The notes under the pieces: generated by a model
The model's input: only the letters and a program-made list of their open reading frames with translations
Database searches by the model: none
What the model was told of the DNA's origin: nothing
Translations under genes and position numbers: made by a program
Source: Sulfurimonas sp.
GTDB lineage: Bacteria > Campylobacterota > Campylobacteria > Campylobacterales > Sulfurimonadaceae
Length of the DNA stretch: 64,000 nt
NCBI GenBank assembly: GCA_011391635.1
Contig: JAABQD010000010.1
Span: 3,059 to 67,058, forward strand
Direction: 5' to 3'
Shown: piece after piece, positions 1-64,000 of the stretch
Position numbering within the stretch: position 1 is the first letter of the stretch
Layout of the letters: the number at the start of each line of letters is the position of its first letter

Positions 1-1319
1 TTCTTATCTCAGCAAAAACTGGTGTCGGCATCCGTGAACTCATAGATGCGATTGTAGAGCGTGTTCCCGCTCCAGTAGGCGATGAAAATGCAACAACAAA
101 AGCGATTATTTACGACTCTTGGTTTGACCAATATATGGGTGCTTTGGCTCTTGTTCGTGTCTTTGATGGCTCTATAAAAAAAGGACAGCTTGTGAGACTT
201 ATGAGCAACCTTGAAGAACATCAAGTGCTTGATTTGATGTATCCGCATCCACTCAGACGACAAAAAACAGAGAGTATCAAAAGTGGCGAAATCGGTATCG
301 TTGTGCTTGGACTCAAAGATGTCGGTGTTATCAATGTTGGCGATACTATCACAGATGCAAAAAATCCAGCAGCAGAGCCAGTGGGGACTTATGAACCTGC
401 AAAACCTTTCGTTTTTGCTGGAATTTATCCGATAGATACAGACATGTTTGAAGAGCTTCGTGATGCACTCAACAAACTTAAAATGAATGACAGTTCACTC
501 TCTTATGAACCAGAGACTTCCATAGCACTTGGTTTTGGTTTTCGTGTAGGTTTCCTTGGAATGCTTCACATGGAAGTTGTAAAAGAGCGACTCGAGCGAG
601 AGTTCGGACTTGATTTGATAGCGACTGCTCCGTCTGTTGTGTATCATGTCTATCTTACAAATGGTGAAATGATTGAGGTACAAAACCCTTCGGAACTTCC
701 ACCTGTCAATCACATCAGCAGAATTGAAGAGCCGTATGTCAAAGCGACAGTTATCACTCCAAGTGAATATTTAGGCAATATTATTACTCTTCTTATGAAC
801 AAAAGAGGTATCCAAGACAAGATGACTTACCTCAATCAAGACAGAGTCATGCTTGAGTATTCACTCCCAATGAATGAAATAGTTGTTGGCTTTTATGATT
901 CACTTAAATCCATCTCCAAAGGGTATGCTAGTTTTGATTATGAGCCAATCGCTTTTCAAGAGGGCAATCTTGTAAAACTCGATGTCCGTGTAGCAGGAGA
1001 AGTCGTAGATGCACTCAGCGTCATCGTTCCTATCACACAAGCCGATTCTCGTGGTCGTGCATTGGTAAAAAATATGAAAGAGATAGTTCCTAGACAACTC
1101 TTTGAAGTCGCTATCCAAGCCTCTTTAGGCAACAAAGTCATTGCAAGAGAAACTGTCAAATCTATGGGCAAAAATGTAACCGCGAAGTGTTATGGTGGAG
1201 ATATTACGCGTAAGCGAAAACTCCTAGAAAAACAAAAAGCTGGTAAAAAACGGATGAAGTCCATCGGAAAAGTTCAATTGCCTCAAGAGGCTTTTATGTC
1301 TGTTTTAAAAATGGATTAA
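1..1319 (+). CDS. lepA: Elongation factor 4 (LepA), 5' truncated; reading frame is open from base 3
   Basis: [22 protein letters not shown] and [25 protein letters not shown]; upstream in-frame ISAKTGVGI. Confidence 0.97.
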
Positions 1320-1327
1320 CAAAAAAG

Positions 1328-1906
1328 ATGCGATGTGTGTTGTGTGAGGGCTTATCGCTTGAACACATCTGCTCAACATGCCAAGAAATTTACCTCACGC
1401 CGTCCCTTCACAAACGAAAAATTTTTCATGATATCGAGGTCATCTCGTTTTATAATTATGATGAAATCAAAGAGTTGCTCTACACAAAACATACAGATTT
1501 AGGCTTTTACATCTACTCGCTTCTGGCAAAAAAAAGTTTCAAACTCTTTGCAAATAGCTTCCAATTTCCAAATCTTGTCGCTTCAATAGCAATTGATGAC
1601 CATGTACGAAGTGGATATTCTCACACAGCGATTCTCAACAAGGAGCTTCAAAGTCAATATATCAAGCCCTATTTCAACACGCTTAGAGATAAAAATCAAG
1701 TCAGTTATGCAGGAAAAAGTAGAGAATTTCGACTCCTCCATCCAAGAAATTTTGTATTCAAGAACTTTAAAGAAAAAGATGTGATACTCGTAGATGATAT
1801 CGTGACAACTGGTTTAACATTTACACATGCCATAAACTCTATGAACAAAAACAATAAAAATGTACTTGCATGTCTGGCTTTGGCAGACGCAAGTTTTAAA
1901 CACTAA
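1328..1906 (+). CDS. comF: ComF family competence protein (PRT fold; CtsW-like)
   Basis: N-terminal CxxC...CxxC zinc ribbon; PRT motif ILVDDIVTTGLT. Confidence 0.88.
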   Translation: MRCVLCEGLSLEHICSTCQEIYLTPSLHKRKIFHDIEVISFYNYDEIKELLYTKHTDLGFYIYSLLAKKSFKLFANSFQFPNLVASIAIDDHVRSGYSHTAILNKELQSQYIKPYFNTLRDKNQVSYAGKSREFRLLHPRNFVFKNFKEKDVILVDDIVTTGLTFTHAINSMNKNNKNVLACLALADASFKH

Positions 1907-1921
1907 TATCAAGGATAGTGA

Positions 1922-2374
1922 ATGAAAACACTTTTTTTACTTCTTTTGCCACTTTTGCTTTTGGCTCAAATGCTCCAAGTTGGCGACACTGTAAAGGAAG
2001 TCTCACTCAAATCACAACACGACAAAGAGTATATACTCAAAAAAGATGGCATGTGGATTATTTGCTGGGACAAAGTACAAACAAGCATTGCCAATGAGTA
2101 TTTCAAAGCATTCCACATGCCAACAGATGTTAATCTCATCGTGGATCTCTCCCAAGCTCCAGAGGGAATTTTAAATCTTTTTATCCTTCCAAGAATGCGA
2201 AATTATGAGCATCCTATACTTCTAAGCTACGATGAAGCGTATAATCTGACACTTCCTTACCAAGAAAATCATCTCACGCTTCTCTCTATCAAAGAGAGCA
2301 AACTCCTCAAAATAGAGTTTATCGAGGATGAAAAAGAGTTCAAAAATAAACTTGATACAAGTAGACTAAAGTAA
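1922..2374 (+). CDS. Exported hypothetical protein, possible thioredoxin-like/YtfJ-like fold
   Basis: Signal peptide MKTLFLLLLPLLLLA; QVGD...SLKSQ resembles the start of AhpC/TSA proteins; no CxxC. Confidence 0.6.
   Translation: MKTLFLLLLPLLLLAQMLQVGDTVKEVSLKSQHDKEYILKKDGMWIICWDKVQTSIANEYFKAFHMPTDVNLIVDLSQAPEGILNLFILPRMRNYEHPILLSYDEAYNLTLPYQENHLTLLSIKESKLLKIEFIEDEKEFKNKLDTSRLK
2351..2371 (+). promoter_or_regulatory. HAIR-like (HspR) operator 1 upstream of grpE-dnaK
   Basis: CTTGATA-N7-ACTAAAG versus HAIR consensus CTTGAGT-N7-ACTCAAG. Confidence 0.5.
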
Positions 2375-2399
2375 CTTTACAAAAATAACTAAATATACT

Positions 2400-2429
2400 C
2401 TTGACATTATTACACTCAATATGTATAAT
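2400..2429 (+). promoter_or_regulatory. Sigma70 promoter of grpE-dnaK with overlapping HAIR-like operator 2
   Basis: TTGACA(2401-2406)-N17-TATAAT(2424-2429); CTTGACA-N7-ACTCAAT at 2400-2420 covers the -35 box and spacer. Confidence 0.8.
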
Positions 2430-2465
2430 AACGCCATCTTTTAAATAAGGAGTATAAAAACGATT

Positions 2466-3026
2466 ATGTCACAACAATCCAACGAAGAATTACAGACAGA
2501 ACCCCTCAAAGAAGAGGCTCATAAAGAGATAAATTCGGATGAAGCTTTGGCTGAAGCTGTTGCTGTAGAAAATGAGTTCGACCTCTTGCAAGAGGAACTT
2601 GCAGCATTAAAAGATAAATATGCTCGTGTTCATGCTGATTTTGATAATATCAAAAAAAGATTAGAGAGAGAAAAATATACTGCAGTAGAGTATTCAAACG
2701 AAAAATTTGCGAAAGATATGATTCCCGTGATGGATTCACTTCAAATGGCGATAGCTTCCGCATCATCCAATGCAGAACCTAGCGAATTGATAGAAAAGAT
2801 AAAAGAGGGAATGGCGTTAACACTTAAACAATTAACGACTTCTTTAGAAAAGCATGGTGTTACAATGGTTTCACATGATGAGCCATTTGATCCAAATATC
2901 CATAATGCAATTCAGAGTGTTGATAGTGATACAGTCGAGAGTGGGCAGATTGTGCAAACTTTTCAAACGGGTTACAAATATAAAGAGAGACCTTTGCGTG
3001 AGGCAATGGTAGTAGTTGCGAATTAA
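2466..3026 (+). CDS. grpE: Nucleotide exchange factor GrpE
   Basis: YARVHADFDNIKKR, FDPNIHNAI, GYKYKERPLREAMV; directly upstream of dnaK. Confidence 0.96.
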   Translation: MSQQSNEELQTEPLKEEAHKEINSDEALAEAVAVENEFDLLQEELAALKDKYARVHADFDNIKKRLEREKYTAVEYSNEKFAKDMIPVMDSLQMAIASASSNAEPSELIEKIKEGMALTLKQLTTSLEKHGVTMVSHDEPFDPNIHNAIQSVDSDTVESGQIVQTFQTGYKYKERPLREAMVVVAN

Positions 3027-3036
3027 TTACTAGAAC

Positions 3037-3110
3037 GATATTTGGAACAAAGTCCCAAATATCTACGCTGACGCCGCTAAGGCGACTAAAGCTTGACTCT
3101 TGCGAGTCAG
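3037..3110. other. Intergenic triple stem-loop element between grpE and dnaK
   Basis: GATATTTGG..CCAAATATC, CGCC-GCTAA-GGCG and TGACTC-TTGC-GAGTCA inverted repeats. Confidence 0.5.
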
Positions 3111-3142
3111 AATAAAAAAATAAATTAAATTAAGGAAATAAT

Positions 3143-5029
3143 ATGTCAAAAGTAATAGGTATAGATTTAGGAACAACAAATTCATGTGTAGCAGTGTATG
3201 AGGGCGGTGAGGCAAAAATCATCCCAAATAAAGAGGGAAAAAATACAACGCCTTCAGTTGTTGCATTTACAGATAAAGGTGAAGTTTTAGTAGGAGACCC
3301 TGCAAAACGCCAAGCAATCACAAACCCAAACAAAACTATCTCTTCAATTAAGAGAATTATGGGTCTTATGATGAATGAGGAGAATGCAAAAGCAGCACAC
3401 GATAAGGTAACTTATAACATCGTAGATAAAGATGGTATGGCAGCTGTAAATGTAGATGGAAAAGTATATACACCACAAGAAATTTCAGCAAAAATTTTAT
3501 CAAAACTCAAAGCAGATGCGGAGAGCTATTTAGGTTCAACTGTAACAGACGCAGTTATCACTGTTCCAGCGTACTTCAATGATGCACAAAGAAAAGCGAC
3601 AAAAGATGCTGGAACAATCGCAGGACTGAATGTTCTTCGTATCATAAACGAGCCAACAGCGTCTGCACTTGCGTATGGTTTAGAGAGTAAATCTGAGGAA
3701 AATGTACTTGTTTATGACCTTGGAGGCGGGACATTCGATGTTACTGTTTTAGAGATTAGTGATGGTACTTTTGAGGTTCTCTCAACAGATGGTAATGCAT
3801 TTTTAGGTGGAGATGACTTTGATAACAAAATCGTTGATTACCTCAATGCTGAGTTCAAAAGCTCACACGGCATCGACCTCAAAAATGACAAAATGGCTCT
3901 TCAAAGATTAAAAGATGCTGCTGAAAATGCAAAAAAAGAGCTTTCAAGTTCAACTGAAACTGAAATCAACTTGCCATTTATCACGATGACAGAAGCTGGA
4001 CCACAACACTTGGTTCTTAAACTTACTCGTGCGAAATTTGAGGGAATGATTGAACCACTTATCAAAGAGACGATTGACCATATCAAAACAGCGATGAAAG
4101 AGTCTGGTTTAGATAACAACGCTATCAAAGAGATTATCATGGTAGGTGGTTCTATCCGTGTTCCTCTTGCACAAAAAATGGTTTCAGACTATTTTGGTGG
4201 CAAAAACCTAAATAAAAGCGTAAACCCTGATGAAGTTGTAGCTGCTGGTGCTGCTATCCAAGGGGGAGTTTTAAGAGGAGATGTTAAAGATGTTCTTCTT
4301 TTAGATGTTACTCCTTTATCACTCGGGATTGAGACTTTAGGTGGCATTGCTACTAAAATCATTGAAAAAGGTACAACGATTCCAGTAAAAAAATCTCAAG
4401 TTTTTTCAACTGCGGAAGATAACCAACCAGCTGTAAGTATCTCAGTTGTTCAAGGTGAGAGAGAGTTTGCAAAAGATAACAAATCACTAGGTCTTTTTGA
4501 ACTAGGAAACATCGCAGCAGCTCCAAGGGGTGTGCCTCAAATCGAAGTAACTTTTGACATCGACGCAAACGGAATTTTAACTGTTAGCTCAACAGATAAA
4601 GGAACAGGCAAATCTCAATCAATCACAATTTCTGGTTCGTCTGGACTAAGTGAAGAAGAGATTAACAAAATGGTTCAAGATGCTGAAGCACACAAAGCGG
4701 AAGATTCAAAAAGAAAAGCACTCGTTGACCTTAAAAATCAAGCAGATGCACTTATTGCTCAAACTGAAAAATCACTCACTGAAATCGGTGATAAAATCAC
4801 GGCAGATGAAAAAGTGGCTATCGAAAAAGCAATCAGTGAACTCAAAGATACACTCAAAGATGACAACTCTACAAAAGAGCAAATCGAAGCAAAAGTAAAA
4901 ACTCTTACAGAAGCAAGTCATAAAATGGCAGAGCAAATGTACAAAAAAGAGGAAGGTGCTTCAGCAGGTGAAGCAGATACGAAAAAGAAAAAGCAGGATG
5001 ACGACGTTATTGATGCTGAGATAGAATAA
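3143..5029 (+). CDS. dnaK: Chaperone DnaK
   Basis: [31 protein letters not shown]. Confidence 0.99.
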
Positions 5030-5048
5030 GCAATTATTCTCTCTCAAC

Positions 5049-5089
5049 TTCCACATGCCAAAAATCTTGGCATGTGGAACTATTTTTTA
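5049..5089 (+). terminator. Inverted pair of the 13-mer forming a hairpin with a U-tract; likely dnaK terminator
   Basis: TTCCACATGCCAA-aaatc-TTGGCATGTGGAA-ctatttttt between convergent genes. Confidence 0.8.
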
Positions 5090-5589
5090 TAATATTTAAA
5101 ATCTTCTTGTACTTTTTCTCTTGCATGTGCAAAATCCATTATCTCTCCACCAAACTTAGCTTGAAACTCTTTTGCCATTGCTTCTTCTAAAAAAGCATAT
5201 TTACTCACTTGAGTCATCGTGCCTCTTTTAGAACTTCCAACCACATAATATGCCTTTGTCACATCAATAAACTGGAGTGAAGTTACATCGACAACTTTTG
5301 GATTTTTTAGCTCTACACCCTCGCCTAAATGCTCTTCAAGACAGTGTAAAGAGCAGTATTGAATATTTTTACCATCATGTATGGCAGCATGATTTGTTTT
5401 GTAAAACTTTACCAAATCCATTCCACATCTGACACACTGTCCTTTTTGTGCACCCTCTTGCAAAAGCGTCGCATCCGATTTTTTCACACTTTGAAAAATC
5501 TTGTTTGGAGTGCATTCACTCTTTTGCGTTGCACACCCTAGCAGCAATAAACCCATAACCATAGCACCTAATATCTTTACCATACACAT
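5080..5589 (-). CDS. NosL-family metal-binding lipoprotein
   Basis: Lipobox LLLGC; CxxCGM, YCSLHCL, AYYVVGS..GTM, AKEFQAKFGG. Confidence 0.8.
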   Translation of the reverse strand: MCMVKILGAMVMGLLLLGCATQKSECTPNKIFQSVKKSDATLLQEGAQKGQCVRCGMDLVKFYKTNHAAIHDGKNIQYCSLHCLEEHLGEGVELKNPKVVDVTSLQFIDVTKAYYVVGSSKRGTMTQVSKYAFLEEAMAKEFQAKFGGEIMDFAHAREKVQEDFKYYKK

Positions 5590-5685
5590 TCCTCAATTTA
5601 TAATGTGAAGATGATAGCAATTATTTATTACATAATTGTTAAATTGACTATAATTGCGTACATATTCAAAAAAAATGGGGATAAA

Positions 5686-6183
5686 ATGCAAGAAAAAATA
5701 AAACACTACGCCAAAGAAACACTCCTCTTTTTTGTTCTGCTCACACTTATTGCAAATGTTTTGAGCCTTTACAAAAGTAGTGATGTAAATAAAGAGCCTC
5801 TTAAAATGGATTCAATTACGCTTATCAAGAATCAAAACTATCAACTTCCACATGCCAAGCCTATTCTCATCCATTTTTGGGCATCATGGTGTCCAACCTG
5901 CTCTCTTGAAGCATCCAACATACAAAAAATTTCCGAGCATTATGAAACAATTACTATTGCTGTAAAATCTGGAAGTGATGCAGAGATACAACAATTTTTG
6001 CAAGAGAGAAATTTAAACTTTCAAGTTGCCAATGATGCGAATGGTATCTATGCCAATAGCTTCAAAATAGCTGCATTTCCGACAACACTCATCTATGATA
6101 AAGAGAAAAATTTAGTTTTTAGTGAAGTTGGTTATACATCAACTTTAGGGTTATATCTTAGAATGTGGTGGAGTAGTTTATAA
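5686..6183 (+). CDS. Membrane-anchored TlpA/redoxin-family disulfide oxidoreductase (start likely MQEK at 5686, not 5605)
   Basis: HFWASWCPTC, FPTTLIYD, N-terminal TM helix. Confidence 0.85.
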   Translation: MQEKIKHYAKETLLFFVLLTLIANVLSLYKSSDVNKEPLKMDSITLIKNQNYQLPHAKPILIHFWASWCPTCSLEASNIQKISEHYETITIAVKSGSDAEIQQFLQERNLNFQVANDANGIYANSFKIAAFPTTLIYDKEKNLVFSEVGYTSTLGLYLRMWWSSL

Positions 6184-6199
6184 GAGGAAAAAATGAGTA

Positions 6200-6230
6200 T
6201 TGGCATGTGGAAATAAATTCCACATGCCAA
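6200..6230. terminator. Inverted pair of the 13-mer between convergent genes
   Basis: TTGGCATGTGGAA-ataaa-TTCCACATGCCAA. Confidence 0.7.
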
Positions 6231-6245
6231 CTTCAAAAAAGAGTA

Positions 6246-9200
6246 TTACGATTTAATTGTTACCGCATACGCTTTATCAGAAAGTGGTACCCAAGGGCGT
6301 TTGAGATGTTTCGGGCGACGGATTGTTGAATTTTCATCCAATCCTCTTGTGAGCTGATCTCTCCATCCTTGATATACTTTAAAGTTATTTTCATAATTAA
6401 CATGAATATCACCTATTTTATCCCCTTTTTCTGCAGGTTCTAAAATAACTTTTTGGTGCCAACAATGCATACCAGAAATAGGGTCTGGGTGTGGAGCTGC
6501 CACAGCATTTTGCCATGAACCACTTAAACCATCCCACCAAATATTTCCACTATCTCTGTTATAATCAGCAAATCTTTCAGTATGGAAAGGTTTAATTCCC
6601 TCAACATATTTAAGTTTACCCTCTTTTCCATCCATCTGAAGTTCAGCAGTTGGAACACCGAAACTATTGATTCCACTTGTGCCGTTATACCCTTCGATGA
6701 TAATTTGTGCACCCTCTTTACCTACATTTTCTGGTGTATGAGCCATAAATTTAGGGTCATTCATATTTCTAGTCACTGGTTGTGAATCTACTTTACCATC
6801 TGTTACACCATTAGGGATTGTTACATGGTTAGTAAGTTTCCATCTACCGCCGTGGTGTGAACAAGCAAGAGTTCCAGGTAAAACACCCTCAGTTGGAACT
6901 GCCATTGCCACAAAATAGCCTGATTCAAGACCTGTTAAACTATCTACAATTTTTACACGAATTGCATCACCGCGTTTAAATCCTTGACGTGCTGCATCCC
7001 CAGTTGAAATCCAAATCGGATCATGATTTTGAGAAATTTCCATCAAGTGTTTTGAGTTTGCTGAACGCGTATGAATATTATACGGCAAACGGAAAACAGT
7101 ATTGAGTGCATACGAATTTTTCTCTGTCATAAACGAGTGATTTACATGAGAAACGATATGTGTCATCTTCTTTTTCTCTGCATCATTTCTTGGATAGAAT
7201 GGAATCGCATACTCTGGCCATTTCCAATCATCAGCCAACCACTCACAGAAGAAGTCAAGTTTTTTATCTGGTGTTGCAAAACCTTCCATTTTCACGCCAT
7301 CAATCTCAATGCCCATCGGTGTTTTTTTACCATCATGCTCAGCCGTCATAACACCTGTACGCGGGTTGATATGTACATGGCTTTTCTCATATTTATGTCC
7401 GTGAGAGATGTAGTTTTCACCATCATCTTTTATCACTCTTTCTTGAGGAGAATAAATATTGTTCTCTTCCATCCATGCACCATGGTCTCTTAAGTATTCA
7501 TACACTGGAAACTCAGAATTTTTATATCTTGCATCTGCCAAAGCTGTTGCTTTAAGATTTGGTAAATTATCACCAAATGCTGCATCGTACCACTCAGCAA
7601 TTGTCACTGGTGTACCTGGAGTTTTTTTAGATTCCCACATTTTTTTGATGCCAAGTCTGCCAGTTGGGTCAATGTAATTCACACACATTTCAAACCAGAA
7701 CTCATTATCTTCCCAAACTTCACCAAGACCAGCTTTAATATGTGCCTCAAGCGTAGCTCGTGCAGGATTTTTAGCTTTCCATCCCATTTTTTCTAAAGCA
7801 ACACGAAGAACTGGTTGACGGAATGATGTCCATCTTGCAGGCATTGTAGCTTCAGAATGTTGGTCATGTCTTTCACCTGCAAGTCCCACTGGCAGGATAT
7901 AATCCATATACCAGTTTGTCTCACTCCACACAGGAGAGAGGTTCATCGTAAGTTCCATCTTAGATTCATCTTTAAGTGTATCTATCCATCTAAATCCATC
8001 CGGATTAATCCATACAGGATTGTACATACGAGGGATATACACGGAGAGTTTTTTAGGAACTGTTAGTCCTTTTGCTATCCACTTGTTCTGCCACTCTGTA
8101 TCGCTAAGAAGGTGTGGTAAAAGATACGACATCTCATACGAAGAGAGAGGCCACTCTGGTGGATATGTAAGTTCATTATAAACATCCACTTTAGGAATAT
8201 TTGCACCACGCATACCTTGACCAACCGTAGCACTTCCACCTTTTCCTGAAACCGAAATAACATGCCAGTGATGGAAAAATGTACCACCCTCTGGTCCGAT
8301 TGCTCCACGAAGAGCCAACGAGAGGTATCCTGTACGACCACTCATCCAACCACCACGATTTCCAGCAGCAGTAGCTCTCCAGAAATAGGTAGAAATAGAA
8401 GTTCCCGCCCAAATAAACATATCATAAAGTGCCTCAAGTTTGTATGCAGGGACATGTGTCTCTTTTACCGCATACTCAAGTGTATAAGGTGCATAAAGCT
8501 CTTTGAGCATTTCGATAAAATCTTCAAATTTGTCACTACTTGGCATTTTAGATATATAGCCTTTGAGTACCATATATTCTAAGTATGCTTTATTATCAAG
8601 CATTACTTCCCAGTTCAACCACTTTTTCACGAAAGCTTTATTTACTTTGCCTTCACTCAACATTCTTTGTGTTAAATAAAGATAAATTACTGGCTCAGTC
8701 CCTGGCCATGAAGCAATCCAAAGATCTGCCATACCAGCTGAGTTTGACATACGAGGATCCATAACTACAAGTTTTGCACCCTTTGCTCTTGCATCTGCTA
8801 TAAATGAAGCTGATTGTTGGAAATAGTGTCCAGCATCCGCAGCATGAGAAGAGTTAAGAAAGATTAACTTTGCATTTGCCCAATCTGGAGATGTTCTATC
8901 ATCATTCGCCCATTGCATAGTTGGTGTTCGACCATTAGATGAACAGATATTAGTGTGTGAGTTATAACAATCAAGTCCTAATGTATGCCAGATAGCAGGT
9001 ACAAATCCATTTTCATTTGGACGACCAACATGGAACATCACAGATTTTTTAGAGAGTTCATCCCCTTTTTCAATCGTGTCTGCCATTTTTTTACCAATGG
9101 TAGTCATCGCCTCATCCCAAGTTGTACGAACCCATTTTCCTTCACCACGAGCAGAACCAGCAGCTCTTTTGAGTGGAAATGCTATACGATCTGGATCATA

Positions 9201-9638
9201 CATTTGCGATTGTGCAGCGTATCCTTTTGCACAGTTACGACCTCTACTTGCTGCATGTAATGGATTCCCCATATATTTCTTGACTGTAAATGATTTTTTA
9301 TCTACCCATGCAGTAAGTCCACATGAAGCTTCACAGTTTGAACATGCGGTAGGAATAATCATATAATCATTCACTTCAATACCATCAGGATTTGATTCGC
9401 TTCTTACACCTTTACGGTCTATTCCACCTCTTTTCCAATCATCCCCATCTAACTCTTTAAAATCACTCCACTCTTCCATAGGAGGGTAAAATGAGAGTGT
9501 ATCAGGAGTATTTGTAAATTTACTCTCAGCTACTGACTCAGCAAGAGCGTCCGTTGTAAATACACCTTTAGCAATAGTTGCACCAGCAACAGTGAATGCA
9601 GCACCTTTTAAAAATGTTCTTCTACTTTGTAAATACAT
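6246..9638 (-). CDS. Tat-exported molybdopterin oxidoreductase catalytic subunit (Psr/Ttr/Srd/Arr clade, substrate unknown)
   Basis: SRRTFLK Tat motif; CSNCEASC...NCAKG 4Fe-4S cluster; SHTNICS putative Cys ligand; C-terminal HTRSAN molybdopterin-dinucleotide region. Confidence 0.85.
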   Translation of the reverse strand: MYLQSRRTFLKGAAFTVAGATIAKGVFTTDALAESVAESKFTNTPDTLSFYPPMEEWSDFKELDGDDWKRGGIDRKGVRSESNPDGIEVNDYMIIPTACSNCEASCGLTAWVDKKSFTVKKYMGNPLHAASRGRNCAKGYAAQSQMYDPDRIAFPLKRAAGSARGEGKWVRTTWDEAMTTIGKKMADTIEKGDELSKKSVMFHVGRPNENGFVPAIWHTLGLDCYNSHTNICSSNGRTPTMQWANDDRTSPDWANAKLIFLNSSHAADAGHYFQQSASFIADARAKGAKLVVMDPRMSNSAGMADLWIASWPGTEPVIYLYLTQRMLSEGKVNKAFVKKWLNWEVMLDNKAYLEYMVLKGYISKMPSSDKFEDFIEMLKELYAPYTLEYAVKETHVPAYKLEALYDMFIWAGTSISTYFWRATAAGNRGGWMSGRTGYLSLALRGAIGPEGGTFFHHWHVISVSGKGGSATVGQGMRGANIPKVDVYNELTYPPEWPLSSYEMSYLLPHLLSDTEWQNKWIAKGLTVPKKLSVYIPRMYNPVWINPDGFRWIDTLKDESKMELTMNLSPVWSETNWYMDYILPVGLAGERHDQHSEATMPARWTSFRQPVLRVALEKMGWKAKNPARATLEAHIKAGLGEVWEDNEFWFEMCVNYIDPTGRLGIKKMWESKKTPGTPVTIAEWYDAAFGDNLPNLKATALADARYKNSEFPVYEYLRDHGAWMEENNIYSPQERVIKDDGENYISHGHKYEKSHVHINPRTGVMTAEHDGKKTPMGIEIDGVKMEGFATPDKKLDFFCEWLADDWKWPEYAIPFYPRNDAEKKKMTHIVSHVNHSFMTEKNSYALNTVFRLPYNIHTRSANSKHLMEISQNHDPIWISTGDAARQGFKRGDAIRVKIVDSLTGLESGYFVAMAVPTEGVLPGTLACSHHGGRWKLTNHVTIPNGVTDGKVDSQPVTRNMNDPKFMAHTPENVGKEGAQIIIEGYNGTSGINSFGVPTAELQMDGKEGKLKYVEGIKPFHTERFADYNRDSGNIWWDGLSGSWQNAVAAPHPDPISGMHCWHQKVILEPAEKGDKIGDIHVNYENNFKVYQGWRDQLTRGLDENSTIRRPKHLKRPWVPLSDKAYAVTIKS

Positions 9639-9650
9639 TTATATTTCTCC

Positions 9651-10556
9651 CTAACTCATTGGTAATAATTGTGGAATCATTAGCCAAACATGTTTAACTA
9701 ACCACAGACCTGCTAACGCTAAAACAGCGGCAAGTTTTAAAATATTTTCACTTTTACTCGCACGACTGAGCACTATAAGCAACATTGGTAAAAGATACGT
9801 CATCCATTGTCCTAACCAAAACATTACAGTATATGGACCATCGCCTTTGATGTATTCAAGAACTGCCGCAACTTCTTCTGCTTTCATTGGACCAAAAATG
9901 TACTCTGACATGTATAAAATAAATGACATCATTGCACTTAAGCCAAGAACAACACCTAAAGTTTTTTTCGCTTCATAGTCAAGTTTTGAACCTGAGAGTA
10001 AAATCATAAACGATGAACCAGCAACAAGTGCTGCTAAAATCATTTGAGCTGATTCTGTCGGCATTTGCCACAATTCGCGTGCTGTACACTGAGACATAAG
10101 CCCCGCTGTATAGAGCGTAACAGGGATAGCAAGAAGTACAACCCATGTCAAAGTTTTATCAAATGCTGCATCATCTTTTTTAATGAAACTAAGAAATGCT
10201 AACAAGAAAAGAAGCCCAACAAAAGCCGTAGCCATCCAAGCACCAACAGTAATCGCCGATGTTACATGTGGGAAGAAAAATATATGCCACATTCTAAATG
10301 GCTGATGTAAATCAGCAAGTGTGAACAATAAGAATATATGAATAAATATAATTGAAACTACCGTCGTTGGAAATCGCAATTTACCAGCTTGATCTGGGTA
10401 CTTTTTGAGAAGTAAAAAGAGCATAAAAATAACACCCGTTCCAATACTCTTTGCCCACATGTTCACAGTTACAAGCCAAGGCCAAACTGTCCCTGGTAAA
10501 GCTACATCTAAAGTTACAATAGCATTTGTTGCTGTTAATATTTCATGTGCCGCCAT
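9651..10556 (-). CDS. NrfD/PsrC-family membrane anchor
   Basis: Multi-TM; LADLHQPFRMWH, SAITVGAW, LYTAGL. Confidence 0.88.
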   Translation of the reverse strand: MAAHEILTATNAIVTLDVALPGTVWPWLVTVNMWAKSIGTGVIFMLFLLLKKYPDQAGKLRFPTTVVSIIFIHIFLLFTLADLHQPFRMWHIFFFPHVTSAITVGAWMATAFVGLLFLLAFLSFIKKDDAAFDKTLTWVVLLAIPVTLYTAGLMSQCTARELWQMPTESAQMILAALVAGSSFMILLSGSKLDYEAKKTLGVVLGLSAMMSFILYMSEYIFGPMKAEEVAAVLEYIKGDGPYTVMFWLGQWMTYLLPMLLIVLSRASKSENILKLAAVLALAGLWLVKHVWLMIPQLLPMS

Positions 10557-11194
10557 TAGTGGTGTCCTCCTATAGGAAGTGTAGTAATATTGTTAAAGAG
10601 ATTATGTCCTTCTCCTCTATGAGAAGCTAAAGGATTAAGAGTAACATTTCCACCATTGACATAAAAATGATGAGGATTTGTTCCTTTTTCAGGCTTACGC
10701 ACTTGAACATTCCCTTGATTTTTTTGAATATATTTAGAAATATTTGAAGTCGGATTATCTAAATCACCAAAAATATTCGCTTGAACAGGACATGCAACAA
10801 CACATGCAGGCATCATAGACGAAGCAACACGGTGTGCACAATAAGTACACTTATCAGCCGTATGTGTCAATGGATCAATATAAATAGCACCATAAGGACA
10901 TGCCATAACACAACCAGCACAACCGATACATCTCTCTTTGTCGATATTGACGATACCGTTTTCAAGATAATGCAATGCACTTACCGGACAAATTCTCTGG
11001 CATGGAGCATTTTCACAATGATTACATCTAAGCGGTGTAAATGTTCTTTTTGTCTCTGGAAAAGTTCCAACATCTACATACTTTACTCTTAGTCTCCATG
11101 TACTAAGCGGAACTTCATTTTCCACTTTACATGCGACTTCACACCCTTTGCATCCCATACACAGATGCAAATCAACTAGGAAACCTAATTGCAT
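10556..11194 (-). CDS. 4Fe-4S dicluster electron-transfer subunit (PsrB/NrfC-like)
   Basis: CMGCKGC, CNHCENAPC, CIGCAGC..ACPY, KCTYC..CVVACP. Confidence 0.92.
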   Translation of the reverse strand: MQLGFLVDLHLCMGCKGCEVACKVENEVPLSTWRLRVKYVDVGTFPETKRTFTPLRCNHCENAPCQRICPVSALHYLENGIVNIDKERCIGCAGCVMACPYGAIYIDPLTHTADKCTYCAHRVASSMMPACVVACPVQANIFGDLDNPTSNISKYIQKNQGNVQVRKPEKGTNPHHFYVNGGNVTLNPLASHRGEGHNLFNNITTLPIGGHH

Positions 11195-11413
11195 ATATTC
11201 TCCTTTAACCTTTTTGATGGTACATTTAAGATTTATAGCTTTTTCTAATCTATTTAAAAAGATTCTCTTATATCAAAAAAAGAGCCCTTTTGCTGTAGCC
11301 ATAGTACCTAAGAAACCTTAAAAATGTTATAAAGATGTGATATCTTTTTTGTAATAAATGCGTGATTGAGTAGTTTTGAGAAGGATAATTTGAAAAGATT
11401 TTGGAGTTTTATT

Positions 11414-11446
11414 TTCCACATGCCAAAGTGTGATTGGCATGTGGAA
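11414..11446. terminator. Inverted pair of the 13-mer downstream of the 11458-11934 gene
   Basis: TTCCACATGCCAA-agtgtga-TTGGCATGTGGAA; no U-tract. Confidence 0.6.
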
Positions 11447-11457
11447 TTACAAAATTG

Positions 11458-11934
11458 TTATTTTTCGACGACAAACTCAGAAGGGTTTGTAAGACAATCC
11501 ATTCCATCTGAATGTTTCTCTACATTCGTACCATACGAGTAAGTGAGTTCCCCACCCATTTTACCTTGAAAAAGAACACCGCCACTTATAATTGCAACCA
11601 TAAGTATCGCAAAAATTTCTGCTTTGAGCATCTTTTTGTTGCAACCTATGATTTTGGCAATCGTCGCGATGCCCATCCCAATAACCAAAAAGAGTCCAAA
11701 CTCTTTATGATTTTTGAGTAATTCTTGTCCTGCTTCAGGTAAAAGAATAAAAGCATCTGCCGCCTCAGTTTTTCCTGAAAAAAATGCTGCTAATAAAAAG
11801 ATGCTAGCAAAAACCATAAAACGCGTTGAAATTTTTGACATCAACTCGCTTGGCTTAATTAAATAAGCAACTCCTAATACTAAAGAAATAATTGGTAAAA
11901 CCACCGCAAAATGAGCAGCTGCTGGATGTAACAT
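11458..11934 (-). CDS. DUF2231-like membrane protein
   Basis: MLHPAAAHFAVVL start, four TM helices, GKMGGELTY. Confidence 0.7.
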   Translation of the reverse strand: MLHPAAAHFAVVLPIISLVLGVAYLIKPSELMSKISTRFMVFASIFLLAAFFSGKTEAADAFILLPEAGQELLKNHKEFGLFLVIGMGIATIAKIIGCNKKMLKAEIFAILMVAIISGGVLFQGKMGGELTYSYGTNVEKHSDGMDCLTNPSEFVVEK

Positions 11935-12046
11935 ATTTTTATCCTTTTTTTGAATTACTATATTCTACAATTTAATAGTTAATTGTTATAAATTAAACAT
12001 GCTAATTGTTCCAAAATTTATAAACTCTTGGCATGTGGAAATCTAA

Positions 12047-13339
12047 TTACTTTGTCAATCGCACTCGCACAGATTGCTCATGTGCATGAAGCCCCTCTGT
12101 ATTGGCAATCAAAGCACACTCTTCGCCTATCTCATTGATAGCTTTTGCAGAGAAGGAGATAATCGATGTTTTTTTCATAAAGTTTTCAACTCCAAGAGGA
12201 GAGTAAAATTTCGCTGTACCCCCTGTTGGAAGTGTGTGATTTGGTCCTGCGACATAGTCTCCGATTGCTTCGGGAGTATTGTGTCCTAAGAAAATTGCAC
12301 CTGCATGTTTGATAAATGGTAAAAGTTCAAAAGGCGAATTTGTCGCTACCTCCAAGTGTTCTGGTGCTATCTCATTCATCAACTTCAGAGCTTCATCCAT
12401 ATCACGCGTTACAATAATTGCTCCTCGCTCCTCGATAGATTTTCGTGCTATCTCTTGGCGAGGAAGTTTTAAAAGCCAGTTTTCAAGCTCAATTTTAACT
12501 GCATCCGCCAGTTTTTGTGAAGGTGTAATCAATATAGAACTTGCCATTTCATCATGTTCTGCCTGAGAGAGCATATCAATAGCCAAATGCGATGGATTTG
12601 CACTCTCATCTGCAAGGATTCCTATCTCACTTGGTCCTGCAATCATGTCAATATTTACTTCCCCAAAAACCATTTTTTTTGCAGTTGCAACAAAAATGTT
12701 TCCCGGTCCTGTAATGACATCCACTTTTGGAATACTCTGGGTGCCATACGCCATAGCAGCAATTGCACTTGCCCCGCCAACTTTATACACTTTTGTCACA
12801 CCACAAAGATGACATGCCGCAAGTAAAAGCTCATTTGGCTCATTGTTGGGTGTGGGCGTACAGACGATGATATTTTCCACCCCTGCAACTTGTGCGGGAA
12901 TCACATTCATCAAAAGAGAGGATGGATACGCCGCTTTTCCACCAGGGATATAAAGTCCTGCACTATCTACTGGTGTCACTTTTTGCCCAAGAATCGTTCC
13001 ATTTGGCTCATCATCAAACCAACTTTTCGGTTTAAGTTTTTCATGATATATTTTAATTCTGTCATACGAAAGATGAAGGGCTTTTTTCAAAGTTTCATCC
13101 AGAGAATCATACGCTTTTTTCATAGATTCTAGCGAAATAAGCAAATCTTCATCGGCATGTGGTGTCCAACTGTCAAACTTTGTTATATGTCTTTTGAGTG
13201 CTTGATTTTTCTCTTTTTTTATCTCATCAATAATAGTTCCAACTATTGCACTTACATTTGCAATATCCATTTTTCCTCGTCCAAGAAGCTCATCAAAACT
13301 TGCTTGAAAAGTATTATCCGTTGTTTTTGTAAAAATCAT
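12047..13339 (-). CDS. hisD: Histidinol dehydrogenase
   Basis: GLYIPGGKAAYPSS, DMIAGPSEI, LSQAEHD, APEHLE, GPNHTLPT. Confidence 0.98.
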   Translation of the reverse strand: MIFTKTTDNTFQASFDELLGRGKMDIANVSAIVGTIIDEIKKEKNQALKRHITKFDSWTPHADEDLLISLESMKKAYDSLDETLKKALHLSYDRIKIYHEKLKPKSWFDDEPNGTILGQKVTPVDSAGLYIPGGKAAYPSSLLMNVIPAQVAGVENIIVCTPTPNNEPNELLLAACHLCGVTKVYKVGGASAIAAMAYGTQSIPKVDVITGPGNIFVATAKKMVFGEVNIDMIAGPSEIGILADESANPSHLAIDMLSQAEHDEMASSILITPSQKLADAVKIELENWLLKLPRQEIARKSIEERGAIIVTRDMDEALKLMNEIAPEHLEVATNSPFELLPFIKHAGAIFLGHNTPEAIGDYVAGPNHTLPTGGTAKFYSPLGVENFMKKTSIISFSAKAINEIGEECALIANTEGLHAHEQSVRVRLTK

Positions 13340-13341
13340 AT

Positions 13342-13767
13342 CTATTTTTCTTCTTTTTTCGTTGTGTCAAACTCTTCTTTTACAATAGCAAGAGCGTTTA
13401 AAAAATTTTCAGCATCTACGGCACCCATGAGTGGTTCAAAAATAGGTTCGCCATTAGAAAATAAAAACCAAATTGTTGGTGTTCCCGGTCTCCAAAGCTC
13501 TTCAGGAATAAAATCTCGCTCATCTACATAAGAGAGAATCGCAACATAATCTCTGTTGAGTGCTTCAATCACTTTTGCGTCTTTAAAAGTCGTTTCATCA
13601 AGCATCACACAGTATTTACACCCATGACTCGACTGTACAAATAGCACAGGCTTCTTTTGTTCTGTCGCCTGTTTTATACCGCTTTCATAATCTTTTGCCC
13701 ACTGTATATCCGCACCCATTGCAACTGATGCAATTAACAATACTAAATAAACTAATTTTTTAAACAT
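13342..13767 (-). CDS. Exported thioredoxin-family protein (SoxW-like)
   Basis: Signal peptide; SHGCKYC; GTPTIWF. Confidence 0.8.
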   Translation of the reverse strand: MFKKLVYLVLLIASVAMGADIQWAKDYESGIKQATEQKKPVLFVQSSHGCKYCVMLDETTFKDAKVIEALNRDYVAILSYVDERDFIPEELWRPGTPTIWFLFSNGEPIFEPLMGAVDAENFLNALAIVKEEFDTTKKEEK

Positions 13768-14275
13768 TACTTCCTACCTTATTCAATAACTCTTCTGCAC
13801 ACTCTGATGCACTTTTTTTCTCTACATTTATAACTATATCAGCTAATGCCAAATATTCGGGTCGTCTTATATCATACAACGCCTTTGCTTTTTTTAAATC
13901 TTTTAGCAAAGGTCTTTTTTTCAATTTTTGGGTTGCATTTGGATGTTTTTTAATTCGCTTGAGAATCGAATCAAATGGCGAATCTAAAAAAACAATTGTA
14001 CCTATATTTTTCAAATTCTCCACTTTATAAAAACCGCCACCTGTTGAAATAAGTGTATTTTTAACACTATTTTCAAGCCACATGCCAACATTTTTTTCTA
14101 AGCCCCTAAAATAGGCTTCACCCTCATCTTCAAAAATCTCTTTTATCTTACGATTTTGCATACTCTCGATTAAATCATCTGTATCCACTGCAATATAATC
14201 AGAGATTTTTATAAACTCTCTGGCTATGCTCCCTTTTCCTACACCCATAAATCCGATTAAAACTATATTTTTCAC
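13760..14275 (-). CDS. aroK: Shikimate kinase
   Basis: IGFMGVGKGS, FEDEGEAYFR, ISTGGG, KRPLL. Confidence 0.95.
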   Translation of the reverse strand: MKNIVLIGFMGVGKGSIAREFIKISDYIAVDTDDLIESMQNRKIKEIFEDEGEAYFRGLEKNVGMWLENSVKNTLISTGGGFYKVENLKNIGTIVFLDSPFDSILKRIKKHPNATQKLKKRPLLKDLKKAKALYDIRRPEYLALADIVINVEKKSASECAEELLNKVGSNV

Positions 14276-14289
14276 TTTTTGCTCTCTTA

Positions 14290-15576
14290 CTATGCCATAA
14301 ATGAACTCATATCAAAATCTGGCTTTGTTTTTTTTATTTTTATATAAACACGCACCGGTGCTATTATATTGAACTCTAAAATTATCATACTAAGTATAAA
14401 ACAAAGTGAAGAAATTTCTAATAAAATAGGTGCATAAAATGAGCCTAAAAATCCAATAAGTGCAATTATAAAGAGAATAAACTGCAATCTAGCCAAATTT
14501 TTGTTGATAAATTCATTCATTGTAGGAATACTCATATATCCAGCTGCGTTGAGATGAAACCACACAAGAAATGGAACAATCTTATAGAGCATGCCCATCA
14601 TGATAGACATGATAAAGCCACCACCTATTAGGATTGCAACCATTACAACATATTCATGCTTGAAATATTCATCAAATATCCACAAAAATGCACCAAGCGT
14701 CAAAAATATACTCGCACTTCTCCAGTACCAAACAGTCACATCACTGATAGGACGACGACGCTCATTGAGTTTTTTCCAAACTGTTGTCGCATATGCCCAA
14801 AAGAAAAGAGTTATCCAAAGCTTTGCAAAAAGTGCATAACTCTCATCATAAAGGTTTAAAAAAGCCCATAGAAGAAGCCCGATAGGGATGAGCCAAATCA
14901 CTCTTTTTTTACAAAAATTTTTAAACTTAGGAGCGACATAAAACATTGGAAGCACTTGGAAGGAAACGCCAATAATCAAAATCCCAGCAAAACCAAAAAT
15001 AGCCCATACACTATGAATATTTGCAAGAGCTACATGAAGGGCTGAAAAATCTTTGAGGAGGTACGAATAGAGCAAAAAAAGCCCCATAAAAAGAGTAAAA
15101 AATGCGAACAGTACGCTATTTTTCATCGATTTGATTGTCGGAGTCACATTACTAACACCGCGAATGGCGATGGCGATAGGAATAAGAAGTAACAAAAATC
15201 CAGCTCCAAGCAAAACAAAAGCCAAAAAGCCAGAAAGAGAGCTTTGCCATAAAAATGTAACCAACAAAGCAATCAGACCAAAAGAGAGTAAAAGATGTGC
15301 ATAAGTCGCAACAAGCTTCACTTTTGCTATTTTTGCTCCAGCTAACACTGGAAGCATCTGCATCAATGCTCCAAGCATCACAAAAGCAAAAAAACCAATC
15401 GTTATGGCATGTGTAACTGCAATTGACTCTAAAGAGTACCTACTCATAAGTGCTGAGGCGTCACTAAAGAGAAGAATCAAACCAGCGATAATGCCAAAAA
15501 GAGGTGCTGTTAAAAAAAACCTCAGCGGTGCAGAAATAGGCGGTGCTTGGTCAAGCGACAAGCCATTAAAATCCAC
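14290..15576 (-). CDS. Multi-pass membrane protein (NnrS-like / hemerythrin-associated), GTG start
   Basis: About 12 TM helices; SLDQAPP..PLRFF, THAITIG, GALMQMLPV, GMLYKIVPFLVWFHL; RBS GAGAAGG. Confidence 0.7.
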   Translation of the reverse strand: MDFNGLSLDQAPPISAPLRFFLTAPLFGIIAGLILLFSDASALMSRYSLESIAVTHAITIGFFAFVMLGALMQMLPVLAGAKIAKVKLVATYAHLLLSFGLIALLVTFLWQSSLSGFLAFVLLGAGFLLLLIPIAIAIRGVSNVTPTIKSMKNSVLFAFFTLFMGLFLLYSYLLKDFSALHVALANIHSVWAIFGFAGILIIGVSFQVLPMFYVAPKFKNFCKKRVIWLIPIGLLLWAFLNLYDESYALFAKLWITLFFWAYATTVWKKLNERRRPISDVTVWYWRSASIFLTLGAFLWIFDEYFKHEYVVMVAILIGGGFIMSIMMGMLYKIVPFLVWFHLNAAGYMSIPTMNEFINKNLARLQFILFIIALIGFLGSFYAPILLEISSLCFILSMIILEFNIIAPVRVYIKIKKTKPDFDMSSFMA

Positions 15577-15593
15577 ATGCCAACCTTCTCTTT

Positions 15594-16034
15594 TTACGCA
15601 ACAATCATCGACTCCATCATAGAAACTATTCTCTGAGACTCTTCACTCAAATGCTGCTGTGCCATTGGATAGAGCATCTGTTCCTCTTTCATGTTGTGTT
15701 GTTGCATCAAAATCATCAAAGTCTCTGATAAACCAAAAAATTTATCTTTGTTCTGTGCATCTATCGCATCTAACATCTGCTTCATCAAAGAACGCATCTG
15801 CGTATGCTCGTGTCGCATCATGGCAGTTGGTCCTTGTGTCATTCCTGTTTTTGCTTCAAATTCCAAAAACATCACTCGCTCTTCCATTTGAAAGTGTCTC
15901 TCACTCTCATTCACGAACTCTCCACATGCCAACTTCGCATCCACTAATGACTTCATGGCGATATCTTCCATTTTCGCAAACAACTCATCACATCTACTAT
16001 GGTCACGACTCAAAAATTCTTTTATTGTACTCAT
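15594..16034 (-). CDS. Hemerythrin (HHE) domain protein
   Basis: DHSRCD, HFQMEERVMF, GPTAMMRHEH, QHNMKEEQMLYPM. Confidence 0.9.
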   Translation of the reverse strand: MSTIKEFLSRDHSRCDELFAKMEDIAMKSLVDAKLACGEFVNESERHFQMEERVMFLEFEAKTGMTQGPTAMMRHEHTQMRSLMKQMLDAIDAQNKDKFFGLSETLMILMQQHNMKEEQMLYPMAQQHLSEESQRIVSMMESMIVA

Positions 16035-16063
16035 ATTTTTATACCTTTTAAACTAATTTTGGC

Positions 16064-16105
16064 ATTATATGAAATTAGCCAAAAAAAGAAATTGTCACAC
16101 ATCAA
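16064..16105 (-). promoter_or_regulatory. Class II Crp/Fnr-type promoter for the hemerythrin gene
   Basis: Minus-strand TTGAT-GTGT-GACAA (16092-16105) centred about -41.5 relative to TATAAT (16064-16069). Confidence 0.6.
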
Positions 16106-18950
16106 GAGTTTGTTTATACTCTCTAAGTAGTTGCAAATAAGGCAATACTTCTTGTAATTTTTGTTTAAAATCAAACTCTGCATCTTTTTTTCTTGCAGAT
16201 GTTTCTATCTCTTGAGCTATTTTTACAATCCCATCAAAACATAAAGATGCAGCACCACTTTTAAGATTATGTGCATTTATCTGCATCTTTGCGAAATCAT
16301 TTTCTGTTATGCCATTTCTAATGTTTTTTTCTAAATCATCAAGAGAAAGGACATAACTTTTAAATAGTTTTCCTATGATATTTTGAGAAAAATTCATATT
16401 TTTCATCGCCGACTCTAAAGAGAGCTTTATATCCAACGAAACACTTTGTTGTTTTACTTCACTTTTTTGCTCGTTTTGAGCATTGAGTGTTTGACTCTTG
16501 CTATTTAATTCTTGATTATATTTCATTAAAATAGCTTCAAATGCTTTTATCTCGATTGGTTTTGTTAAATAATCATCCATTCCAATAGACAAAAATCGTT
16601 CTCTGTCCCCATCAAGTGCATTCGCTGTGAGTGCTACTATCGGTGTTTTTATTTCAAATGTTTCTCTAAGAATTTTCGTAGCTTCCATACCATTCATAAT
16701 TGGCATATTGATATCCATCAAAATTAAATCATAGTTGCTTAAGCAAACCATATCCACTGCTTCTTGTCCATTGAGTGCAAATTTATAATCCACATTAAAT
16801 TGGTCTAAAAGTTCAGAAATAAGGATTCTATTGATTTCATAATCCTCTGCTATTAAAATTTTCAAACTTATATTTTGCATTCCACTCGCGATAATATCAT
16901 TTTTTATAAGCTTCAATCGCATCAGTTCATTATAAAGAATCGATGGAAATTCATCATAAATTTCAACATGATGATGTCTTGAATCCTCAAAATTTTCATC
17001 AGTTTTTGAGAGAAGAAGTATCTTCGCATATTGAAAATCTTTCATAAGTGCTTCATTTGTAGAGATAACAACTGAGTTCTCTAAATCTATTTTGGCATCA
17101 AAATCTTTCACGATATGATATTCAATTTTATAGGCTTGGAGTTGCTGAGAAATTCGCTGAATTTTACTCTCATCTAAATCAAACAGATAAATTTTAAATG
17201 GCTGTAAATGCTCTTCTAAAACTCTCCCACTTTCGCAACTTTCATAGCTAATATCAAAGTAGAATTTACTTCCTTTGCCCTCTATACTTTCAAGTTGCAA
17301 CTTACTTTTCATCATACCTACAAGGCTACTAGAAATACTCAAACCTAAACCAGTGCCACCAAATTTTCTTGTCGTAGAACTATCGGCTTGTGAAAACGGT
17401 TCAAATATCTTTTCTTGTCTATCTTTTGGTATGCCTATCCCTGTGTCTTGAACAATAAAACGAATAAATTTTTTGCCATCTTGTAGCTTTTTTTTGATTT
17501 TTATATCTACTGTTCCATGCTCAGGAGTAAATTTAATAGCATTTCCGATGAGATTAATCAAAATTTGTTTGATATGAAAACTATCTATCTCAACACACTC
17601 TTCTATTGAGGAGTCTATATCTATCATATAAGAGAGATTTTTTTCTCTCGCTCGTCCAGCCAGAAGCATAAAGGTATCTTCAAATTCCATAAATGGATTA
17701 ATCTTTGTTAAATCAAGCTCTGTTAGCCCACCTTCAAGTTTTGAAAAGTCTAATATATCATTAATAATCTGAAGTAAAATCGAACTAGAACTTCGAATCA
17801 AATCAACAAACCTACTCTGTTTTGATTCAAGTTTTGTTTTGGATAAAAGCTCAGAAAAGCCCAAAATTGCGTTCATTGGTGTTCTGATTTCATGACTCAT
17901 ATTTGCTAAAAAGTTTGATTTTTCTTTTTCTGCTTCTCGTGATTTAATCCTTGCTTCTTCAATCTCAGTAATATCAGTAAAAGTTGCTAAATAGGTTTTT
18001 TTATCTTCAATATTGACAATTGCTAATTTCACACTATAGACTCTTTTATCTATCATAGCAAGATGGACTTTCTGAGGTTCAGCTATCACTGGTGCTATCC
18101 AAAAATAACCCTCTGTACTTGGCTTTAAAAAATTCTCTCTCTCTTCAAAAAGCTCACATACACATTGATGTTTTTCTTTAAATTGCTCAAGCGTAGCGAA
18201 TTTAAATACCTCATAAAACTTTCTATTCACTTCTGAAACACCATGGATTTTATCAAAGAGAACAACTATACTTTGTTGATTGTCTAAAATTTGAGAAACT
18301 TTTTGTTTTTCAGCTTCAATTCTATTCTGATATTCAATGGTTTTTGTTATGTCCTCTCTAAGAGCTATAAACTCAACGATATCACCTTCTCTATTGAGAA
18401 GTGGTACGATAGTCGCATTGACATAATAAGTAGCACCATTTTTGGCTCGATTAGGAAAAATACCCTGCCAGACTTTTTTATCCAATATTGTTTTCCACAT
18501 GCCAGAAAAAACAGACTTAGGAGTATCAGGATGTCGCACAATATTATGTGATTTACCTAAGAGTTCTTCTTGTGTGTATCCACTGATTTTAGAAAAATTT
18601 TCATTTACATATTTAATCTTTCCATGCGTATCCGTTGTACTGACGATAAGAGATTTATCTATGGCTTCTTTGTATTGCTTAAGAACATAAACCATCTCTT
18701 CATTTTCATCTGCTGTTTTATTGAGAAGATATTGAAGATGACTATTTTGCTCTCTAATTTTCGTCGTTGCTTTTCCAAGCTCCTGTGAATTTACATCTAT
18801 CGTATGTTCTAAAAATTTTTTTTCATCATAAAGCTCATCATAACTTTTAGATATATCTTCAAGAAATTCTGTAAAGCCACTCATGTGAGAGTAGCTATCC
18901 GAATCTTCTCCAAAATGTCTTTTCAGTTGTCTTTTTAGCAGTCTATGCAT
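16095..18950 (-). CDS. Cytoplasmic hybrid histidine kinase (PAS-PAS-HisKA-HATPase-REC-Hpt)
   Basis: FLANMSHEIRTPMN, NLIGNAIKFT, DTGIG, GGTGLGL, DLILMDINMP, AHNLKSGA; no TM segments. Confidence 0.93.
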   Translation of the reverse strand: MHRLLKRQLKRHFGEDSDSYSHMSGFTEFLEDISKSYDELYDEKKFLEHTIDVNSQELGKATTKIREQNSHLQYLLNKTADENEEMVYVLKQYKEAIDKSLIVSTTDTHGKIKYVNENFSKISGYTQEELLGKSHNIVRHPDTPKSVFSGMWKTILDKKVWQGIFPNRAKNGATYYVNATIVPLLNREGDIVEFIALREDITKTIEYQNRIEAEKQKVSQILDNQQSIVVLFDKIHGVSEVNRKFYEVFKFATLEQFKEKHQCVCELFEERENFLKPSTEGYFWIAPVIAEPQKVHLAMIDKRVYSVKLAIVNIEDKKTYLATFTDITEIEEARIKSREAEKEKSNFLANMSHEIRTPMNAILGFSELLSKTKLESKQSRFVDLIRSSSSILLQIINDILDFSKLEGGLTELDLTKINPFMEFEDTFMLLAGRAREKNLSYMIDIDSSIEECVEIDSFHIKQILINLIGNAIKFTPEHGTVDIKIKKKLQDGKKFIRFIVQDTGIGIPKDRQEKIFEPFSQADSSTTRKFGGTGLGLSISSSLVGMMKSKLQLESIEGKGSKFYFDISYESCESGRVLEEHLQPFKIYLFDLDESKIQRISQQLQAYKIEYHIVKDFDAKIDLENSVVISTNEALMKDFQYAKILLLSKTDENFEDSRHHHVEIYDEFPSILYNELMRLKLIKNDIIASGMQNISLKILIAEDYEINRILISELLDQFNVDYKFALNGQEAVDMVCLSNYDLILMDINMPIMNGMEATKILRETFEIKTPIVALTANALDGDRERFLSIGMDDYLTKPIEIKAFEAILMKYNQELNSKSQTLNAQNEQKSEVKQQSVSLDIKLSLESAMKNMNFSQNIIGKLFKSYVLSLDDLEKNIRNGITENDFAKMQINAHNLKSGAASLCFDGIVKIAQEIETSARKKDAEFDFKQKLQEVLPYLQLLREYKQTLDV

Positions 18951-18951
18951 A

Positions 18952-20088
18952 TCAATTTTCGTAAATTGCCGTGAGTGTCATGGTCTGATTGTGAAGTTCA
19001 CATTTAAGTTTATTCACTTCAAATGGTGCTATTTCTCCATACGAATAAAAACCTACGAGATTGATATTTTTACCAAGCACATCCCCTACTTCTTGCAACT
19101 CTTCATCGATAAGTTGCCCTAAAACTATTTTACGACCTACGCAACTTACAACTAGACCAAGAGCTGGTTTATCATTTGCAATAGTAATCTCACTCGCAGC
19201 ATGTCCTGCACCATCTATCAACTTATCGGTATCAGGCTTCATCAATCTCGCTGAATATCCTTGCGGAACATCCCCAGCAAAAGTAATTGTTTTTTCTTCT
19301 TCATCCACTGCAAGTAGAGTTCGTATAACTTCTGGGTCACCCTCATTTTTCTTGATACTCAATGGAAAACGCAACCCACTACTCGGTAAATCCGCAGCAT
19401 AAGTTCCTAAATAAGTTTTATATAAATCAAGTGCTGGTTCATTATCTATTTCATAAAGAACATTTCCTTTAGATTTTGTAATCGTTCTATATGCACCAAA
19501 TTCACTCCAACCACCAAAACAACCACTACTGATGACAAGATTTTCTCCATAAAAACCAACAACCGCTATACGACTCTCTTTTGCTTCATCATCGCACAAA
19601 ACAAAAGTTTCTTCAAATTTTGCACCATCTCCAGCTAAACCACCCGTTACTTCAATCCCTTCCAAAGCGTTATTGATTCCTTTAACAAGCTCTGAACCGT
19701 TGATTTTAAGACCATCTGAGAGAACAAAAACATGCTTCAATCCATCTCGACTTAACTTATGAATAAGTTCTGCTGAGACTTCTTCAAGATTTGCTCCATC
19801 AACATAATCTGCATGTTGCACTTCTACTCTTGAACTTTCAAATTTTACAGCTGTTGCAACCAAAGAGTTTTTAGATATCTCTTTGCCAAGAATATTGCCA
19901 GAAGAAGAGGAGCCTACAATATGACTATCGGGAAACCTCTCTTTAATTTTTTGAAATATTTTTTTATCTTTTATTCGGTCTGTATCACCAAAAAGAAACA
20001 CTATATCAGCACTCTCAGCCTCATTCAAACCTTTTGAAATACAATCCCAATCCCCACTATCATTCAATACTAAATTACTTACTCTCAT
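18952..20088 (-). CDS. FIST N/C domain (NosP-like) sensor
   Basis: GSSSSG, VLSDGL, VTGGLAGDG, SCVGRK, GFYSYGEI, LHNQT. Confidence 0.9.
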   Translation of the reverse strand: MRVSNLVLNDSGDWDCISKGLNEAESADIVFLFGDTDRIKDKKIFQKIKERFPDSHIVGSSSSGNILGKEISKNSLVATAVKFESSRVEVQHADYVDGANLEEVSAELIHKLSRDGLKHVFVLSDGLKINGSELVKGINNALEGIEVTGGLAGDGAKFEETFVLCDDEAKESRIAVVGFYGENLVISSGCFGGWSEFGAYRTITKSKGNVLYEIDNEPALDLYKTYLGTYAADLPSSGLRFPLSIKKNEGDPEVIRTLLAVDEEEKTITFAGDVPQGYSARLMKPDTDKLIDGAGHAASEITIANDKPALGLVVSCVGRKIVLGQLIDEELQEVGDVLGKNINLVGFYSYGEIAPFEVNKLKCELHNQTMTLTAIYEN

Positions 20089-20099
20089 TTCTCTTCTCC

Positions 20100-21134
20100 T
20101 TATGCTTCAAATTGCAAATAAATTTCTTTTATTTTTTCTATATTGAGGATAAACAAATCAACTAATTTTGGGTCAAAGTGCTTTGCAGACTCTTTTTTTA
20201 AAAATTCCACTGTATCTTCAAAACTCCATGGTTTTTTGTAGGGTCTCTCCGATGTAAGGGCATCAAAAACATCAGCGATTGCTGTAATACGCCCATAGAT
20301 ATGTATTTCATCCCCTTTAAGTCCACTGTAATATCCACTTCCATCATACTTTTCATGATGATGCTTTGCAATAATTGCACCTGCTTGAAGGTAAGGATTT
20401 TTACTATTTTTTAAAATTTCATACCCTATGGATGAATGCGTTTTCATAGTTGTATATTCATCATCTTCCAATTTTGCAGGTTTAAGCAAAATCGCATCTC
20501 GTATTCCAACTTTACCAATATCATGCAAAGGTGAAGCGAAGAATAGAATATCTTGCTCCTCTGTACTGAGTCCATACTCCTTGGCAAGAAGTCTTGAATA
20601 ATGAGCAACTCTGGAGATATGACTTCCTGTCTCAGGATCTCTGTACTCAGCTAACCTTGAGATAACTTGCAAAGCTTCATGTTCTCTTTCAACAAGCTCA
20701 GCAGTAGCTTTTTTCACCTCTTCTTGCAACTTAACATTAAAATTTTTCAATTCAAGCTTTAATTGAATAATTTTTGTAAAACTTCTAATCTTCGCTTCCA
20801 ATTGAGCTACATCTACCGGTTTTGTTAAAAAATCTGTTGCACCTGCTTCTAATGCTTCTAGTTTCAATGCATGATCATCATCGATAGCTGTAACCATGAT
20901 AGGAATCAACTCTTCTTGCAAGATTAATGCTTCTTTAATAAGTTCGACCCCATTCATCTCGGGCATCATATAATCAACAAACATTAAATCAACTCTATTT
21001 TGCCTGATATACTCTAAAGCTTCTAAAGGGTCTTGAAAGCTTTGAACGGCAACACCCATCTCTTTTGCTATCTCTTCAATGAGAATTAAATTCATAAGAG
21101 TGTCATCAACAGATATTATTTTATATTGATACAT
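20100..21134 (-). CDS. REC-HD-GYP response regulator / c-di-GMP phosphodiesterase
   Basis: VDYMMPEMNG, RDPETGSH, LHDIGKVG, HHEKYDGSGY, RPYK. Confidence 0.92.
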   Translation of the reverse strand: MYQYKIISVDDTLMNLILIEEIAKEMGVAVQSFQDPLEALEYIRQNRVDLMFVDYMMPEMNGVELIKEALILQEELIPIMVTAIDDDHALKLEALEAGATDFLTKPVDVAQLEAKIRSFTKIIQLKLELKNFNVKLQEEVKKATAELVEREHEALQVISRLAEYRDPETGSHISRVAHYSRLLAKEYGLSTEEQDILFFASPLHDIGKVGIRDAILLKPAKLEDDEYTTMKTHSSIGYEILKNSKNPYLQAGAIIAKHHHEKYDGSGYYSGLKGDEIHIYGRITAIADVFDALTSERPYKKPWSFEDTVEFLKKESAKHFDPKLVDLFILNIEKIKEIYLQFEA

Positions 21135-21241
21135 GAAATTCCTTACTTCTTAGGTAATGCTACAAAGTATAAATATATCCAACTTAATTGTTGTTTAACG
21201 CCCAAAAAAGTACCTACGATTTATTTCACACTTTTCTTTAG

Positions 21242-21268
21242 TAAAACTATTGTATAATCTGTCGATAT
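21242..21268 (+). promoter_or_regulatory. Putative sigma28 promoter of motAB with an embedded sigma70 -10 box
   Basis: TAAA-N15-GTCGATAT; TATAAT at 21253-21258 inside the spacer. Confidence 0.5.
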
Positions 21269-21349
21269 TAGTTTTTCAGAAAAAGTAAAGAAGAGCCTAG
21301 AGATTTATTAAACAATAGAGTTTATACATCTTGAAGTAAAAGGAGTTAT

Positions 21350-22120
21350 ATGGATTTAACGGTTATTTTGGGAATACTTGGAGCAATTGCCAGTATTTCT
21401 ACCGGAGACATAATAGATGGTGGAAATCCTGTACATATTCTTCACATTGCTTCTTTTATTATTATTTTTCCTACTTCTATGCTCGCTGCTATGGTAAGTA
21501 CTGACGGCGAATATGTAAGTGGTGCATTCAAAAATCTTGGTATGGTTTTCAAAAAAAGCCCTATTGACTTACATGCAAGAATTAAAGAGATTATTGAACT
21601 CTCTACATTGGCACGCCGTGATGGACTCCTCTCACTCGAACAAAAAGTATCACAACTCGATAGTGAATTTCTCAAACAAGGTTTGAGTATGGCAGTCGAT
21701 GGGAATGAAGTCGATACTATAATCGAAACACTTGAGTTAGTTGTTGAAGAGACGGAAGAGTATTGGCATGGTTGTGCTCACTACTGGATTCTCGCAGGTG
21801 AAACTTCTCCCGTTATGGGACTCATCGGGGCGGTTTTGGGTCTCATCCTTGCACTCCAAAAACTAGACGATCCTCCTGCAATGGCACAAGGTATTGCCGG
21901 TGCGTTTACGGCAACTGTTACAGGAATTTTCTCGGCTTATGTTGTTATGGGTCCATTTGGAAACAAAATGAAAGCAAAATCACATCATATAGTTAAAGAG
22001 CAAAAGTTGATGTTAGAAGGAATTATCGGAATTGTAAATGGCGATAATCCTCGTAATCTTGAAGCAAAACTACTTAATTTCCTCTCTCCTGCAGAAGAAA
22101 AACATAGTCAGTTTAATTAA
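21350..22120 (+). CDS. motA: Flagellar stator MotA
   Basis: ARRDGLLSLE, GETSPVMGLIGAVLGL, AGAFTATVTGI. Confidence 0.95.
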   Translation: MDLTVILGILGAIASISTGDIIDGGNPVHILHIASFIIIFPTSMLAAMVSTDGEYVSGAFKNLGMVFKKSPIDLHARIKEIIELSTLARRDGLLSLEQKVSQLDSEFLKQGLSMAVDGNEVDTIIETLELVVEETEEYWHGCAHYWILAGETSPVMGLIGAVLGLILALQKLDDPPAMAQGIAGAFTATVTGIFSAYVVMGPFGNKMKAKSHHIVKEQKLMLEGIIGIVNGDNPRNLEAKLLNFLSPAEEKHSQFN

Positions 22121-22132
22121 GTGAGTAGTTAG

Positions 22133-22981
22133 ATGGGCAAGAAAAAAAAGTGTAAGAAAGTTGAATGTCCAGCTGGAGAAAAATGGGCAGTTCCAACAGC
22201 CGACTTTTTTAGTCTCCTTCTAGCACTCTTCATTGCTCTCTTTGCTATTGCATCTGTCAATACAGAAAAAATAAAAGCTGTCAAAGAAGAATTTGTAAAA
22301 ATTTATGATTTTGCTGCTCCACCTGATAGAATGACTCCTGTACAAAATCTCTCACCTGATAGCAAAAAACCAGATCCTGATGCAGAAGGCAAACCTGCTG
22401 GTAAAATGTTGGCTGAAGATGGAGGTTCACTTTTCGTAGGCGAAGAGAAACAACCGCAACAAGCGAAAGATGCAATAAGCAAAATCCAACAGGAGATGCA
22501 AAAAGCAGCTGCTGGTTCAGATGGACCGCTTGATCAAGCAATGGATGGAGTTCTTCTAAAACTTCCTATTTCTATCCCTTTTAAAGGTGCAGAAGTTACT
22601 ATTGATAATGAAGAGTTACATCTATTTATTCGCCGTGCTGCATATATTATCAATGCTCTTCCAGCCAATGTAGATATCTCTGTTCGTGGTTACACAGATG
22701 ATAAACCAGTTGCAAAAGATTCTGCTTTTTCAAGCAATATTGAATTATCAGCTAAACGAGCAGATACAGTAATGAAAGAATTGATTGTGAATGGTGTCAA
22801 TGCAGAGCGTCTCTCAACTGCTGGATTTGGCTCAGCAAAACCGATAGCACCAAACTCTACAGAAGAAAATCGAGCTAAAAATAGACGCGTAGAACTCTAT
22901 ATTTTTATAAATAAAGATATGCCTCTCTCCCAAGAGAAGAAAAGTAATCTCTTAGACGCATTTAGTAAACTTCAAAAGTAA
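22133..22981 (+). CDS. motB: Flagellar stator MotB
   Basis: WAVPTADFFSLLLALFIAL; OmpA domain GYTDD..NIELSAKRA..NRRVE. Confidence 0.95.
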   Translation: MGKKKKCKKVECPAGEKWAVPTADFFSLLLALFIALFAIASVNTEKIKAVKEEFVKIYDFAAPPDRMTPVQNLSPDSKKPDPDAEGKPAGKMLAEDGGSLFVGEEKQPQQAKDAISKIQQEMQKAAAGSDGPLDQAMDGVLLKLPISIPFKGAEVTIDNEELHLFIRRAAYIINALPANVDISVRGYTDDKPVAKDSAFSSNIELSAKRADTVMKELIVNGVNAERLSTAGFGSAKPIAPNSTEENRAKNRRVELYIFINKDMPLSQEKKSNLLDAFSKLQK

Positions 22982-22988
22982 ACTTTTT

Positions 22989-23020
22989 ATTTCCACATGC
23001 CAATTATGGCATGTGGAAAT
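22989..23020. terminator. Inverted pair of the 13-mer between convergent motB and groEL
   Basis: 14-bp perfect stem ATTTCCACATGCCA-atta-TGGCATGTGGAAAT. Confidence 0.7.
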
Positions 23021-23022
23021 GA

Positions 23023-24651
23023 TTACATCATTCCTGGCATTCCGCCCATTCCACCGCCCATATCTGAAGCAGGTTTCTCTTCCGGAATTTCAAAAATAGC
23101 AGCTTCCGTTGTCAAAAGTAAACTTGAAACAGAAGTAGCATTGAGAAGTGCAACTCTTGCTACTTTAAGTGGGTCAATAATTCCCGCTTCAAACATATCA
23201 ACATATTCGCCCGTAGCTGCATTAAAGCCAATATTTTCATTTGTAGCACTCTCCACTGCATTGACTACAACACCTGTGTCATACCCAGCATTTTGAGCGA
23301 TTTGTTTCATCGGAGCTTTGACCGCACGAAGAATAATTTCGCAACCGATTTTTTGATCACCCGATAAATCAAGGTTTACTTTCGCAGCAGCACGGACTAA
23401 AGCCGCTCCACCACCGATAATAATTCCCTCTTCTACCGCTGCTTTCGTAGCTGATAAAGCGTCATCCACACGGTCTTTTCTCTCTTTCATTTCTGTTTCA
23501 GTTGCAGCACCTACTTTGATAACCGCTACACCGCCACTAAGTTTTGCTAGTCGTTCTTGAAGTTTCTCTTTATCATACTCAGAAGAGGTCGCATCGATTT
23601 GCACTTTGATTTCAGCGATTCTTGCTTTTACAGCTGCTTCATCTCCTGCACCATTGACGATAACCGTCGTATCTTTATCGAGAATAATACGAGACGCTTG
23701 TCCTAACATCTGAAGATTTGCACCCTCTAGTGTGTGTCCTGTCTCTTCTGAAACAACTGTACCACGCGTTAAAATTGCTATATCTTGAAGCATTGCTTTT
23801 CTTCTATCACCAAAACCTGGGGCTTTGACTGCAGAAATATTTAAAACGCCTCGAAGTTTATTTACAACCAAAGTTGAGAGTGCTTCTCCCTCTACATCTT
23901 CAGCAATGATGAGAAGTGGACGAGAAGTTTTCTGAACTTGCTCCAATACTGGAAGTAAATCTTTAAGAGATGAAATTTTACTGTCCACAAGTAAAATCCA
24001 AGGATTTTCTATCTCAGCTATCATTTTTTCAGGATTTGTGATGAAATATGGGCTTAAATAGCCACGGTCAAATTGCATTCCTTCAACAACTGTTAGCTCA
24101 TCCGAAATACCTTTTGCTTCCTCAACCGTAATCACACCGTCCTGTCCAACTTTGTCCATAGCTTCAGCAATCATATCGCCAATAGCCGTGTCTGAGTTTG
24201 CAGAGATAGTTGCAACTTGTGCTATATCTTTTTTGCCGTTGACTGCTTTAGAAGCTGTTTTTAGGTTTGCTAAAATCGCCTCACACGCTTTATCCATACC
24301 GCGTTTTACTTCAACTGGATTTGCTCCAGCAGTGATGTTTCTAAGACCTTCAGAAAAAATCGCATTTGCTAAAACCGTAGCTGTTGTCGTGCCATCTCCT
24401 GCTTCATCCGCAGTGTTTGAAGCAACCTGTTTTACAAGTTGTGCACCCATGTCTTCAAGTTTGTCTTTAAGTTCAATCTCTCTTGCAACTGTCACACCAT
24501 CTTTTGTGATTATTGGTGAGCCGTAACTTTTTTGAATCAAAACATTACGACCGCGAGGTCCCATTGTCACTTTTACTGCATCTGTTAGTTTTGCAACTCC
24601 ACGAGCTAATGCGTTTCTTGCATTATCTGAAAATATTATCTCTTTTGCCAT
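23023..24651 (-). CDS. groL: Chaperonin GroEL
   Basis: [31 protein letters not shown] tail. Confidence 0.99.
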
Positions 24652-24657
24652 GATTAA

Positions 24658-24918
24658 TTATCCTATTATTCCAAAAATATCATCAGTTTCTAAAACTAAA
24701 AATTTATCCGTACCAAGTGAAACTTCATTGCCTGAATATTTTCCAAACAACACAACATTTCCACATGCCAAATCAGTAACCTCTTTACTCACTGCAATTA
24801 CTTCACCGCGAGATGGCTTCTCTTGTGCATTATCAGGAATTATAATCCCCGAACTAGTAGTATTTGCTTCTTCTAGTCTTTTAACTAGAACTCTTTTTCC
24901 TAACGGCTGAAAGTTCAT
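24658..24918 (-). CDS. groS: Co-chaperonin GroES
   Basis: [23 protein letters not shown]. Confidence 0.96.
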
Positions 24919-24954
24919 ATAAGCTCCTTGTAATCATATAATTTATGAAAGGGA

Positions 24955-24983
24955 ATAGTACAAAAAAAAAGTAACAAAGTCAA
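24955..24983 (-). promoter_or_regulatory. Sigma70 promoter of groESL
   Basis: Minus-strand TTGACT-N17-TACTAT. Confidence 0.7.
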
Positions 24984-24988
24984 TGCAA

Positions 24989-25009
24989 CCTTAGTCTGTA
25001 TGACTAAAG
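24989..25009. promoter_or_regulatory. HAIR-like (HspR) operator upstream of groESL
   Basis: CCTTAGT-N7-ACTAAAG near-perfect inverted repeat just upstream of the -35 box. Confidence 0.55.
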
Positions 25010-25086
25010 TTTATTTATATAAACAACTAAAGAATATTAAATGACTTTACTAAATATACCATCAAATAAATATTTATATCATCTAC

Positions 25087-26859
25087 TTATTTGGTAGGTT
25101 GTGTGCCTTCAACTTGCTTTGTTGCAAGAACTGACTTAACAGCATCTGCAACTACTCTTGGCATAGCATTTTTCATTAAAAGTTTGCTTATTGTATAAGC
25201 ACTCGAATTTGTTCTTGGCTTACTACCTACAAGTACAATTTTTGGTTTCAGAAGAACATTATTATGATAAATATTTAAAAAAGTTTCTGCATTTGTTTTT
25301 TGCAACATATCTTCTAAAATCAAAACTTTTACACTATTTTTCATCGCCCATTTAATCGCCTCTTTTTCATCCACAAAAGATTTCACATCATACGATTTAT
25401 CTACATTTTTTATTGCAGATTCATACTCCATCGCCTCTTGAAATGAGCTTGTAATGACTAAAATATACTCTTTTTGTATGGAAACAAGATAATCATATAA
25501 TTCAAAAAGTTTTTTTGTATCTTCCGAAGCTTTTGTAGCGTCGAGTGTATCAAGATAATATTTTAAATATGTTTTTGTATTTAATTCTCCGTCAATTGAT
25601 GACTTTTTAAAGTGTGCTTTGACTGATTTGGAGACCTTCGCTTGTTGCCACAACTGAGCATCGACTATGTAAGCTTGAGCATCCAAAATTTCTAAAATAT
25701 CCCTTTTATGCTTTTTTGCTTCGACTGCAAAAATATCATAAAAATCCTCTTTATACTCTTTTTCAAAGTTATGAAGCAACATCAAATCATGTTTATATCG
25801 TGCATCAAGCTCCGCCATCATATGAACAACATCTACATAATTTCCATTGAGGGATTTCATCTCCGCTTTTAATGCATTAAATTCTGCACTTTTAATGTTT
25901 TTATCCAGTTCCTCTTTTTTAACTCTTAATATTCCACCAATAATTTCTTCATTCGTTCTAAGCTGATTTAGCTTTTGTATGATTTTTTCAGTAGCTTCTC
26001 GAATTTTTAAATATTCAGCTTGACAAGATAAAAACACTTCCTCATATGCGAGATGTGGATGTCTAATTTTTCTTGAGAAATCATCATATACACCACCCAT
26101 AACTTTTAAATCATCACTCAAAGTTTTAATTTTTGGAGTTATGATATGCAAATCTATTTCGCTTAAATTATTAAAAGTAGTCCACAAAAATCTTCTGATA
26201 ACTAAATAATTTAATCTTCCTTCGACTTTTTTATAACTTATTCTACGATTTATATGCTGATCTATCATTTTAAAATAGTTAGCAACAGCCATATGTAAAT
26301 TTAAAGTAACTGTTATACTCTCTTCTCGTGGAGGAATTTCATCTACAGGATTCTCCAAAATTTCAATATCATCTCTTTTTTCGAAATGTTCTTCTACTTG
26401 CCCAGTTGCACTTGTAGGTTCTAAAGGCTCACTATCATCTTTGGACTCAGGATACTCTTGCACATGCTGATTTGAATCATCAGAAATTACTTCATCGATA
26501 CTCTCTTGATTTTCTTCTATAAACTGTTCAGACGCACTACCATCATCAATATCATCCGCAATCTGACTAAGATCGGGAATGCTATATGTTGCCGCAGTCT
26601 CAGTAATTACTGGCGTATTACTTATAAGCTCCTCTTTTTCACTAGCGACGATTTCCTGAGGAACATCACTTATTTTTGCAATAATATCACATGCCATACC
26701 ATCTTTTTTTTCAAAAACGACAAGTAAACCAGTAGATGGCATAACATCAAAGTCATTCCATTCATGAACATTAAACTCGATTTTCTCTTTTTGAGAAGTA
26801 ATTAATATACCCTTTCCATCTGTCTGATTAAAAAAGAGAACTTTTCCATATGTTTTCAT
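25087..26859 (-). CDS. Hypothetical protein: cold-shock-like OB N-terminus, acidic linker, coiled coil, receiver-like C-terminus
   Basis: GKVLFFNQTDGKGIL; long helical middle; VKVLILED near the C-terminus. Confidence 0.6.
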   Translation of the reverse strand: MKTYGKVLFFNQTDGKGILITSQKEKIEFNVHEWNDFDVMPSTGLLVVFEKKDGMACDIIAKISDVPQEIVASEKEELISNTPVITETAATYSIPDLSQIADDIDDGSASEQFIEENQESIDEVISDDSNQHVQEYPESKDDSEPLEPTSATGQVEEHFEKRDDIEILENPVDEIPPREESITVTLNLHMAVANYFKMIDQHINRRISYKKVEGRLNYLVIRRFLWTTFNNLSEIDLHIITPKIKTLSDDLKVMGGVYDDFSRKIRHPHLAYEEVFLSCQAEYLKIREATEKIIQKLNQLRTNEEIIGGILRVKKEELDKNIKSAEFNALKAEMKSLNGNYVDVVHMMAELDARYKHDLMLLHNFEKEYKEDFYDIFAVEAKKHKRDILEILDAQAYIVDAQLWQQAKVSKSVKAHFKKSSIDGELNTKTYLKYYLDTLDATKASEDTKKLFELYDYLVSIQKEYILVITSSFQEAMEYESAIKNVDKSYDVKSFVDEKEAIKWAMKNSVKVLILEDMLQKTNAETFLNIYHNNVLLKPKIVLVGSKPRTNSSAYTISKLLMKNAMPRVVADAVKSVLATKQVEGTQPTK

Positions 26860-26976
26860 AAAATTATTATATCTAAGTATTTGATTAAATTATATAAAAA
26901 AGATGCAATTAAAAAATTCAAAAATAAAGCTAAGTAAAAGCTTTGGATAGATATAATTCCAGCCTTCCAAATAAGT

Positions 26977-27053
26977 GTCAGGGTAGCTCAGCTGGTTAGA
27001 GCACTGGTCTCATAAGCCGGGGGTCGGGGGTTCGAGTCCCCCCTCTGACACCA
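26977..27053 (+). tRNA. tRNA with anticodon CAT, non-initiator (elongator Met most likely; Ile2 not excluded)
   Basis: Acceptor GTCAGGG/CTCTGAC, anticodon loop CTCATAA, GGTTCGAGTCC, encoded CCA; TATAAT at 26952. Confidence 0.93.
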
Positions 27054-27114
27054 CTTACAAACATCGTAAAATAGCCACTTTCAAGCAACAAATCAGTACT
27101 ATCGGTTTTCCTAA

Positions 27115-27133
27115 TGTCACCTAAAGTGTCACC
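27115..27133 (+). mobile_element. Possible integrase arm-site / att remnant downstream of the tRNA
   Basis: Direct repeat TGTCACC twice at 12-bp spacing, followed by accessory genes. Confidence 0.35.
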
Positions 27134-27284
27134 GTATAAATTTACTCGTTTTTAGAATTGACGTTTCAAAAAAACAATGTGCCTGATAACCAGTAAAGTT
27201 TTGAATTAAATTACATGCTGAAACGCTGAAACGAAGTATTTAGAGTATGTTACAATTACAAAATTAAAATAAAGGATTGAAAAA

Positions 27285-27530
27285 ATGCATTCTTTAAGAT
27301 TAAATGTAGATGATGGCTTTTATAGCCAATTGCTATCGTTTTTAAATCAAAATCACACTCAAGTTAATATCGTTGAAGATGTAGAAGATGATGGTTATCC
27401 TGCAATTTCTAAAAATGAGGCAAGACAAAGAGTTACCCAAGCTGTAGAAGAATATAGAAGTGGTAAGATGAAAACAGTACCCTATGGTCAAGGTATGGAT
27501 GAAATTGACAATTGGCTAAATAGCCTTTAA
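27285..27530 (+). CDS. Putative antitoxin
   Basis: 81 aa, acidic, immediately upstream of a RelE/ParE-like gene. Confidence 0.65.
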   Translation: MHSLRLNVDDGFYSQLLSFLNQNHTQVNIVEDVEDDGYPAISKNEARQRVTQAVEEYRSGKMKTVPYGQGMDEIDNWLNSL

Positions 27531-27534
27531 CTCA

Positions 27535-27807
27535 ATGATAATAAACAAAAACCCCTCTTTCAATAATAAACTTTTTTCAATACTGAAGTTCATCGCTATC
27601 AATAATCCTGCTAATGCCAAAAGATTTAAAATAGAGCTAGATAAAAAAATAACAGATTTAATAAATATGCCTTTGAAAAACAGACAATCAATCCATTATG
27701 ATGATGTCCAAACGAGAGATTTAATTTTTAAAGGCTACACAATTCCTTACTTAGTTGATAATGATGTGATAGTGATTCTTGACATATTTAAATGGGCTAA
27801 CAAGTAA
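27535..27807 (+). CDS. RelE/ParE-family type II toxin
   Basis: 90 aa basic protein; ILKFIA..NPANA..F, RDLIFKGYTIPY. Confidence 0.78.
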   Translation: MIINKNPSFNNKLFSILKFIAINNPANAKRFKIELDKKITDLINMPLKNRQSIHYDDVQTRDLIFKGYTIPYLVDNDVIVILDIFKWANK

Positions 27808-27970
27808 GTGGAAGACGAAGGGCAAAAACTTGCACTTATTTTCAGTAAAAGTACCAATAACAGGATAATATTATTAAATTTACAAGCTAAAATCGGAGTT
27901 AGCTTGACAATCCCTTAAAAAAGTTAGTAATTTGAAGATTAATCTAAAATGCTCGTGCTATAATTTCCAA

Positions 27971-29206
27971 ATGATGATTGTAAAATTTTTGATTTTTACT
28001 ACTGTTTTATGTATGTCAATGCTTAGAGCGGATGATGTTGTGCACCTCAACTATTGGGTGCTTTTTAGTGGTGGTGATGGGCGACCTATGCAACTGATGG
28101 TTGATAAATTTAATGCCTCGAACAAAGATATAAATGTAAAAATGAGAGTAATCAAGTGGGCGGAGTATTACAAAGCACTTAATGAGAGTCTCAATACAAA
28201 AAACTCGCCTGATATTGGTATCATTCATGCGTCTCTTCTGCCATTTTATGTAAATCAAAACTCTTTAGTTGATATAACTCCTTATGATATAGAGTGGAAA
28301 AATCTTCCATCTCATTTATTGGATGCTGTACGATTTGAGAATAAATATTACGCTCTTCCACTCGATATGCATCCACAAGTTTTTTATTTTAATAAAAAAT
28401 ATCTTGCACAAGCACACCTTTTAGATGAGAATTCTCAACCTATGATTGGCAATGGAGTAGATGGATTTATAGCTTTTTTACAAAAACTGCACCAATCTTT
28501 ACCATCAGACACGCTTCCTTTATCTACTCCAAATTCAAATGTTTTACCTTGGTGGCTTTGGTATAGCATTTACACTCAGCAAGAAAATTCTGGGTACATA
28601 GTAAACAATAGAGTTGCATTCAACAATGAAGCAGGAAAAAAAGCTTTTGAGTTTTTTTATAAAATGCGTGAAGCAAAAATTTGGGATGAAGAGATACATG
28701 ATGAGCGAGGATACAACCTCTTCAAATTCAATAAAGCCGCGACTATGATTACAGGTGTATGGGCAACATGGAACTTTCAACAAAACAAAGAACTCGATTT
28801 TGGCGTTACTAAATTTCCAAAACTTTTTGATAAAAATGCAAACTTTGGAGATTCACATACTTTTGCAGTATTAAAAACGGATAATCTTGCCAAACAAAAA
28901 GCTTCCGTTACATTTATCAAGTGGATTTCGGAAAACTCTTTTGATTGGGCATTATCGGGGCAAGTTCCTGCAAATAAACATGTTATAGAAACCCAAGAGT
29001 TCAAAAATTTGCCATTTCGAGAAACTTATGTTCAATCTGCCAATGAGATGGCACTCTACCCTAAAAATCTAAAACTTCAACAATGTAATGAAGCAATGAT
29101 AAAAATTCTCGTAGCATTTCTAAGAAATAACGACTCAGTAGAGGAGACAATGCTCAAAGCTGAAAAAACACTCAATGAGATATTACAACACCCCCTAAAA
29201 AAATAA
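27971..29206 (+). CDS. Carbohydrate-type ABC extracellular solute-binding protein with no adjacent permease (start about 27971)
   Basis: Signal peptide; FSGGDG, PDIGIIH, YALPLD, TGVW, GQVPA. Confidence 0.82.
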   Translation: MMIVKFLIFTTVLCMSMLRADDVVHLNYWVLFSGGDGRPMQLMVDKFNASNKDINVKMRVIKWAEYYKALNESLNTKNSPDIGIIHASLLPFYVNQNSLVDITPYDIEWKNLPSHLLDAVRFENKYYALPLDMHPQVFYFNKKYLAQAHLLDENSQPMIGNGVDGFIAFLQKLHQSLPSDTLPLSTPNSNVLPWWLWYSIYTQQENSGYIVNNRVAFNNEAGKKAFEFFYKMREAKIWDEEIHDERGYNLFKFNKAATMITGVWATWNFQQNKELDFGVTKFPKLFDKNANFGDSHTFAVLKTDNLAKQKASVTFIKWISENSFDWALSGQVPANKHVIETQEFKNLPFRETYVQSANEMALYPKNLKLQQCNEAMIKILVAFLRNNDSVEETMLKAEKTLNEILQHPLKK

Positions 29207-29210
29207 AACT

Positions 29211-29948
29211 TTACCTCTGCACATGCCAACCAAAACACTCAAAAAGATGCTCAAACACGCTATCTAAAGGAGCAGATATTTCAAGTTTTTCATTGCTATA
29301 AGGATGTATTACTTCTAATTTATTGGCATGTAAAAGCAATCTATGACATCCATAATTCTCTCGAATCGACTGATTATGTTCGCCTCTTCCATACTTTGTA
29401 TCGCCCAGAATATGATGAGAAATATGTTTCATGTGTCTGCGTATCTGATGTTTGCGTCCTGTTTTTGGATGCACCTCTACAAGTGAATATCGACTCTTTT
29501 CATAGCGACCGATGGCATGTGGAAGTTCTACAGTGGCGAGTCGCTTGTAGTGTGTCACTGCCTCTTGAGCTTCTTTGTTCTCTTTTGCTTTTTTATCGGC
29601 TATTTTGTCAAGTTTTTCACTCAAAGCATGGTCTATAACGCCCTCTTCATCGGTATAACCACGAACAACTGCAAGGTAAGTTTTTTGGATTGTGTGATTT
29701 GCGAACTGCTCTGACATGAACCTTGCACTCTGGTTATCAAGAGCAAAAAGCAAAACGCCTGAAGTAGGTTTATCAAGGCGATGCACTGGATAAACCCACA
29801 TGCCAAGCTGGTCACGAAGCATCTTCATAGCGAAGTAAATTTCATGTCTGTCTATCATAGATTTGTGGACGAGAAGTCCACTTGGCTTGTTTATGGCGAC
29901 GAAATAAGCATCTTGATATAAGATTTCTAGCTTATACTCTTTCCACAT
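29211..29948 (-). CDS. truC: tRNA pseudouridine65 synthase TruC (RluA family)
   Basis: LEILYQD, NKPSGLLVH, VHRLDKPTSG, TGRKHQIRRH. Confidence 0.85.
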   Translation of the reverse strand: MWKEYKLEILYQDAYFVAINKPSGLLVHKSMIDRHEIYFAMKMLRDQLGMWVYPVHRLDKPTSGVLLFALDNQSARFMSEQFANHTIQKTYLAVVRGYTDEEGVIDHALSEKLDKIADKKAKENKEAQEAVTHYKRLATVELPHAIGRYEKSRYSLVEVHPKTGRKHQIRRHMKHISHHILGDTKYGRGEHNQSIRENYGCHRLLLHANKLEVIHPYSNEKLEISAPLDSVFEHLFECFGWHVQR

Positions 29949-29965
29949 GCCAATATTTTACAAAA

Positions 29966-31294
29966 CTACTTAGATTTTGTACTTTTTTTTGGAGCTGAAG
30001 TTTTTTTTGCTGGAGCAACTTTTTTTGTTGTTCCCGATTTTTTTGTCACTTCTGCTCTTTTGTTTGACGATGGACTTTTCATATTTCTTTTATGATATTT
30101 TATTTCTGGTTTTTTATGCTCATTTTTGAGTTTTACTTCTTCAGCATCAGCTCTTCTGAGATTTGGATCTGGCTCAAAACCTACAACCGTCTCTTTTGGT
30201 ATCTTCATACCGATAACTCTCTCGATATCTTTGATATCAAATTTTTCATACACATCCAAAAGTGAAATAGCCTCGCCATCACGCCCAGCACGACCTGTTC
30301 GCCCTACTCTATGTACATAATCCTCAGGCACTGAAGGAAGCTCGTAGTTTATAACATAAGGAAGTTCCTCAATATCCAAACCTCTTGAAGCGATATCTGT
30401 TGCAACTAAAACCTTGATTTTCCCCTCTTTGAACTCATTGAGCGTTTTTTGTCTGTTTGCTTGGGTTTTATCACCATGAATAATCCCACATTTGAGACCA
30501 TCTTTTTTAAGTTCTAACACAAGCATATCTGCACTTGCTTTTGTTCTTGTAAAGACCAAAACCTGCGGATAATTTCTTGAACCAATCAAATATGCAAGAA
30601 GTGCGGCTTTTTTATCGGTATCGACCATATAAGCGACTTGATTAATCGTATCCACTGTTGAGTTCTTTTTAGAGATTTCTATAAAAGTTGGTTTTGTAAG
30701 AACGAGCTTGGAGAGTTTTCTTACTTTATCACTGTATGTTGCCGAAAAAAGAAGTGTTTGATGTCTTTTTGGGAGAAGTGGATGCACTTTTCGTATATCT
30801 TTTGCAAAACCCATATCGAGCATTCTATCCGCTTCATCGATAACAAAAATCTCAACATGAGCGAGGTTCAACCCTTTTTCCACATGCTCCATCAATCGCC
30901 CTGGAGTAGCAATGATGATATCGATACCTTTTTTCAGTGTGCGTTGCTGTGCTTCTAAATCTTTTCCACCTACCAAAACAGCACACTCCAAACTCATATG
31001 TTTGGCAAAGCTTTGCATGTCCTCAAAAATCTGAAGAGAAAGCTCTCTTGTAGGAGACAAAATAATCCCACGCAACACTCTATCTTCTGTCGCTGTTGTA
31101 TTTCGAAGTCTTTGCAAAAGTGGAAGTCCAAATGCAGCTGTTTTGCCTGTTCCTGTCTGAGCAGTGGCAAAGATATCCTCTTTTGCTAACACTAAAGGGA
31201 TAGCTCTTTTTTGAATACTCGTCGGGTGTTCAAAACCCAACTCCTTTATCGCACCTAATAGTGGCTTGATAACTCCTAATTTTTCAAATGACAT
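29966..31294 (-). CDS. DEAD-box RNA helicase (RhlE-like)
   Basis: AQTGTGKT, PTREL, DEAD, SAT, HRVGRTGRAG, Lys-rich tail. Confidence 0.95.
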   Translation of the reverse strand: MSFEKLGVIKPLLGAIKELGFEHPTSIQKRAIPLVLAKEDIFATAQTGTGKTAAFGLPLLQRLRNTTATEDRVLRGIILSPTRELSLQIFEDMQSFAKHMSLECAVLVGGKDLEAQQRTLKKGIDIIIATPGRLMEHVEKGLNLAHVEIFVIDEADRMLDMGFAKDIRKVHPLLPKRHQTLLFSATYSDKVRKLSKLVLTKPTFIEISKKNSTVDTINQVAYMVDTDKKAALLAYLIGSRNYPQVLVFTRTKASADMLVLELKKDGLKCGIIHGDKTQANRQKTLNEFKEGKIKVLVATDIASRGLDIEELPYVINYELPSVPEDYVHRVGRTGRAGRDGEAISLLDVYEKFDIKDIERVIGMKIPKETVVGFEPDPNLRRADAEEVKLKNEHKKPEIKYHKRNMKSPSSNKRAEVTKKSGTTKKVAPAKKTSAPKKSTKSK

Positions 31295-31345
31295 ACATAT
31301 ACAACCTCATAACAATATACGAAATTTTAGCATGTTAACCAAAAA

Positions 31346-32209
31346 TTAAGCTATGGTGTTTTTGTCCCACATGCCAAGCTTTTTCTGTTTTGAATAAAAA
31401 TAGACCCAAGCAATCATTGCCCCACCACTCATTCCAAGACTCAGCACTTGTCCAAAAGTAATCATTTCACAGCAAATATATCCTATTTGTACATCAGGTG
31501 CACGATAAATTTCTGCAAGAAATCTGAAAATACCGTAACTTATCGCATACACCAAAATCAACTCTCCGCTGAACTTTTGAAATCTTCTATAAGTATATAC
31601 GACTAAGAATACACCAAAGCCCTCTAAAATCGCCTCATAGAGTTGTGAAGGATGACGAAGCACTCCATCCACATAGATTCCCCAACTCACATCCGTAACC
31701 CGCCCTATCAGCTCTTGATTGAGAAAATTTCCGATACGACCAAATACAAAAGCAAGAGGAACGCTCAAAGCCACCAAATCTATGATTTTGCCAAAAGAGA
31801 CTTTATGTTTTTTACAAAAAAGATAGGTTGCCATCACAAATCCAATCACAGCCCCATGATAACTCATACCACGAATACCGATGAATTCGCCATTTACAAA
31901 AGGATTAAAAATCTGCCAAGGATTTGCCAAATAGTAGAGCGTTTGTGTGTCATAAAAAAGGATATACCCAAGTCTCGCACCCAAAATTACGCCAATTTCA
32001 ACATAAATAAAATAGATATCAATTTGACTGCCAGAGATTTCTAACTTATCTCTTTGAATAAAATATTTCCCGATATACAAAGCACTCAAAAGAGCCAAAA
32101 CATACATCATCCCATACCAATGCACAGGAAGAGAAAAGATATGAAAAGCTACGGGGTTAAAAGTGTCGTAGATGTGATTCCAGCTACTATTTGCTATTTC
32201 ATTTGGCAT
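31346..32209 (-). CDS. lgt: Prolipoprotein diacylglyceryl transferase
   Basis: VHWYGMMY, GARLGY, GMSYHG, GRIGNF, HPSQLYE. Confidence 0.97.
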   Translation of the reverse strand: MPNEIANSSWNHIYDTFNPVAFHIFSLPVHWYGMMYVLALLSALYIGKYFIQRDKLEISGSQIDIYFIYVEIGVILGARLGYILFYDTQTLYYLANPWQIFNPFVNGEFIGIRGMSYHGAVIGFVMATYLFCKKHKVSFGKIIDLVALSVPLAFVFGRIGNFLNQELIGRVTDVSWGIYVDGVLRHPSQLYEAILEGFGVFLVVYTYRRFQKFSGELILVYAISYGIFRFLAEIYRAPDVQIGYICCEMITFGQVLSLGMSGGAMIAWVYFYSKQKKLGMWDKNTIA

Positions 32210-32224
32210 GTGGAAATTTCCTTG

Positions 32225-33502
32225 TTATTTTCTAAGAGCTTCCGCTATCAACTCAATAGGGTTTTTGAAAATCGTTTCAACCCCTGCATTGCTCATAGAG
32301 TTATTGATTTGCATACGACATGCACTGCACTCAGCACTTACCACATCCGCTTTTGTCTGCCCTATCATATGTGCTTTTGGAATCCCTGCGGCATGTGCAA
32401 AGTGGTACTTCTCACTCTGCATCGTAATTCCACCAAAACCGCAACACGCATTTGGGTCACTCATCTCTACTATTTTGTAGTTTTGTTTTATCAAATTTCT
32501 TGGCTCTTGATGAATTCCCTGCATTTTTTTCGCATGGCATGGGTCATGGTAGGTTACAATGCGTTCATCTTTTTTCTTTGAAGCCAAAAGATGTTCCAAA
32601 TGGGTATGGTGTTGCAACCACTCCGTTGCCATAAAGATTTTGCCTTTGAGTTTTTTAGCCCTTTCTTGCCACTCTGGCTGGTCATGAAAATAGTGTTCGT
32701 AATCGATTTTAAGCATCGCACTACATGTGGCTTCTGGCACGATTATAGCCTCTATATCATCGCCAAACTTCTCAAAATATTCGATATTGTGTTTTGCATT
32801 CGCATCCACTGTGTCAAAATCGCCTGTAAAATAGGCAGGCGCTGAACAGCACTTTTGGTCTTTTGCTAAAAATGCGTCGATTTCAAGGGCTTTTAGTATT
32901 TCTAAAAGAGAGTTTCCGATGTTTACATAGTTGTAATTTCCCAAACACCCTATAAAAACCGCAACTTTTCTTTTTCCGCCGTTGTTTATATTCTCTTTAT
33001 GTGAATTTAAAAAAGAGGTTTTTCGAAGGCTTGGTAAAAGTCTCTCACTCTTAATCATAGGAAGATTAAAACGGCTATTCATTGAGTCTATTTCGGCTCT
33101 TATTTTAAATCCACATGTCTGAAATGTCCAACCAAGTTTAAAGGCTATATCATTGAGCCATCTGTGGCGAAGAAGCAAAAAGAAGGCTCTTTTATACCAA
33201 GCGATGCCAAATTTTTTCGCGATATCGGAGCGAACTTGCTCGATTATCATGTCAGTAGGAAGTGCTTTTGGACAAACTTCTACACAGTTTGTACATAAAA
33301 AACAGCTCTCAAAAATATCTTTTGCATTTGCATCAAGGTCAAGTTTGCCTTTGTGATACGCACCCAAAAGGTCGATAAATCCGCGTGGAGAGGTTACCTC
33401 ATCGGCGTTCACATTGTGAATGGTACAAACGGGAATACATTTTCCACACTTCACACACTCATCACTGATGGCACTAAAATCAAAAATATTTTCATGTGCC
33501 AT
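32225..33502 (-). CDS. GlcF-like Fe-S oxidoreductase (two 4Fe-4S, CCG domains)
   Basis: CVKCGKC, CFLCTNC..CP, CC, YHDPCH, CCGFGG. Confidence 0.85.
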   Translation of the reverse strand: MAHENIFDFSAISDECVKCGKCIPVCTIHNVNADEVTSPRGFIDLLGAYHKGKLDLDANAKDIFESCFLCTNCVEVCPKALPTDMIIEQVRSDIAKKFGIAWYKRAFFLLLRHRWLNDIAFKLGWTFQTCGFKIRAEIDSMNSRFNLPMIKSERLLPSLRKTSFLNSHKENINNGGKRKVAVFIGCLGNYNYVNIGNSLLEILKALEIDAFLAKDQKCCSAPAYFTGDFDTVDANAKHNIEYFEKFGDDIEAIIVPEATCSAMLKIDYEHYFHDQPEWQERAKKLKGKIFMATEWLQHHTHLEHLLASKKKDERIVTYHDPCHAKKMQGIHQEPRNLIKQNYKIVEMSDPNACCGFGGITMQSEKYHFAHAAGIPKAHMIGQTKADVVSAECSACRMQINNSMSNAGVETIFKNPIELIAEALRK

Positions 33503-33505
33503 GCG

Positions 33506-34873
33506 TTACACCGTTTTTGAGAATGTTTTGGAGTTTGTCGCATGTTTTTTCATGTAGGCATCAAAAGGCATGGCGATATTTCTTATAAGCAAAGTTCCCG
33601 TCTCAGAGCACTCAATATGATTTTCATCTATTGTTAAAAGTGCATCCTCAGCAAAAGGTTTCAAGGCTTCGATAGCATCCGCAAAATAGGTTTTAAACTC
33701 GATGTTAAAGAGTTTCTCAAATCTTTTTATGTCAAGCTTAAAATTACTCATCAGCTCCATAATAACATATTGGCGAATTTGGTCATCCGCATTTAAAACC
33801 ACACCTCGCTCAAACGGGAGTTTTCCAGCATCGATTGAGGCTTCATACAAAGCCATATCTTTAAAATTCTGATTATAACTATCCACGCCCTCGCCGATAG
33901 AAGTAAGCCCTACTCCAATCAAATCTGCTCCGCCTTTGGTTGTGTAGCCTTGAAAATTTCTATGAAGTTCACCCTTTTCTATCGCTTTGAAGAGTTCATC
34001 TTCAGGTTTTGCAAAGTGATCCATACCTATCATTTTATAGCCGTGACTTGTTAAAAAGTCTATCGTGTACTGCATGATATGAAGCTTTTCATCTGGAAGT
34101 GGAAGCGTTGTCTCATCGATTTTTCGCATCGTCTTTTTCAACCAAGGCACATGGGCATAGTTAAACACCGCAAATCTGTCAGGATTAAGTGTCAAGGAGA
34201 GTGCAAGAGTCTCTTTGAAAGTCTCTAAAGTTTGATGTGGCAAACCGTAAATTAAATCAACATTCACAGAGTGCATATTATACTTTCGTGCCAAATCCAT
34301 TGCATCTTTTGTGATTGCGTAAGGTTGAATTCTATGTACAGCCGTCTGCACTTTTTCGTTGAAGTCTTGGATTCCAAAGCTCACACGATTAAATCCAGCC
34401 TCACTCATCACTCGCATCTGCTCTTCATTGATGTGACGCGGGTCAATCTCACAGCTAATTTCAGCATCTTTTACAAAGTTAGGAAAATAACTCTTAATCT
34501 CCTCGATAATCTCCCCCAGCTGTGGTGCAGAGAAAAATGTAGGTGTTCCTCCCCCAAAGTGCATCTGAATCACCTGACGGTTGCAATCAAGGTGCTTGGA
34601 TAAAATTTTTAGCTCTCTTTTGAGGTACTCCATGTAGCGAAGCATCTTATCGTCTCTTGATGTAAAAACCACATTACATCCACAAAAATAACAGGCATTG
34701 CGACAAAATGGGAGATGAAAATAGAGGCTTAGAGGACGCGTTGCATCTTGAGATTCCAATTTTTTTATATACGCATCATACTCGTAAGAGTCACTGAATT
34801 CAAGTGCTGTCGGATAACTTGTATAACGCGGTCCAGGTTTAGAATATTTTGTAAATTTAGCAAAATCGAGCAT
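33506..34873 (-). CDS. hemN: Oxygen-independent coproporphyrinogen III oxidase
   Basis: GPRYTSYPTA, HLPFCRNACYFCGC, GMDHFA, RNFQGY. Confidence 0.97.
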   Translation of the reverse strand: MLDFAKFTKYSKPGPRYTSYPTALEFSDSYEYDAYIKKLESQDATRPLSLYFHLPFCRNACYFCGCNVVFTSRDDKMLRYMEYLKRELKILSKHLDCNRQVIQMHFGGGTPTFFSAPQLGEIIEEIKSYFPNFVKDAEISCEIDPRHINEEQMRVMSEAGFNRVSFGIQDFNEKVQTAVHRIQPYAITKDAMDLARKYNMHSVNVDLIYGLPHQTLETFKETLALSLTLNPDRFAVFNYAHVPWLKKTMRKIDETTLPLPDEKLHIMQYTIDFLTSHGYKMIGMDHFAKPEDELFKAIEKGELHRNFQGYTTKGGADLIGVGLTSIGEGVDSYNQNFKDMALYEASIDAGKLPFERGVVLNADDQIRQYVIMELMSNFKLDIKRFEKLFNIEFKTYFADAIEALKPFAEDALLTIDENHIECSETGTLLIRNIAMPFDAYMKKHATNSKTFSKTV

Positions 34874-34937
34874 TTTTAATCCAATATTTTATAGTTTGTT
34901 GTGATTATCTCTAAAAAGTGTTGAAACAGTTATAAAA

Positions 34938-36647
34938 CTATTTTTCAAACTCTCCAGCTAATCTTTGGTAAATCTCTGAGGTTTCTAACAACTCTTTGTG
35001 ATTTCCACATGCCACAATTGCACCACTTTGCATCACTAAAATTTTATCCGCATCTTCTATAGTGCTGAGTCTATGGGCAATTGTGATAGTAATTTTATCT
35101 TTTGTATATTCGCCCAGAGCTTTTTGTATCCGTTTTTCACTCTCATTATCAAGAGCGGAAGTTGCTTCATCAAAAAGTAAAAGTGAGGAGTGTTTATAAA
35201 TCGCTCTTGCTATTGCCACTCTTTGGCGTTGTCCTCCTGAGAGATTTGCTCCAAACTCCTCCATTTTTGTATAAATTCCATGCTCTAGTTTTTCTACAAA
35301 TTTAGAAGCATCGGCAAGCAGCAGAGCCTCATAAACTCTTGCTTCATCAATCTCCTGTCCATAAGCAACATTCGCCGCAAGCGTGTCTTGAAAGATATAA
35401 ATTCTCTGCGTTACCAAAGAGATATGATGTTTGAGTGAGATTTGATTGAACTCTTTAATGTTAGTTTTGTTGATAAAAATCGCACCGCTATCAGGGTCAT
35501 AAAAGCGAAGAAGCATATTGATAAAAGTGCTTTTTCCACCTCCACTATCACCTACAAGTGCGATATTTTCGCCTCTATTTATTGCAATAGTCACATCATT
35601 GAGAGCATAAGCATCAAGATATTTTAGAGTTACATTTTTAAATTCCACATGCCAGATATCCTCTTCTAAGAGTCTCTCACCATCTGTAATTCTGCTTGGT
35701 GTATCCAAAATTTCAAAAACTCTCTCACTCGCCGCCACTGCATTTTGAATTTTGGAGTAAATCGAACCTATGCGTCGAATTGGCTGAAAAACAAGCCCCA
35801 CCGCAGTTAAAAATGCGGTAAATTCGCCAACGCTCATTCTCCCATCATACACCTCTTTAGCACCCACGAAAATAACAGCTGCAAGTCCAGCCGCTCCAAC
35901 CATCTCCATCAAAGGAGATACAATTTCTCCCACATACACTGATTTCATATTTATCTTAAAAAATTGCCAATTTTGCATACTAAATCGTGCAACTTCATAT
36001 TTTTCTGTCGCATTGGCTTTGATGATTTCGGAGTTGTTAAAAACTTCTGTCAATCGTGTAAGTACATCTGCATTTTTTTCTTGAGAGCGGTGTGCATATT
36101 TTTTGAGTTTTTTTGCTATCAAAATAAGAGGATAAATAATAAGTGGAACAACAATAAGTGAGTAAAATGCTAAAGTAGAGTTCAGATAAATAACATATCC
36201 TACAAGAGCAACGACCGTAAGTGTTTCACGAAGTAACTCTGGGAGCATATTTGAGACAAAATATTCTATCCTGCCTATATCATTTGTCACACGAGAAATC
36301 AGCTCTCCACTGCGATTGAGATATAAAAAAGTCATATCAAGAGAGATAATTTTTTCTAAAAGAATTTCACGAAATCGTGTCACGATATGTTGCCCGATAT
36401 AGTTCATATAAACAGATTGAATGTATCGCCCAAGAGATTTTAAAAAGTAGATTACGACCAAACCAAGTGGAATGAGATAAAGCATCTCCTCTTTTTTGGA
36501 TACAAACATATCATCCATCAAAGGTTTCATAATATGTGCCGTTGCAGTAGTTGCACCCACTGTCAAAATGATTCCAACCAAAACGAGAAGATACTGTAAT
36601 TTATACTCTTTGATAAATGGTAAATATCTTTTTAAAATAGGTTTCAA
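34938..36647 (-). CDS. msbA: Lipid A flippase MsbA
   Basis: ABC TMD-NBD fusion; GDSGGGKST, LSGGQRQR, DEATSALD; next to the LPS cluster. Confidence 0.85.
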   Translation of the reverse strand: MKPILKRYLPFIKEYKLQYLLVLVGIILTVGATTATAHIMKPLMDDMFVSKKEEMLYLIPLGLVVIYFLKSLGRYIQSVYMNYIGQHIVTRFREILLEKIISLDMTFLYLNRSGELISRVTNDIGRIEYFVSNMLPELLRETLTVVALVGYVIYLNSTLAFYSLIVVPLIIYPLILIAKKLKKYAHRSQEKNADVLTRLTEVFNNSEIIKANATEKYEVARFSMQNWQFFKINMKSVYVGEIVSPLMEMVGAAGLAAVIFVGAKEVYDGRMSVGEFTAFLTAVGLVFQPIRRIGSIYSKIQNAVAASERVFEILDTPSRITDGERLLEEDIWHVEFKNVTLKYLDAYALNDVTIAINRGENIALVGDSGGGKSTFINMLLRFYDPDSGAIFINKTNIKEFNQISLKHHISLVTQRIYIFQDTLAANVAYGQEIDEARVYEALLLADASKFVEKLEHGIYTKMEEFGANLSGGQRQRVAIARAIYKHSSLLLFDEATSALDNESEKRIQKALGEYTKDKITITIAHRLSTIEDADKILVMQSGAIVACGNHKELLETSEIYQRLAGEFEK

Positions 36648-36662
36648 ATGAACTTCCTCTAT

Positions 36663-38648
36663 TTACTTTTTGTGTGATTGTATCAAATATTCTGTAACCG
36701 CCAAGGAAGCTTTATAATACTCCTCGCACCTCTTTTGCTCCTCTGAAGAAGCTTTGCCTACTAAAAACCCGCCATCTTTTGCCATAAGAATGCCAGCATC
36801 ATTAAATCCACAATGAAGTCTATTTTTATCAAGTAAATTTGTCCCGATGGCAGTGTACTCTTTTTCATCGAGAGTGAGATTATAGAGTGTCGGAAATATA
36901 TCTTTATGCGAGGAAGCGACTGTTATATCAATGGACTCTTTTGGTTTTAAATACTCTGGCAGATAGATATAAAAAGGAATTTTTTTGGTTTGCGTGTAGT
37001 AGTCATCATACTTCATAATCCCCTCAATCGTATTGTTATCTGCAGTAAAGGCCACAACGGAGTTTTTGCCCAACTCTGAATTTTTCACTTTATCCAAAAA
37101 TGTACCTGCCATATCAAGGGCGTACGCATAATCTTTAAAACGAAGTTTTGCAAGTTGTATATCGCCAGTGATATGTTCTTTGAGGTTTTGTGAAACTTCC
37201 AGAGAATTTGATTTATAATCGCTTGGGACAGTGTATGGCGGATGATTGTTTGTTGTCAAGACATAAATAAATTGTGGTTTTGTGGCATTTTTTAACTTCT
37301 CATAGACATAGTTATAGAGATGCTCGTCAAAAACACCCCAATCATGGGAAATAGACTTCGCGTCTTGGCCCAAACTTGTCGCAATTGCCGCTCTTCCTTC
37401 CACATGAGAGAATCCTTGACGCGATACAAAACTTCCCACATTTCTCCACGACAAATCTCCACCATAAACAAATGTGGTCTCATATCCAGCATCTTGATAT
37501 ACCTTTGCACTCGCTTGTTTAAAGGAGGTGTTTAAGTATTCACTTTGAGCAAACGATGTAGAGTCCGGTCGTGCTGCAATATTTAAAAGTACAGGCTCCA
37601 AGGAGACAATTGTTCCATTTGAACTAGAAATAAAATTTGTAAAAAGTGTATCCTCTTTGAAATGCTTTTGAAGCTTTCCTAAAATGTTAAAACTCTCACT
37701 CTGATAGTCCAAAATTGGTGTTCCAAAACTCTCCACCATCACAACAACGACATGTGGATTTTTCTCTTTTGCAGCTTGGTTTGGAGCTGTTTTATGCTTT
37801 AGGTTACTAAGCAAATCCTCTTTGTTTATCGTTTCATTTTGTGTATGCACCTCAAAAGCTTTTTCGATGTTTCCTTGATAACCTGCCATTTTTATGAGGT
37901 CATAATTTCCTGATTTGCTTTTTGCATACTGCTCATAGGAGTTGAGCATTGCATACCCTGCACTCTGAGGAAGCTTATTTATAAATGGGTCACGACTCAC
38001 ATCAGGGATATCTTTTGCAAGTGGAAACAAGCCAATGGAACCTCTGCCTAAAAGCCCTACAACAGCAATGATTGTTATAAAAAAGAGAGCTTGTTTGGAA
38101 TAACTCCACATAACATTCCATCGTTTTTGCTCTTTTATGATTTTAAAAAGAGTGCTATATAAAAATGTAAAAAAAAGAAAAACACCCACGCCAAGAAGAG
38201 GCACATTATAATTTGTAAAAGCAGTCCGCAAAAGTGCCTCTGTATCATCATCAAAAACACCAAAAATCATGAGTGTTGCATGTTCTGCAAAATAGGAAAA
38301 ATAGGTTAAATCGGCAAATGTCAAAAGAGCTAGAAGCGTCACAAAAAAGAGAAAATAAACTCTAAAAAAAGTATAGAGATATTTTTGTAAAAACTCTGCA
38401 TTCAAAAGCCAAATGAACATAACTAAAAGAGTAGGAAGTGCATAAATATAGGCTAAAATACTTGCATCAAGCCTTATTCCAAGCCAAAAAGTGTGTAAAA
38501 GTTCAAAAATAGAGTACGATGAAGATGCTCCATAACTCACAAACAGATAGACCCGTGCAAGAGACATCAAAAACAAAAGAATCAATAAAAGCTTCAAAAA
38601 TGAGAAAAGCAAATTGATTAAAAATGAAAAATGATTATTTGTTGGCAT
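36663..38648 (-). CDS. LTA synthase / sulfatase-family membrane transferase (paralog 1)
   Basis: Five N-terminal TM; VVVMVESF, TTNNHPPY, FTADNN, SHKDIFPTL. Confidence 0.82.
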   Translation of the reverse strand: MPTNNHFSFLINLLFSFLKLLLILLFLMSLARVYLFVSYGASSSYSIFELLHTFWLGIRLDASILAYIYALPTLLVMFIWLLNAEFLQKYLYTFFRVYFLFFVTLLALLTFADLTYFSYFAEHATLMIFGVFDDDTEALLRTAFTNYNVPLLGVGVFLFFTFLYSTLFKIIKEQKRWNVMWSYSKQALFFITIIAVVGLLGRGSIGLFPLAKDIPDVSRDPFINKLPQSAGYAMLNSYEQYAKSKSGNYDLIKMAGYQGNIEKAFEVHTQNETINKEDLLSNLKHKTAPNQAAKEKNPHVVVVMVESFGTPILDYQSESFNILGKLQKHFKEDTLFTNFISSSNGTIVSLEPVLLNIAARPDSTSFAQSEYLNTSFKQASAKVYQDAGYETTFVYGGDLSWRNVGSFVSRQGFSHVEGRAAIATSLGQDAKSISHDWGVFDEHLYNYVYEKLKNATKPQFIYVLTTNNHPPYTVPSDYKSNSLEVSQNLKEHITGDIQLAKLRFKDYAYALDMAGTFLDKVKNSELGKNSVVAFTADNNTIEGIMKYDDYYTQTKKIPFYIYLPEYLKPKESIDITVASSHKDIFPTLYNLTLDEKEYTAIGTNLLDKNRLHCGFNDAGILMAKDGGFLVGKASSEEQKRCEEYYKASLAVTEYLIQSHKK

Positions 38649-38712
38649 GTGGAATTATACTACATTAATAATTTTTTAAGTAAAATAGCATACTTTTTAA
38701 AATAGGAACAGC

Positions 38713-39654
38713 ATGAAAAAACGAATCTTAGTCACGGGTGGAGCTGGTTTTTTAGGCTCACATCTGTGTGAAAGACTACTCAAAGAGGGGAACGAAGTCA
38801 TCTGTTTGGATAACTTTTTTACGGGCGACAAAAAAAATATAGAACATCTTTTAGACAACCACTACTTTGAGCTTATTCGTCATGATGTTACCTTTCCTAT
38901 TTCACTTGAAGTAGATGAGATTTATAACCTCGCTTGCCCTGCTTCACCTCCACACTACCAGTTTGACCCCGTGCAAACGACAAAAACATCGGTCATCGGC
39001 GCTATAAATATGCTTGATTTGGCTAAAAGATGTAAGGCTAAAATTCTTCAAGCAAGTACGAGCGAAGTATATGGCGACCCTGAAGTGCATCCACAACCTG
39101 AAAGTTACAGAGGTTCTGTGAGTACAACGGGCATCCGAGCTTGTTATGATGAGGGAAAACGATGTGCTGAAACACTCTTTTTTGACTACTACCGTCAATA
39201 CGGAGTGAAAATAAAAGTGATGCGAATCTTCAACACCTATGGACCAAACATGAACCCATACGATGGAAGGGTTGTCAGCAACTTCATCGTTCAAGCCCTC
39301 AAAGGCGAAGATATTACGATGTACGGAGACGGAACACAAAGCAGAAGTTTCTGTTATGTCGATGACTTGATTGATGGAATGATTCGTCTGATGAACTCAA
39401 GAGATGAGTTTACGGGTCCGGTAAATATCGGAAATCCCGTGGAATTTACGATGCTTGAACTGGCAGAAAAAGTGATACATTTAACAGGCAGTAAAAGTAA
39501 AATGGTTTTCCATCCACTCCCACAAGATGACCCACTCCAAAGACAACCCATCATTGATTTGGCAAAAAAAGAGTTGGATTGGGAACCAAAAGTGATGCTT
39601 GAAGATGGATTGAAGAAGAGTATTGAATATTTTAAAAGTGCAATAGAGCGTTAA
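38713..39654 (+). CDS. UDP-glucuronate decarboxylase (UDP-xylose synthase, Uxs-like)
   Basis: [48 protein letters not shown]. Confidence 0.9.
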
Positions 39655-39657
39655 TTG

Positions 39658-40548
39658 ATGAAAGGCATCATTTTAGCTGGAGGAAGTGGTACACGCCTCT
39701 ATCCAATTACCAAAGGTGTAAGCAAACAGCTCATGCCTATCTATGACAAACCTATGATTTATTATCCGCTTTCAGTTTTAATGTTAGCTGGTATTACTGA
39801 AGTTTTGATTATCTCAACGCCCCATGATTTACCACGATTTGAGGATCTTTTAGGAAATGGAAGCGACATCGGTATGAACTTTTCTTATGTGGCACAGCCC
39901 TCACCTGATGGTCTCGCTCAAGCTTTTATCTTGGGAGAAAAGTTTATCGGTACAGATGATGTATGTTTGGTTTTAGGGGACAATATTTTTTATGGGCATG
40001 GACTCACAAATCTCTTAGCTCAAAGTGTAAAAAATGTAACACAAGAGCGTAAAGCTACTGTTTTTGGCTACTATGTCAGTGACCCACAAAGATATGGTGT
40101 TGTTGCATTTGATGAGAGCTACAATGCCCTCTCGATAGAAGAAAAACCTACCAATCCACAATCAAGTTATGCTGTAGTAGGCTTGTACTTTTACCCAAAT
40201 TCAGTTGTACAAATTGCCAAAGAGGTCAAACCATCCGAGCGTGGAGAACTTGAAATCACGACAGTCAATCAAACCTATCTCAACCAAGGAAATCTCAAAG
40301 TCGAACTGATGGGCCGAGGGTATGCTTGGCTGGACACTGGCACACATGAAAGCCTTTTAGAAGCCTCACAATTTATCCAAACAATTGAAAACCGCCAATC
40401 TTTAAAAGTTGCCTGTATCGAAGAGATTGCCTATGAAATGGGTTATATCAGTAAAGAAAAACTCCTAGAACTTGCAGCACCTCTTAGCAAAAATCAATAT
40501 GGACAGTACCTCATAAAAAGGGCTTCTCAGCCAAGAGGACTGAAATAG
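39658..40548 (+). CDS. rfbA: Glucose-1-phosphate thymidylyltransferase
   Basis: [32 protein letters not shown]. Confidence 0.97.
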
Positions 40549-40549
40549 T

Positions 40550-41167
40550 ATGCATTTTCTAAGAACCGAGATACCTGATGTCATCATCATCGAGCCAAAG
40601 GTACATGGAGATGCAAGAGGCTATTTCGTCGAAACTTTTAGAGCAGATAAACTTGAAGCTTTTTTGGGTTATAAAATCAACTTTTGCCAAGACAACGAAT
40701 CTAAGTCAAGTAGAGGAGTTTTACGAGGTCTGCATTACCAACTTCCTCCTGATGCACAAACGAAACTTGTTCGTGTCATTCAAGGCAGAGTTTTAGATGT
40801 TGCAGTAGATATTCGTAAAAGGAGTCCAACTTTTGGAAAACATGTAGCAGTTGAACTGAGTGGTGAGAACAAACGACAACTTTTTGTCCCAAGAGGTTTT
40901 GCTCATGGCTTTGTCGTGCTTGAGGATGATACGGTTTTTGCCTATAAAGTGGATAACTATTATAGTCCTGAAAATGACAGAGGAATAGCTTTTGATGATG
41001 TGGCTTTAAACATTGATTGGCAAGTTCCACATGCCGAGTTAAACTTATCTGCAAAAGACAAGGTTCAGCCAAAACTAGAGCAAGTGCTTTCACAAAGTGA
41101 AAAGTTTCCTAGAAAATTGAATGAGACAAATGACTTATTTGAGTATGGAATGGATTACTATGCTTAA
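40550..41167 (+). CDS. rfbC: dTDP-4-dehydrorhamnose 3,5-epimerase
   Basis: QDNESKS, LRGLHYQ, GFAHGF. Confidence 0.96.
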   Translation: MHFLRTEIPDVIIIEPKVHGDARGYFVETFRADKLEAFLGYKINFCQDNESKSSRGVLRGLHYQLPPDAQTKLVRVIQGRVLDVAVDIRKRSPTFGKHVAVELSGENKRQLFVPRGFAHGFVVLEDDTVFAYKVDNYYSPENDRGIAFDDVALNIDWQVPHAELNLSAKDKVQPKLEQVLSQSEKFPRKLNETNDLFEYGMDYYA

Positions 41168-42038
41168 TGTTTTAGTGACTGGAAGTAATGGGCAACTAGG
41201 TTCTGAGATAAAAGAGTTGGCATGTGGAAATGAAACTTTTGAAAATAAAACTTTTTTCTTCACAGACAGAGCTACTCTCGATATCTCAAATCCAAAGACA
41301 ATAAATGAATTTATAAATGCAAACAGTATCGACACAATTATCAATTGTGCAGCTTACACAGCGGTGGACAAAGCAGAGTCCGATGCAGAAATGGCTGATA
41401 CAATAAATCATCTAGCACTCAAATATTTAGCTGAAATTTCAAAAGAAAAAAATATAAAACTTATTCATATCTCGACTGATTATGTTTTTGACGGCAAAAA
41501 CCACATGCCATACACCGAAAATGACCAAACCAATCCACAATCAGTGTATGGACGAACGAAACTTGATGGCGAAAAAGCCATGCAAGAGGTGAATCCACAC
41601 AACTCACTCATCATCCGAACTTCATGGGTTTACTCCTCGTATGGAGCAAACTTTGTAAAAACAATGCTTCGTTTAGGCAAAGAAAAAGAGTCTTTAGGCG
41701 TAATTTACGACCAAGTCGGAACACCTACTTATGCGAGAGATTTGGCACAAGCTATTTTGGATATTTTGCCAAAAATCAAAAATGAAAGAGTAGAAATCTA
41801 TAACTATTCAAACGAAGGTGTTCTCAGCTGGTATGATTTTGCAAAAGAGATTATGCGTATGAGTAAATCCACATGCCAGATTAATCCAATTGAGACAAAA
41901 GAGTATCCGACTCCTGCCAAAAGACCTAATTACAGTTTGCTCAACAAAGCTAAAATAAAACGAGAATACAACCTAAATATACCTTATTGGAAAGATAGCT
42001 TAGATGATTGTTTAAAGAAAATGGGAGAGAGAAGATAA
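41160..42038 (+). CDS. rfbD: dTDP-4-dehydrorhamnose reductase (start likely 41160)
   Basis: GSNGQLG, NCAAYTAVD, HISTDYVF, YGRTK. Confidence 0.95.
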   Translation: MLNVLVTGSNGQLGSEIKELACGNETFENKTFFFTDRATLDISNPKTINEFINANSIDTIINCAAYTAVDKAESDAEMADTINHLALKYLAEISKEKNIKLIHISTDYVFDGKNHMPYTENDQTNPQSVYGRTKLDGEKAMQEVNPHNSLIIRTSWVYSSYGANFVKTMLRLGKEKESLGVIYDQVGTPTYARDLAQAILDILPKIKNERVEIYNYSNEGVLSWYDFAKEIMRMSKSTCQINPIETKEYPTPAKRPNYSLLNKAKIKREYNLNIPYWKDSLDDCLKKMGERR

Positions 42039-43063
42039 TGCAAAACATACTTTTAACAGGAACAGCAGGTTTTATAGGCTCAAATTTCGTGCCCTATTTT
42101 TTAGAAAAATATCCGCAATACAGACTTATCAATCTTGATTTGCTCACGTACGCAGGAGATCTAAAAAACCTTCAAGAGTGTGAAGGCAACCCAAGATATA
42201 AGTTTATCAAAGGCGATATTTGCAACCGTGAACTCGTAGAATTTCTTTTTAATGAATATAACATTCAAGGCGTAATACACTTTGCAGCAGAGAGCCATGT
42301 GGATAACTCCATCAAAAACCCTGGTGTTTTTGTGCAGACAAATGTCAATGGAACATTCACACTCATAGATGTTGCCTATAAACATTGGATGGAAAAGCCT
42401 TTTGTTTATAAAGAAAGTCACAAAAATTGTAGATTTCACCACATAAGTACCGACGAAGTGTATGGAACACTTGGGGAGACAGGTCTGTTCACAGAATCCA
42501 CTCCTTACGCACCAAACTCTCCTTACTCAGCATCCAAAGCCTCAAGCGATATGATTGTACGAGCCTATCAAGAGACATATGGACTGAACACCGTTATCAC
42601 AAACTGCTCCAACAATTATGGACCAAAACAACACGATGAGAAGCTCATTCCGACTATTATCAGAAAAGCATTAGCTGGTGAAAGTATCCCGATTTATGGC
42701 GATGGCAAAAACATAAGAGATTGGCTTTTCGTTCTTGACCACTGTAAAGGAATAGATTTAGTTTATCATACAGGCAAAGAGGGAAATGTTTACAATATTG
42801 GAGGACGCAATGAGAGAACGAATCTGCAAATAGTAGATAGAATTTGTACTTTATTGGATGAGAAAGTTCCACATGCCAACAAAAGTTACAAAGAGCTAAT
42901 TACTTTTGTGCAAGACCGTGCTGGACATGACAGACGCTACGCCATAGACGCAACAAAACTCGAAAATGAACTTGGCTGGATAGCGGATGAGAATTTTGAT
43001 AGTGGAATTGTGAAAACTATTGAATGGTATTTAAAAAAATATTCAAATGAGAAAATCTCATGA
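42038..43063 (+). CDS. rfbB: dTDP-glucose 4,6-dehydratase (start likely 42038)
   Basis: HFAAESHVD, HISTDEVYG, SPYSASKA, DRAGHDRRYAID. Confidence 0.96.
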   Translation: MQNILLTGTAGFIGSNFVPYFLEKYPQYRLINLDLLTYAGDLKNLQECEGNPRYKFIKGDICNRELVEFLFNEYNIQGVIHFAAESHVDNSIKNPGVFVQTNVNGTFTLIDVAYKHWMEKPFVYKESHKNCRFHHISTDEVYGTLGETGLFTESTPYAPNSPYSASKASSDMIVRAYQETYGLNTVITNCSNNYGPKQHDEKLIPTIIRKALAGESIPIYGDGKNIRDWLFVLDHCKGIDLVYHTGKEGNVYNIGGRNERTNLQIVDRICTLLDEKVPHANKSYKELITFVQDRAGHDRRYAIDATKLENELGWIADENFDSGIVKTIEWYLKKYSNEKIS

Positions 43064-44139
43064 ATCCAAAACAGCCTACAGCTTTGATTTGCCTCTCTCA
43101 TCACATAGGTGGTATGGAGTTAGCAGCCACAAAACTGGCAAATAATCTCTCCAACGCAATACCTTTGACTTACATCATAAAAGAGAATACTTTTATCCAT
43201 GAACAGTGTAAATCTAACCCTGATTACGAAAAACTAGAGTACGAAACCATCCGTTTTAGCACAACTTTGATGAGTCCTTCTCTTATTTTTTCGGTTCGAA
43301 GAATTATCCAAGAAAAAAATATCAAGAATGTTATTTTTGTTGGTGCTTCGGAGATGAAATCACTCTATTTTGCTTTTTTAGGTTTAGATATAAATCTCAT
43401 TGTACGCCATGGCACCATCAAATCACGCCCGAAAAAAGATTGGTTTCACACCCTTGTTTACTCAAGTGTCACTACACATGTAGCGATTTCCAAATACATG
43501 TCCACCAATGTCAAAAAAATCATACCTTTTGGCAAAGATACAAAACTCAAAGTTATTGTTCCCTCTTTGGCAAAAAGTATCTCTGCTATCGAACCAACAA
43601 CATCCGACACACTCAGACTGCTACACGCTGGACGCGTTACTTCAGGGAAGGGAATAGACAAAGCTATCTTGGCATGTGGAATTTTATATGAACATCAAGT
43701 AGCATTTACACTAGATAATTTTGGTCCTGCGGATTTGAAGTATGCACATAAACTTGAAGAGTTGCTAAGCTCTATTGAATACAAAGAGAATATCCATATC
43801 AACGGGTTTACAAACACTATTTATGATGAATACCCAAAACATGATATTTTTATTTTTCCAACACCAGATGAAGGGTATGGAAATGTAATGATGGAAGCGA
43901 TATCACACGGCATTATCGTCTTGGCTTTTGATAACACTGCTATCTCAAACTTTGGTGAAATGGGCTTTCATATCCATTTAGTAGAGGATAAAAATCTCGA
44001 TGCACTCAAAGAAAAATTACTCTTTATCGCAAAAAATCTTGAGCAAGAAAAAGCACTCGCTCGTCAAAATATAGAAAAAGCAAAAATCATTTTTGCTCCA
44101 CAAAGAGAGACAAACGACTATTTAGAGCTACTCATTTAA
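43060..44139 (+). CDS. GT4 glycosyltransferase
   Basis: IGGMEL, HAGRVTSGKG, EGYGNVMMEA. Confidence 0.85.
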   Translation: MNPKQPTALICLSHHIGGMELAATKLANNLSNAIPLTYIIKENTFIHEQCKSNPDYEKLEYETIRFSTTLMSPSLIFSVRRIIQEKNIKNVIFVGASEMKSLYFAFLGLDINLIVRHGTIKSRPKKDWFHTLVYSSVTTHVAISKYMSTNVKKIIPFGKDTKLKVIVPSLAKSISAIEPTTSDTLRLLHAGRVTSGKGIDKAILACGILYEHQVAFTLDNFGPADLKYAHKLEELLSSIEYKENIHINGFTNTIYDEYPKHDIFIFPTPDEGYGNVMMEAISHGIIVLAFDNTAISNFGEMGFHIHLVEDKNLDALKEKLLFIAKNLEQEKALARQNIEKAKIIFAPQRETNDYLELLI

Positions 44140-44140
44140 C

Positions 44141-45481
44141 TTAAATCAATTGATTTAAAAAGCTCGTCAGAGAGAAAAAAGCACCCAGTGCGATAATTTG
44201 CAAAGTTTGCTTTTTCTCATCAAATTCAATTCTCTCTATCGTTCTTCGCTCTCTTTGAATCATTGTAATACTAAGCATTACAGCCAAAAGTGGTAAAAAA
44301 AATCTAAGATTAAATTGCGTCATTGTTATACCAATACCAACTGCCAATACAACAAATATCTGAATAAATCGTAAATCTTTCTCCTCTTGTTTATAGCGAA
44401 ATACCTGATAAAAGATATTCAAAAAGATAAATAAACCAACAAAACCTAATTTGACAAGTGTACTTAAATATTGATTATGCTCATGAGGTTGTGCATGAAT
44501 TCCTGTCCACATTTTTGGTGTGATTTTATGAATCTCGTTCATCGAATCACCTGTTCCTACACCAACAATAGGATGTTCTTTAATAACTTCAAATGCATAA
44601 TAATAAAAACCTGCTCGAATGCCAAGAGAGGTACTAAAATCAGGCTCGTCACTCAATAATTTTTCTATACTACTTTTTGTTTCACTCACTTTGGATTGAA
44701 AAATTGTACTACTATTGTAGGCGACACTCACAACTAAAATGAGGGCTAAAACTCCAGCTATAGCATATTTTTTGAGATAAAATAGAGCTAAAAAAAGAAT
44801 CAAAGTTATAAAAGTCACATACCCCGTTCTTCCACCAGTTACAAAAATATTTGCCATGGCAGTAACAACAAAAGCACTCATCAAAAGTTTGACCCAAAGT
44901 GTCTCTTTACTAAAAACCACTCTATATCCAAGTAAAACAACCAAAAAAGAGAGAGCCACTCCATAATGTATATGGTGCAAGAATGGCGATGGATCACCAA
45001 TAGCATATGCTGTATAAAAAAGGATATCCCCTATTTCAAGCTTCCAAGGCATGATACCAAAGAGCATTCCATAGGATGTAAGTTCACTCACCAACATGCC
45101 AAGGATAAAAGCTGTGATGACTTTATCTATATAACGACCATCCACAATAGCGTAAAAAAGAATAAGGTAGAGACCATATTTGACATTCTTAAGAGAATCA
45201 AACCCAGTCCTTAGGTCTTCACTCCACAAAAGCCCTACAACATAAATAAGAAAAAAGTATAAAAATGCTCGAACGACTCTATTTTGCAAAGAATTTTTGA
45301 TATGGTGTATCACATCTCCACGCACGAGAAAAAGGAGAGCCATAGTCGCAAATACTGTTGCTTTGATGGTTTGTGAAATGGGAAGCAAAAAAGCATAAAG
45401 CACTAAAAGATTATTCATCCATAGAGTGAGCAAATCTTTATTGTTTTTATATGCCTCGATGCTTCTCATCCATCTATTCAT
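44141..45481 (-). CDS. waaL: O-antigen ligase family protein
   Basis: Multi-TM; TGGRTGY, HPIVGVGTG, HEHNQYL. Confidence 0.82.
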   Translation of the reverse strand: MNRWMRSIEAYKNNKDLLTLWMNNLLVLYAFLLPISQTIKATVFATMALLFLVRGDVIHHIKNSLQNRVVRAFLYFFLIYVVGLLWSEDLRTGFDSLKNVKYGLYLILFYAIVDGRYIDKVITAFILGMLVSELTSYGMLFGIMPWKLEIGDILFYTAYAIGDPSPFLHHIHYGVALSFLVVLLGYRVVFSKETLWVKLLMSAFVVTAMANIFVTGGRTGYVTFITLILFLALFYLKKYAIAGVLALILVVSVAYNSSTIFQSKVSETKSSIEKLLSDEPDFSTSLGIRAGFYYYAFEVIKEHPIVGVGTGDSMNEIHKITPKMWTGIHAQPHEHNQYLSTLVKLGFVGLFIFLNIFYQVFRYKQEEKDLRFIQIFVVLAVGIGITMTQFNLRFFLPLLAVMLSITMIQRERRTIERIEFDEKKQTLQIIALGAFFSLTSFLNQLI

Positions 45482-46299
45482 TGATGCTGTGCCAATCCTT
45501 GTTCGCTAATATATTTTTTCTCTTCTTTATTTTTATTAAATTTTGCCCACTGTTCTGACGAAGTTGGATTGTTCTGTTTTTTGTGATAAAGATGAAAGGT
45601 ATTTGCCACATTTTTACAAGAGTGCAAACTCAGCCCATAGGCTCTAAATCTCCAATCCAAATCCATATCATCAGGTAATGATGAAGCCCCATAACTCTCA
45701 TCAAAACCATTGATAGCAATCATATCCTCTCTAAAACAGGAGAAATTACACCCAATAAGGCTTGTATTTCTTTTTCTCTTTGCCATAAATTTTTTATACA
45801 AAAGTGAGTGAGGATTCAGATGTACACCCTGTTCAAACCTTGCATTTCTATCAAACATCAACCCCATTCCAAGCAAAAAATAGAATTTTTCTAGCATAAA
45901 AGGCGACAAAGTTCCAGCTCGAAATTTTTTTGTCAATTTGCTATCTAAATTGACTCTTCTTCCAGCCAGAACACGACCTCTTTGTGCAAGTGCCACATGC
46001 CCCTCTACAAAAGTCGAGTATGGAATAATATCTCCATCCAAAAATATAAGATACTCTCCACAGCTTTTTAAAATTCCATTATTTTGAGACCTCGACTTAC
46101 GAACACCATTATCCTCTTGAGCGGTGTGTTTGACATCCAAACCTTCAATAGAAGCAATATAATTTTTCATCTCTTGAGCATTATTATCCTCTGCTACAAT
46201 CACTTCAAAATTTTTATATGTTTGCGTCTTGAGTGCATTCATTATTAAATTCAGTGACTCAATATCTTTATATACTGCGATTATAATGCTTACTTTCAT
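45478..46299 (-). CDS. GT2 glycosyltransferase
   Basis: EVIVAED, FLDGDII, GCNFS, INGFDE. Confidence 0.87.
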   Translation of the reverse strand: MKVSIIIAVYKDIESLNLIMNALKTQTYKNFEVIVAEDNNAQEMKNYIASIEGLDVKHTAQEDNGVRKSRSQNNGILKSCGEYLIFLDGDIIPYSTFVEGHVALAQRGRVLAGRRVNLDSKLTKKFRAGTLSPFMLEKFYFLLGMGLMFDRNARFEQGVHLNPHSLLYKKFMAKRKRNTSLIGCNFSCFREDMIAINGFDESYGASSLPDDMDLDWRFRAYGLSLHSCKNVANTFHLYHKKQNNPTSSEQWAKFNKNKEEKKYISEQGLAQHQ

Positions 46300-47399
46300 A
46301 CAAACTCTTTGAATATTTTTGCCAGTTCAAGAAACTGCTTTTCATTTGAAAACATCTCTTCACACTTCTTTTGTCCAGCTTTTGCGATTTCTTCTTTAAG
46401 CAATGGGTTTTTCATCAACTTTTCAATTCCACATGCCAAGCTTTCAAAGTTTTGAGATTCGAACAATAATCCTGTCTTTTCATCATCGATTATCTCGACA
46501 ACACCACCACTATTTGCACCTATAACCGCAGTGCCGACCTGCATCGCTTCGATAAGAACCAGACCAAAAGTCTCTCTTTTTGAAGCCAAAACCACGGCGT
46601 CACAAATCTGATAAAAATGGTGCGGATTTTTCATAAAACCTAAAAAGTGAACCTGCTTTGCAACACCCAAATCTGCTGCCAATTTTTGAAGTGCATCGAT
46701 GTACCCTTTTTCCATCTCATGCCCCACAAAATAGGCGTAAACATTTTTACTCTCGATTTGTGCAAGTGCCTTTATGAGTAGATGTTGTCCTTTGGCTTCA
46801 TTAATACGACCGACCATTCCAAGGTTAAAGTTCTCATTTGAAAAATTCAAGCTCTTTTTCAAACTATTTACCTCTTCATCATCGAGCATTTGCGGTTTAT
46901 CCGAACCCATGTAAAGCACTTTAATTTTTGGACGAATATCCGCAGGTATGAATTTCTCCAACTGCTCTTTTACCTGATGCGTTACAGGTAACATTAAGTC
47001 GATATTTTTATACATCAGCCTATGATAAAAGTCATTTTTAAATCGTGTCATTGTCATATTTCGCGTTTGCACAATTTTGGGTTTTGCTTTAGAAAACATT
47101 TTTGCCAAAACCACAAAAGGAATATCTTTTGTCCAATGCATGTGAATTATTTCCACATGCCAAGTGTCTATAATTTTTGCCAACTCTCTGGCTGCACTCA
47201 ACATAAAAAGGTTACTCTTTTTTTTAATTTTTATATATTTGTGATTTTCATCATAATACTGCTCTAACTTTGAATTTTCATTTATAATGCTAATAACATG
47301 AAACTCCTCTTTTAAAGCCTTCGCAGCTCGCATCATATAAAGTTCAAGACCACCCAAATCAGGCGACATACAGAGTTCTAAAATAGTTTTTTTACTCAT
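46296..47399 (-). CDS. GT4 glycosyltransferase
   Basis: GGLELY, VGRINEAKGQ, ETFGLVLIEA. Confidence 0.88.
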   Translation of the reverse strand: MSKKTILELCMSPDLGGLELYMMRAAKALKEEFHVISIINENSKLEQYYDENHKYIKIKKKSNLFMLSAARELAKIIDTWHVEIIHMHWTKDIPFVVLAKMFSKAKPKIVQTRNMTMTRFKNDFYHRLMYKNIDLMLPVTHQVKEQLEKFIPADIRPKIKVLYMGSDKPQMLDDEEVNSLKKSLNFSNENFNLGMVGRINEAKGQHLLIKALAQIESKNVYAYFVGHEMEKGYIDALQKLAADLGVAKQVHFLGFMKNPHHFYQICDAVVLASKRETFGLVLIEAMQVGTAVIGANSGGVVEIIDDEKTGLLFESQNFESLACGIEKLMKNPLLKEEIAKAGQKKCEEMFSNEKQFLELAKIFKEFV

Positions 47400-48132
47400 T
47401 TTCTTGCATCTCCAATATCAAAGCATATTTCATGTACGAACTAAAAGCGGAAATAACCGCCACATTCCAGCCATTGATTCCATGAAACGCCCCGCCTTTT
47501 AGAATCAAAGCCTTAAATAATGCCCCGATGCCATGTAAAAATGGGTCAAAACTCGAAGCCTTTTTCCCCTCGGCATGTGCAATTTTTGCACCTCTTGTTA
47601 TAAACTTATGACTCGTTTGTATCATCTCGCCATAATCCGCATACGAGTAGTGTAACATGTCCGCTTCAAGTGCTTGAACATTGCTCGTATCGACTCTGGC
47701 ATGTCCACCCGCAGTTGTGAATCCACATGCCGAACTTCTATAGAGTCTCGTCACACGGTCTGGATACCATAGTTTGATAAAAGCCTTGCCGACATAAGTT
47801 TTTCTGGCAAACGAAAAAGCATCATACGGCGTATGCTCCAAATCAAGCTTTTGAATAGCTTCGATTGCGTTAGAATCCAGCCTCTCATCGGCGTCAATGC
47901 TGAGTATCCAAACATTCTTAGCATGTGCAACTCCAAAAGCTTTTTGCATTCCATCACCAAGATAGGCTTGTTTGACGACCTTCGCACCCAAGGACTCAGC
48001 AATCTCACAAGTTCTATCAGTGCTAAGTGAATCGATAACAAGAACCTCATCGCACACTTCTTGCACAGATTTTATTGCGGCTTCAATGTTTTTTTCTTCA
48101 TTTAAAGTTATAATATTCGCTGTTATTTTCAT
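47392..48132 (-). CDS. GT2 glycosyltransferase (KdtX/WaaE-like)
   Basis: IITLNEE, IDSLSTDRT, SIDADE. Confidence 0.85.
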   Translation of the reverse strand: MKITANIITLNEEKNIEAAIKSVQEVCDEVLVIDSLSTDRTCEIAESLGAKVVKQAYLGDGMQKAFGVAHAKNVWILSIDADERLDSNAIEAIQKLDLEHTPYDAFSFARKTYVGKAFIKLWYPDRVTRLYRSSACGFTTAGGHARVDTSNVQALEADMLHYSYADYGEMIQTSHKFITRGAKIAHAEGKKASSFDPFLHGIGALFKALILKGGAFHGINGWNVAVISAFSSYMKYALILEMQENE

Positions 48133-48182
48133 AAACTTATTTTACCACAGTAAACTTTTGATAAAATTTTAGAAAAAGGGTC

Positions 48183-49493
48183 TTGATGCTATATTTTTTA
48201 TTTTTATTGGTTTTGATTTTTTCTGCTTATCTCCTCTTTTTGTTCAAAAGAGTAAATAAATACAGATACGATACAGGGCATGACTATATCTACAACCTCG
48301 AAAAAAATCTCATAGCTCAAACCAAAATAGAAAAAAATAGTATTGTTTTGCATAAAAGTTATAAAAATTATGATTCACTTTTTCTCAAAATCAGACTCTC
48401 ACTCAACCCTCTCTCCTATTTTTGTAAACCATACATAGAGATAGAAAATGTAAAACACTATTTTGAATATGGAGCAAGTGGTGTACGATATCTTAATATC
48501 TCTCACATCAAAAGCCATATAGTACGCTTAGAGATGCATTATGCTTCTCTTGGCAGTGATGAAGCAACTGTTTATGGCTACAAAAATGATATCAATCTTA
48601 CCAACAAAATACTTATTCTCGCTCCACATGCCGATGATGCCGAGATTGCAGCTTTTGGACTCTACAAAAAAGCAAGTGATGTGACCATTGCCGTCACAAC
48701 GGCTGGAGAGTATGGAGCATGTAACTATTGTGATATTTATGATAATGACAAGACCAAACAATCCCTCAAAAAAGCAGAACTGAGAATATTTGATGCTTTA
48801 TGTGTCCCGCTTCTTGGAAATGTTACGATTGAAAACTCTTTTACTTTAGGTTATTTTGATTTAAGCCTCAAATGGATGCATGACCACAAGGGAGAGAGTG
48901 CTTCTTCCCTTATCCAAGGTATCGATGATATTAATAAATTCAGAAAAGTATCTCATGCAAAAGTGCAACTGCCACATCTTGCCAAACCTGTTTATAGTTC
49001 TTTTTTAGAAGATTTAATAAGCATTATAACTCAGACCAAACCAGCCATTATTCTCACGCCACACCCAACAATTGACAGACACTCTGACCATAAATACACA
49101 ACACTCGCTCTTATAGATGCACTCAAAGCAACAAACCATTCATGCAAACTTCTGCTCTATACAAACCACTTAAAGCTCAGCGAAACATACCCGATAGGCG
49201 AAATCAACTCCTCTATCACACTGCCACCTAATAAAGAGGATTTTTACTTTGATTCTATCTACTCATCAGAGCTTGATTACAATCTTCAAGTGGATAAGTT
49301 TTTTGCCCTAGAAGCGATGCATGATTTGAGAGATTCACTCATCTTTATCTCCATCAAACAGTCGATAAAACACCTTAACAAAATGATAAAAAGAAAGTTT
49401 TTTGGAAAAGATAAAAGCTACTACAAAAGAGCTACAAGAGCGAATGAACTCTTTTTTGTCGTAGAGAGTGAGAATATAGATAAATTACTGTAG
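48183..49493 (+). CDS. PIG-L/LmbE-family de-N-acetylase with N-terminal membrane anchor
   Basis: LAPHADDAE, TTAGE, HPTIDRHSDH. Confidence 0.75.
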   Translation: MMLYFLFLLVLIFSAYLLFLFKRVNKYRYDTGHDYIYNLEKNLIAQTKIEKNSIVLHKSYKNYDSLFLKIRLSLNPLSYFCKPYIEIENVKHYFEYGASGVRYLNISHIKSHIVRLEMHYASLGSDEATVYGYKNDINLTNKILILAPHADDAEIAAFGLYKKASDVTIAVTTAGEYGACNYCDIYDNDKTKQSLKKAELRIFDALCVPLLGNVTIENSFTLGYFDLSLKWMHDHKGESASSLIQGIDDINKFRKVSHAKVQLPHLAKPVYSSFLEDLISIITQTKPAIILTPHPTIDRHSDHKYTTLALIDALKATNHSCKLLLYTNHLKLSETYPIGEINSSITLPPNKEDFYFDSIYSSELDYNLQVDKFFALEAMHDLRDSLIFISIKQSIKHLNKMIKRKFFGKDKSYYKRATRANELFFVVESENIDKLL

Positions 49494-50633
49494 ATAGAAC
49501 TCTTTATATCGCTTGACTATCGATTCTGGTAAAAAGGGTTTTGTGTATCTCTCAAAATCCCATACACTCTCTTGATTCAAAATTTCTACCATCTTTTGAG
49601 CAAATGCTTCGATATTAAAATCAACCATATATTCCTCTAAATCAGATACCATAATATCTTTGATACCGCCTTTTGATTTTGTTGCAATTACTTTGGTATG
49701 ACATGCCAAAGCCTCAACCAAAACCATACCAAAACCTTCCGCTTTGGAAGTCGAAGTCAAAAGTGAAGCACCCTCAATCCAAGGATAGGGATTTTCCAAA
49801 AGACCCAAAAGCGTGACATGTGAAGCTAACTCTAATTGAATAATTTTTGTACGAATATTTTCCATATCATGTCCATTTCCAACCAATACTAAAGGAAGAG
49901 TAAGATGTAAATATTCTCTTGCATATTTGTAAGAATCAAGTAAAAAGGAGATATTTTTGTTGGGTGTAATTCTGCCAACACTCACGATATATGGCTCACT
50001 CATTTTAGGTTGATACTCAGTTGCTTTTTTGCGAATGAGAGCAACATCTAAAGGATTATGGACAACTTCTACTGATTTTGCATCTACTTTACTCTCTTGC
50101 AAAACCTCTAAAATTCTCTCTTTGACTCCGCTTGAGACGCCAGCTAAATTTTTTCCCTTATAGACACATCTGATATATAACTTATCCAGCCATGAGCTAT
50201 GGCGTATAAAAACACTCTCTACCATTTGAACAACTCTCGCATCTTTATAAGCCCAAATAAGTTCAAATGTTCCATGCCCACGCATAATGATTAAATCAAA
50301 CTTTCCATACTCTTTTTCAAGCTGTGTCAATTTATATTTGAAGATAGGAGTGAGCAATAAACCACTATAGAGAAAATAACTATTTCTAAAAATTGCATTC
50401 AAAAGCTTCGCAAAAACTCCAAGCAATGCTCCAATGAGCGTCCTTTTTAATATTTTATCGAGATTAAAATGGTGCAAATGCACAGTCGCCTTAGGTGTAA
50501 AAACTCTCCCTTTATCTTTGAAATATATCAGATGTGACTCATCTCCAGCATCTGCAAAAGCTTCAGACAAATTGACCGCAACTCTCTCCATCCCACCTAT
50601 TTTTAGGCTTCTTACTACAACTGCAACTCTCAT
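49485..50633 (-). CDS. GT4 glycosyltransferase
   Basis: IGGMERV, VGRITPNKN, EGFGMVLVEA. Confidence 0.87.
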   Translation of the reverse strand: MRVAVVVRSLKIGGMERVAVNLSEAFADAGDESHLIYFKDKGRVFTPKATVHLHHFNLDKILKRTLIGALLGVFAKLLNAIFRNSYFLYSGLLLTPIFKYKLTQLEKEYGKFDLIIMRGHGTFELIWAYKDARVVQMVESVFIRHSSWLDKLYIRCVYKGKNLAGVSSGVKERILEVLQESKVDAKSVEVVHNPLDVALIRKKATEYQPKMSEPYIVSVGRITPNKNISFLLDSYKYAREYLHLTLPLVLVGNGHDMENIRTKIIQLELASHVTLLGLLENPYPWIEGASLLTSTSKAEGFGMVLVEALACHTKVIATKSKGGIKDIMVSDLEEYMVDFNIEAFAQKMVEILNQESVWDFERYTKPFLPESIVKRYKEFYLQ

Positions 50634-50690
50634 AATTCCCTCTCATATCAAAAATGGTATAATAGCACATCCAACATAAAGAGGGCAATT

Positions 50691-51446
50691 TTGTCATATA
50701 TCCTTACACTAAACCCTAAATATCAAGATTTTGAGCCGTATCTTATTGGAATTCAAGAGATTTTTAAAAGCTCCCATGAAAGTATCCACAAAGCGAGAAA
50801 TGAACTTAAAATTATTGAACTAAATGGTCTGAAATGTGTTGTTAAATCTTTTAAAGTTCCACATGCCATCAATCGAATAGCCTACTCTTTTTTTCGCCCT
50901 TCAAAAGCAAAAAAATCCTATCTCAATGGTATGAAACTCCTTGAACTTGGCATCACTACGCCTGAGCCAATTGGTGTTATAGAATTTTTCAGTGGAGGGC
51001 TTCTAAGAGAGAGCTACTTTATCTCAATCTATGAACCCTACGATTTCACTATACGAGAAGTTTTTCACCACAAAGTGAGTACCTATCAAGATATTCTCAG
51101 AGAGTTCGCAAAGTTCACTTTTGCTCTTCATCAAAAAGGTGTCTGGCATGTGGATTATTCACTTGGAAATATTTTAGTAACTGTACTAGAAGATAGCTAC
51201 AGATTTTCACTCGTAGATATTAACAGAATGAAATTCAAAACCATTCACCCACTTGAGGGTCTCACAAATTTTAATAAATTTTGGGCAAAAGATGAAAATG
51301 ATTTGATTATTTTAGCCGTTGAGTATGCAAAAATGGCAAACATAGATACACAAAAAGCTATTGAAATTTTGGTCAATGAGGCGAAGTTTTTGGAGGCAAA
51401 AGTGAAATTAAAAAGAAAAGTTAAAGCCCAAACAAAGCACTTTTAA
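50691..51446 (+). CDS. LPS kinase (Kdo/WaaP family)
   Basis: VVKSF, WHVDYSLGNIL, LVDIN. Confidence 0.75.
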   Translation: MSYILTLNPKYQDFEPYLIGIQEIFKSSHESIHKARNELKIIELNGLKCVVKSFKVPHAINRIAYSFFRPSKAKKSYLNGMKLLELGITTPEPIGVIEFFSGGLLRESYFISIYEPYDFTIREVFHHKVSTYQDILREFAKFTFALHQKGVWHVDYSLGNILVTVLEDSYRFSLVDINRMKFKTIHPLEGLTNFNKFWAKDENDLIILAVEYAKMANIDTQKAIEILVNEAKFLEAKVKLKRKVKAQTKHF

Positions 51447-52386
51447 CATTCTCAAATAACTTCTCTTTTTCGCTCTTGGCATGTGGAATCATAAAATTGT
51501 GTTGCAACTTCTCATCTCCAACACCCTTCCATCTTGCAGAACTTGCAAAGAGAGTATCCGCAAAAAATGTCATTGTCGGCGTACCAACCAAAGATGCCAA
51601 ATGATAAGTTCCCGTGGAAGTGCTTACAAAAAGTTTGAAGCGACTTATGAGTTTTGCGAAATAAATAAGTCCATCAAGTGAGAGATAAAAAACAACATCT
51701 TCGCCGTGAAGTCTATTTTGCATCTCTTCATACAACTCTTTTTCATCAGGTCCAAAAGTAAGAACTACTTGGTACTTGCCTTGATTTAAAACTTCTCGGA
51801 TTAAAACTTCATACTCATCTAAGTTCCAATTTGCATCACTGCTTCCGCCAAAACCTACATGAAAAGCGATTATCTCTTTTGTGATGTCATGATTGATACA
51901 AAAAACTTCATACACTTTTTTTGCATCGCTAAACTCCAAAAGCGGTTTTTTATACTCTAAATTTATCTCAGGAAAGAGTATTTTTGTAAGTTCTAGGTTA
52001 TACTCAAACTCCGCCATTTTCACTTCGCTTCTTCGCTGAGAAACTCGGTGTGTATAAAAAATTTGTGCTATTTTTGTAGCAGGTGCTATGCGGATTGGAA
52101 TGCGTGCCAAAAACTGAGCAAGGGCAACGCGGGTATTTGAGAAGAGTGTTATGGAAGCATCAATTTTTGCATCACGAAGTTTTTTTGCTAGAGTTAAGAT
52201 GGAACTTTTACCATCATCGACAATTACCTCATCAATAAATCCACATGCCAAAGCTAAAGCTTCATTCATTGGTGCGACAAGGGCGATGATTGTGTCTTGT
52301 GGATTATGTTGCTTGAGTGCATGCATAGCAGGAAGAGCGGTTATAAAATCGCCAAGTTTATCAGTACGAACGACTAAAATATTCAA
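51421..52386 (-). CDS. GT9 heptosyltransferase-family protein
   Basis: RTDKLGDFI, STSTGTYHLA. Confidence 0.85.
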   Translation of the reverse strand: MNILVVRTDKLGDFITALPAMHALKQHNPQDTIIALVAPMNEALALACGFIDEVIVDDGKSSILTLAKKLRDAKIDASITLFSNTRVALAQFLARIPIRIAPATKIAQIFYTHRVSQRRSEVKMAEFEYNLELTKILFPEINLEYKKPLLEFSDAKKVYEVFCINHDITKEIIAFHVGFGGSSDANWNLDEYEVLIREVLNQGKYQVVLTFGPDEKELYEEMQNRLHGEDVVFYLSLDGLIYFAKLISRFKLFVSTSTGTYHLASLVGTPTMTFFADTLFASSARWKGVGDEKLQHNFMIPHAKSEKEKLFENVKSALFGL

Positions 52387-53192
52387 TCTTTTCTCACTCG
52401 CACAAATGAAACGAATTTTGGTTTGCCTTTGTTCGTAAAACCAAAATATTTAAAGGTAATTATATCGCCAATTTTTGGAGGATTTTTTCTTTGTTCTTGG
52501 CTAAATCCACTTCCTATAAAAAACTGTATTCCATCTTTAAGTTCCACCTGCAAACTTCCCATCATGCCAGTGAATTTTCCACTTCCTGCTTTGTAGCCAA
52601 TCACTTTTGCTTCCATATCTTCGGCTTCTTTTACTTTCAAAACAGAGTCGCTTTTCCCATCAAAATAGTCTCTCTTCGCATCTTTGATAATAACGCCCTC
52701 GCCACCTTTAGCGATGACATTTTGAAAAAACAGATTCAACTCTTTTTTATCTTGACACACTTTTTGTTCAATAATATCCAAATGCTTTATTTTATGCTCA
52801 TCTCTGTATTTTTGAGCTTTCTCCAATCGTACAGAAAAATTACCCTCGGCATGTGGAACTTCAAAAATCATATATTTTATCTTACTCCACTCTGCCTTTG
52901 GGACTTCATCCATTACGATAGACTGAATATTTTCATAATCTAATCGTTCCGTCCATAGTTCGCCATCCAACTCAAAAGGCGGAAGTTTTTGCGTAAACCA
53001 CGCAGGAGCATTTATGGCTTGACCTTGTCTTGAGAGAAGTTTTTTGCCATCCCAGTAAGCCCGTATGCCATCAAGTTTTTCAGACATCATCCAGCCAGAA
53101 ATATTTTGATCGCTGTAGATATTTGCTTTTTGCAGCGTGAGTGCGTTACCATTTAAAAAGAGTAAAAATAGAGCTACAAAAAGTTTCCACAT
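52383..53192 (-). CDS. Periplasmic minimal ATP-dependent DNA ligase (LigE type)
   Basis: Signal peptide; SEKLDGIRAYWDG, LDGELW, EGVII, OB domain GSGFS..ITFKY..KPKF. Confidence 0.88.
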   Translation of the reverse strand: MWKLFVALFLLFLNGNALTLQKANIYSDQNISGWMMSEKLDGIRAYWDGKKLLSRQGQAINAPAWFTQKLPPFELDGELWTERLDYENIQSIVMDEVPKAEWSKIKYMIFEVPHAEGNFSVRLEKAQKYRDEHKIKHLDIIEQKVCQDKKELNLFFQNVIAKGGEGVIIKDAKRDYFDGKSDSVLKVKEAEDMEAKVIGYKAGSGKFTGMMGSLQVELKDGIQFFIGSGFSQEQRKNPPKIGDIITFKYFGFTNKGKPKFVSFVRVRKD

Positions 53193-53194
53193 GC

Positions 53195-54520
53195 CTAATT
53201 TACCCCAATCTGAAAGTACTCAAACCCATACTTTTTCATCTTCTCTTTGTTAAACTGGTTGCGTCCATCAAAGAAAACTGGATTTTTAAGCAATTTTTTC
53301 ATCTCATCAAAATCAGGGCTTCTAAATTCTTGCCACTCTGTGACCAAAACAAGTGCATCTGCATCTTTTAACGCCTCGTATTTACTCTCAACATACGACA
53401 CTTTTTCATTGCCTTTTAAGTAGTGTGTTTGTGCTTCGTGGATTGCTTTTGGGTCATACGCTACGACATTTGCCCCTCTGCTTGTGAGTTCATTTATGAT
53501 TGTGATGGAACTTGCCTCTCGCATATCATCCGTTTCAGGTTTGAAACTAAGCCCCCAAACAGCGAAAGTTTTTCCACTTAAATCTGCACCGAAACGGGTG
53601 ATTACTTTGTTTGACATTACATATTTTTGGTCGTAATTTACCGCTTCAACCGCATCCAAAATTCTAGGGTTATAACCAAAATCTTTTGCCGTTTTTGCAA
53701 GTGCTTGAACATCTTTTGGAAAACAACTTCCTCCATATCCGCACCCTGGGTAGATGAAACTATAACCGATTCTACTATCGCTTCCTATACCATTTCTCAC
53801 CTTATTGATATCCGCTCCAACGCGTTCACAAATCTGGCTCATCTCATTCATAAAAGAGATTTTTGTCGCAAGCATCGCATTTGCAGCGTACTTTGTCATC
53901 TCTGCCGACTTGATATCCATAGAGATAAATCGGTCGTGGTGCTTCATAAATGGAGCGTAAAGTTCACGCATAATCTCTAACGCTCTCTCACTATCCGCAC
54001 CGATAACAACACGGTCAGGATGTAAAAAATCATTAATCGCAGCACCCTCTTTTAAAAACTCAGGGTTTGAGACGACATCAAACTCTAAATTCACCCCTCT
54101 TTCATCGAGTTGTGCTTGGATAGTCGCTCTTACTTTGTCCGCAGTTCCCACAGGAACAGTTGATTTATCGACCACCACAATGTAATCTTCCATAGCCTCA
54201 CCGATACTTTTTGCAACTGCCAAAACATAACGCAAATCAGCACTTCCATCCTCGCCCATCGGTGTTCCAACAGCTATAAAAGCGATTTGTGCATTTTTTA
54301 TAGCACCACTTACATCCGTTGAGAAATGAAGCGTTTTATTTTTATAATTTTCGAGTGTCATATCTTCTAAACCTGGCTCATATATAGGGATGATGCCTTG
54401 TTTTAAATTCTCTATTTTTTTTGCATCTATATCCACACAAGTTACTTTGTTTCCCATTTGAGCGAAGCACACTCCGCTAACTAGTCCTACATAGCCCGTG
54501 CCGATTACTGATATTTTCAT
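53195..54520 (-). CDS. ugd: UDP-glucose 6-dehydrogenase
   Basis: [26 protein letters not shown]. Confidence 0.95.
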
Positions 54521-54602
54521 AAATTTAGTTCCTAAAATATTTTTTAATTTTTTTATATTACCTTAAAATGGATATAATTCGCCTTATTTTCGAGGAACTC
54601 CA

Positions 54603-56513
54603 TTGCAATTTCAAAACAGATATACGCAAGTTTTTTTAGCTACTCTTTACAGCATTTTACTCTTTAGCTTCATCCGACTTTTCTTTTATATCTCCTATTT
54701 TCACTACTTTTCGGATTTATCATTTTATGAAACTCTACTCTCTTTTTTTATGGGACTTCGTGTTGATATTGCACTCATTTTTACCTTTACTTCACTCCTT
54801 TGGCTAGCTCTTCTTTTGCCCTTTAGATTTACGCTTCACAAGAGTTACAGAACCATTTTAGGAACTTTATGGGGCACTGTTTTAGGAGCAATACTTTTCT
54901 TCAACATCGGCGATATTTTATACTTTGGATTTGTTAACAGACACCTCAGTAACGAACTCTCTCTCATAGGAAATGATGTTAGTATTTTAATCGACATGGT
55001 GGTTGATTTTTATCTCATACAAACGATACTTGGCACACTTTTTTACATTGGAATCGTTTATAGTTTTTATAAATTTTTTAGCTTCGATATAAAAAACAAA
55101 ACTATCAGACAAAAAGAGTGGGTCAATATTTTACTCCTCATTATTATCGCATTTGTAGGTATTCGTGGCAAGTTAGATGGCATCTCTTTTGGAACATCCG
55201 ACGCTTTTGCCGTAAGTAAAGTCTCTTCAGGAAACTTGGCACTCAATGGATTTTTTTGCTACTATCGAGGTGGAAATACACAAAAGGTCAATCACTCTAC
55301 GATAGACGCAAAACAAGCAACCAAAAATGTAAGAGAACTTTTAAATTCTCAAAAGTTTGAATTTGTGAATGAAACCTATCCGCTTATGAGACAAAGTACA
55401 AGCAAAACACCAAACAACTACAATGTTGTGATTATTATGATTGAAAGCCTCAGTGCAAAATACCTCGACGCACTCGCAAAAAATGAGTTTCAAGTCACTC
55501 CAACTCTGGATAAATTAGCACAAGAGGGGCAACTCTTTACAAACTTCTATGCCAATGGACAACGCTCTCAAGAAGGGATTACAAGCGTCTACACAGGAAT
55601 TACACAGCCTGTGGGTTTTGAGAATTTTGGCGAAGGTTTAGAGCTTTATAATCCCTCTTATTTAGGGGACATTGCAAAGAAAAATGGCTACACGACTCTT
55701 GCAATGCAAAGCTCCAACAGAGGCTCTTTTCGGGTTGATAAACTCAGCTCTCTTGCAGGATTTAGCGAATATTACGGTTCTGAGGATATAACACATACAG
55801 GCAAAGAAATTGGAAATCCAAATTATGGTGCATGGGATGGGGATAGTTTGCGATTTTTATCTTCAAAACTTCACACTCTAAAAGAGCCTTTTTTGAGTTT
55901 TTTCTTCACAGCTTCCACACATTCACCTTACTATTCTCCAGGAAAAGAGTGGGAGAAATATCCACATGACACTAGTAGCGAAAATGGCTATCTCAACACC
56001 CTTTATTATGTCGATACACAGATAAACGAGTTTATGCAATCGGCTCAAAAAGAGCCTTGGTTTGAGCGAACGATTTTTATTTTTACAGCAGACCATACAA
56101 ACCATACTGAGCTTGAAAATGCGAAAAAAATCAATCCTGAGGGTGTGAAGTTAAGTGAATTTCATGTGCCTCTCATTGTTTATGCACCAAAAATAGTGAC
56201 ACAAAAACAGAGCAATATCATCGCCTCTCATAACGACATCTTGCCAAGTATCATAGATATTTTGGGTTGGAGTACACCTTTTTCAGTGATTGGAAATTCT
56301 GTTTTTGATGCAAGTGTACAAGAGAGATTTGCTTTTGTAAAAATGGGAAATATTGTCGCTTTAGAGAACCCCAATGGTTCACTTTTTTATAATTTTAAAG
56401 ATTTTATCAGCCAAAAAGGCGAAGTATCAAAAAAAGAGGAAGCACTTCTTTTGAGCATCGATTCAGCCCAAGCGAACCTTCTCAAAAATTCAACATGGAA
56501 TAAAAAAGAGTGA
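54603..56513 (+). CDS. LTA synthase / sulfatase-family membrane transferase (paralog 2), TTG start
   Basis: N-terminal TMs; IMIESLS, FTASTHSPY, TADH, SHNDILPS. Confidence 0.82.
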   Translation: MQFQNRYTQVFLATLYSILLFSFIRLFFYISYFHYFSDLSFYETLLSFFMGLRVDIALIFTFTSLLWLALLLPFRFTLHKSYRTILGTLWGTVLGAILFFNIGDILYFGFVNRHLSNELSLIGNDVSILIDMVVDFYLIQTILGTLFYIGIVYSFYKFFSFDIKNKTIRQKEWVNILLLIIIAFVGIRGKLDGISFGTSDAFAVSKVSSGNLALNGFFCYYRGGNTQKVNHSTIDAKQATKNVRELLNSQKFEFVNETYPLMRQSTSKTPNNYNVVIIMIESLSAKYLDALAKNEFQVTPTLDKLAQEGQLFTNFYANGQRSQEGITSVYTGITQPVGFENFGEGLELYNPSYLGDIAKKNGYTTLAMQSSNRGSFRVDKLSSLAGFSEYYGSEDITHTGKEIGNPNYGAWDGDSLRFLSSKLHTLKEPFLSFFFTASTHSPYYSPGKEWEKYPHDTSSENGYLNTLYYVDTQINEFMQSAQKEPWFERTIFIFTADHTNHTELENAKKINPEGVKLSEFHVPLIVYAPKIVTQKQSNIIASHNDILPSIIDILGWSTPFSVIGNSVFDASVQERFAFVKMGNIVALENPNGSLFYNFKDFISQKGEVSKKEEALLLSIDSAQANLLKNSTWNKKE

Positions 56514-57769
56514 AACCGCCTTTTGCATGGGATAACTTCTCCGACCAACCTTACCAACTCAAAGATAGAGCGTTTAAAAAAATGATGCGAAAAAAAGAGC
56601 TCTTTTCCCTTACTAAAACATTTTTCACAGCTCTTTTTATCTTGCCAATTTCGCTTATTTTGATGCCATTTATAAAAAGAAAGGATGTAGAATCAAGCAC
56701 ATTTTTTTGTATGGGCGTAGATTTTGAGCGAGAACCAAAGCTTACTTTGGAGCTTTTAGAAGAGTTAGGTGTTGAGAGGGTTTTAGTCCGTTTTAAACTT
56801 TGGGAGATGGAGAAACTTCAGGAGCTAAAAGATTTTATTTCCACATGCCAAGATAAAAAAATCACACTCAAAATTATGCAAGACAGAGAGCATGTGGAAG
56901 ATTTGGAACTTCTCAAAGAAGATTTACGAACCATCTTTTCTACTTTATCTTGGCATGTGGAAATGTTTGAAATTGGCTCGACCATTAACCGTGCAAAGTG
57001 GGGTTTTTTTAGTGTAGATGAGTACAATCGTTTTTTTCAAACTGCTTATGATTTAAAAATTGCAGAGTTTCCACATGCCAAGCTTCTAGGAAGCGGAGTG
57101 ATAGATTTTGAGTATCACTTCACGGCACACACTCTCTTTAATTTTTTCAAATACCACTACGATGGAGTTGCATCCCTTCTCTATGTCGATAGACGCGGTG
57201 CACCTGAAAATAGCCAAATGGGGTTTGATTTATCAGCCAAAATTGCACTCCTTCGCACTATGGTTTGGCTCTCACCAAAAAGTGCAAATGCACTTCACAT
57301 CACGGAGACAAATTGGCCGATAAGCAACACTGCACCTTACGCACCAACGAGTGAACATGAGTGTGTGGATGAGGAAAGTTACGCAAACTTTATGCTTCGT
57401 TACTATCTTTTAGCTTACGCATCGGGGCATGTGGATTCTGTATCTTGGCATCAGCTCATTGCAGCGGGATATGGACTGATTGACAATCGTGATGGAGTTA
57501 GAAAACGCTCCGCTTTTTATGTCTATAAATTTATGGTAAAAAATCTAAAAAATGCCAAATTCCTTCAAATAAATACAACAAAAGAGTACACTATCTTAGA
57601 GGCTCATGTAAACAATCAACTTTTACAAATCCACTGGTCGCTCCAACCTGCGACACTCAAAAATGAAGACTCTTTTGAAGTTTACTCATCAGAGGGAAAA
57701 TTAATAGAAGATGAAACGCTCACTATCAGTGCTTCTCCTCTGTATATTTACACAAAAGACGCGGTATAA
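56510..57769 (+). CDS. Clan GH-A-like TIM-barrel protein of unknown function
   Basis: FEIGSTINRAKWG, LYVDRRGAPEN, LHITETNW; one TM near the N-terminus. Confidence 0.55.
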   Translation: MKPPFAWDNFSDQPYQLKDRAFKKMMRKKELFSLTKTFFTALFILPISLILMPFIKRKDVESSTFFCMGVDFEREPKLTLELLEELGVERVLVRFKLWEMEKLQELKDFISTCQDKKITLKIMQDREHVEDLELLKEDLRTIFSTLSWHVEMFEIGSTINRAKWGFFSVDEYNRFFQTAYDLKIAEFPHAKLLGSGVIDFEYHFTAHTLFNFFKYHYDGVASLLYVDRRGAPENSQMGFDLSAKIALLRTMVWLSPKSANALHITETNWPISNTAPYAPTSEHECVDEESYANFMLRYYLLAYASGHVDSVSWHQLIAAGYGLIDNRDGVRKRSAFYVYKFMVKNLKNAKFLQINTTKEYTILEAHVNNQLLQIHWSLQPATLKNEDSFEVYSSEGKLIEDETLTISASPLYIYTKDAV

Positions 57770-57777
57770 TTGCACCC

Positions 57778-58452
57778 ATGAATAAAAAATACTTACATAT
57801 AAAACTCTCTTTTTGGCTTCTTTTTTTACTCTCGTCTATGCTTTTTATCTTTTTTCCGCAGATAGATTTGTTTGTCACAAACCTCTTTTATGATGGCAAC
57901 ACTTTTCCAGCAAACGGCATGTGGATTGAAGAGTTCTTTTACTACTCAGTACAACCTCTCATCATCGCATTTGCACTCGCTTCTTTAGCGATTTTTACTT
58001 ACAATTTTTTTACAAAAAAGAGTGTTTTAAATGTGAATGCCAAAGTTGTTTTATATCTTCTTTTGGTTTTGGGTCTTGCCCCTGGACTTATTGTAAATGC
58101 TACACTCAAAGAGAACTGGGGCAGAGCAAGACCAGCTGAAACACTCAATTTTGGTGGAACAAAAGAGTTCACTCCAGCCTTCATTCCAAGCAATCAAGGC
58201 GGATACTCTTTTAGCTCAGGTCACGCTGCTGCGGCTTTTTCTCTTTTAGGATTTGCTCTTTTAGCGAAGAAGCGAAGAAACTTTTGGATTGCATTGACAC
58301 TCGCCTATGGCGTGTTTGTGAGCGTTGCCAGAGTCTCCTCAGGTGGACACTTTTTTAGTGATGTTGTAACCTCATTTTTCATAGTTACCCTCTTTACTTT
58401 GAGCATTTATGGTTTTCTCATGCAAGAAGAAGAAAAAAAGGAACTCCCATAA
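57778..58452 (+). CDS. PAP2-family phosphatase (possible lipid A phosphatase)
   Basis: K..WGRARP, SFSSGH, R..SGGHFFSDV. Confidence 0.85.
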   Translation: MNKKYLHIKLSFWLLFLLSSMLFIFFPQIDLFVTNLFYDGNTFPANGMWIEEFFYYSVQPLIIAFALASLAIFTYNFFTKKSVLNVNAKVVLYLLLVLGLAPGLIVNATLKENWGRARPAETLNFGGTKEFTPAFIPSNQGGYSFSSGHAAAAFSLLGFALLAKKRRNFWIALTLAYGVFVSVARVSSGGHFFSDVVTSFFIVTLFTLSIYGFLMQEEEKKELP

Positions 58453-60365
58453 TTTTTCGCAACCAACTTACGCAAATATTATTTGTACTTTGCATCAGTT
58501 TTGTAACGCTTATGGCGATTCGTTTGTCGCTTTATAATTTTTATCTTGCTGACTTTAGCGACCTAAGCAGTGGGGAATTTTACGCTTCACTTTTGATGGG
58601 TTTTCGTGTGGATATGATTACGCTTTTTACCTTCTCCTCTCTTTTTATTTTAGCTCTACTCTTTGTCAAAAACCCCAAAAGAAGAGCTGTGATAGCACTA
58701 GTTTGGGCGATGGTGCTCAACACTATTTTTGTCCTCAGTTTTAGCGATGTTCTCTACTACGACTATATCCACAGACACATGTCGAGTGAAATTTTTAACC
58801 TTGGCGATGATGCGGATATTATTGTGGGCATGGCATTTGGTTCGATGCTCCCCTTTACGCTTGGTGCGATTATTCTCAGTGGTACATTTTTCTATACGAT
58901 TTATAAAGTTTTTTTACAAGAATTAGTGCATTTCATCTTGGGAAAAAAACTCATTTTTCTTACACTCATCACACTTTTAACGCTTTTTATAGGCATAAGA
59001 AATAGTTTCGCAGGGAAAAGTTTTGGAAGTGCAGATGCCTATGCAGTCAACAAAGTAAGTAGCGGAAACTTAGCACTCAACGGCTTTTTTACCATTTACA
59101 GAACGGCAAAAACCTCCTCCAAACACACCCTTACAAAACTCGACGATGCCATAAAAATCACACAAGAGGCAATGCAAACTCCAAATGCACCTTTTCTTGA
59201 TAAAGAGTATCCACTTCTTCGCTCCTACGCCAAAAAGGAGAAGCCAAAATACAATGTCGTCATCGTTTTACTCGAATCTTTTGGAGCAGAGCATGTGGAT
59301 GGTTTTACCCACTACAAAGAGCTGAATGTCACACCCTACTTCAAAAAACTCTCCAATGAAGGGCTGAAATTTACCAATTTTTACTCCAATGGGTATCGCT
59401 CCATTTTTGGTATAACTTCAGTTTTCACAGGCATCACTATCCCGACAGGCTTTGAGTATCTTGGCAAAGGTTTAGAACTCTCCAACCTCAGTTACTTGGG
59501 ACAAGTTGCAAAAAACAACGGATACTCTACACTCTCAATGCAAGCGGCAAATAATCGCTCCTACAGAGTCGATGCTGTGAGCCATCTTGCAGGTTTTGAT
59601 GCCTACTATGGAGCAGATGACATGCCGAACATTGAAGCATGTGATGAGGGAAGAGCACCACTCACTGGCACTTACGACTTTAATATGCTTGATTTTTATC
59701 ACAAAAAACTCAATGCTATGAAAGAGCCATTTTTAGGCTTTGCTTTTACGGATTCAACACACTCAGATTTTTATCTTCCAAGCAAAAAGTTTGAACGCTA
59801 TCCGCATGATTTGAAAAATTACAATGGCTCTTTAAACGCTTATATTTATGCAGATAACTCTATCGAGCGGTTTATGGAGAGCGTAAAAAAAGAGCCTTGG
59901 TTTGAGAGAACCATCTTTATCTTCACCTCAGACCATGGAAGCGGAGATGCCCTAAATGAGATTGCAAGAGCCTATCGTCCTGATGACAAAGCCCTCGACT
60001 CCATTGAGCATTTTAGAATTCCGCTTATCATTTATGCTCCAAAAATATTTGAACCTCAGGAGATTACAACCCTTGGTTCGCACAATGATATTTTTCCAAG
60101 TTTGGTGGATTTGTTAGGGTGGGAAGCAAATATCACAACGATGGGAAGTTCACTTTTTGATAAAAATATCCATGAGAGATTTGCCTACTTTTTTGCAGGA
60201 GACCTCATCGGACTAGTTACAAATGATGGATATGTAAAGTACAATTTTAAAAATATAGTCGAGCAAGTCGGAAGTGAAGCGAATGTAGAAAAGATGAAAA
60301 AGCTTCTTTTTGCCATTGATACAGCCGAAGCTGGACTTTTAGAAAAAAATAGGTGGGCTAAGTGA
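58449..60365 (+). CDS. LTA synthase / sulfatase-family membrane transferase (paralog 3); first ATG is 58512 but the homologous N-terminus extends to ATA at 58449
   Basis: VLLESFG, TDSTHSD, TSDHG, SHNDIFPS; close similarity to paralog 2. Confidence 0.8.
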   Translation: MIFRNQLTQILFVLCISFVTLMAIRLSLYNFYLADFSDLSSGEFYASLLMGFRVDMITLFTFSSLFILALLFVKNPKRRAVIALVWAMVLNTIFVLSFSDVLYYDYIHRHMSSEIFNLGDDADIIVGMAFGSMLPFTLGAIILSGTFFYTIYKVFLQELVHFILGKKLIFLTLITLLTLFIGIRNSFAGKSFGSADAYAVNKVSSGNLALNGFFTIYRTAKTSSKHTLTKLDDAIKITQEAMQTPNAPFLDKEYPLLRSYAKKEKPKYNVVIVLLESFGAEHVDGFTHYKELNVTPYFKKLSNEGLKFTNFYSNGYRSIFGITSVFTGITIPTGFEYLGKGLELSNLSYLGQVAKNNGYSTLSMQAANNRSYRVDAVSHLAGFDAYYGADDMPNIEACDEGRAPLTGTYDFNMLDFYHKKLNAMKEPFLGFAFTDSTHSDFYLPSKKFERYPHDLKNYNGSLNAYIYADNSIERFMESVKKEPWFERTIFIFTSDHGSGDALNEIARAYRPDDKALDSIEHFRIPLIIYAPKIFEPQEITTLGSHNDIFPSLVDLLGWEANITTMGSSLFDKNIHERFAYFFAGDLIGLVTNDGYVKYNFKNIVEQVGSEANVEKMKKLLFAIDTAEAGLLEKNRWAK

Positions 60366-61339
60366 GAATTCTGATTATACTTCCAAACTGGCTTGGCGAT
60401 GCGATTATGGCAACTCCTGCGATTGAACTTTTATCCAAAAACTTTCCACATGCCAAGTTTACTTTTGTTGGAAGTTTTGTGAGTATCGAAGCACTCAAAC
60501 ACCATCCAAAATGTGAAAAAGCAGTTGTGGATGAGACTAAAAAAGCATCGAATAGACTTTTAGCCACTTATAAACTAGCCAGAGAATTAGGTGAATTTGA
60601 TTTGGCGATAAGTTTTAGAAACCAGCTTCACGCTTCACTTTTACTACGCTTTACAAACACCGTAGTCTGCATTGCAAAGCGTTCATGGCACTCTCAATTT
60701 TTACTCTCACACACTCCTAAAATTTCCACAAAGCAACATTTAGTCCAGCAGTATGTACAACTTGCTATGACCAATGTGGACAGTTTTGATGGAAATATTG
60801 GCAGTTTAAAACTTTACATTGAACCAAAAAAATTCTCTCGTCCAACTTTGGGCATCAATGCTGGAGCAACCTATGGAAGTGCCAAACGATGGTATCCTGA
60901 GCGATTTGCGGAAGTTGCGAAAGAGTTTTCAGATGAGTTTGATATTCTTACATTTGGTGGGTCAAATGAAGTTGCAATGGCGAATGAGATAGAAAAAAAT
61001 CTAAAAGCTTGGCATGTGGAAAACTACACCAACTTAGCAGGAAAAACAACTATCGCTGAGTTGTGTGCAAATATCGGCGGATGTTCTTTATTTATCACAA
61101 ATGACAGTGGACCTATGCATGTTGCCGCCGCGTACCAAGTGCCAACCGTTGCCATTTTTGGACCGACAAAACATACAGAAACTTCGCAATGGATGAATGA
61201 AAAAAGTACAATTGTAAGGCATGAAATGGAGTGCAGTCCGTGTATGAAACGCGAATGTCCTCTTGGGCATCACGAATGTATGAAAAGTATTACAGCAAAT
61301 GAAGTAATAGAAGCGATGAAAAAGCTAGAAATTTATTAG
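60362..61339 (+). CDS. waaF: Heptosyltransferase II
   Basis: PNWLGDAIMA, GATYGSAKRW, NDSGPMH, GPT. Confidence 0.92.
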   Translation: MRILIILPNWLGDAIMATPAIELLSKNFPHAKFTFVGSFVSIEALKHHPKCEKAVVDETKKASNRLLATYKLARELGEFDLAISFRNQLHASLLLRFTNTVVCIAKRSWHSQFLLSHTPKISTKQHLVQQYVQLAMTNVDSFDGNIGSLKLYIEPKKFSRPTLGINAGATYGSAKRWYPERFAEVAKEFSDEFDILTFGGSNEVAMANEIEKNLKAWHVENYTNLAGKTTIAELCANIGGCSLFITNDSGPMHVAAAYQVPTVAIFGPTKHTETSQWMNEKSTIVRHEMECSPCMKRECPLGHHECMKSITANEVIEAMKKLEIY

Positions 61340-61343
61340 AGTT

Positions 61344-61369
61344 TTGGCATGTGGAACTTCCACATGCCA
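61344..61369. terminator. Inverted pair of the 13-mer between convergent waaF and hldE
   Basis: TTGGCATGTGGAA-c-TTCCACATGCCA. Confidence 0.65.
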
Positions 61370-61381
61370 GATAAAGAATAC

Positions 61382-62806
61382 CTACTTACCTTGAATGCGT
61401 TGAATAGTTTGCGTTGTACTTTTTCCATCGACAAAATCAACAAGTTTTAATTCCCCAGAAAACTCTGTTCCAACTACCTCTTTTCCTTCATAATCTCCGC
61501 CTTTGACCAGAACATCAGGCTGTATCATTTTTATCAGATTATAGGGTGTGTCCTCCGAAAAAGGGACAACAAAATCGACCGCTTCAAGTGCCGCCAAGAT
61601 ATACGCTCTATCTTCTGCAATATTTACAGGGCGAGTTGGTCCTTTGAGACGAGAGACCGAAGCATCGGAGTTAAGTCCGACAATAAGAACATCCCCAAAG
61701 CTTTTTGCAATTTGGAGATACTTCACATGCCCGACATGTAAAATATCAAAACAGCCATTTGTAAAAACAACTTTTTTACCACTTTGTCGGTAACGCTCGA
61801 CCATAGACGCAATCTCTTCAAAACTTTTTATATGCGCATCGGAGGTACTTTTATGCAGAGTTGCTTCATACTCCTCTATTTCAGCAAGAGTGACCGTTGC
61901 AGAACCGATTTTACCCACAACAACTCCCGCTGCGAGGTTTGCAAATTTTGCGGTCTCTTCGATGCTTTTGTTCGCACAAAGAGCAAAAGCGATGGAAGCA
62001 ATAACCGTATCTCCCGCACCCGTTACATCAAAAACCTCTTTGGCAACTGTTGGAAATTTCTTAAGTTTTTCATCATAAGTAGCAATTCCATCTTCTGAGA
62101 GCGTAATGAGTGAAATCCCTAAATCACACTCTTTTTTGAGTTTTAAAAGTGCCTCTGTAAGAGTTTGCTCATCGACAATATTTATCTTTGTAGCTAACAT
62201 CGCCTCTTTTTTGTTTGGAGTGAGAAGATATGCACCTTTGTACTTGGAGTAATCACTCCCTTTTGGATCCACCAAAACTTTGACGCTATTTTTTTTACAA
62301 AGTTCTATAATGCCCTGACAGAGTGCATCCGTTAAAACACCCTTGCCATAATCTGACAAAATCACTATGTCAAACTCTCTGATATTTGAGTGCAAAGTCT
62401 CTAAAATTTCACTCACAGACGAAGGCAAAATATCATCTTTACTCTCTTTGTCATACCTGAGTATCTGCTGACTTACAGCAATAATACGACTTTTTTTAGA
62501 GGTATTTCGCCCCTTTTGCGTGATGAGATTTTTTGTGTCCACACCAATAAATTTGAGCATATTTGTAAGTTCATGCCCGTTGTCATCATCACCGATAACA
62601 CTGCTCACACTTACCTTTGCACCTAGAGCTACAAGGTTGTTTATAACATTTCCCGCACCGCCTAAAACGGTTGTCTCTTTTGCGATGTCCACCACTTGAA
62701 CTGGAGCTTCAGGAGAGATTCTCTCACAACTTCCCCACAAGTAGTGGTCTATCATCAAATCGCCTATGACAAGGATATTTGGCTTCGAATTTTTAAGCAG
62801 TGTCAT
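61382..62806 (-). CDS. hldE: Bifunctional heptose 7-phosphate kinase / heptose 1-phosphate adenylyltransferase
   Basis: RISPEAPV, DVTGAGDT, TNGCFDILHVGH. Confidence 0.96.
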   Translation of the reverse strand: MTLLKNSKPNILVIGDLMIDHYLWGSCERISPEAPVQVVDIAKETTVLGGAGNVINNLVALGAKVSVSSVIGDDDNGHELTNMLKFIGVDTKNLITQKGRNTSKKSRIIAVSQQILRYDKESKDDILPSSVSEILETLHSNIREFDIVILSDYGKGVLTDALCQGIIELCKKNSVKVLVDPKGSDYSKYKGAYLLTPNKKEAMLATKINIVDEQTLTEALLKLKKECDLGISLITLSEDGIATYDEKLKKFPTVAKEVFDVTGAGDTVIASIAFALCANKSIEETAKFANLAAGVVVGKIGSATVTLAEIEEYEATLHKSTSDAHIKSFEEIASMVERYRQSGKKVVFTNGCFDILHVGHVKYLQIAKSFGDVLIVGLNSDASVSRLKGPTRPVNIAEDRAYILAALEAVDFVVPFSEDTPYNLIKMIQPDVLVKGGDYEGKEVVGTEFSGELKLVDFVDGKSTTQTIQRIQGK

Positions 62807-63813
62807 TATTTTACTTCTTCTTTGAAAATTCTTTTTATCTCAGGAACATAGGCTTTAATGCCATCTTCCATCTCATAGGCTGGTGCGTAACCGAGGGCTT
62901 CTTTTGTCGTTTGGATGTCTGCTTCAGTATGAAACTGATAACTTCCAACAAAAGGGTTTGGAATATATTCACATGCCAAAGAAGTTCCAAGTTCTCGTTG
63001 TAAAATATCTACAATGTCTTGAAAACTTCGAGCTTTCCCTGTTCCAACATTATAAATTCCGCTCTCTTTAGGTTCCATCGCTTTAATATTTGCTTGAATA
63101 ATGTCCTCAATGAAGATAAAATCACGCAAAATCTTATCGCTATCTTCAAAAAGACGAGGATTTTTGCCCTTAAGCAATTGATGCCCAAATTGCAAAACCA
63201 TAGAAGCCGTAGAATTTTTAAAAAACTCTCCTGCTCCATAAACATTAAAATATCTCAGACCTACGATGCTTATATCACAATTTTTCATGTACTCACGGCT
63301 GAGATAATCCATGCTGAGTTTTGAAAAACCATACACATTCGCTGGTGCTTCACAGCCTACTTTTTGAGGAGAAGGAGCGTTGCCATAAGTTGCAGCTGAA
63401 GAAGCGTATATCATATTTGCCCCATGAGCAACTGCTAGATTGAGCAAATCTTTATAGGCATTTACATTGGTTTTTATCATCAAATCTTGTTCGAGTGCAG
63501 TTGTGTCTGAGATGGCAGCTTCATGAAAAATATAGTCAAAGTTATAGTTCACTTCCAAGTCTAAAAGTAAATCTTTATCATTGATATCTCCGCTTATAAT
63601 TTCTCCACGAAATCCTACAAGATTTTTATAATGCCCAAAACTTTTGAGGTTGCCATTAGAGAGCGTTTCGCCACTTCTAAAACTATCCAAAACGACAATT
63701 TTTGCCTCAGGATGGTTGTTCTGAAAATAAAAAGCCAAGTTTGAGCCGATGAACCCTGCTCCACCTGTAATTAAAATTGTTTTATCTTTTAAGTCATCTT
63801 CTATGTATCTCAT
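62806..63813 (-). CDS. hldD: ADP-L-glycero-D-manno-heptose 6-epimerase (start likely 63813)
   Basis: TGGAGFIGSN, YASSAATYG, YGFSK, LRYFNVYG. Confidence 0.92.
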   Translation of the reverse strand: MRYIEDDLKDKTILITGGAGFIGSNLAFYFQNNHPEAKIVVLDSFRSGETLSNGNLKSFGHYKNLVGFRGEIISGDINDKDLLLDLEVNYNFDYIFHEAAISDTTALEQDLMIKTNVNAYKDLLNLAVAHGANMIYASSAATYGNAPSPQKVGCEAPANVYGFSKLSMDYLSREYMKNCDISIVGLRYFNVYGAGEFFKNSTASMVLQFGHQLLKGKNPRLFEDSDKILRDFIFIEDIIQANIKAMEPKESGIYNVGTGKARSFQDIVDILQRELGTSLACEYIPNPFVGSYQFHTEADIQTTKEALGYAPAYEMEDGIKAYVPEIKRIFKEEVK

Positions 63814-63925
63814 TTTCTCATCCATAATCAAATTTATTTAATATAATAATACCTTTATAATCATTAACGAGTATTTAAGACTCAAAGCACTATAATCAAC
63901 ACGAAAATTTATCCAAGGAAATAAA

Positions 63926-64000
63926 ATGAAAAAAATCGCTTTAACTCTCTTAGTTGCTGGTGCTTCACTTATGGCTGCTGATGGTGCAGAATTATTTAAA
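63926..64000 (+). CDS. Periplasmic protein, probable cytochrome c553, 3' truncated
   Basis: Signal peptide followed by ADGAELFK, typical of Campylobacterota c553; CxxCH lies beyond the window. Confidence 0.6.
   Translation, partial: MKKIALTLLVAGASLMAADGAELFK

Follow-up and report, generated by a model that had tools for sequence, protein, structure and literature searches.

Copies of the word in the window

The window, the whole stretch of 64,000 nt analysed here, contains 52 copies of the core word CCACATGCC (32 on the + strand and 20 on the - strand) and 26 copies of the full 13-mer TTCCACATGCCAA. These counts are identical to those of the original prediction, and its expectation of 0.1-0.2 9-mers per 64 kb is close to the mean of 0.21 cores (maximum 2) in 100 dinucleotide shuffles of the window, in which the 13-mer has 0 copies. 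Positions were taken from a search for the core and the 13-mer, and gene contexts from a simple ORF caller. The latter places 36 copies in ORFs, 11 in intergenic DNA, and 5-6 across gene starts or junctions, in agreement with the 36 in coding sequences, 11 intergenic, and 5 over starts previously proposed.

The two top-strength terminator-like hairpins of positions 4001-24000 are both motif pairs. The first (6196..6234; cores 6202-6210 - and 6220-6228 +; RNA fold -20.6 kcal/mol) separates the convergent ORFs 5605-6183(+) and 6246-9638(-). The second is an inverted 13-mer pair forming a 13-bp hairpin with a T-rich tail (5045..5083; cores 5051-5059 + and 5069-5077 -; -20.9 kcal/mol), between the convergent ORFs 3143-5029(+) and 5080-5589(-). 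Convergent ORFs are also separated by the hairpins at 22987..23022 (cores 22993-23001 + and 23008-23016 -; -23.5 kcal/mol; ORFs 22133-22981(+) and 23023-24651(-)) and at 61340..61374 (cores 61346-61354 - and 61360-61368 +; -20.4 kcal/mol; ORFs 60362-61339(+) and 61382-62806(-)). The hairpin at 11410..11450 (cores 11416-11424 + and 11436-11444 -; -20.5 kcal/mol) lies directly downstream of ORF 11458-11934(-), and went unflagged in the scan for terminator-like sites because it has no T-run. ORF 1922-2374(+) contains two oppositely oriented copies at a spacing of 65 bp (2048-2056 - and 2113-2121 +), and a lone intergenic full 13-mer (12030..12038, -) is found upstream of ORF 12047-13339(-) and downstream of 11458-11934(-).

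Full 13-mers overlap the starts of ORFs 29211-29948(-) (29943..29951, +), 31346-32209(-) (32205..32213, -), and 36663-38648(-) (38644..38652, -). A further copy lies over the start of ORF 14290-15576(-) (15573..15581, +), and another where ORF 52383-53192(-) meets ORF 53195-54520(-) (53187..53195, +). Single copies occur inside ORFs 5605-6183(+) (5848..5856, +), 12047-13339(-) (13154..13162, -), 13760-14275(-) (14078..14086, +), 15594-16034(-) (15922..15930, +), 16095-18950(-) (18495..18503, +), and 31346-32209(-) (31367..31375, +), and a full 13-mer (24761..24769, +) lies in a small ORF adjoining the 542-aa ORF 23023-24651(-). Two copies each are present in ORFs 29211-29948(-) (29514-29522 -, 29796-29804 +), 34938-36647(-) (35005-35013 and 35645-35653, both +), and 60362-61339(+) (60446-60454 +, 61011-61019 -), as well as across ORFs 42008-43063(+) and 43060-44139(+) (42869-42877 +, 43671-43679 -). 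The denser series of in-ORF copies are at 41027..41877 (41027 +, 41219 -, 41501 +, 41869 +; ORFs 40550-41167(+) and 41121-42038(+)), 45993..48632 (45993, 46429, 47153, 47723, and 48624, all +; ORFs 45478-46299(-), 46296-47399(-), 47392-48132(-), and 48183-49493(+)), 50859..52856 (50859 +, 51145 -, 51478 -, 52241 +, 52848 -; ORFs 50691-51446(+), 51421-52386(-), and 52383-53192(-)), and 56841..57924 (56841 +, 56952 -, 57071 +, 57426 -, 57916 -; ORFs 56510-57769(+) and 57778-58452(+)).

Abundance and placement in the genome

The genome is that of an uncultured sulfur-oxidising Sulfurimonas, and its assembly comprises 2.35 Mb in 84 contigs. It contains 1,393 cores (0.59 per kb; 697 + versus 696 -), as foreseen by the original prediction of more than 1000 copies per 2 Mb. 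Markov models of order 1-4, whose expectations are inflated by the motif itself, give only 7-21 cores and 0.1-0.8 13-mers for the whole assembly, and the core count is 273-fold above the expectation from base composition. The top over-represented 9-, 11-, and 13-mer of the genome is the TTCCACATGCCAA/CCACATGCC word. It is found on every contig >10 kb, and is thus not confined to the window. Perfect 13-mers number 538, versus 0-3 copies for any variant with a single mismatch in core positions 4-11. The logo reads A-n-T-T-CCACATGCC-A-A-r-a, with conservation stopping at about -4 to +12; hence, the word is not a mobile element.

Intergenic DNA makes up 8% of the genome yet houses 28% of the copies (3.6-fold enrichment), and copies use all six reading frames. 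Inverted pairs at most 30 bp apart number 82, when 12.6 ± 3.7 are expected. These tight pairs are mostly at gene 3' ends, and 47% of the intergenic ones are at convergent junctions versus 5% at divergent ones. Replichore polarity, which the original prediction regarded as contrary to a role in uptake, is not observed: motif orientation shows no significant correlation with GC skew (rho -0.17, p 0.12), whereas the same test gives rho 0.82 for GC skew against gene orientation and the control word CAAAAGAG, unlike the 13-mer, tracks both skew and coding strand. The longest word-free stretches cover rpoBC together with tuf and the genes of ribosomal proteins, the S10-spc-secY operon, and a low-GC island bearing an integrase. 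The 26 small contigs, which are probably foreign, have 5 copies when 47 would be expected.

Conservation, decay, and dialects in Sulfurimonas

Hundreds of copies of the word are present in 9 of 151 Sulfurimonas species genomes, the carriers being mostly MAGs. Since eight of these are other, independently assembled species, the word is not an assembly artefact. Sites of G000 are perfect in 20 of 23 cases in carrier G101 and 13 of 14 in carrier G165 (87-93%, for ~80% overall DNA identity), when random 9-mers are kept in these comparisons at a rate of 0.16-0.23; farther carriers keep 42-58%. The sister species G109 and G019, although as close as G101 and G165, keep 16% and 11%, which is the random rate. 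There, the sites are mostly relics with 1-3 mismatches, and the mutations are independent in each of the two species; the decayed subclade comprises G019, G109, G114, and G146. The word has been gained and lost at orthologous sites through in-frame point substitutions. Judging from these sequence comparisons, an active force maintains the word in carriers.

A survey for variant dialects, as originally proposed, uncovered across the genus the same word, variants of it, relics, and unrelated words. G059 and G065 contain 258-377 copies of TACATGCCAA, and their sister clade contains 312-363 of TACATCCCAA, which differs from TACATGCCAA by a single G/C switch. In nine other species, words of the YAAACGCMR family number 357-2,255. 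Of the 151 genomes, 20 have ≥200 sites of the palindrome TACATGTA, which has ACATG in common with TTCCACATGCCAA; none of the 151 combines the palindrome at that abundance with the A-type word (TTCCACATGCCAA). The suggestion that this one lineage independently evolved an uptake word was therefore too narrow as to its origin, because the phenomenon is genus-wide with several families of words. A contribution of CATG methylation, also suggested, is weakened because TACATCCCAA and the YAAACGCMR dialects lack CATG.

The genome encodes DprA and, as the original prediction led one to look for, ComEC, with pilin-like genes close to comEC. It also contains an MshL-type secretin cluster (Cts/MSHA-type pilus) with secretin, P-loop NTPase, ATPase, and platform genes, in an order that we take to match ctsD-P-X-E-F of C. 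jejuni; the secretin, ATPase, and platform genes of this cluster gave homologous matches in every genome checked. The ComP-like minor pilin evoked earlier did not turn up, as the search with ComP_DUS (PF16732) gave no match and no ComP homologue. A small ComEA was looked for and not found, and no receptor for the word was identified. In the decayed sister clade, ComEC, DprA, the Cts/MSHA secretin, ATPase, and platform homologues, and a whole Gsp-type T2SS are all present and open, and the competence genes are often closer to those of G000 than are those of carriers G101 and G165. As the tested competence genes are intact, loss of the known machinery does not explain the loss of the word.

Forces that may maintain the word

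As of October 2025, the Neisseriaceae and Pasteurellaceae were the only families for which words of this kind, with matching hallmarks, had been described. We found no published description of the Sulfurimonas word, and in the literature no paper naming Sulfurimonas, Campylobacterota, or Epsilonproteobacteria as carriers of uptake sequences. The genomic hallmarks of DUS/USS are all present: the word is enriched in intergenic DNA, forms inverted pairs at 3' ends, uses all frames, has dialects, is conserved in position, and is accompanied by competence genes. The likeness to the DUS of Neisseriaceae (AT-GCCGTCTGAA with its dialects, for which the minor type IV pilin ComP is the reader) is detailed: a non-palindromic word of 10-13 nt with a very sharp core, at about 0.6 per kb and about 0.8% of the genome, on both strands with no polarity, over-represented intergenically and in terminator hairpins built from inverted repeats, present in every frame within permissive gene segments, at positions conserved in related species, and with dialects that differ by single bases and track phylogeny. 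Unlike DUS, the sequence is unrelated, the phylum is Campylobacterota, there is no ComP_DUS homologue, the candidate machine is likely a Cts/MSHA-type pilus instead of the Neisseria type IV pilus, and one genus has far more words, partly unrelated and one palindromic. The Pasteurellaceae USS types (AAGTGCGGT and ACAAGCGGT), also unrelated in sequence and with ComN as their predicted receptor, similarly have a hyper-abundant 9-mer as core, flanked by weaker AT-rich sequence, are about one-third intergenic, form inverted pairs in terminators, and accumulate in poorly constrained protein segments while being absent from the most conserved genes. The USS core, with its one-off variants, is much less sharp than that of Sulfurimonas. 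Campylobacter jejuni, of the same phylum, has the homologous Cts/MSHA-type cluster, ComEC, and DprA, but selects DNA according to whether a short, frequent site (RAATTY, CtsM) is methylated, and has no hyper-abundant long word, whereas the Sulfurimonas signal is a long exact word whose dialects have no common methylatable core.

We thus lean towards TTCCACATGCCAA being a lineage-specific tag that resembles DUS/USS, serves uptake or self-recognition, and is maintained by drive. From the genome sequences, we infer both biased DNA uptake as the maintaining force and the kind of protein that would read the word. A sequence-specific reader, most likely within the DNA-uptake machinery, would favour double-stranded DNA bearing the word. 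As the candidate machine, the Cts/MSHA-type pilus and its pilin-like proteins would act first, then ComEC and DprA. Word-bearing fragments would be taken up and recombined more frequently, so that point mutations creating or restoring the word would spread in the population by molecular drive, and those destroying it would be replaced. The word would then build up over time at sites where it is compatible with the encoded protein or with intergenic function, and inverted pairs could be co-opted as terminator hairpins.

Any other sequence-specific force maintaining the word would also conserve its positions and leave foreign DNA depleted of it, and the palindromic TACATGTA of the same genus recalls the cyanobacterial HIP1, which is not tied to uptake. 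A less probable, but still credible, explanation is a HIP-like word kept by another cell-internal process, either a DNA-binding protein organising or compacting the chromosome (the main alternative in the original prediction) or a methylation- or repair-coupled conversion bias, as proposed for HIP1. Like HIP1 (GCGATCGC) and the alternate cyanobacterial palindromes, the word is lineage-specific, hyper-abundant, written into genes at a cost in protein sequence, and patchy among relatives, and sister Sulfurimonas species bear the hyper-abundant true palindrome, which shares ACATG and is mutually exclusive with it. Loss or change of the maintaining protein would explain decay and dialect switches, and fits conservation in carriers together with neutral decay despite intact competence genes. 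However, TTCCACATGCCAA is no palindrome, is longer (11 informative positions), and forms inverted pairs at gene ends; such terminators, and islands poor in the word, are what DUS/USS show. Vsr-type deamination repair corrects only C-to-T changes and so cannot keep all 9-11 positions equally sharp, dialects without CATG exist, and we know of no methyltransferase site specifying as many as eleven contiguous positions, nor of a nucleoid protein with about 1,400 exact 13-bp sites. A change of specificity between sister species would also be unexpected for housekeeping architecture proteins.

It is unlikely that the word serves a nuclease or defence system as a mark of self, a non-polar analogue of Chi telling a DNA-degrading or recombination complex which DNA is its own, with unmarked foreign DNA destroyed and an arms race behind its fast change between species. 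Words are indeed lineage-specific with quick turnover, the integrase island and the probable foreign contigs are depleted, and arrays of the motif, as well as a hairpin element flanked by it, adjoin SIR2-like, Mrr-like, and RhuM-like genes. Chi and KOPS/AIMS are likewise over-represented short words recognised by DNA-processing machines, but these are strongly co-oriented with replication whereas the Sulfurimonas word is strand-neutral; Chi words are 5-8 nt long, far less sharp, and not known to serve as terminator pairs, and the candidate nuclease was not identified. Finally, although about eight copies lie within a hairpin element of 58 bp that has TSD-like flanks and 18-19-bp tandem arrays, dispersal of a miniature mobile element is effectively refuted as an explanation, and so is an artefact of assembly or binning, as >99% of copies have no conserved flank, copies are in frame within conserved genes where relatives differ by point substitutions alone, and the word is seen in independent assemblies from different studies.

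If TTCCACATGCCAA is indeed a tag maintained by biased uptake, the Sulfurimonas word would be the footprint of self-DNA uptake tags otherwise known only in the relatives of Neisseria and Haemophilus.

Abundance and placement of the word

The core 9-mer CCACATGCC is present in 52 copies in the window, 32 on the + strand and 20 on the - strand, against 0.21 in dinucleotide-preserving shuffles, and the full 13-mer TTCCACATGCCAA in 26 copies, against none. These counts agree exactly with those of the original prediction, which proposed the word as a new DNA uptake sequence. The window (C84:3059-67058) belongs to an assembly of 2.35 Mb in 84 contigs with 35.8% G+C (genome G000). The whole assembly contains 1,393 cores (0.59 per kb; 697 + and 696 -) and 538 full 13-mers, when Markov models of order 1-4 lead one to expect 7-21 and 0.1-0.8, respectively. 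The word tops over-representation among the 9-, 11-, and 13-mers of this genome, the 9-mer being 273-fold over composition, and is found in every contig larger than 10 kb. Hence, it is not confined to the window, and the extrapolated density of more than 1000 copies per 2 Mb is borne out.

The logo, A(-4)-n-T-T-CCACATGCC-A-A-(A/G)-a, has a sharp core and no extended flank. Its information is limited to about positions -4 to +12, and therefore the copies are not fragments of a longer element. One-base variants at positions 4-11 of the 13-mer have 0-3 copies each, against 538 perfect ones, and substitutions are tolerated at outer positions only (T1>A, 140 copies; A12>G, 60 copies). Direct reading of the 13-mer reveals no stop codon in any of the six frames. 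An origin as a REP or MITE element was rejected, given the lack of extended flanks, the 72% of copies within ORFs, and the point substitutions at orthologous sites.

The orientation of the word does not follow GC skew (rho -0.17, p 0.12); skew itself correlates with gene strand (rho 0.82). There is thus no co-orientation with replication, and a polar word of the Chi or KOPS type, which would have undermined the original prediction, was rejected. The test has power, because it detected the polarity of a control word, CAAAAGAG / GCAAAAGAG, which is 13-24-fold enriched genome-wide, with 897 sense and 286 antisense copies, and correlates in orientation with GC skew (rho 0.53). This control, also found in the Sulfurimonas genomes G019 and G102, is ordinary codon or peptide bias. 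Another candidate, GAAGATAC as a genome-wide word of G109, was rejected, as it is a coding repeat inside a single gene. This large gene (locus L009; G109 C1:69,000-72,800) contains dozens of degenerate repeats with GAAGATAC, encodes a Q-A-E-D-T-type repeat protein, and in k-mer counts gave the impression of a motif spread over the genome.

Genes were called with a crude longest-ORF picker, which reproduces the split of the 52 window copies counted initially: 11 intergenic, 36 within ORFs, and 5-6 over gene starts or junctions. Intergenic DNA makes up 8% of the genome but holds 28% of the copies. The copies within ORFs use all six frames, most commonly as CCA-CAT-GCC. The spacing of copies is near-Poisson, with an excess of opposite-strand neighbours within 30 bp (82 pairs, against 12.6 +/- 3.7 by random placement). 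Intergenic pairs within 60 bp number 86 and are biased to convergent or 3' junctions: convergent genes flank 40 of them, tandem genes another 40, and divergent genes only 4. In the window, five inverted pairs form hairpins of -20.4 to -23.5 kcal/mol in fold energy, at 5045-5083, 6196-6234, 11410-11450, 22987-23022, and 61340-61374, and four of the five are at convergent junctions. Two of these hairpins are the strongest terminator-like sites predicted by a consensus scan of window 4001-24000. The segment 6246-11194 holds an ORF of 1,130 amino acids, presumably a molybdopterin-type oxidoreductase, adjoined by putative 4Fe-4S and NrfD-like ORFs.

Some apparent ORF starts lie inside the word, where TTGGCATGTGG gives TTG or ATG (window 15573, 29943, 32205, 38644, and 53187). 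Similar cases occur among the type II secretion (T2SS) genes of G000 (C1:270416-270844 and 271733-272665), one gene starting with LACGN. In a GspK-like ORF, SWHVE is encoded by the word, which is therefore written into secretion-system genes too.

The longest word-free stretches correspond to rpoBC with ribosomal-protein genes and tuf, the S10-spc-secY operon, sensor-kinase clusters, and an island of 10 kb (C1:95106-105303). The latter, with 30.8% G+C, small ORFs of unknown function, and a gene resembling an integrase, was probably acquired recently. Furthermore, the 26 contigs smaller than 4.5 kb (77 kb in total; e.g., C58 and C60) have 5 cores instead of the 47 expected (P = 7e-15). Their genes are ordinary Sulfurimonas-like ones (multihaem cytochromes, CheA, transporters), and these contigs are probably either accessory DNA or mis-binned from a co-occurring species that lacks the word.

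Outside the window, G000 also carries about eight copies of a 58-bp unit (loci L147-L152; C18:43137-43560, C8:238-440, C73:77268-77420, C12:19514, C7:5405, and C1:202712). The unit consists of the motif with 6-7 nt, CATAGTC, a hairpin, GCCGTCT, and CATGCC followed by a repeat of the 6-7 nt, resembling a target-site duplication. The hairpin is perfect, AT-rich, and of 14-15 bp (TAAAATAAAGTGAA-nnnn-TTCACTTTATTTTA). The whole element corresponds to no Rfam family, the sole match being a sub-threshold plant miRNA attributable to chance. Tandem arrays of 18-19-bp motif units often adjoin the 58-bp unit, with 16 units on C18 and 8 on C8, and the genome G165 shares the AAATCCACATGCCGAACAA array. SIR2-like, Mrr-like, and RhuM-like genes are found beside these units and arrays. 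The 58-bp unit may be a small mobile element targeting or carrying the word, or an island attachment site.

Distribution, conservation, and decay in the genus

The 11-mer TCCACATGCCA was counted in 151 Sulfurimonas species genomes, most of them MAGs. It has 277-1,041 copies in nine genomes (the carriers), 12-102 in another nine, and 0-9 in the rest; the 13-mer has zero copies in sixteen other families of the order. A tree of gyrB alone (95 genomes, with weak deep nodes) places most carriers within one region. With 100/99 support, one clade unites G000 itself (1,041 copies), G101 and G165 (911 and 892), and a subclade with G019, G109, and G114 (73-102), with which G146 (102 copies) groups in a second tree of 30 genomes. 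The carriers G122 and L093 are placed elsewhere on the gyrB tree. As read from these trees, the word may have an old origin followed by losses, or its determinant may have been transferred.

Sites were compared with G000 as reference, sampling 20-100 kb of each relative for alignment. The close carriers G101 (78% DNA identity) and G165 (82%) have 20 of 23 and 13 of 14 G000 sites perfect. They thus keep 87-93% of sites, against about 20% of random 9-mers (0.16 and 0.23 identical, respectively). Among distant carriers, 8 of 19 sites (42%) are perfect in G120 (77% identity; random 9-mers, 0.15) and 7 of 12 (58%) in G117 (75%; 0.12). In the sister subclade, only 7 of 43 sites are perfect in G109 (81%; 0.18) and 4 of 36 in G019 (79%; 0.16), which is the random rate, and most sites are one to three bases off. 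Hence, the ancestor common with G000 had the word at those places, and the force maintaining it was lost in that subclade. Mutations in G109 and G019 are independent, flanks are conserved, and orthologous sites differ by point substitutions without indels. At the position of one inverted pair, the sister subclade has another hairpin, and keeps a hairpin but not the word. Species without the present word show 3.7-4.2 mismatches per 9 at G000 sites, against 2.2-2.6 expected, so the word sits at, or imposes, above-average divergence. The conservation in carriers versus the decay in the sister subclade reveals an active, lineage-specific force on the whole word of 9-11 bases.

The genus provides further dialects, in addition to the same word in nine of 151 genomes (type A). 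The B type, TACATGCCAA, is carried by G059 and G065 as sTACATGCCAAG (377 and 258 copies of the 10-mer), and their sister clade (with G167 and G168; tree support 95/99) has 312 and 363 copies of the C type, TACATCCCAA. The two differ by a single G/C switch in which CATG is lost, and controls number 6-15. YAAACGCMR variants, which occur in a marine clade, have 357-2,255 copies in nine further species, against 30-220 for controls and about 135 in G000 and G102. Because TACATCCCAA and YAAACGCMR lack CATG, the earlier suggestion that its methylation could contribute is weakened as a common factor. In 20 of 151 genomes, the palindrome TACATGTA reaches 200 sites or more, with a maximum of 850 (controls, 20-70), and it was found in G102, G092, G060, and G016, which consequently could not be kept as word-free non-carriers. 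Several of the genomes with the palindrome are closed, in a single contig, and may come from cultured isolates; the assembly of the A-type carrier G101 has 8 contigs and 100% completeness. In the nine A-type carriers it has 14-36 sites, i.e., the control level, and G125 has 291 palindromes with 29 relics of the present word. The A-type word and the palindrome thus exclude one another, and switches leave relics. Genome counts confirmed the families ACATCCCAAG and CTGCGTTT/AAACGCA(A/G), as well as the palindrome; TGATGCTAAG was counted within one locus of 22 kb, which has 11 copies.

Competence machinery

ComEC, truncated by a contig end, and DprA are present in G000, with pilin-like genes near comEC. 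Of the genes that the original prediction pointed to, ComEC was therefore found, and a ComP-like pilin was not: the ComP_DUS domain (PF16732) has no match in the whole genome even at E <= 1. No small ComEA was found in G000 either. In a cluster on C15 (74060-83475), the gene of a secretin precedes those of a P-loop NTPase, an ATPase of the PilB/GspE type, and a platform protein of the PilC/GspF type. The secretin is an MshL equivalog (265 bits for a cut-off of 250), and the gene order corresponds to ctsD-P-X-E-F, the genes for transformation in C. jejuni. In all 16-18 genomes examined, homologues were matched for the secretin, ATPase, and platform genes of this cluster. The cluster at C1:264733-274894, with 12 genes including four pseudopilins, is missing from G102 and G103; it was rejected as the Cts system, being a Gsp-type T2SS.

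Loss or divergence of competence genes was rejected as the cause of decay in G019, G109, G114, and G146, since the genes examined are all present and open. This is the case for ComEC, DprA, the Cts/MSHA secretin, ATPase, and platform homologues, and all 12 Gsp-type T2SS genes. Among these genes no allele pattern tracks the word.

Comparison with known words and interpretation

In the current literature, only two families of Proteobacteria, both host-associated, are described as taking up DNA in a sequence-specific way. The word of Neisseriaceae (DUS) resembles GCCGTCTGAA, has a CTG core, and is bound by the minor pilin ComP through a dedicated domain, and the core of the Pasteurellaceae word (USS) is AAGTGCGGT or ACAAGCGGT. 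The logo found here is unrelated to the USS. It is also unrelated in sequence to the DUS and, with PF16732 absent, the present word is outside the ComP/DUS homology family. Yet, at the level of sequence, it has every hallmark that defines DUS and USS. Both are non-palindromic words, hundreds- to thousands-fold enriched at about 1 per kb (here 273-fold and 0.59 per kb), with strand neutrality and no replichore polarity (697 + and 696 -). Both are enriched in intergenic DNA and form inverted repeats at transcript ends (here terminators predicted from sequence). Both have lineage dialects that follow phylogeny, as here on a gyrB-only tree with weak deep nodes. Finally, both keep their sites in the core genome and are rare in DNA of recent acquisition (here the integrase island and the 26 small contigs), in hosts with a pilus or pseudopilus, ComEC, and DprA.

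To our knowledge, biased uptake followed by recombination is the only mechanism giving such a pattern. We consider it somewhat more probable than its negation that the word is kept in this way, as are DUS and USS: fragments with the word would be taken up preferentially and then recombined, a molecular drive that would maintain it. A different sequence-specific reader, HIP-like or architectural, is a less likely explanation that still deserves attention. Other Sulfurimonas species do carry a palindrome (TACATGTA), as is typical of the cyanobacterial HIP1, but CCACATGCC has GGCATGTGG as its reverse complement and is symmetric at the outer TT/AA only. It seems improbable that the word acts as a non-polar marker of self for a nuclease or defence system, and other or unknown readings share what remains.

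The wider proposal that the free-living Sulfurimonas have a third, independently evolved uptake-tag system has about an even chance of being correct. In this proposal, a receptor on a Cts/MSHA-type pilus would read the word. Fast changes of specificity would give rise to the at least five word types of the genus (CCACATGCC, TACAT(G/C)CCAA, YAAACGCMR, TACATGTA, and TGATGCTAAG), and loss of the reader would let the word decay in real time, as in G019, G109, G114, and G146. The words would then steer gene flow, as barriers or channels between co-occurring species. A literature search, covering few subscription journals, returned no paper on uptake sequences in Sulfurimonas or Campylobacterota. 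By titles, nothing relevant was found on natural transformation in Sulfurimonas, and one paper, a 2009 review, matched on uptake sequences and Epsilonproteobacteria together. Searches for the word itself gave unrelated primer matches only.

For binning these MAGs and for recognizing foreign DNA in them, the density of the word serves as a sharp marker, as exemplified by the 26 small contigs nearly devoid of it. The genus also offers a natural series (carriers, a sister clade in which relics decay, further sister clades one base apart, and a palindromic form), in which the receptor can be sought by comparative genomics and molecular drive can be measured against protein-level selection. If the proposal is correct, this would be a third, unrelated case of uptake tags, in environmental chemolithoautotrophs of another phylum. 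Barriers to gene flow in natural microbial communities would become directly testable, and self-DNA tags would be a recurrent solution rather than a curiosity.

What the first reader, a model, noticed from the sequence alone, without database searches (positions are those of the whole stretch)
5049..61369. Every spaced convergent gene junction carries an inverted pair of the 13-mer
Pairs lie at dnaK/nosL-like (5049-5079), redoxin/Mo-enzyme (6200-6230), motB/groEL (22989-23020) and waaF/hldE (61344-61369), plus one after the DUF2231-like gene (11414-11446). The other convergent junctions (29206/29211, 44139/44141, 49493/49485, 51446/51421) abut or overlap and have no room. Both arm orders occur and the loops differ (1-7 nt), which suggests independent origins rather than a copied element. 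Only the dnaK hairpin has a clear U-tract. Neisseria DUS and Haemophilus USS are co-opted into terminators in the same way.
Basis: partly seen in the sequence, partly recalled or inferred. Interest (0 to 1): 0.72.

Follow-up and report, generated by a model that had tools for sequence, protein, structure and literature searches.

The report
Self-word hairpins at gene ends
In this uncultured Sulfurimonas, a 12-13 base word written about 760 times through the genome is set as back-to-back inverted pairs just after stop codons, mostly between genes that face each other. Neisseria and Haemophilus build gene-end hairpins from their DNA-uptake tags in the same way, but this has not been described for this phylum and no function has been tested.

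Summary
Observation confirmed. The window holds five tight inverted pairs of TTCCACATGCCA(A). All four convergent junctions with a spacer carry one.

Genome-wide (2.35 Mb) "every" does not hold: 48 of 144 spaced convergent junctions carry a pair. The enrichment is still very large. Pairs per kb are 2.09 in convergent, 0.39 in tandem, 0.07 in divergent spacers and 0.004 in genes. Pairs sit about 7 nt after stop codons.

They are not a MITE. Flanks are not conserved, there are 82 distinct loops among 105 pairs, and the two arm orders occur 54:51.

Relatives without the word have unrelated hairpins at the same groEL and dnaK 3' positions. So the hairpin is the conserved feature, and the word supplies its stem.

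The word behaves like an uptake sequence. It has 762 copies against 0.17 expected, lies on both strands and in all six frames, and is confined to one clade of the genus. Word-rich lineages keep it; a sister clade lets it decay at the flank rate.

Against a classic terminator: U-tracts are absent, as they are for the genome's other 3' hairpins. RNA data could not be obtained, so termination and uptake remain inferred.

Verdict: a new variant of a known kind (inverted uptake-sequence pairs at gene ends), in a new phylum.

The parts
5049..5079 (.). Inverted pair, order F..R. It forms a 13-bp stem with a 5-nt loop and fills the 50-nt spacer between dnaK (3143-5029 +) and nosL (5080-5589 -). A T-run follows on the + strand.
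   Evidence: (-20.9/-21.4 kcal/mol)
6200..6230 (.). Inverted pair, order R..F. It forms a 13-14 bp stem with a 5-nt loop in the 62-nt spacer between the redoxin gene (5605-6183 +) and the molybdopterin oxidoreductase gene (6246-9638 -). A T-run follows on the - strand.
   Evidence: (-22.2/-23.9 kcal/mol)
11414..11446 (-). Inverted pair, order F..R. It forms a 13-bp stem with a 7-nt loop, 11 nt downstream of the stop of the DUF2231 gene (11458-11934 -) and 220 nt upstream of the next co-directional gene (4Fe-4S protein, 10556-11194 -). No T-run.
   Evidence: (-22.6 kcal/mol)
22989..23020 (.). Inverted pair, order F..R. It forms a 14-16 bp stem with a 4-nt loop and fills the 41-nt spacer between motB (22133-22981 +) and groEL (23023-24651 -). 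No T-run. Relatives have unrelated hairpins at this position.
   Evidence: (-24.3/-22.9 kcal/mol)
61344..61369 (.). Inverted pair, order R..F. It forms an 11-13 bp stem with a 3-nt loop in the 42-nt spacer between the GT9 heptosyltransferase gene (60362-61339 +) and hldE (61382-62806 -). No T-run.
   Evidence: (-20.4/-18.7 kcal/mol)

Best explanation
TTCCACATGCCA(A) is a genome-wide 'self word' that a lineage-specific, sequence-specific process keeps in place. That process is most probably biased DNA uptake plus recombination, as for Neisseria DUS and Pasteurellaceae USS.

Gene ends in this group carry a stem-loop 0-20 nt after the stop codon. In short spacers between convergent genes, one palindromic stem-loop serves both transcripts. 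Any complementary sequence can form such a stem. In genomes where the word is being driven, word copies therefore take over both arms, giving inverted pairs.

The hairpin most likely acts on the RNA as a transcript-end structure, either a non-canonical or factor-assisted terminator or a 3'-end protector. It is not a textbook U-tract terminator.

Shown:
- the placement of the pairs and their enrichment;
- the lack of mobile-element features;
- conservation of the hairpin position with replaced sequence;
- maintenance of the word in some lineages and neutral decay in a sister clade.

Inferred:
- termination or stabilisation;
- uptake.
For: Abundance and spread of the word:
- 762 exact copies (384 +/378 -) against 0.17 expected. 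The 10-mer core has 1298 copies.
- Of 629 unpaired copies, 437 lie in genes, in all six frames.
- Orientation is only weakly linked to local GC skew (OR 0.75).

Placement of the pairs:
- Of 105 tight pairs, 50 are convergent, 35 tandem (27 of these within 20 nt of the upstream stop), 3 divergent and 8 in genes.
- Pairs are 31 times denser in convergent than in divergent spacers. Unpaired copies differ only 2-fold.
- Inverted versus direct tight pairs: 50 vs 5 in convergent spacers, but 8 vs 26 in genes.
- 85 of 159 convergent 3' ends that have a perfect hairpin use the word.
- The same placement holds in other word-bearing MAGs: 26 convergent, 38 tandem, 2 divergent.

The hairpin as the conserved feature:
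- After groEL, nearly every relative has a strong hairpin with an unrelated stem. Only this genome has the pair.
- After dnaK, 9 word-rich genomes have a pair, but with flipped arm orders and different loops. G308 and G211 show matching changes in both arms.

Lineage-specific maintenance:
- At about 81% flank identity, word-rich MAGs keep 0-1 mismatch at about 90% of orthologous sites.
- A sister clade keeps 0-1 mismatch at only 16-26% of sites, decaying at about the flank rate. The outgroup shows 5-7 mismatches.

Uptake machinery in the genome:
- ComEC, DprA, a T2SS-like pseudopilus cluster and type IV pilin-like genes are present.

Literature:
- Inverted-repeat DUS/USS lie mostly in predicted terminators.
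Against: - No U-tract: mean T count in the 8 nt after the stem is 2.89 against a background of 2.76. 13% of tails have at least 5 T, against 13.6% in background.
- Within the genome there is no excess of compensatory arm changes (7 observed, 6.0 expected).
- No link to a codon-adaptation proxy for expression.
- No transcript data.
- No uptake experiment and no receptor. A pilin tested across genomes does not track the word.
- ComEC and the pilus genes are also present in relatives without the word.
- The largest word-free stretches are conserved core operons (rpoBC, ribosomal proteins, ATP synthase), not acquired islands.
Confidence: 0.6

Rival explanations
1. Passive by-product. The pairs have no function of their own. 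3' spacers are simply the only places that tolerate both extra word copies and perfect palindromes. Quasi-palindrome correction or the drive on the word then fills them.
For: - No U-tracts.
- No compensatory excess within the genome.
- No link with the expression proxy.
- The sampled 315 kb of the decaying sister clade shows no pairs at all, so pairs vanish when the drive stops.
Against: - Unpaired copies tolerate divergent spacers only 2-fold less than convergent ones. Pairs are 31-fold rarer there.
- Pairs sit a median of about 7 nt from the stop rather than anywhere in the spacer.
- Relatives without the word keep other hairpins at the same positions.
- G308 and G211 show two-arm compensatory changes.
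Confidence: 0.2
2. The hairpin role holds, but the word is not an uptake signal. Another genome-wide process keeps it. Candidates are a binding site for a nucleoid or repair protein, biased gene conversion, or a defence/self-marking system. Inverted pairs are then co-opted at gene ends in the same way.
For: - No receptor was found. The competence genes are shared with relatives that lack the word.
- The word-free stretches are core operons rather than islands.
- No experimental competence data for Sulfurimonas turned up in the searched literature.
Against: - The full set of DUS/USS hallmarks is present.
- A plasmid-like contig and two polysaccharide loci lack the word.
- No pair is found in 2.9 million viral contigs.
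- No known non-uptake system produces this pattern. That last point rests on my own knowledge.
Confidence: 0.25
3. A REP/BIME-like or MITE-like mobile element: a copied hairpin unit spread by a Y1 (RAYT/IS200) transposase.
For: - The genome encodes Y1_Tnp proteins.
- REPs also form inverted pairs at 3' ends. That rests on my own knowledge.
Against: - No flank column exceeds 0.11 bit outside the stem-adjacent positions.
- There are 82 distinct inter-arm sequences among 105 pairs, and arm orders are 54:51.
- 57% of copies are single copies inside genes.
- No pair lies near any Y1 gene.
- A different hairpin (TTCCACC...GGTGGAA) is the one next to a Y1 match.
Confidence: 0.02
4. DNA-level palindromic sites bound by a dimeric protein, for example an operator, a recombination site or a replication-fork barrier, rather than RNA hairpins.
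For: Perfect palindromes of 12-16 bp are typical protein-binding sites. That rests on my own knowledge.
Against: - Half-site spacing varies from 0 to 20 nt and both arm orders occur. A fixed dimer geometry does not fit.
- About 100 sites are restricted to gene 3' ends.
- Relatives use unrelated stems at the same places.
Confidence: 0.05

Closest known systems
Inverted-repeat DNA uptake sequences (irDUS) of Neisseriaceae in transcriptional terminators (Ambur, Frye & Tonjum 2007, cited; bioRxiv 10.1101/2025.10.24.684340)
   Same: - A 10-12-mer with hundreds to thousands of copies, on both strands, in genes and spacers.
- Inverted pairs form stem-loops just downstream of genes.
- Restricted to a clade.
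- Competence genes are present.
   Different: - Unrelated word, different phylum (Campylobacterota).
- No ComP-type receptor identified; the pilus genes found are T2SS/Cts-like.
- The hairpins lack U-tracts.
- No dialect was found in the sister clade, only decay.
- Uptake is untested.
Uptake signal sequences (USS) of Pasteurellaceae and their inverted pairs in terminators
   Same: - An over-represented core with weakly conserved AT-rich flanks. Here: A at -2, T at -1, A at +12, R at +13, A at +14, then T-rich.
- Copies occur in all reading frames.
- Inverted pairs lie at 3' ends.
   Different: Different core sequence, different phylum, unknown receptor, no experimental uptake bias.
Bidirectional intrinsic terminators between convergent genes (established in E. 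coli and B. subtilis; my own knowledge)
   Same: One symmetric hairpin fills a short convergent spacer and can act on both transcripts.
   Different: Canonical ones have an A-tract and a U-tract on either side of the stem. Here T-runs are at background frequency.
REP/BIME elements and the Neisseria NTS/dRS3 repeats cut by SsnA (PMC11893778)
   Same: Abundant hairpin-forming repeats in spacers near gene ends.
   Different: Those units are themselves palindromic, almost never lie in genes (2% for NTS) and have conserved oriented flanks. Here the unit is a non-palindromic 12-mer, 57% of copies are in genes, and there are no flanks.

Membership tests
DUS/USS-type DNA uptake sequences | A short word (9-12 nt) with hundreds to thousands of copies, far above chance | tested here: met
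   762 exact 12-mers against 0.17 expected. The 10-mer core has 1298 copies, and its reversed control 2.
DUS/USS-type DNA uptake sequences | Both orientations about equal, with no strong replication-strand polarity | tested here: met
   384 + and 378 - copies. Odds ratio with local GC skew is 0.75, p = 0.02.
DUS/USS-type DNA uptake sequences | Copies inside genes in several reading frames as well as in spacers, and denser in spacers | tested here: met
   437 of 629 unpaired copies are in genes, in all six frames. Density is 0.20 per kb in genes and 0.96 per kb in spacers.
DUS/USS-type DNA uptake sequences | Inverted pairs concentrated at gene 3' ends or terminators | tested here: met
   85 of 105 tight pairs are in convergent or tandem 3' spacers; 3 are divergent.
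DUS/USS-type DNA uptake sequences | Clade-restricted, with conservation above background in carriers, and dialects in relatives | tested here: inconclusive
   High counts occur only in about 13 of about 200 species of one genus, and are nil in 22 other genera. Carriers conserve the copies. The sister clade shows decay, not a dialect. Other words in other Sulfurimonas species are known only from unchecked notes.
DUS/USS-type DNA uptake sequences | Competence machinery encoded (ComEC, DprA, pilus or pseudopilus) | tested here: met
   ComEC. DprA. T2SSE ATPase, GspD-like secretin, T2SSG and N_methyl pilins. All are probably also present in relatives without the word.
DUS/USS-type DNA uptake sequences | Sequence-specific DNA uptake shown, with a receptor known (ComP in Neisseria) | not testable with these tools
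   This needs uptake or transformation assays. One pilin tested across 30 genomes does not track the word.
DUS/USS-type DNA uptake sequences | Depleted in recently acquired DNA | tested here: inconclusive
   The plasmid-like contig C49 and two polysaccharide loci have 0-1 copies. But the five largest word-free stretches are conserved core operons.
Intrinsic (Rho-independent) terminators | A stable stem-loop shortly after the stop codon | tested here: met
   Median stem is 13 bp, median energy -19.5 kcal/mol. Median distance from the stop is 6-11 nt.
Intrinsic (Rho-independent) terminators | A U-tract directly after the stem | tested here: not met
   17 of 130 tails have at least 5 T in 8 nt (13%), against 13.6% in background. 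In the window, 2 of 9 hairpin directions have such a tail.
Intrinsic (Rho-independent) terminators | Transcripts end at the site | not testable with these tools
MITE / REP-BIME mobile repeats | A conserved unit beyond the stem (flanks, fixed loop) that lies outside genes only | tested here: not met
   The flank column maximum is 0.11 bit outside the stem-adjacent positions, and there are 82 distinct loops among 105 pairs. 57% of copies are in genes.
MITE / REP-BIME mobile repeats | Association with a RAYT/Y1 transposase gene flanked by the repeat | tested here: not met
   There are four Y1_Tnp matches. None is flanked by a pair.
Chi / KOPS-type polar motifs | Strong co-orientation with replication | tested here: not met
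   Counts by orientation and local skew: 195/322 versus 232/286.

The most novel reading that the evidence does not exclude
TTCCACATGCCA(A) is a true DNA-uptake (self-recognition) signal of a Sulfurimonas clade. That would be the first outside Neisseriaceae and Pasteurellaceae, read by a Cts/T2SS-like pseudopilus rather than a ComP-type pilin. Its inverted pairs act as U-tract-less, bidirectional transcript-end hairpins. Gene-content comparison of word-rich and decaying genomes would then point straight to the receptor.
Probability: 0.4. Interest if true: 0.8.

Novelty: new variant of a known kind. Interest (0 to 1): 0.6.

Why it matters
Sequence-tagged DNA uptake is documented in only two proteobacterial families. 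Here the full genomic signature appears independently in environmental Campylobacterota, including the recruitment of inverted pairs into gene-end hairpins. If it is real, self-preferring transformation is more widespread than thought.

It would also show that the link between uptake words and 3' hairpins is a general outcome of a sequence drive acting on stems whose sequence is free to vary.

The material offers a natural experiment. Close relatives either maintain the word or let it decay, which makes the unknown reader protein findable by comparison.

It also bears on how transcripts end in a group whose 3' hairpins mostly lack U-tracts.

Tried and rejected
- **Literature:** neither the word nor its complement appears in any paper except as chance primer matches. 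There is no paper on Sulfurimonas uptake sequences, and nothing useful on Sulfurimonas competence.
- **Receptor search:** orthologues of the pilin at C19:6879-7337 exist in word-rich, decaying and word-free genomes, with identities that do not track the word.
- **Apparent pseudogene:** a shared in-frame stop in a pilin gene of three decaying genomes turned out to be the stop of the upstream gene.
- **Dialects:** a k-mer scan of 35-100 kb from four intermediate genomes and one word-free genome found no alternative dominant word.
- **Word-free stretches as islands:** rejected. They are rpoBC/tuf, ribosomal protein, ATP synthase, TCA and flagellar regions.
- **Compensatory changes within the genome:** no excess.
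- **Expression proxy (codon adaptation):** no difference, p = 0.27.
- **Viral contigs:** no pair in either arm order.
- **Rfam:** only one tRNA in the window.
- **REP-RAYT:** Y1 genes are present but not flanked by the word.
- **Chi/KOPS:** no polarity.


Full report
**1. The observation**

The five sites read exactly as described. The shared word is TTCCACATGCCA, usually followed by A.

| Position | Arm order | Bases between 12-mers |
|---|---|---|
| 5049-5079 | F..R | 7 |
| 6201-6229 | R..F | 5 |
| 11414-11446 | F..R | 9 |
| 22991-23018 | F..R | 4 |
| 61345-61369 | R..F | 1 |

- The window has 32 exact copies, or 45 with up to one mismatch. Shuffles give 0.36.
- Pfam confirms the flanking genes: DnaK, NosL, a redoxin, a molybdopterin oxidoreductase, DUF2231, MotB, GroEL, a GT9 heptosyltransferase and HldE.
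- The window has eight convergent junctions. Four have spacers of 41-62 nt and each carries a pair. The other four abut or overlap.
- As RNA the hairpins fold at -18.7 to -24.3 kcal/mol, with z-scores of -5.7 to -8.5.
- Rfam knows no family at these sites.

**2. Whole-genome test**

The window lies in a 2.35-Mb, 84-contig, 35.8% G+C assembly. I called genes with a codon-usage-scored ORF method, giving 2252 genes and 93% coding.

The 12-mer:
- It occurs 762 times (384 +/378 -) against 0.17 expected.
- Positions 3-10 (CACATGCC) are nearly invariant. Positions 0, 2 and 11 vary.
- Of 629 unpaired copies, 437 lie inside genes, in all six frames. Density is about five times higher in spacers.
- Orientation hardly follows local GC skew.

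The pairs:
- Allowing two mismatches in total, there are 105 tight inverted pairs (0-20 nt between arms).
- 50 are in convergent spacers and 35 in tandem spacers. Of the tandem ones, 27 lie within 20 nt of the upstream stop and typically about 100 nt before the next start.
- 3 are in divergent spacers, 8 in genes and 9 at gene edges or contig ends.

| Location | Pairs per kb |
|---|---|
| Convergent spacers | 2.09 |
| Tandem spacers | 0.39 |
| Divergent spacers | 0.068 |
| Genes | 0.0037 |

- 48 of 144 convergent junctions with at least 30 nt of spacer carry a pair. 'Every' is therefore true of the window but not of the genome.

Two internal controls show that the inverted arrangement is what is placed at 3' ends:
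- Unpaired spacer copies differ only two-fold between convergent (1.55/kb) and divergent (0.77/kb) spacers.
- Same-orientation tight neighbours number 5 in convergent spacers against 50 inverted. Inside genes the ratio reverses, 26 direct against 8 inverted.

Among 314 convergent 3' ends with at least 25 nt of spacer, 159 have a perfect hairpin of at least 7 bp. 85 of those are built from the word.

**3. Not a mobile element**

- No flank column beyond the five positions next to the stem exceeds 0.11 bit.
- There are 82 distinct inter-arm sequences among 105 pairs.
- Arm orders are 54:51.
- Flank-to-flank BLAST hits are only overlapping records or further word copies.
- The genome has Y1 transposase genes, but none is flanked by the word.
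- Neither arm order of the pair occurs in 2.9 million viral contigs.

**4. Are the pairs classic terminators?**

- The 8 nt after the stem, read in the direction of an incoming gene, hold 2.89 T on average. Spacer background is 2.76.
- 13% of tails have at least 5 T, the same as background.
- The genome's other 3' hairpins lack T-runs too.
- In the window, only the dnaK side and the Mo-enzyme side pass a stem-plus-T-run scan.
- The structures therefore fail one defining feature of intrinsic terminators. They could be hairpin-only or factor-assisted terminators, or 3'-end protectors.
- A codon-adaptation proxy for expression shows no difference between genes followed by a pair and other genes.

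**5. Orthologous junctions in relatives**

After groEL:
- Nearly every one of about 45 genomes of the genus and order has a stable hairpin within about 40 nt of the stop. The stems are unrelated to each other.
- Other word-rich genomes (G250, G328, G243, G216) and the closest relatives also use non-word stems there.
- Only this genome has the pair.

After dnaK:
- Nine word-rich genomes carry a pair, but the loops differ and the arm order flips. It is F..R in G000, G243, G250 and G277, and R..F in G230 and G231.
- Word-free genomes have other hairpins or none.
- In two low-count genomes the pair survives with matching changes in both arms. G308 has C:G to T:A at motif position 3. G211 has lost one C from one arm and one G from the other.

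Reverse test:
- I took 69 F..R pairs found in other MAGs labelled Sulfurimonas, Sulfuricurvum or 'Helicobacteraceae'.
- 17 lie at junctions that are syntenic in this genome. Of these, 14 have a pair here, 2 have a degraded pair and 1 has none. Arms are conserved and loops are diverged.
- In those MAGs the placement is the same: 26 convergent, 38 tandem and 2 divergent, a median of 10 nt from a stop.

The conserved feature is thus the hairpin position. The word is the preferred building material wherever it is abundant. Pairs are both inherited and re-created.

**6. What the word is**

Distribution across genomes:
- A scan of 353 genomes of the family finds high counts of the 10-mer core (261-1307) in 13 species, all in the window's genus.
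- About 12 species have intermediate counts (33-183). The rest, including the other genera, have 20 or fewer, mostly background.
- On a groEL tree the main carriers form one clade. Inside it, five intermediate genomes form the sister group of this genome plus two 1300-copy genomes. This is a single-gene tree.

The intermediate genomes:
- They have no alternative word.
- Their residual copies are single copies, mostly inside genes (25 of 29). There are no pairs in 315 kb.
- At sites orthologous to this genome's copies they show a median of 2-3 mismatches. That is about the rate of the flanks (78-80% identity).
- The word-free outgroup G012 shows 5-7 mismatches.

The word-rich MAGs:
- JBAZSV and JAPLGP keep 0-1 mismatch at about 90% of orthologous sites, at the same flank identity of 81-82%. 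Counting in-gene sites only, the figure is 81-86%.

So the ancestor had the word. Some lineages actively maintain it, and one sister clade has stopped and is losing it.

Other evidence:
- The genome encodes ComEC, DprA, a T2SS-like cluster (ATPase, secretin, GspG-type and minor pseudopilins) and type IV pilin-like genes. From my own knowledge, this resembles the Campylobacter jejuni Cts transformation system.
- These genes also occur in relatives without the word. One pilin tested does not track the word.
- A plasmid-like contig (Replicase family) and two polysaccharide loci lack the word.
- The largest word-free stretches are conserved core operons, where coding constraint is the simpler explanation.

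**7. Comparison with what is known**

DNA uptake sequences are documented for Neisseriaceae and Pasteurellaceae only. Their inverted repeats lie mostly (70-90%) in predicted terminators (Ambur et al. 2007, as cited).

- The present case shares every sequence-level hallmark I could test.
- It differs in phylum, in the word itself, in the probable machinery and in the missing U-tracts.
- It differs from Neisseria NTS/dRS3 and from REP elements, which are palindromic units that lie outside genes and have conserved flanks.
- Earlier unchecked notes of this scan report the same word in other windows and other words in other Sulfurimonas species. I confirmed the first point independently and did not test the second.

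**8. Verdict**

- Both functional claims, termination and uptake, remain inferences.
- This is a new variant of a known kind. Its added value is a close pair of lineages that keep or lose the word, which makes the mechanism experimentally and comparatively tractable.

Noticed in passing
G000 contig C8:297-440 (outside the window): Nine head-to-tail copies of the 18-nt unit TTTCCACATGCCGTGATG, each holding the word. They lie near a contig start where I called no gene. One frame reads HAVMFP repeats.
   Followed up: partly
G000 contig C7:19177-19330 (outside the window): Four same-orientation copies of ATGGCATGTGGAAAT spaced 41 nt apart in one spacer. This is a direct array, unlike the usual inverted pairs.
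   Followed up: no
G000 C1:114980, 195726, 195872, 201623, 201769; C45:10; C57:18: Seven copies of a different hairpin, CTCGTTCCACC-N8-GGTGGAATGCATA, with conserved flanks. One lies next to a weak Y1 transposase match (C1:114653-114898). This is probably an IS200/IS605-type element, separate from the 12-mer.
   Followed up: partly
L142-L146 (G019, G301, G339, G251, G329), just after dnaK: In the clade where the word is decaying, the region after dnaK repeats the 3' coding end of dnaK (GCTGAGATAGAGTAA). In four of the five genomes (not G251) that copy pairs with its complement to form the 3' hairpin.
   Followed up: no
G000 contig C49 (6.8 kb): A plasmid-like contig with a Replicase family protein (PF03090) and a ParA-like protein. 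It has no copy of the word, where about 4 are expected.
   Followed up: partly
L065 (JAUSKV010000049.1, Sulfurimonas MAG): TTCCCACGCAG / CTGCGTGGGAA occurs three times in 4 kb, beside one pair of the main word. It may be another abundant word in that species.
   Followed up: no
L055 (JAQTTP010000022.1): A 3.3-kb contig binned as a 'Candidatus ainarchaeum' MAG carries a perfect pair of the word. It is most likely a mis-binned Sulfurimonas contig.
   Followed up: no
G000 C25:12409: One pair has both arms reading TTGCACATACCA. That is two compensatory changes relative to the word, with the arms still perfectly complementary.
   Followed up: no
window 26977-27050 (+): A tRNA gene, the only Rfam match in the window.
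   Followed up: no
groEL versus dnaK identities: By GroEL, this genome groups with G250 and G328 (1300 copies each). By DnaK it is closest to the decaying clade (97-98% against 94%). The gene trees may conflict, perhaps through recombination among these lineages.
   Followed up: no

Follow-up and report, generated by a model that had tools for sequence, protein, structure and literature searches.

The residues L-A-C-G-N in the GroES protein of this Sulfurimonas genome are written by a perfect copy of a short DNA word, and we determined that the in-gene copies of this word are tolerated by-products of a word that is maintained genome-wide at the level of DNA. As judged from the genomes compared here, the word is created and kept at the DNA level within a single subclade of Sulfurimonas, the GroES segment representing one of roughly 1,400 copies. 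With little more than even confidence, we interpret it as a self-DNA tag that serves natural transformation and is probably recognised once an orphan Mod-like enzyme has methylated it.

The window, that is, the whole stretch of DNA that was analysed (64 kb), belongs to a Sulfurimonas assembly (G000) of 84 contigs, 2.35 Mb and 35.8% GC, the genus assignment being borne out by its GroEL relatives. The groES site comprises two features:

24658-24918, minus strand: groES, 86 aa; the word covers a variable dipeptide ahead of a conserved Gly-(Asp/Asn).
24759-24771, plus strand: perfect 13-mer TTCCACATGCCAA, in groES; the other strand encodes L50-A51-C52-G53-(N54).

The minus-strand codons across 24759-24771 are TTG GCA TGT GGA A, corresponding to L50, A51, C52, G53 and the first base of N54, which bears out the reading of a perfect copy as L-A-C-G-N made in the initial annotation. 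TTCCACATGCCAA is non-palindromic; its internal CATG alone is its own reverse complement. Genes were called as longest ORFs, and such a caller prefers to groES a shadow ORF of exactly 86 aa on the opposite strand (24650-24910, plus strand), in which the word is read as PHA and the translation of which still matches 'homologues' in relatives; this shadow ORF was replaced by groES by hand before peptides were tallied.

The 9-base core, CCACATGCC, is present in 52 copies in the window, compared with 0.21 expected from dinucleotide-preserving shuffles, and 26 of these cores are part of perfect 13-mers. Their span, the two other in-gene copies considered individually, and the inverted pairs are as follows:

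2046-61370, both strands (33 on plus, 19 on minus): span covering all 52 cores, 36 in coding sequences and 16 intergenic.
41217-41229, minus strand: word copy in the RmlD/RfbD gene (41121-42038, plus strand), reading E-L-A-C-G-N; the motif-free congener G017 has ELIQHS.
48622-48634, plus strand: word copy CTCCACATGCCGA in a PIG-L-domain gene (48183-49493, plus strand), reading A-P-H-A-D-D where the PIG-L domain begins.
22991-23018, unstranded: inverted word pair, 4 nt past the groEL stop codon at the convergent motB/groEL junction.
5049-5079, unstranded: inverted word pair (hairpin) in an intergenic spacer.
6200-6230, unstranded: inverted word pair (hairpin) in an intergenic spacer.
11414-11446, unstranded: inverted word pair (hairpin) in an intergenic spacer.
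61344-61370, unstranded: inverted word pair (hairpin) in an intergenic spacer.

The peptides encoded by the 36 coding copies (PHA 11, ACG 8, (W/G)HV 7, GMW 6, HMP 2 and STCQ 2) were tallied identically in the initial annotation, which was also correct in reading ELACGNETF in the RmlD/RfbD protein (translation of 41121-42038) and in proposing that one copy coincides with a genuine protein motif, as APHADD opens the PIG-L domain encoded within 48183-49493. The inverted pair beyond groEL (22991-23018) forms a hairpin with a perfect stem of 14 bp (-22.9 kcal/mol, z = -5.2) and without a U-tract, and was not called by a simple terminator scan.

Across the genome, the 10-mer TCCACATGCC is found 1,298 times, compared with 2.8 copies expected under an order-3 Markov model (2.35 Mb), and the core CCACATGCC 1,393 times, compared with 7.5 expected, the cores being divided 697 to 696 between the two strands. 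An order-3 Markov k-mer screen identified TCCACATGCC as the sole word of such excess in this genome; statistics based on maximal-order Markov models were dropped in favour of the order-3 model, as they are uninformative when sub-words of the motif are enriched too. The consensus is a-n-T-T-CCACATGCC-A-A, with a strict core of CACATGC, and conservation is gone within ~15 bp; the word is therefore not a longer repeat. Any inner one-off variant is ~100 times rarer than the perfect word: variants at positions 0, 1 and 9 are found at 10-47 per Mb, those at inner positions at 0-7 per Mb.

While genes make up 91% of the genome, they contain 72.5% of the cores, the remaining 27.5% being located in the 8.6% that is non-coding. 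Word density is highest in convergent spacers (5.1 per kb), followed by tandem spacers (2.3), divergent spacers (0.86) and coding sequences (0.47). Close inverted pairs (n=96) form hairpins with an MFE of ~-21 kcal/mol at a median distance of 11 bp past the stop codon; 76 of the 96 lie in convergent or tandem spacers, and the 3'-end hairpins have no U-tract and go unrecognised by a simple terminator scan. The in-gene copies occupy all six frames (PHA 356, ACG 231, xHV 163, HMP 103, GMW 82, STC 75).

The longest regions devoid of the word are the rpoBC operon, the ribosomal-protein operons and a low-GC island. This island (C1:95105-105303, outside the window; 30.8% GC, zero word copies) has no homologues in the sampled congeners and carries a C5 cytosine methyltransferase gene. 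Furthermore, 25 contigs shorter than 9 kb (80.6 kb in total; e.g., C44 and C49) contain no word copies, compared with ~48 expected, and 16% of the genes on contigs of this size match G017, compared with 39% on large contigs; these small word-free contigs are probably foreign, accessory or mis-binned DNA. Two tandem arrays of the word were also observed outside the window: one at C18:43137-43420 (16 x 18 bp, TTCCACATGCCAAGATAT), where it produces a spurious ORF of SWHVEI repeats, and one at C8:~300-455 (9 x 18 bp, TTCCACATGCCGTGATGT). We know of no comparable DUS or USS array.

Comparisons were made with three congeners: G209, which is motif-rich; G019, which belongs to the same clade and has eight-fold fewer copies; and G017, which is motif-free. 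Because synteny around groESL is poor, with 6-14 of 56 window genes recovered from five motif-free genomes, 1.28 Mb of G017 was used for comparison instead. At orthologous sites, G209 retains 80% of the G000 cores but only 22% of control 9-mers (flank identity 82%), whereas in the decayed G019 the respective values are 16.7% and 12.7% (flank identity 79%) and in G017 they are 0.3% and 7.7% (flank identity 75%). These contrasts show that the word is actively maintained in some lineages and neutral in others. At the groES site, every word-carrying species keeps TTGGCATGTGGA(A), while nearby synonymous sites differ. Orthologous sites differ by point substitutions toward the word rather than by insertions, and when set against outsider lineages the word arose through several substitutions at each site. 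In G019 there is an excess of transition one-off variants, the signature of decay; a dialect shift in this genome (CCGCATGCC) was considered and rejected, transition decay being the better explanation.

The proteome bears the mark of the word. Relative to the motif-free G017 proteome, PHA is enriched 8.6-fold, ACG 5.9-fold, WHV 8.5-fold, GMW 48-fold, HMP 5.9-fold and STCQ 30-fold, and LACG is found 142 times in G000 and not once in G017, while permuted control peptides are at ~1x; the six peptides suggested by the initial annotation for a proteome-wide check are thus enriched 6-48x. Over the whole proteome, histidine rises from 1.91% in G017 to 2.16% in G000 (+13% relative) and methionine from 2.48% to 2.72% (+10% relative).

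When the word-bearing codons were aligned with their G017 orthologs, the latter were found to encode other peptides, and the full peptide is shared at no more than 20 of 447 sites. Across these 447 sites, G000 and G017 agree at 45.6% of the residues under the word, at 69% of those nearby and at 72.5% of those elsewhere in the protein. Between two motif-free species, however, these same columns are likewise less conserved (56.9% identical versus 73% elsewhere; 59 site comparisons), and so the word sits preferentially on variable positions. Among columns conserved between the two motif-free species, 37% are changed in G000 under the word compared with 14% elsewhere, and the replacements have a mean BLOSUM62 score of -0.55 under the word compared with +0.33 elsewhere (e.g., GQF>GMW, THIE>WHVE and QYVD>WHVE). 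Hence the proposal that the word overrides conserved residues holds only in part: some such residues are overridden (37% versus 14%), but most copies occupy variable positions (57% versus 73%), that in GroES included. In motif-free Sulfurimonas the corresponding GroES segment is (V/L/I)-(K/A/N/E/T)-(C/S/N/K/V/E)-G-(D/N), and solved GroES homologues vary at both changed positions as well and keep the Gly. Thus, while the exact overlap of the segment with the word is correct, the two changed residues are hypervariable in the genus, with 12 different dipeptides, and the conserved Gly is retained. The suggestion that copies are forced into protein termini does not hold, as 26 sites fall within the first 10 residues and 24 within the last 10, compared with 30.6 expected for each.

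Constraint on the gene as a whole matters as well: genes at least 90% identical to G017 have 0.07 copies per kb, those 60-80% identical ~0.85. In total, roughly 1,000 protein positions, mostly tolerant ones, are altered by the word. In our reading, the word becomes fixed wherever any of its six translations (PHA, ACG, xHV, HMP, GMW, STC) is tolerated by the protein, chiefly in moderately conserved genes and at their variable residues, and is excluded from the most constrained genes and from recently acquired DNA. That selection acts instead on the protein, favouring peptides such as PHA and ACG, or that the word is a side effect of codon usage, can be considered refuted: although some copies match true motifs (PHADD in the PIG-L domain), one DNA word gives six unrelated peptides from either strand, 27.5% of the copies are non-coding, synonymous positions are fixed, and permuted peptides are not enriched. 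The initial annotation's preference for drive at the DNA level over protein-level selection is therefore upheld by the use of all six frames, by the fixed synonymous positions, by the 80% versus 22% retention in G209, by the different peptides of motif-free orthologs and by the more radical replacements under the word.

Among ~143 sampled Sulfurimonas genomes, eight contain 725-1,307 copies of TCCACATGCC and ~12 contain 36-371, while the rest (~120) have 0-15; in 22 other genera of the family, the 10-mer is present at background only. In a tree built from a single locus (groESL), all carriers except two low-count genomes group in a single clade with 17 members, in which rich and poor lineages are intermixed: the sisters G273 and G187 have 758 and 71 copies, respectively, and G000, G205 and G209 have ~1,300 each, while their sister group has 141-183. 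A single origin followed by several decays is the simplest account of this tree.

Other words were detected in other members of the genus. A palindrome, TTACATGTAA, is present in 130-425 copies in G016, G259, G332, G276 and others, and ACATCCCAAG in 393 copies in G242 and 329 in G175; each is mutually exclusive with the word of G000. TTACATGTAA has ACATG in common with the latter. G017 has no comparable hyperabundant word of its own in the 1.28 Mb sampled. A 12- to 13-mer, CGTCATTCTGAAC, present there in ~25 copies (L132-L210, 1.28 Mb), is a dispersed repeat far below the scale of uptake sequences.

A screen of the DNA methyltransferases of G000 yielded a candidate partner for the word outside the window (C45:745-2007), a protein of 420 aa with Pfam domain PF01555, the closest solved relatives of which are type III Mod subunits. 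Together with relatives at 50-68% identity it makes up a separate short subfamily, identity falling to 45% with the 640-aa Mods, and an adjacent Res gene is absent both from G000 and from G209, where the orthologue is at L240:8142-9368. The gene itself holds a word copy (LLLACGLL). Seven of the eight motif-rich genomes (G000 counted) have an orthologue, which is intact in G209, G265, G252, G203 and G273 and split by a contig break in G171; among the 12 intermediate genomes it is intact in G296 and a fragment in G294, and none of 14 motif-free genomes has one. The hypergeometric p for this association, calculated by hand, is ~5e-5, a value that ignores kinship and reflects ~3 independent contrasts. 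In nine of nine further public contigs encoding the subfamily, including a 2.43-Mb Sulfurimonas chromosome, CACATGCC is the most enriched 8-mer. On two metagenome contigs that encode the methyltransferase (L252 and L253), GCACATGCC and CACATGCCA outnumber CCACATGCC; given this variation in the flank, CACATGCC(A) looks invariant, and the 5' flank looks like a dialect that differs between lineages.

The methyltransferase lies in a conserved neighbourhood, with the order M18 peptidase, HisKA, two small ORFs, methyltransferase, (MCP), ResB. The syntenic site of G017 lacks the gene, 115 bp separating the second small ORF from ResB, and in the decayed G019 both small ORFs are kept and unrelated short ORFs replace the methyltransferase. 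The small ORFs (~106 aa, and ~94 aa and DUF2249-like) usually precede the methyltransferase, and their stops and starts abut or overlap. Two exceptions to the association were observed: no orthologue is detectable in the motif-rich G205, which could mean that the gene falls into a gap of the assembly or was lost very recently, and G139 has 330 word copies without the gene. The 396-aa methyltransferase of G205 was rejected as an orthologue, being a different, type II enzyme with a putative nuclease adjoining. Of the other methyltransferases of G000, the MmeI-like (C51) and C5 (C15) enzymes have no association with the word, and the C5 enzyme at C1:97 kb sits in the motif-free island. In view of the G205 exception, and as the association ignores kinship, we regard the link between methyltransferase and word, drawn from gene content, as a strong lead; the enzyme may recognise the word.

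G000 encodes competence genes, including ComEC, DprA, two T2SS/T4P-like clusters and prepilins; since these are common to motif-free relatives, they do not explain the specificity of the word. The T2SS/T4P-like cluster at C15:76671-83475 is ~78% identical to its G017 counterpart, and the cluster at C1:264733-274894 (GspC/D/E/F/K-like proteins and pseudopilins) is patchy across the genus. The latter was rejected as an uptake machine specific to the clade, given that many motif-free genomes have its GspK-like gene and some carriers do not. The PF16732 (ComP_DUS) profile had no match in 26 genomes, with the control genomes silent as well, and no clear ComEA was found in G000, where a search with HHH_3 gave only a 702-aa Tex-like ORF. 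Loss of ComEC was likewise rejected as the reason for decay: most decayed lineages, like the motif-free ones, have an intact ComEC, and competence loss thus does not account for the decay.

Under the interpretation as a self-DNA tag, tagged DNA would be preferentially taken up or recombined, and the tag would spread by molecular drive, like the DUS of Neisseriaceae and the USS of Pasteurellaceae, with uptake or recombination presumably the biased step. The tag would probably be recognised when methylated, with an orphan adenine methyltransferase of this clade (type III Mod-like) tracking the word, and where the methyltransferase gene is lost, the word would decay by mutation. We hold a more specific version tentatively: that the word is, or contains, the site of the methyltransferase and that the methylated word is the self-tag required by the competence machine. 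A swap of one gene would then switch the language of a lineage, with TTACATGTAA, ACATCCCAAG and AAACGCAG each having its own enzyme.

The pattern described here resembles in many respects the DUS of Neisseriaceae (GCCGTCTGAA and its dialects) and the USS of Pasteurellaceae, which are likewise non-palindromic, ~10-13 bp long and present at ~0.6 copies per kb on both strands. As with these, the Sulfurimonas word is over-represented in non-coding DNA, forms inverted pairs at the 3' ends of genes, occupies all frames within genes, prefers poorly conserved genes and residues, inflates the matching tripeptides, is lacking in foreign DNA and is restricted to a clade. It differs from them in its host, a member of the Campylobacterota, in which a ComP-type receptor was not found (the control being silent), and in tracking an orphan methyltransferase, absent from DUS/USS systems. 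Moreover, the words of Sulfurimonas sister lineages are unrelated, whereas dialects of the Neisseria DUS shift by 1-2 nt, which indicates faster turnover. USS and DUS are known to coevolve with proteomes, with a tripeptide inflation of ~2x (Findlay & Redfield 2009, PMC2817400), much smaller than the 6-48x in Sulfurimonas; coevolution with proteomes is also documented in Helsem et al. 2025 (bioRxiv 10.1101/2024.10.24.684340), and a 2025 survey presents uptake sequences as characteristic of Neisseriaceae and Pasteurellaceae.

Uptake in Campylobacter jejuni, of the same phylum, needs methylated DNA, namely RAATTY methylation (Golz & Stingl 2021, PMC8468864). A candidate orphan adenine methyltransferase that marks self DNA for a T2SS/T4P-like uptake machine would be a further similarity between the two. 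The Sulfurimonas word differs from RAATTY in being long and ~450-fold enriched. RAATTY, a short and common site, is not known to be driven to hyperabundance. Our literature search returned no paper on such a word in Sulfurimonas or Campylobacterota and none tying Sulfurimonas to uptake sequences, and a search for the word sequence itself returned unrelated primers only.

The main rival, though in our judgement rather unlikely, is that the word is of the HIP type and has no role in uptake: the orphan methyltransferase would mark a site within the word, and a methylation-dependent bias in mismatch repair or gene conversion acting within the cell (Elhai's HIP1 model) would create and maintain the longer word, leaving the in-gene copies as by-products. 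In cyanobacteria, HIP words go together with orphan methyltransferases, and departures from the word are found chiefly at its ends (Elhai 2015, PMC4390886), and HIP1 (GCGATCGC) is, like the Sulfurimonas word, hyperabundant, present in genes too and tied to a particular orphan methyltransferase. In both cases, lineages losing the methyltransferase show decay or a replacement word, and one-base deviations are tolerated at the word ends only (PMC4390886). The co-occurrence of the Sulfurimonas methyltransferase with a high word count, its absence where the word decays, and the quite different words of sister lineages, one of them a palindrome, as with 'alternate HIPs', are also consistent with a HIP-type origin. 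However, the Sulfurimonas word is non-palindromic, its enzyme is a predicted short m6A-type relative of type III Mods rather than Dam-like or m5C, no repair nuclease partner was identified, and 3'-end hairpin pairs are not a feature of HIP1. Inverted pairs past stop codons and absence from the low-GC island form the classical DUS/USS pattern, although any time-dependent drive combined with tolerance would give the same pairs and the same island pattern. Methylated HIP1 has, moreover, been reported to boost transformation (Kamoku & Nielsen 2024, bioRxiv 10.1101/2024.09.10.611283; Rodriguez-Cruz et al. 2026, PMC13756078), and this reinterpretation of HIP1 as a transformation signal blurs the line between the HIP-type alternative and the self-DNA tag that we prefer.

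It is improbable that the word serves the chromosome as a strand-oriented or structural signal and is selected for that function, in the manner of Chi, KOPS/AIMS or a nucleoid-protein site, even though it is short, very abundant and conserved. Word orientation has no relation to GC skew (404/369 and 293/327), whereas 66-68% of genes are co-oriented, which removes readings of the Chi/KOPS type, and the word is lineage-specific and decaying in close relatives. The ~450-fold excess is also far beyond what is known for Chi or KOPS. Still less credible is a miniature mobile element or terminator module, spread by transposition or by selection for termination: the 96 inverted pairs do form strong hairpins past stop codons and there are two tandem arrays of 18-bp units, but conservation stops ~15 bp from the core, 72.5% of the copies are single and located in genes in all six frames, and orthologous sites show substitutions toward the word, not insertions.

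Self-DNA-favouring tags have, to our knowledge, been experimentally established in two families only, the Neisseriaceae and the Pasteurellaceae; cyanobacterial HIP1 has recently been proposed as a third case (10.1101/2024.09.10.611283; PMC13756078). A sulfur-oxidising environmental genus with a maintained word, relatives in which it decays, other words in other lineages and a candidate gene would allow direct tests of how such a tag arises, is kept up and dies out. The word also provides a measure of how far DNA drive reaches into proteins, with tripeptides containing His, Cys, Met and Trp raised 6-48-fold and radical replacements introduced, while the most constrained genes are spared. In practical terms, such words mislead ORF callers and motif finders, and word density can be used as a check on MAG binning that flags foreign or mis-binned contigs. 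If the reading of the word as a methylated self-tag is true, DUS/USS, HIP1 and the methyl-discrimination of C. jejuni would be one phenomenon, and its birth, maintenance, decay and replacement would be found side by side in one genus; replacement of an enzyme would cause the old word to decay and a new one to be written into ~1,000 protein positions.
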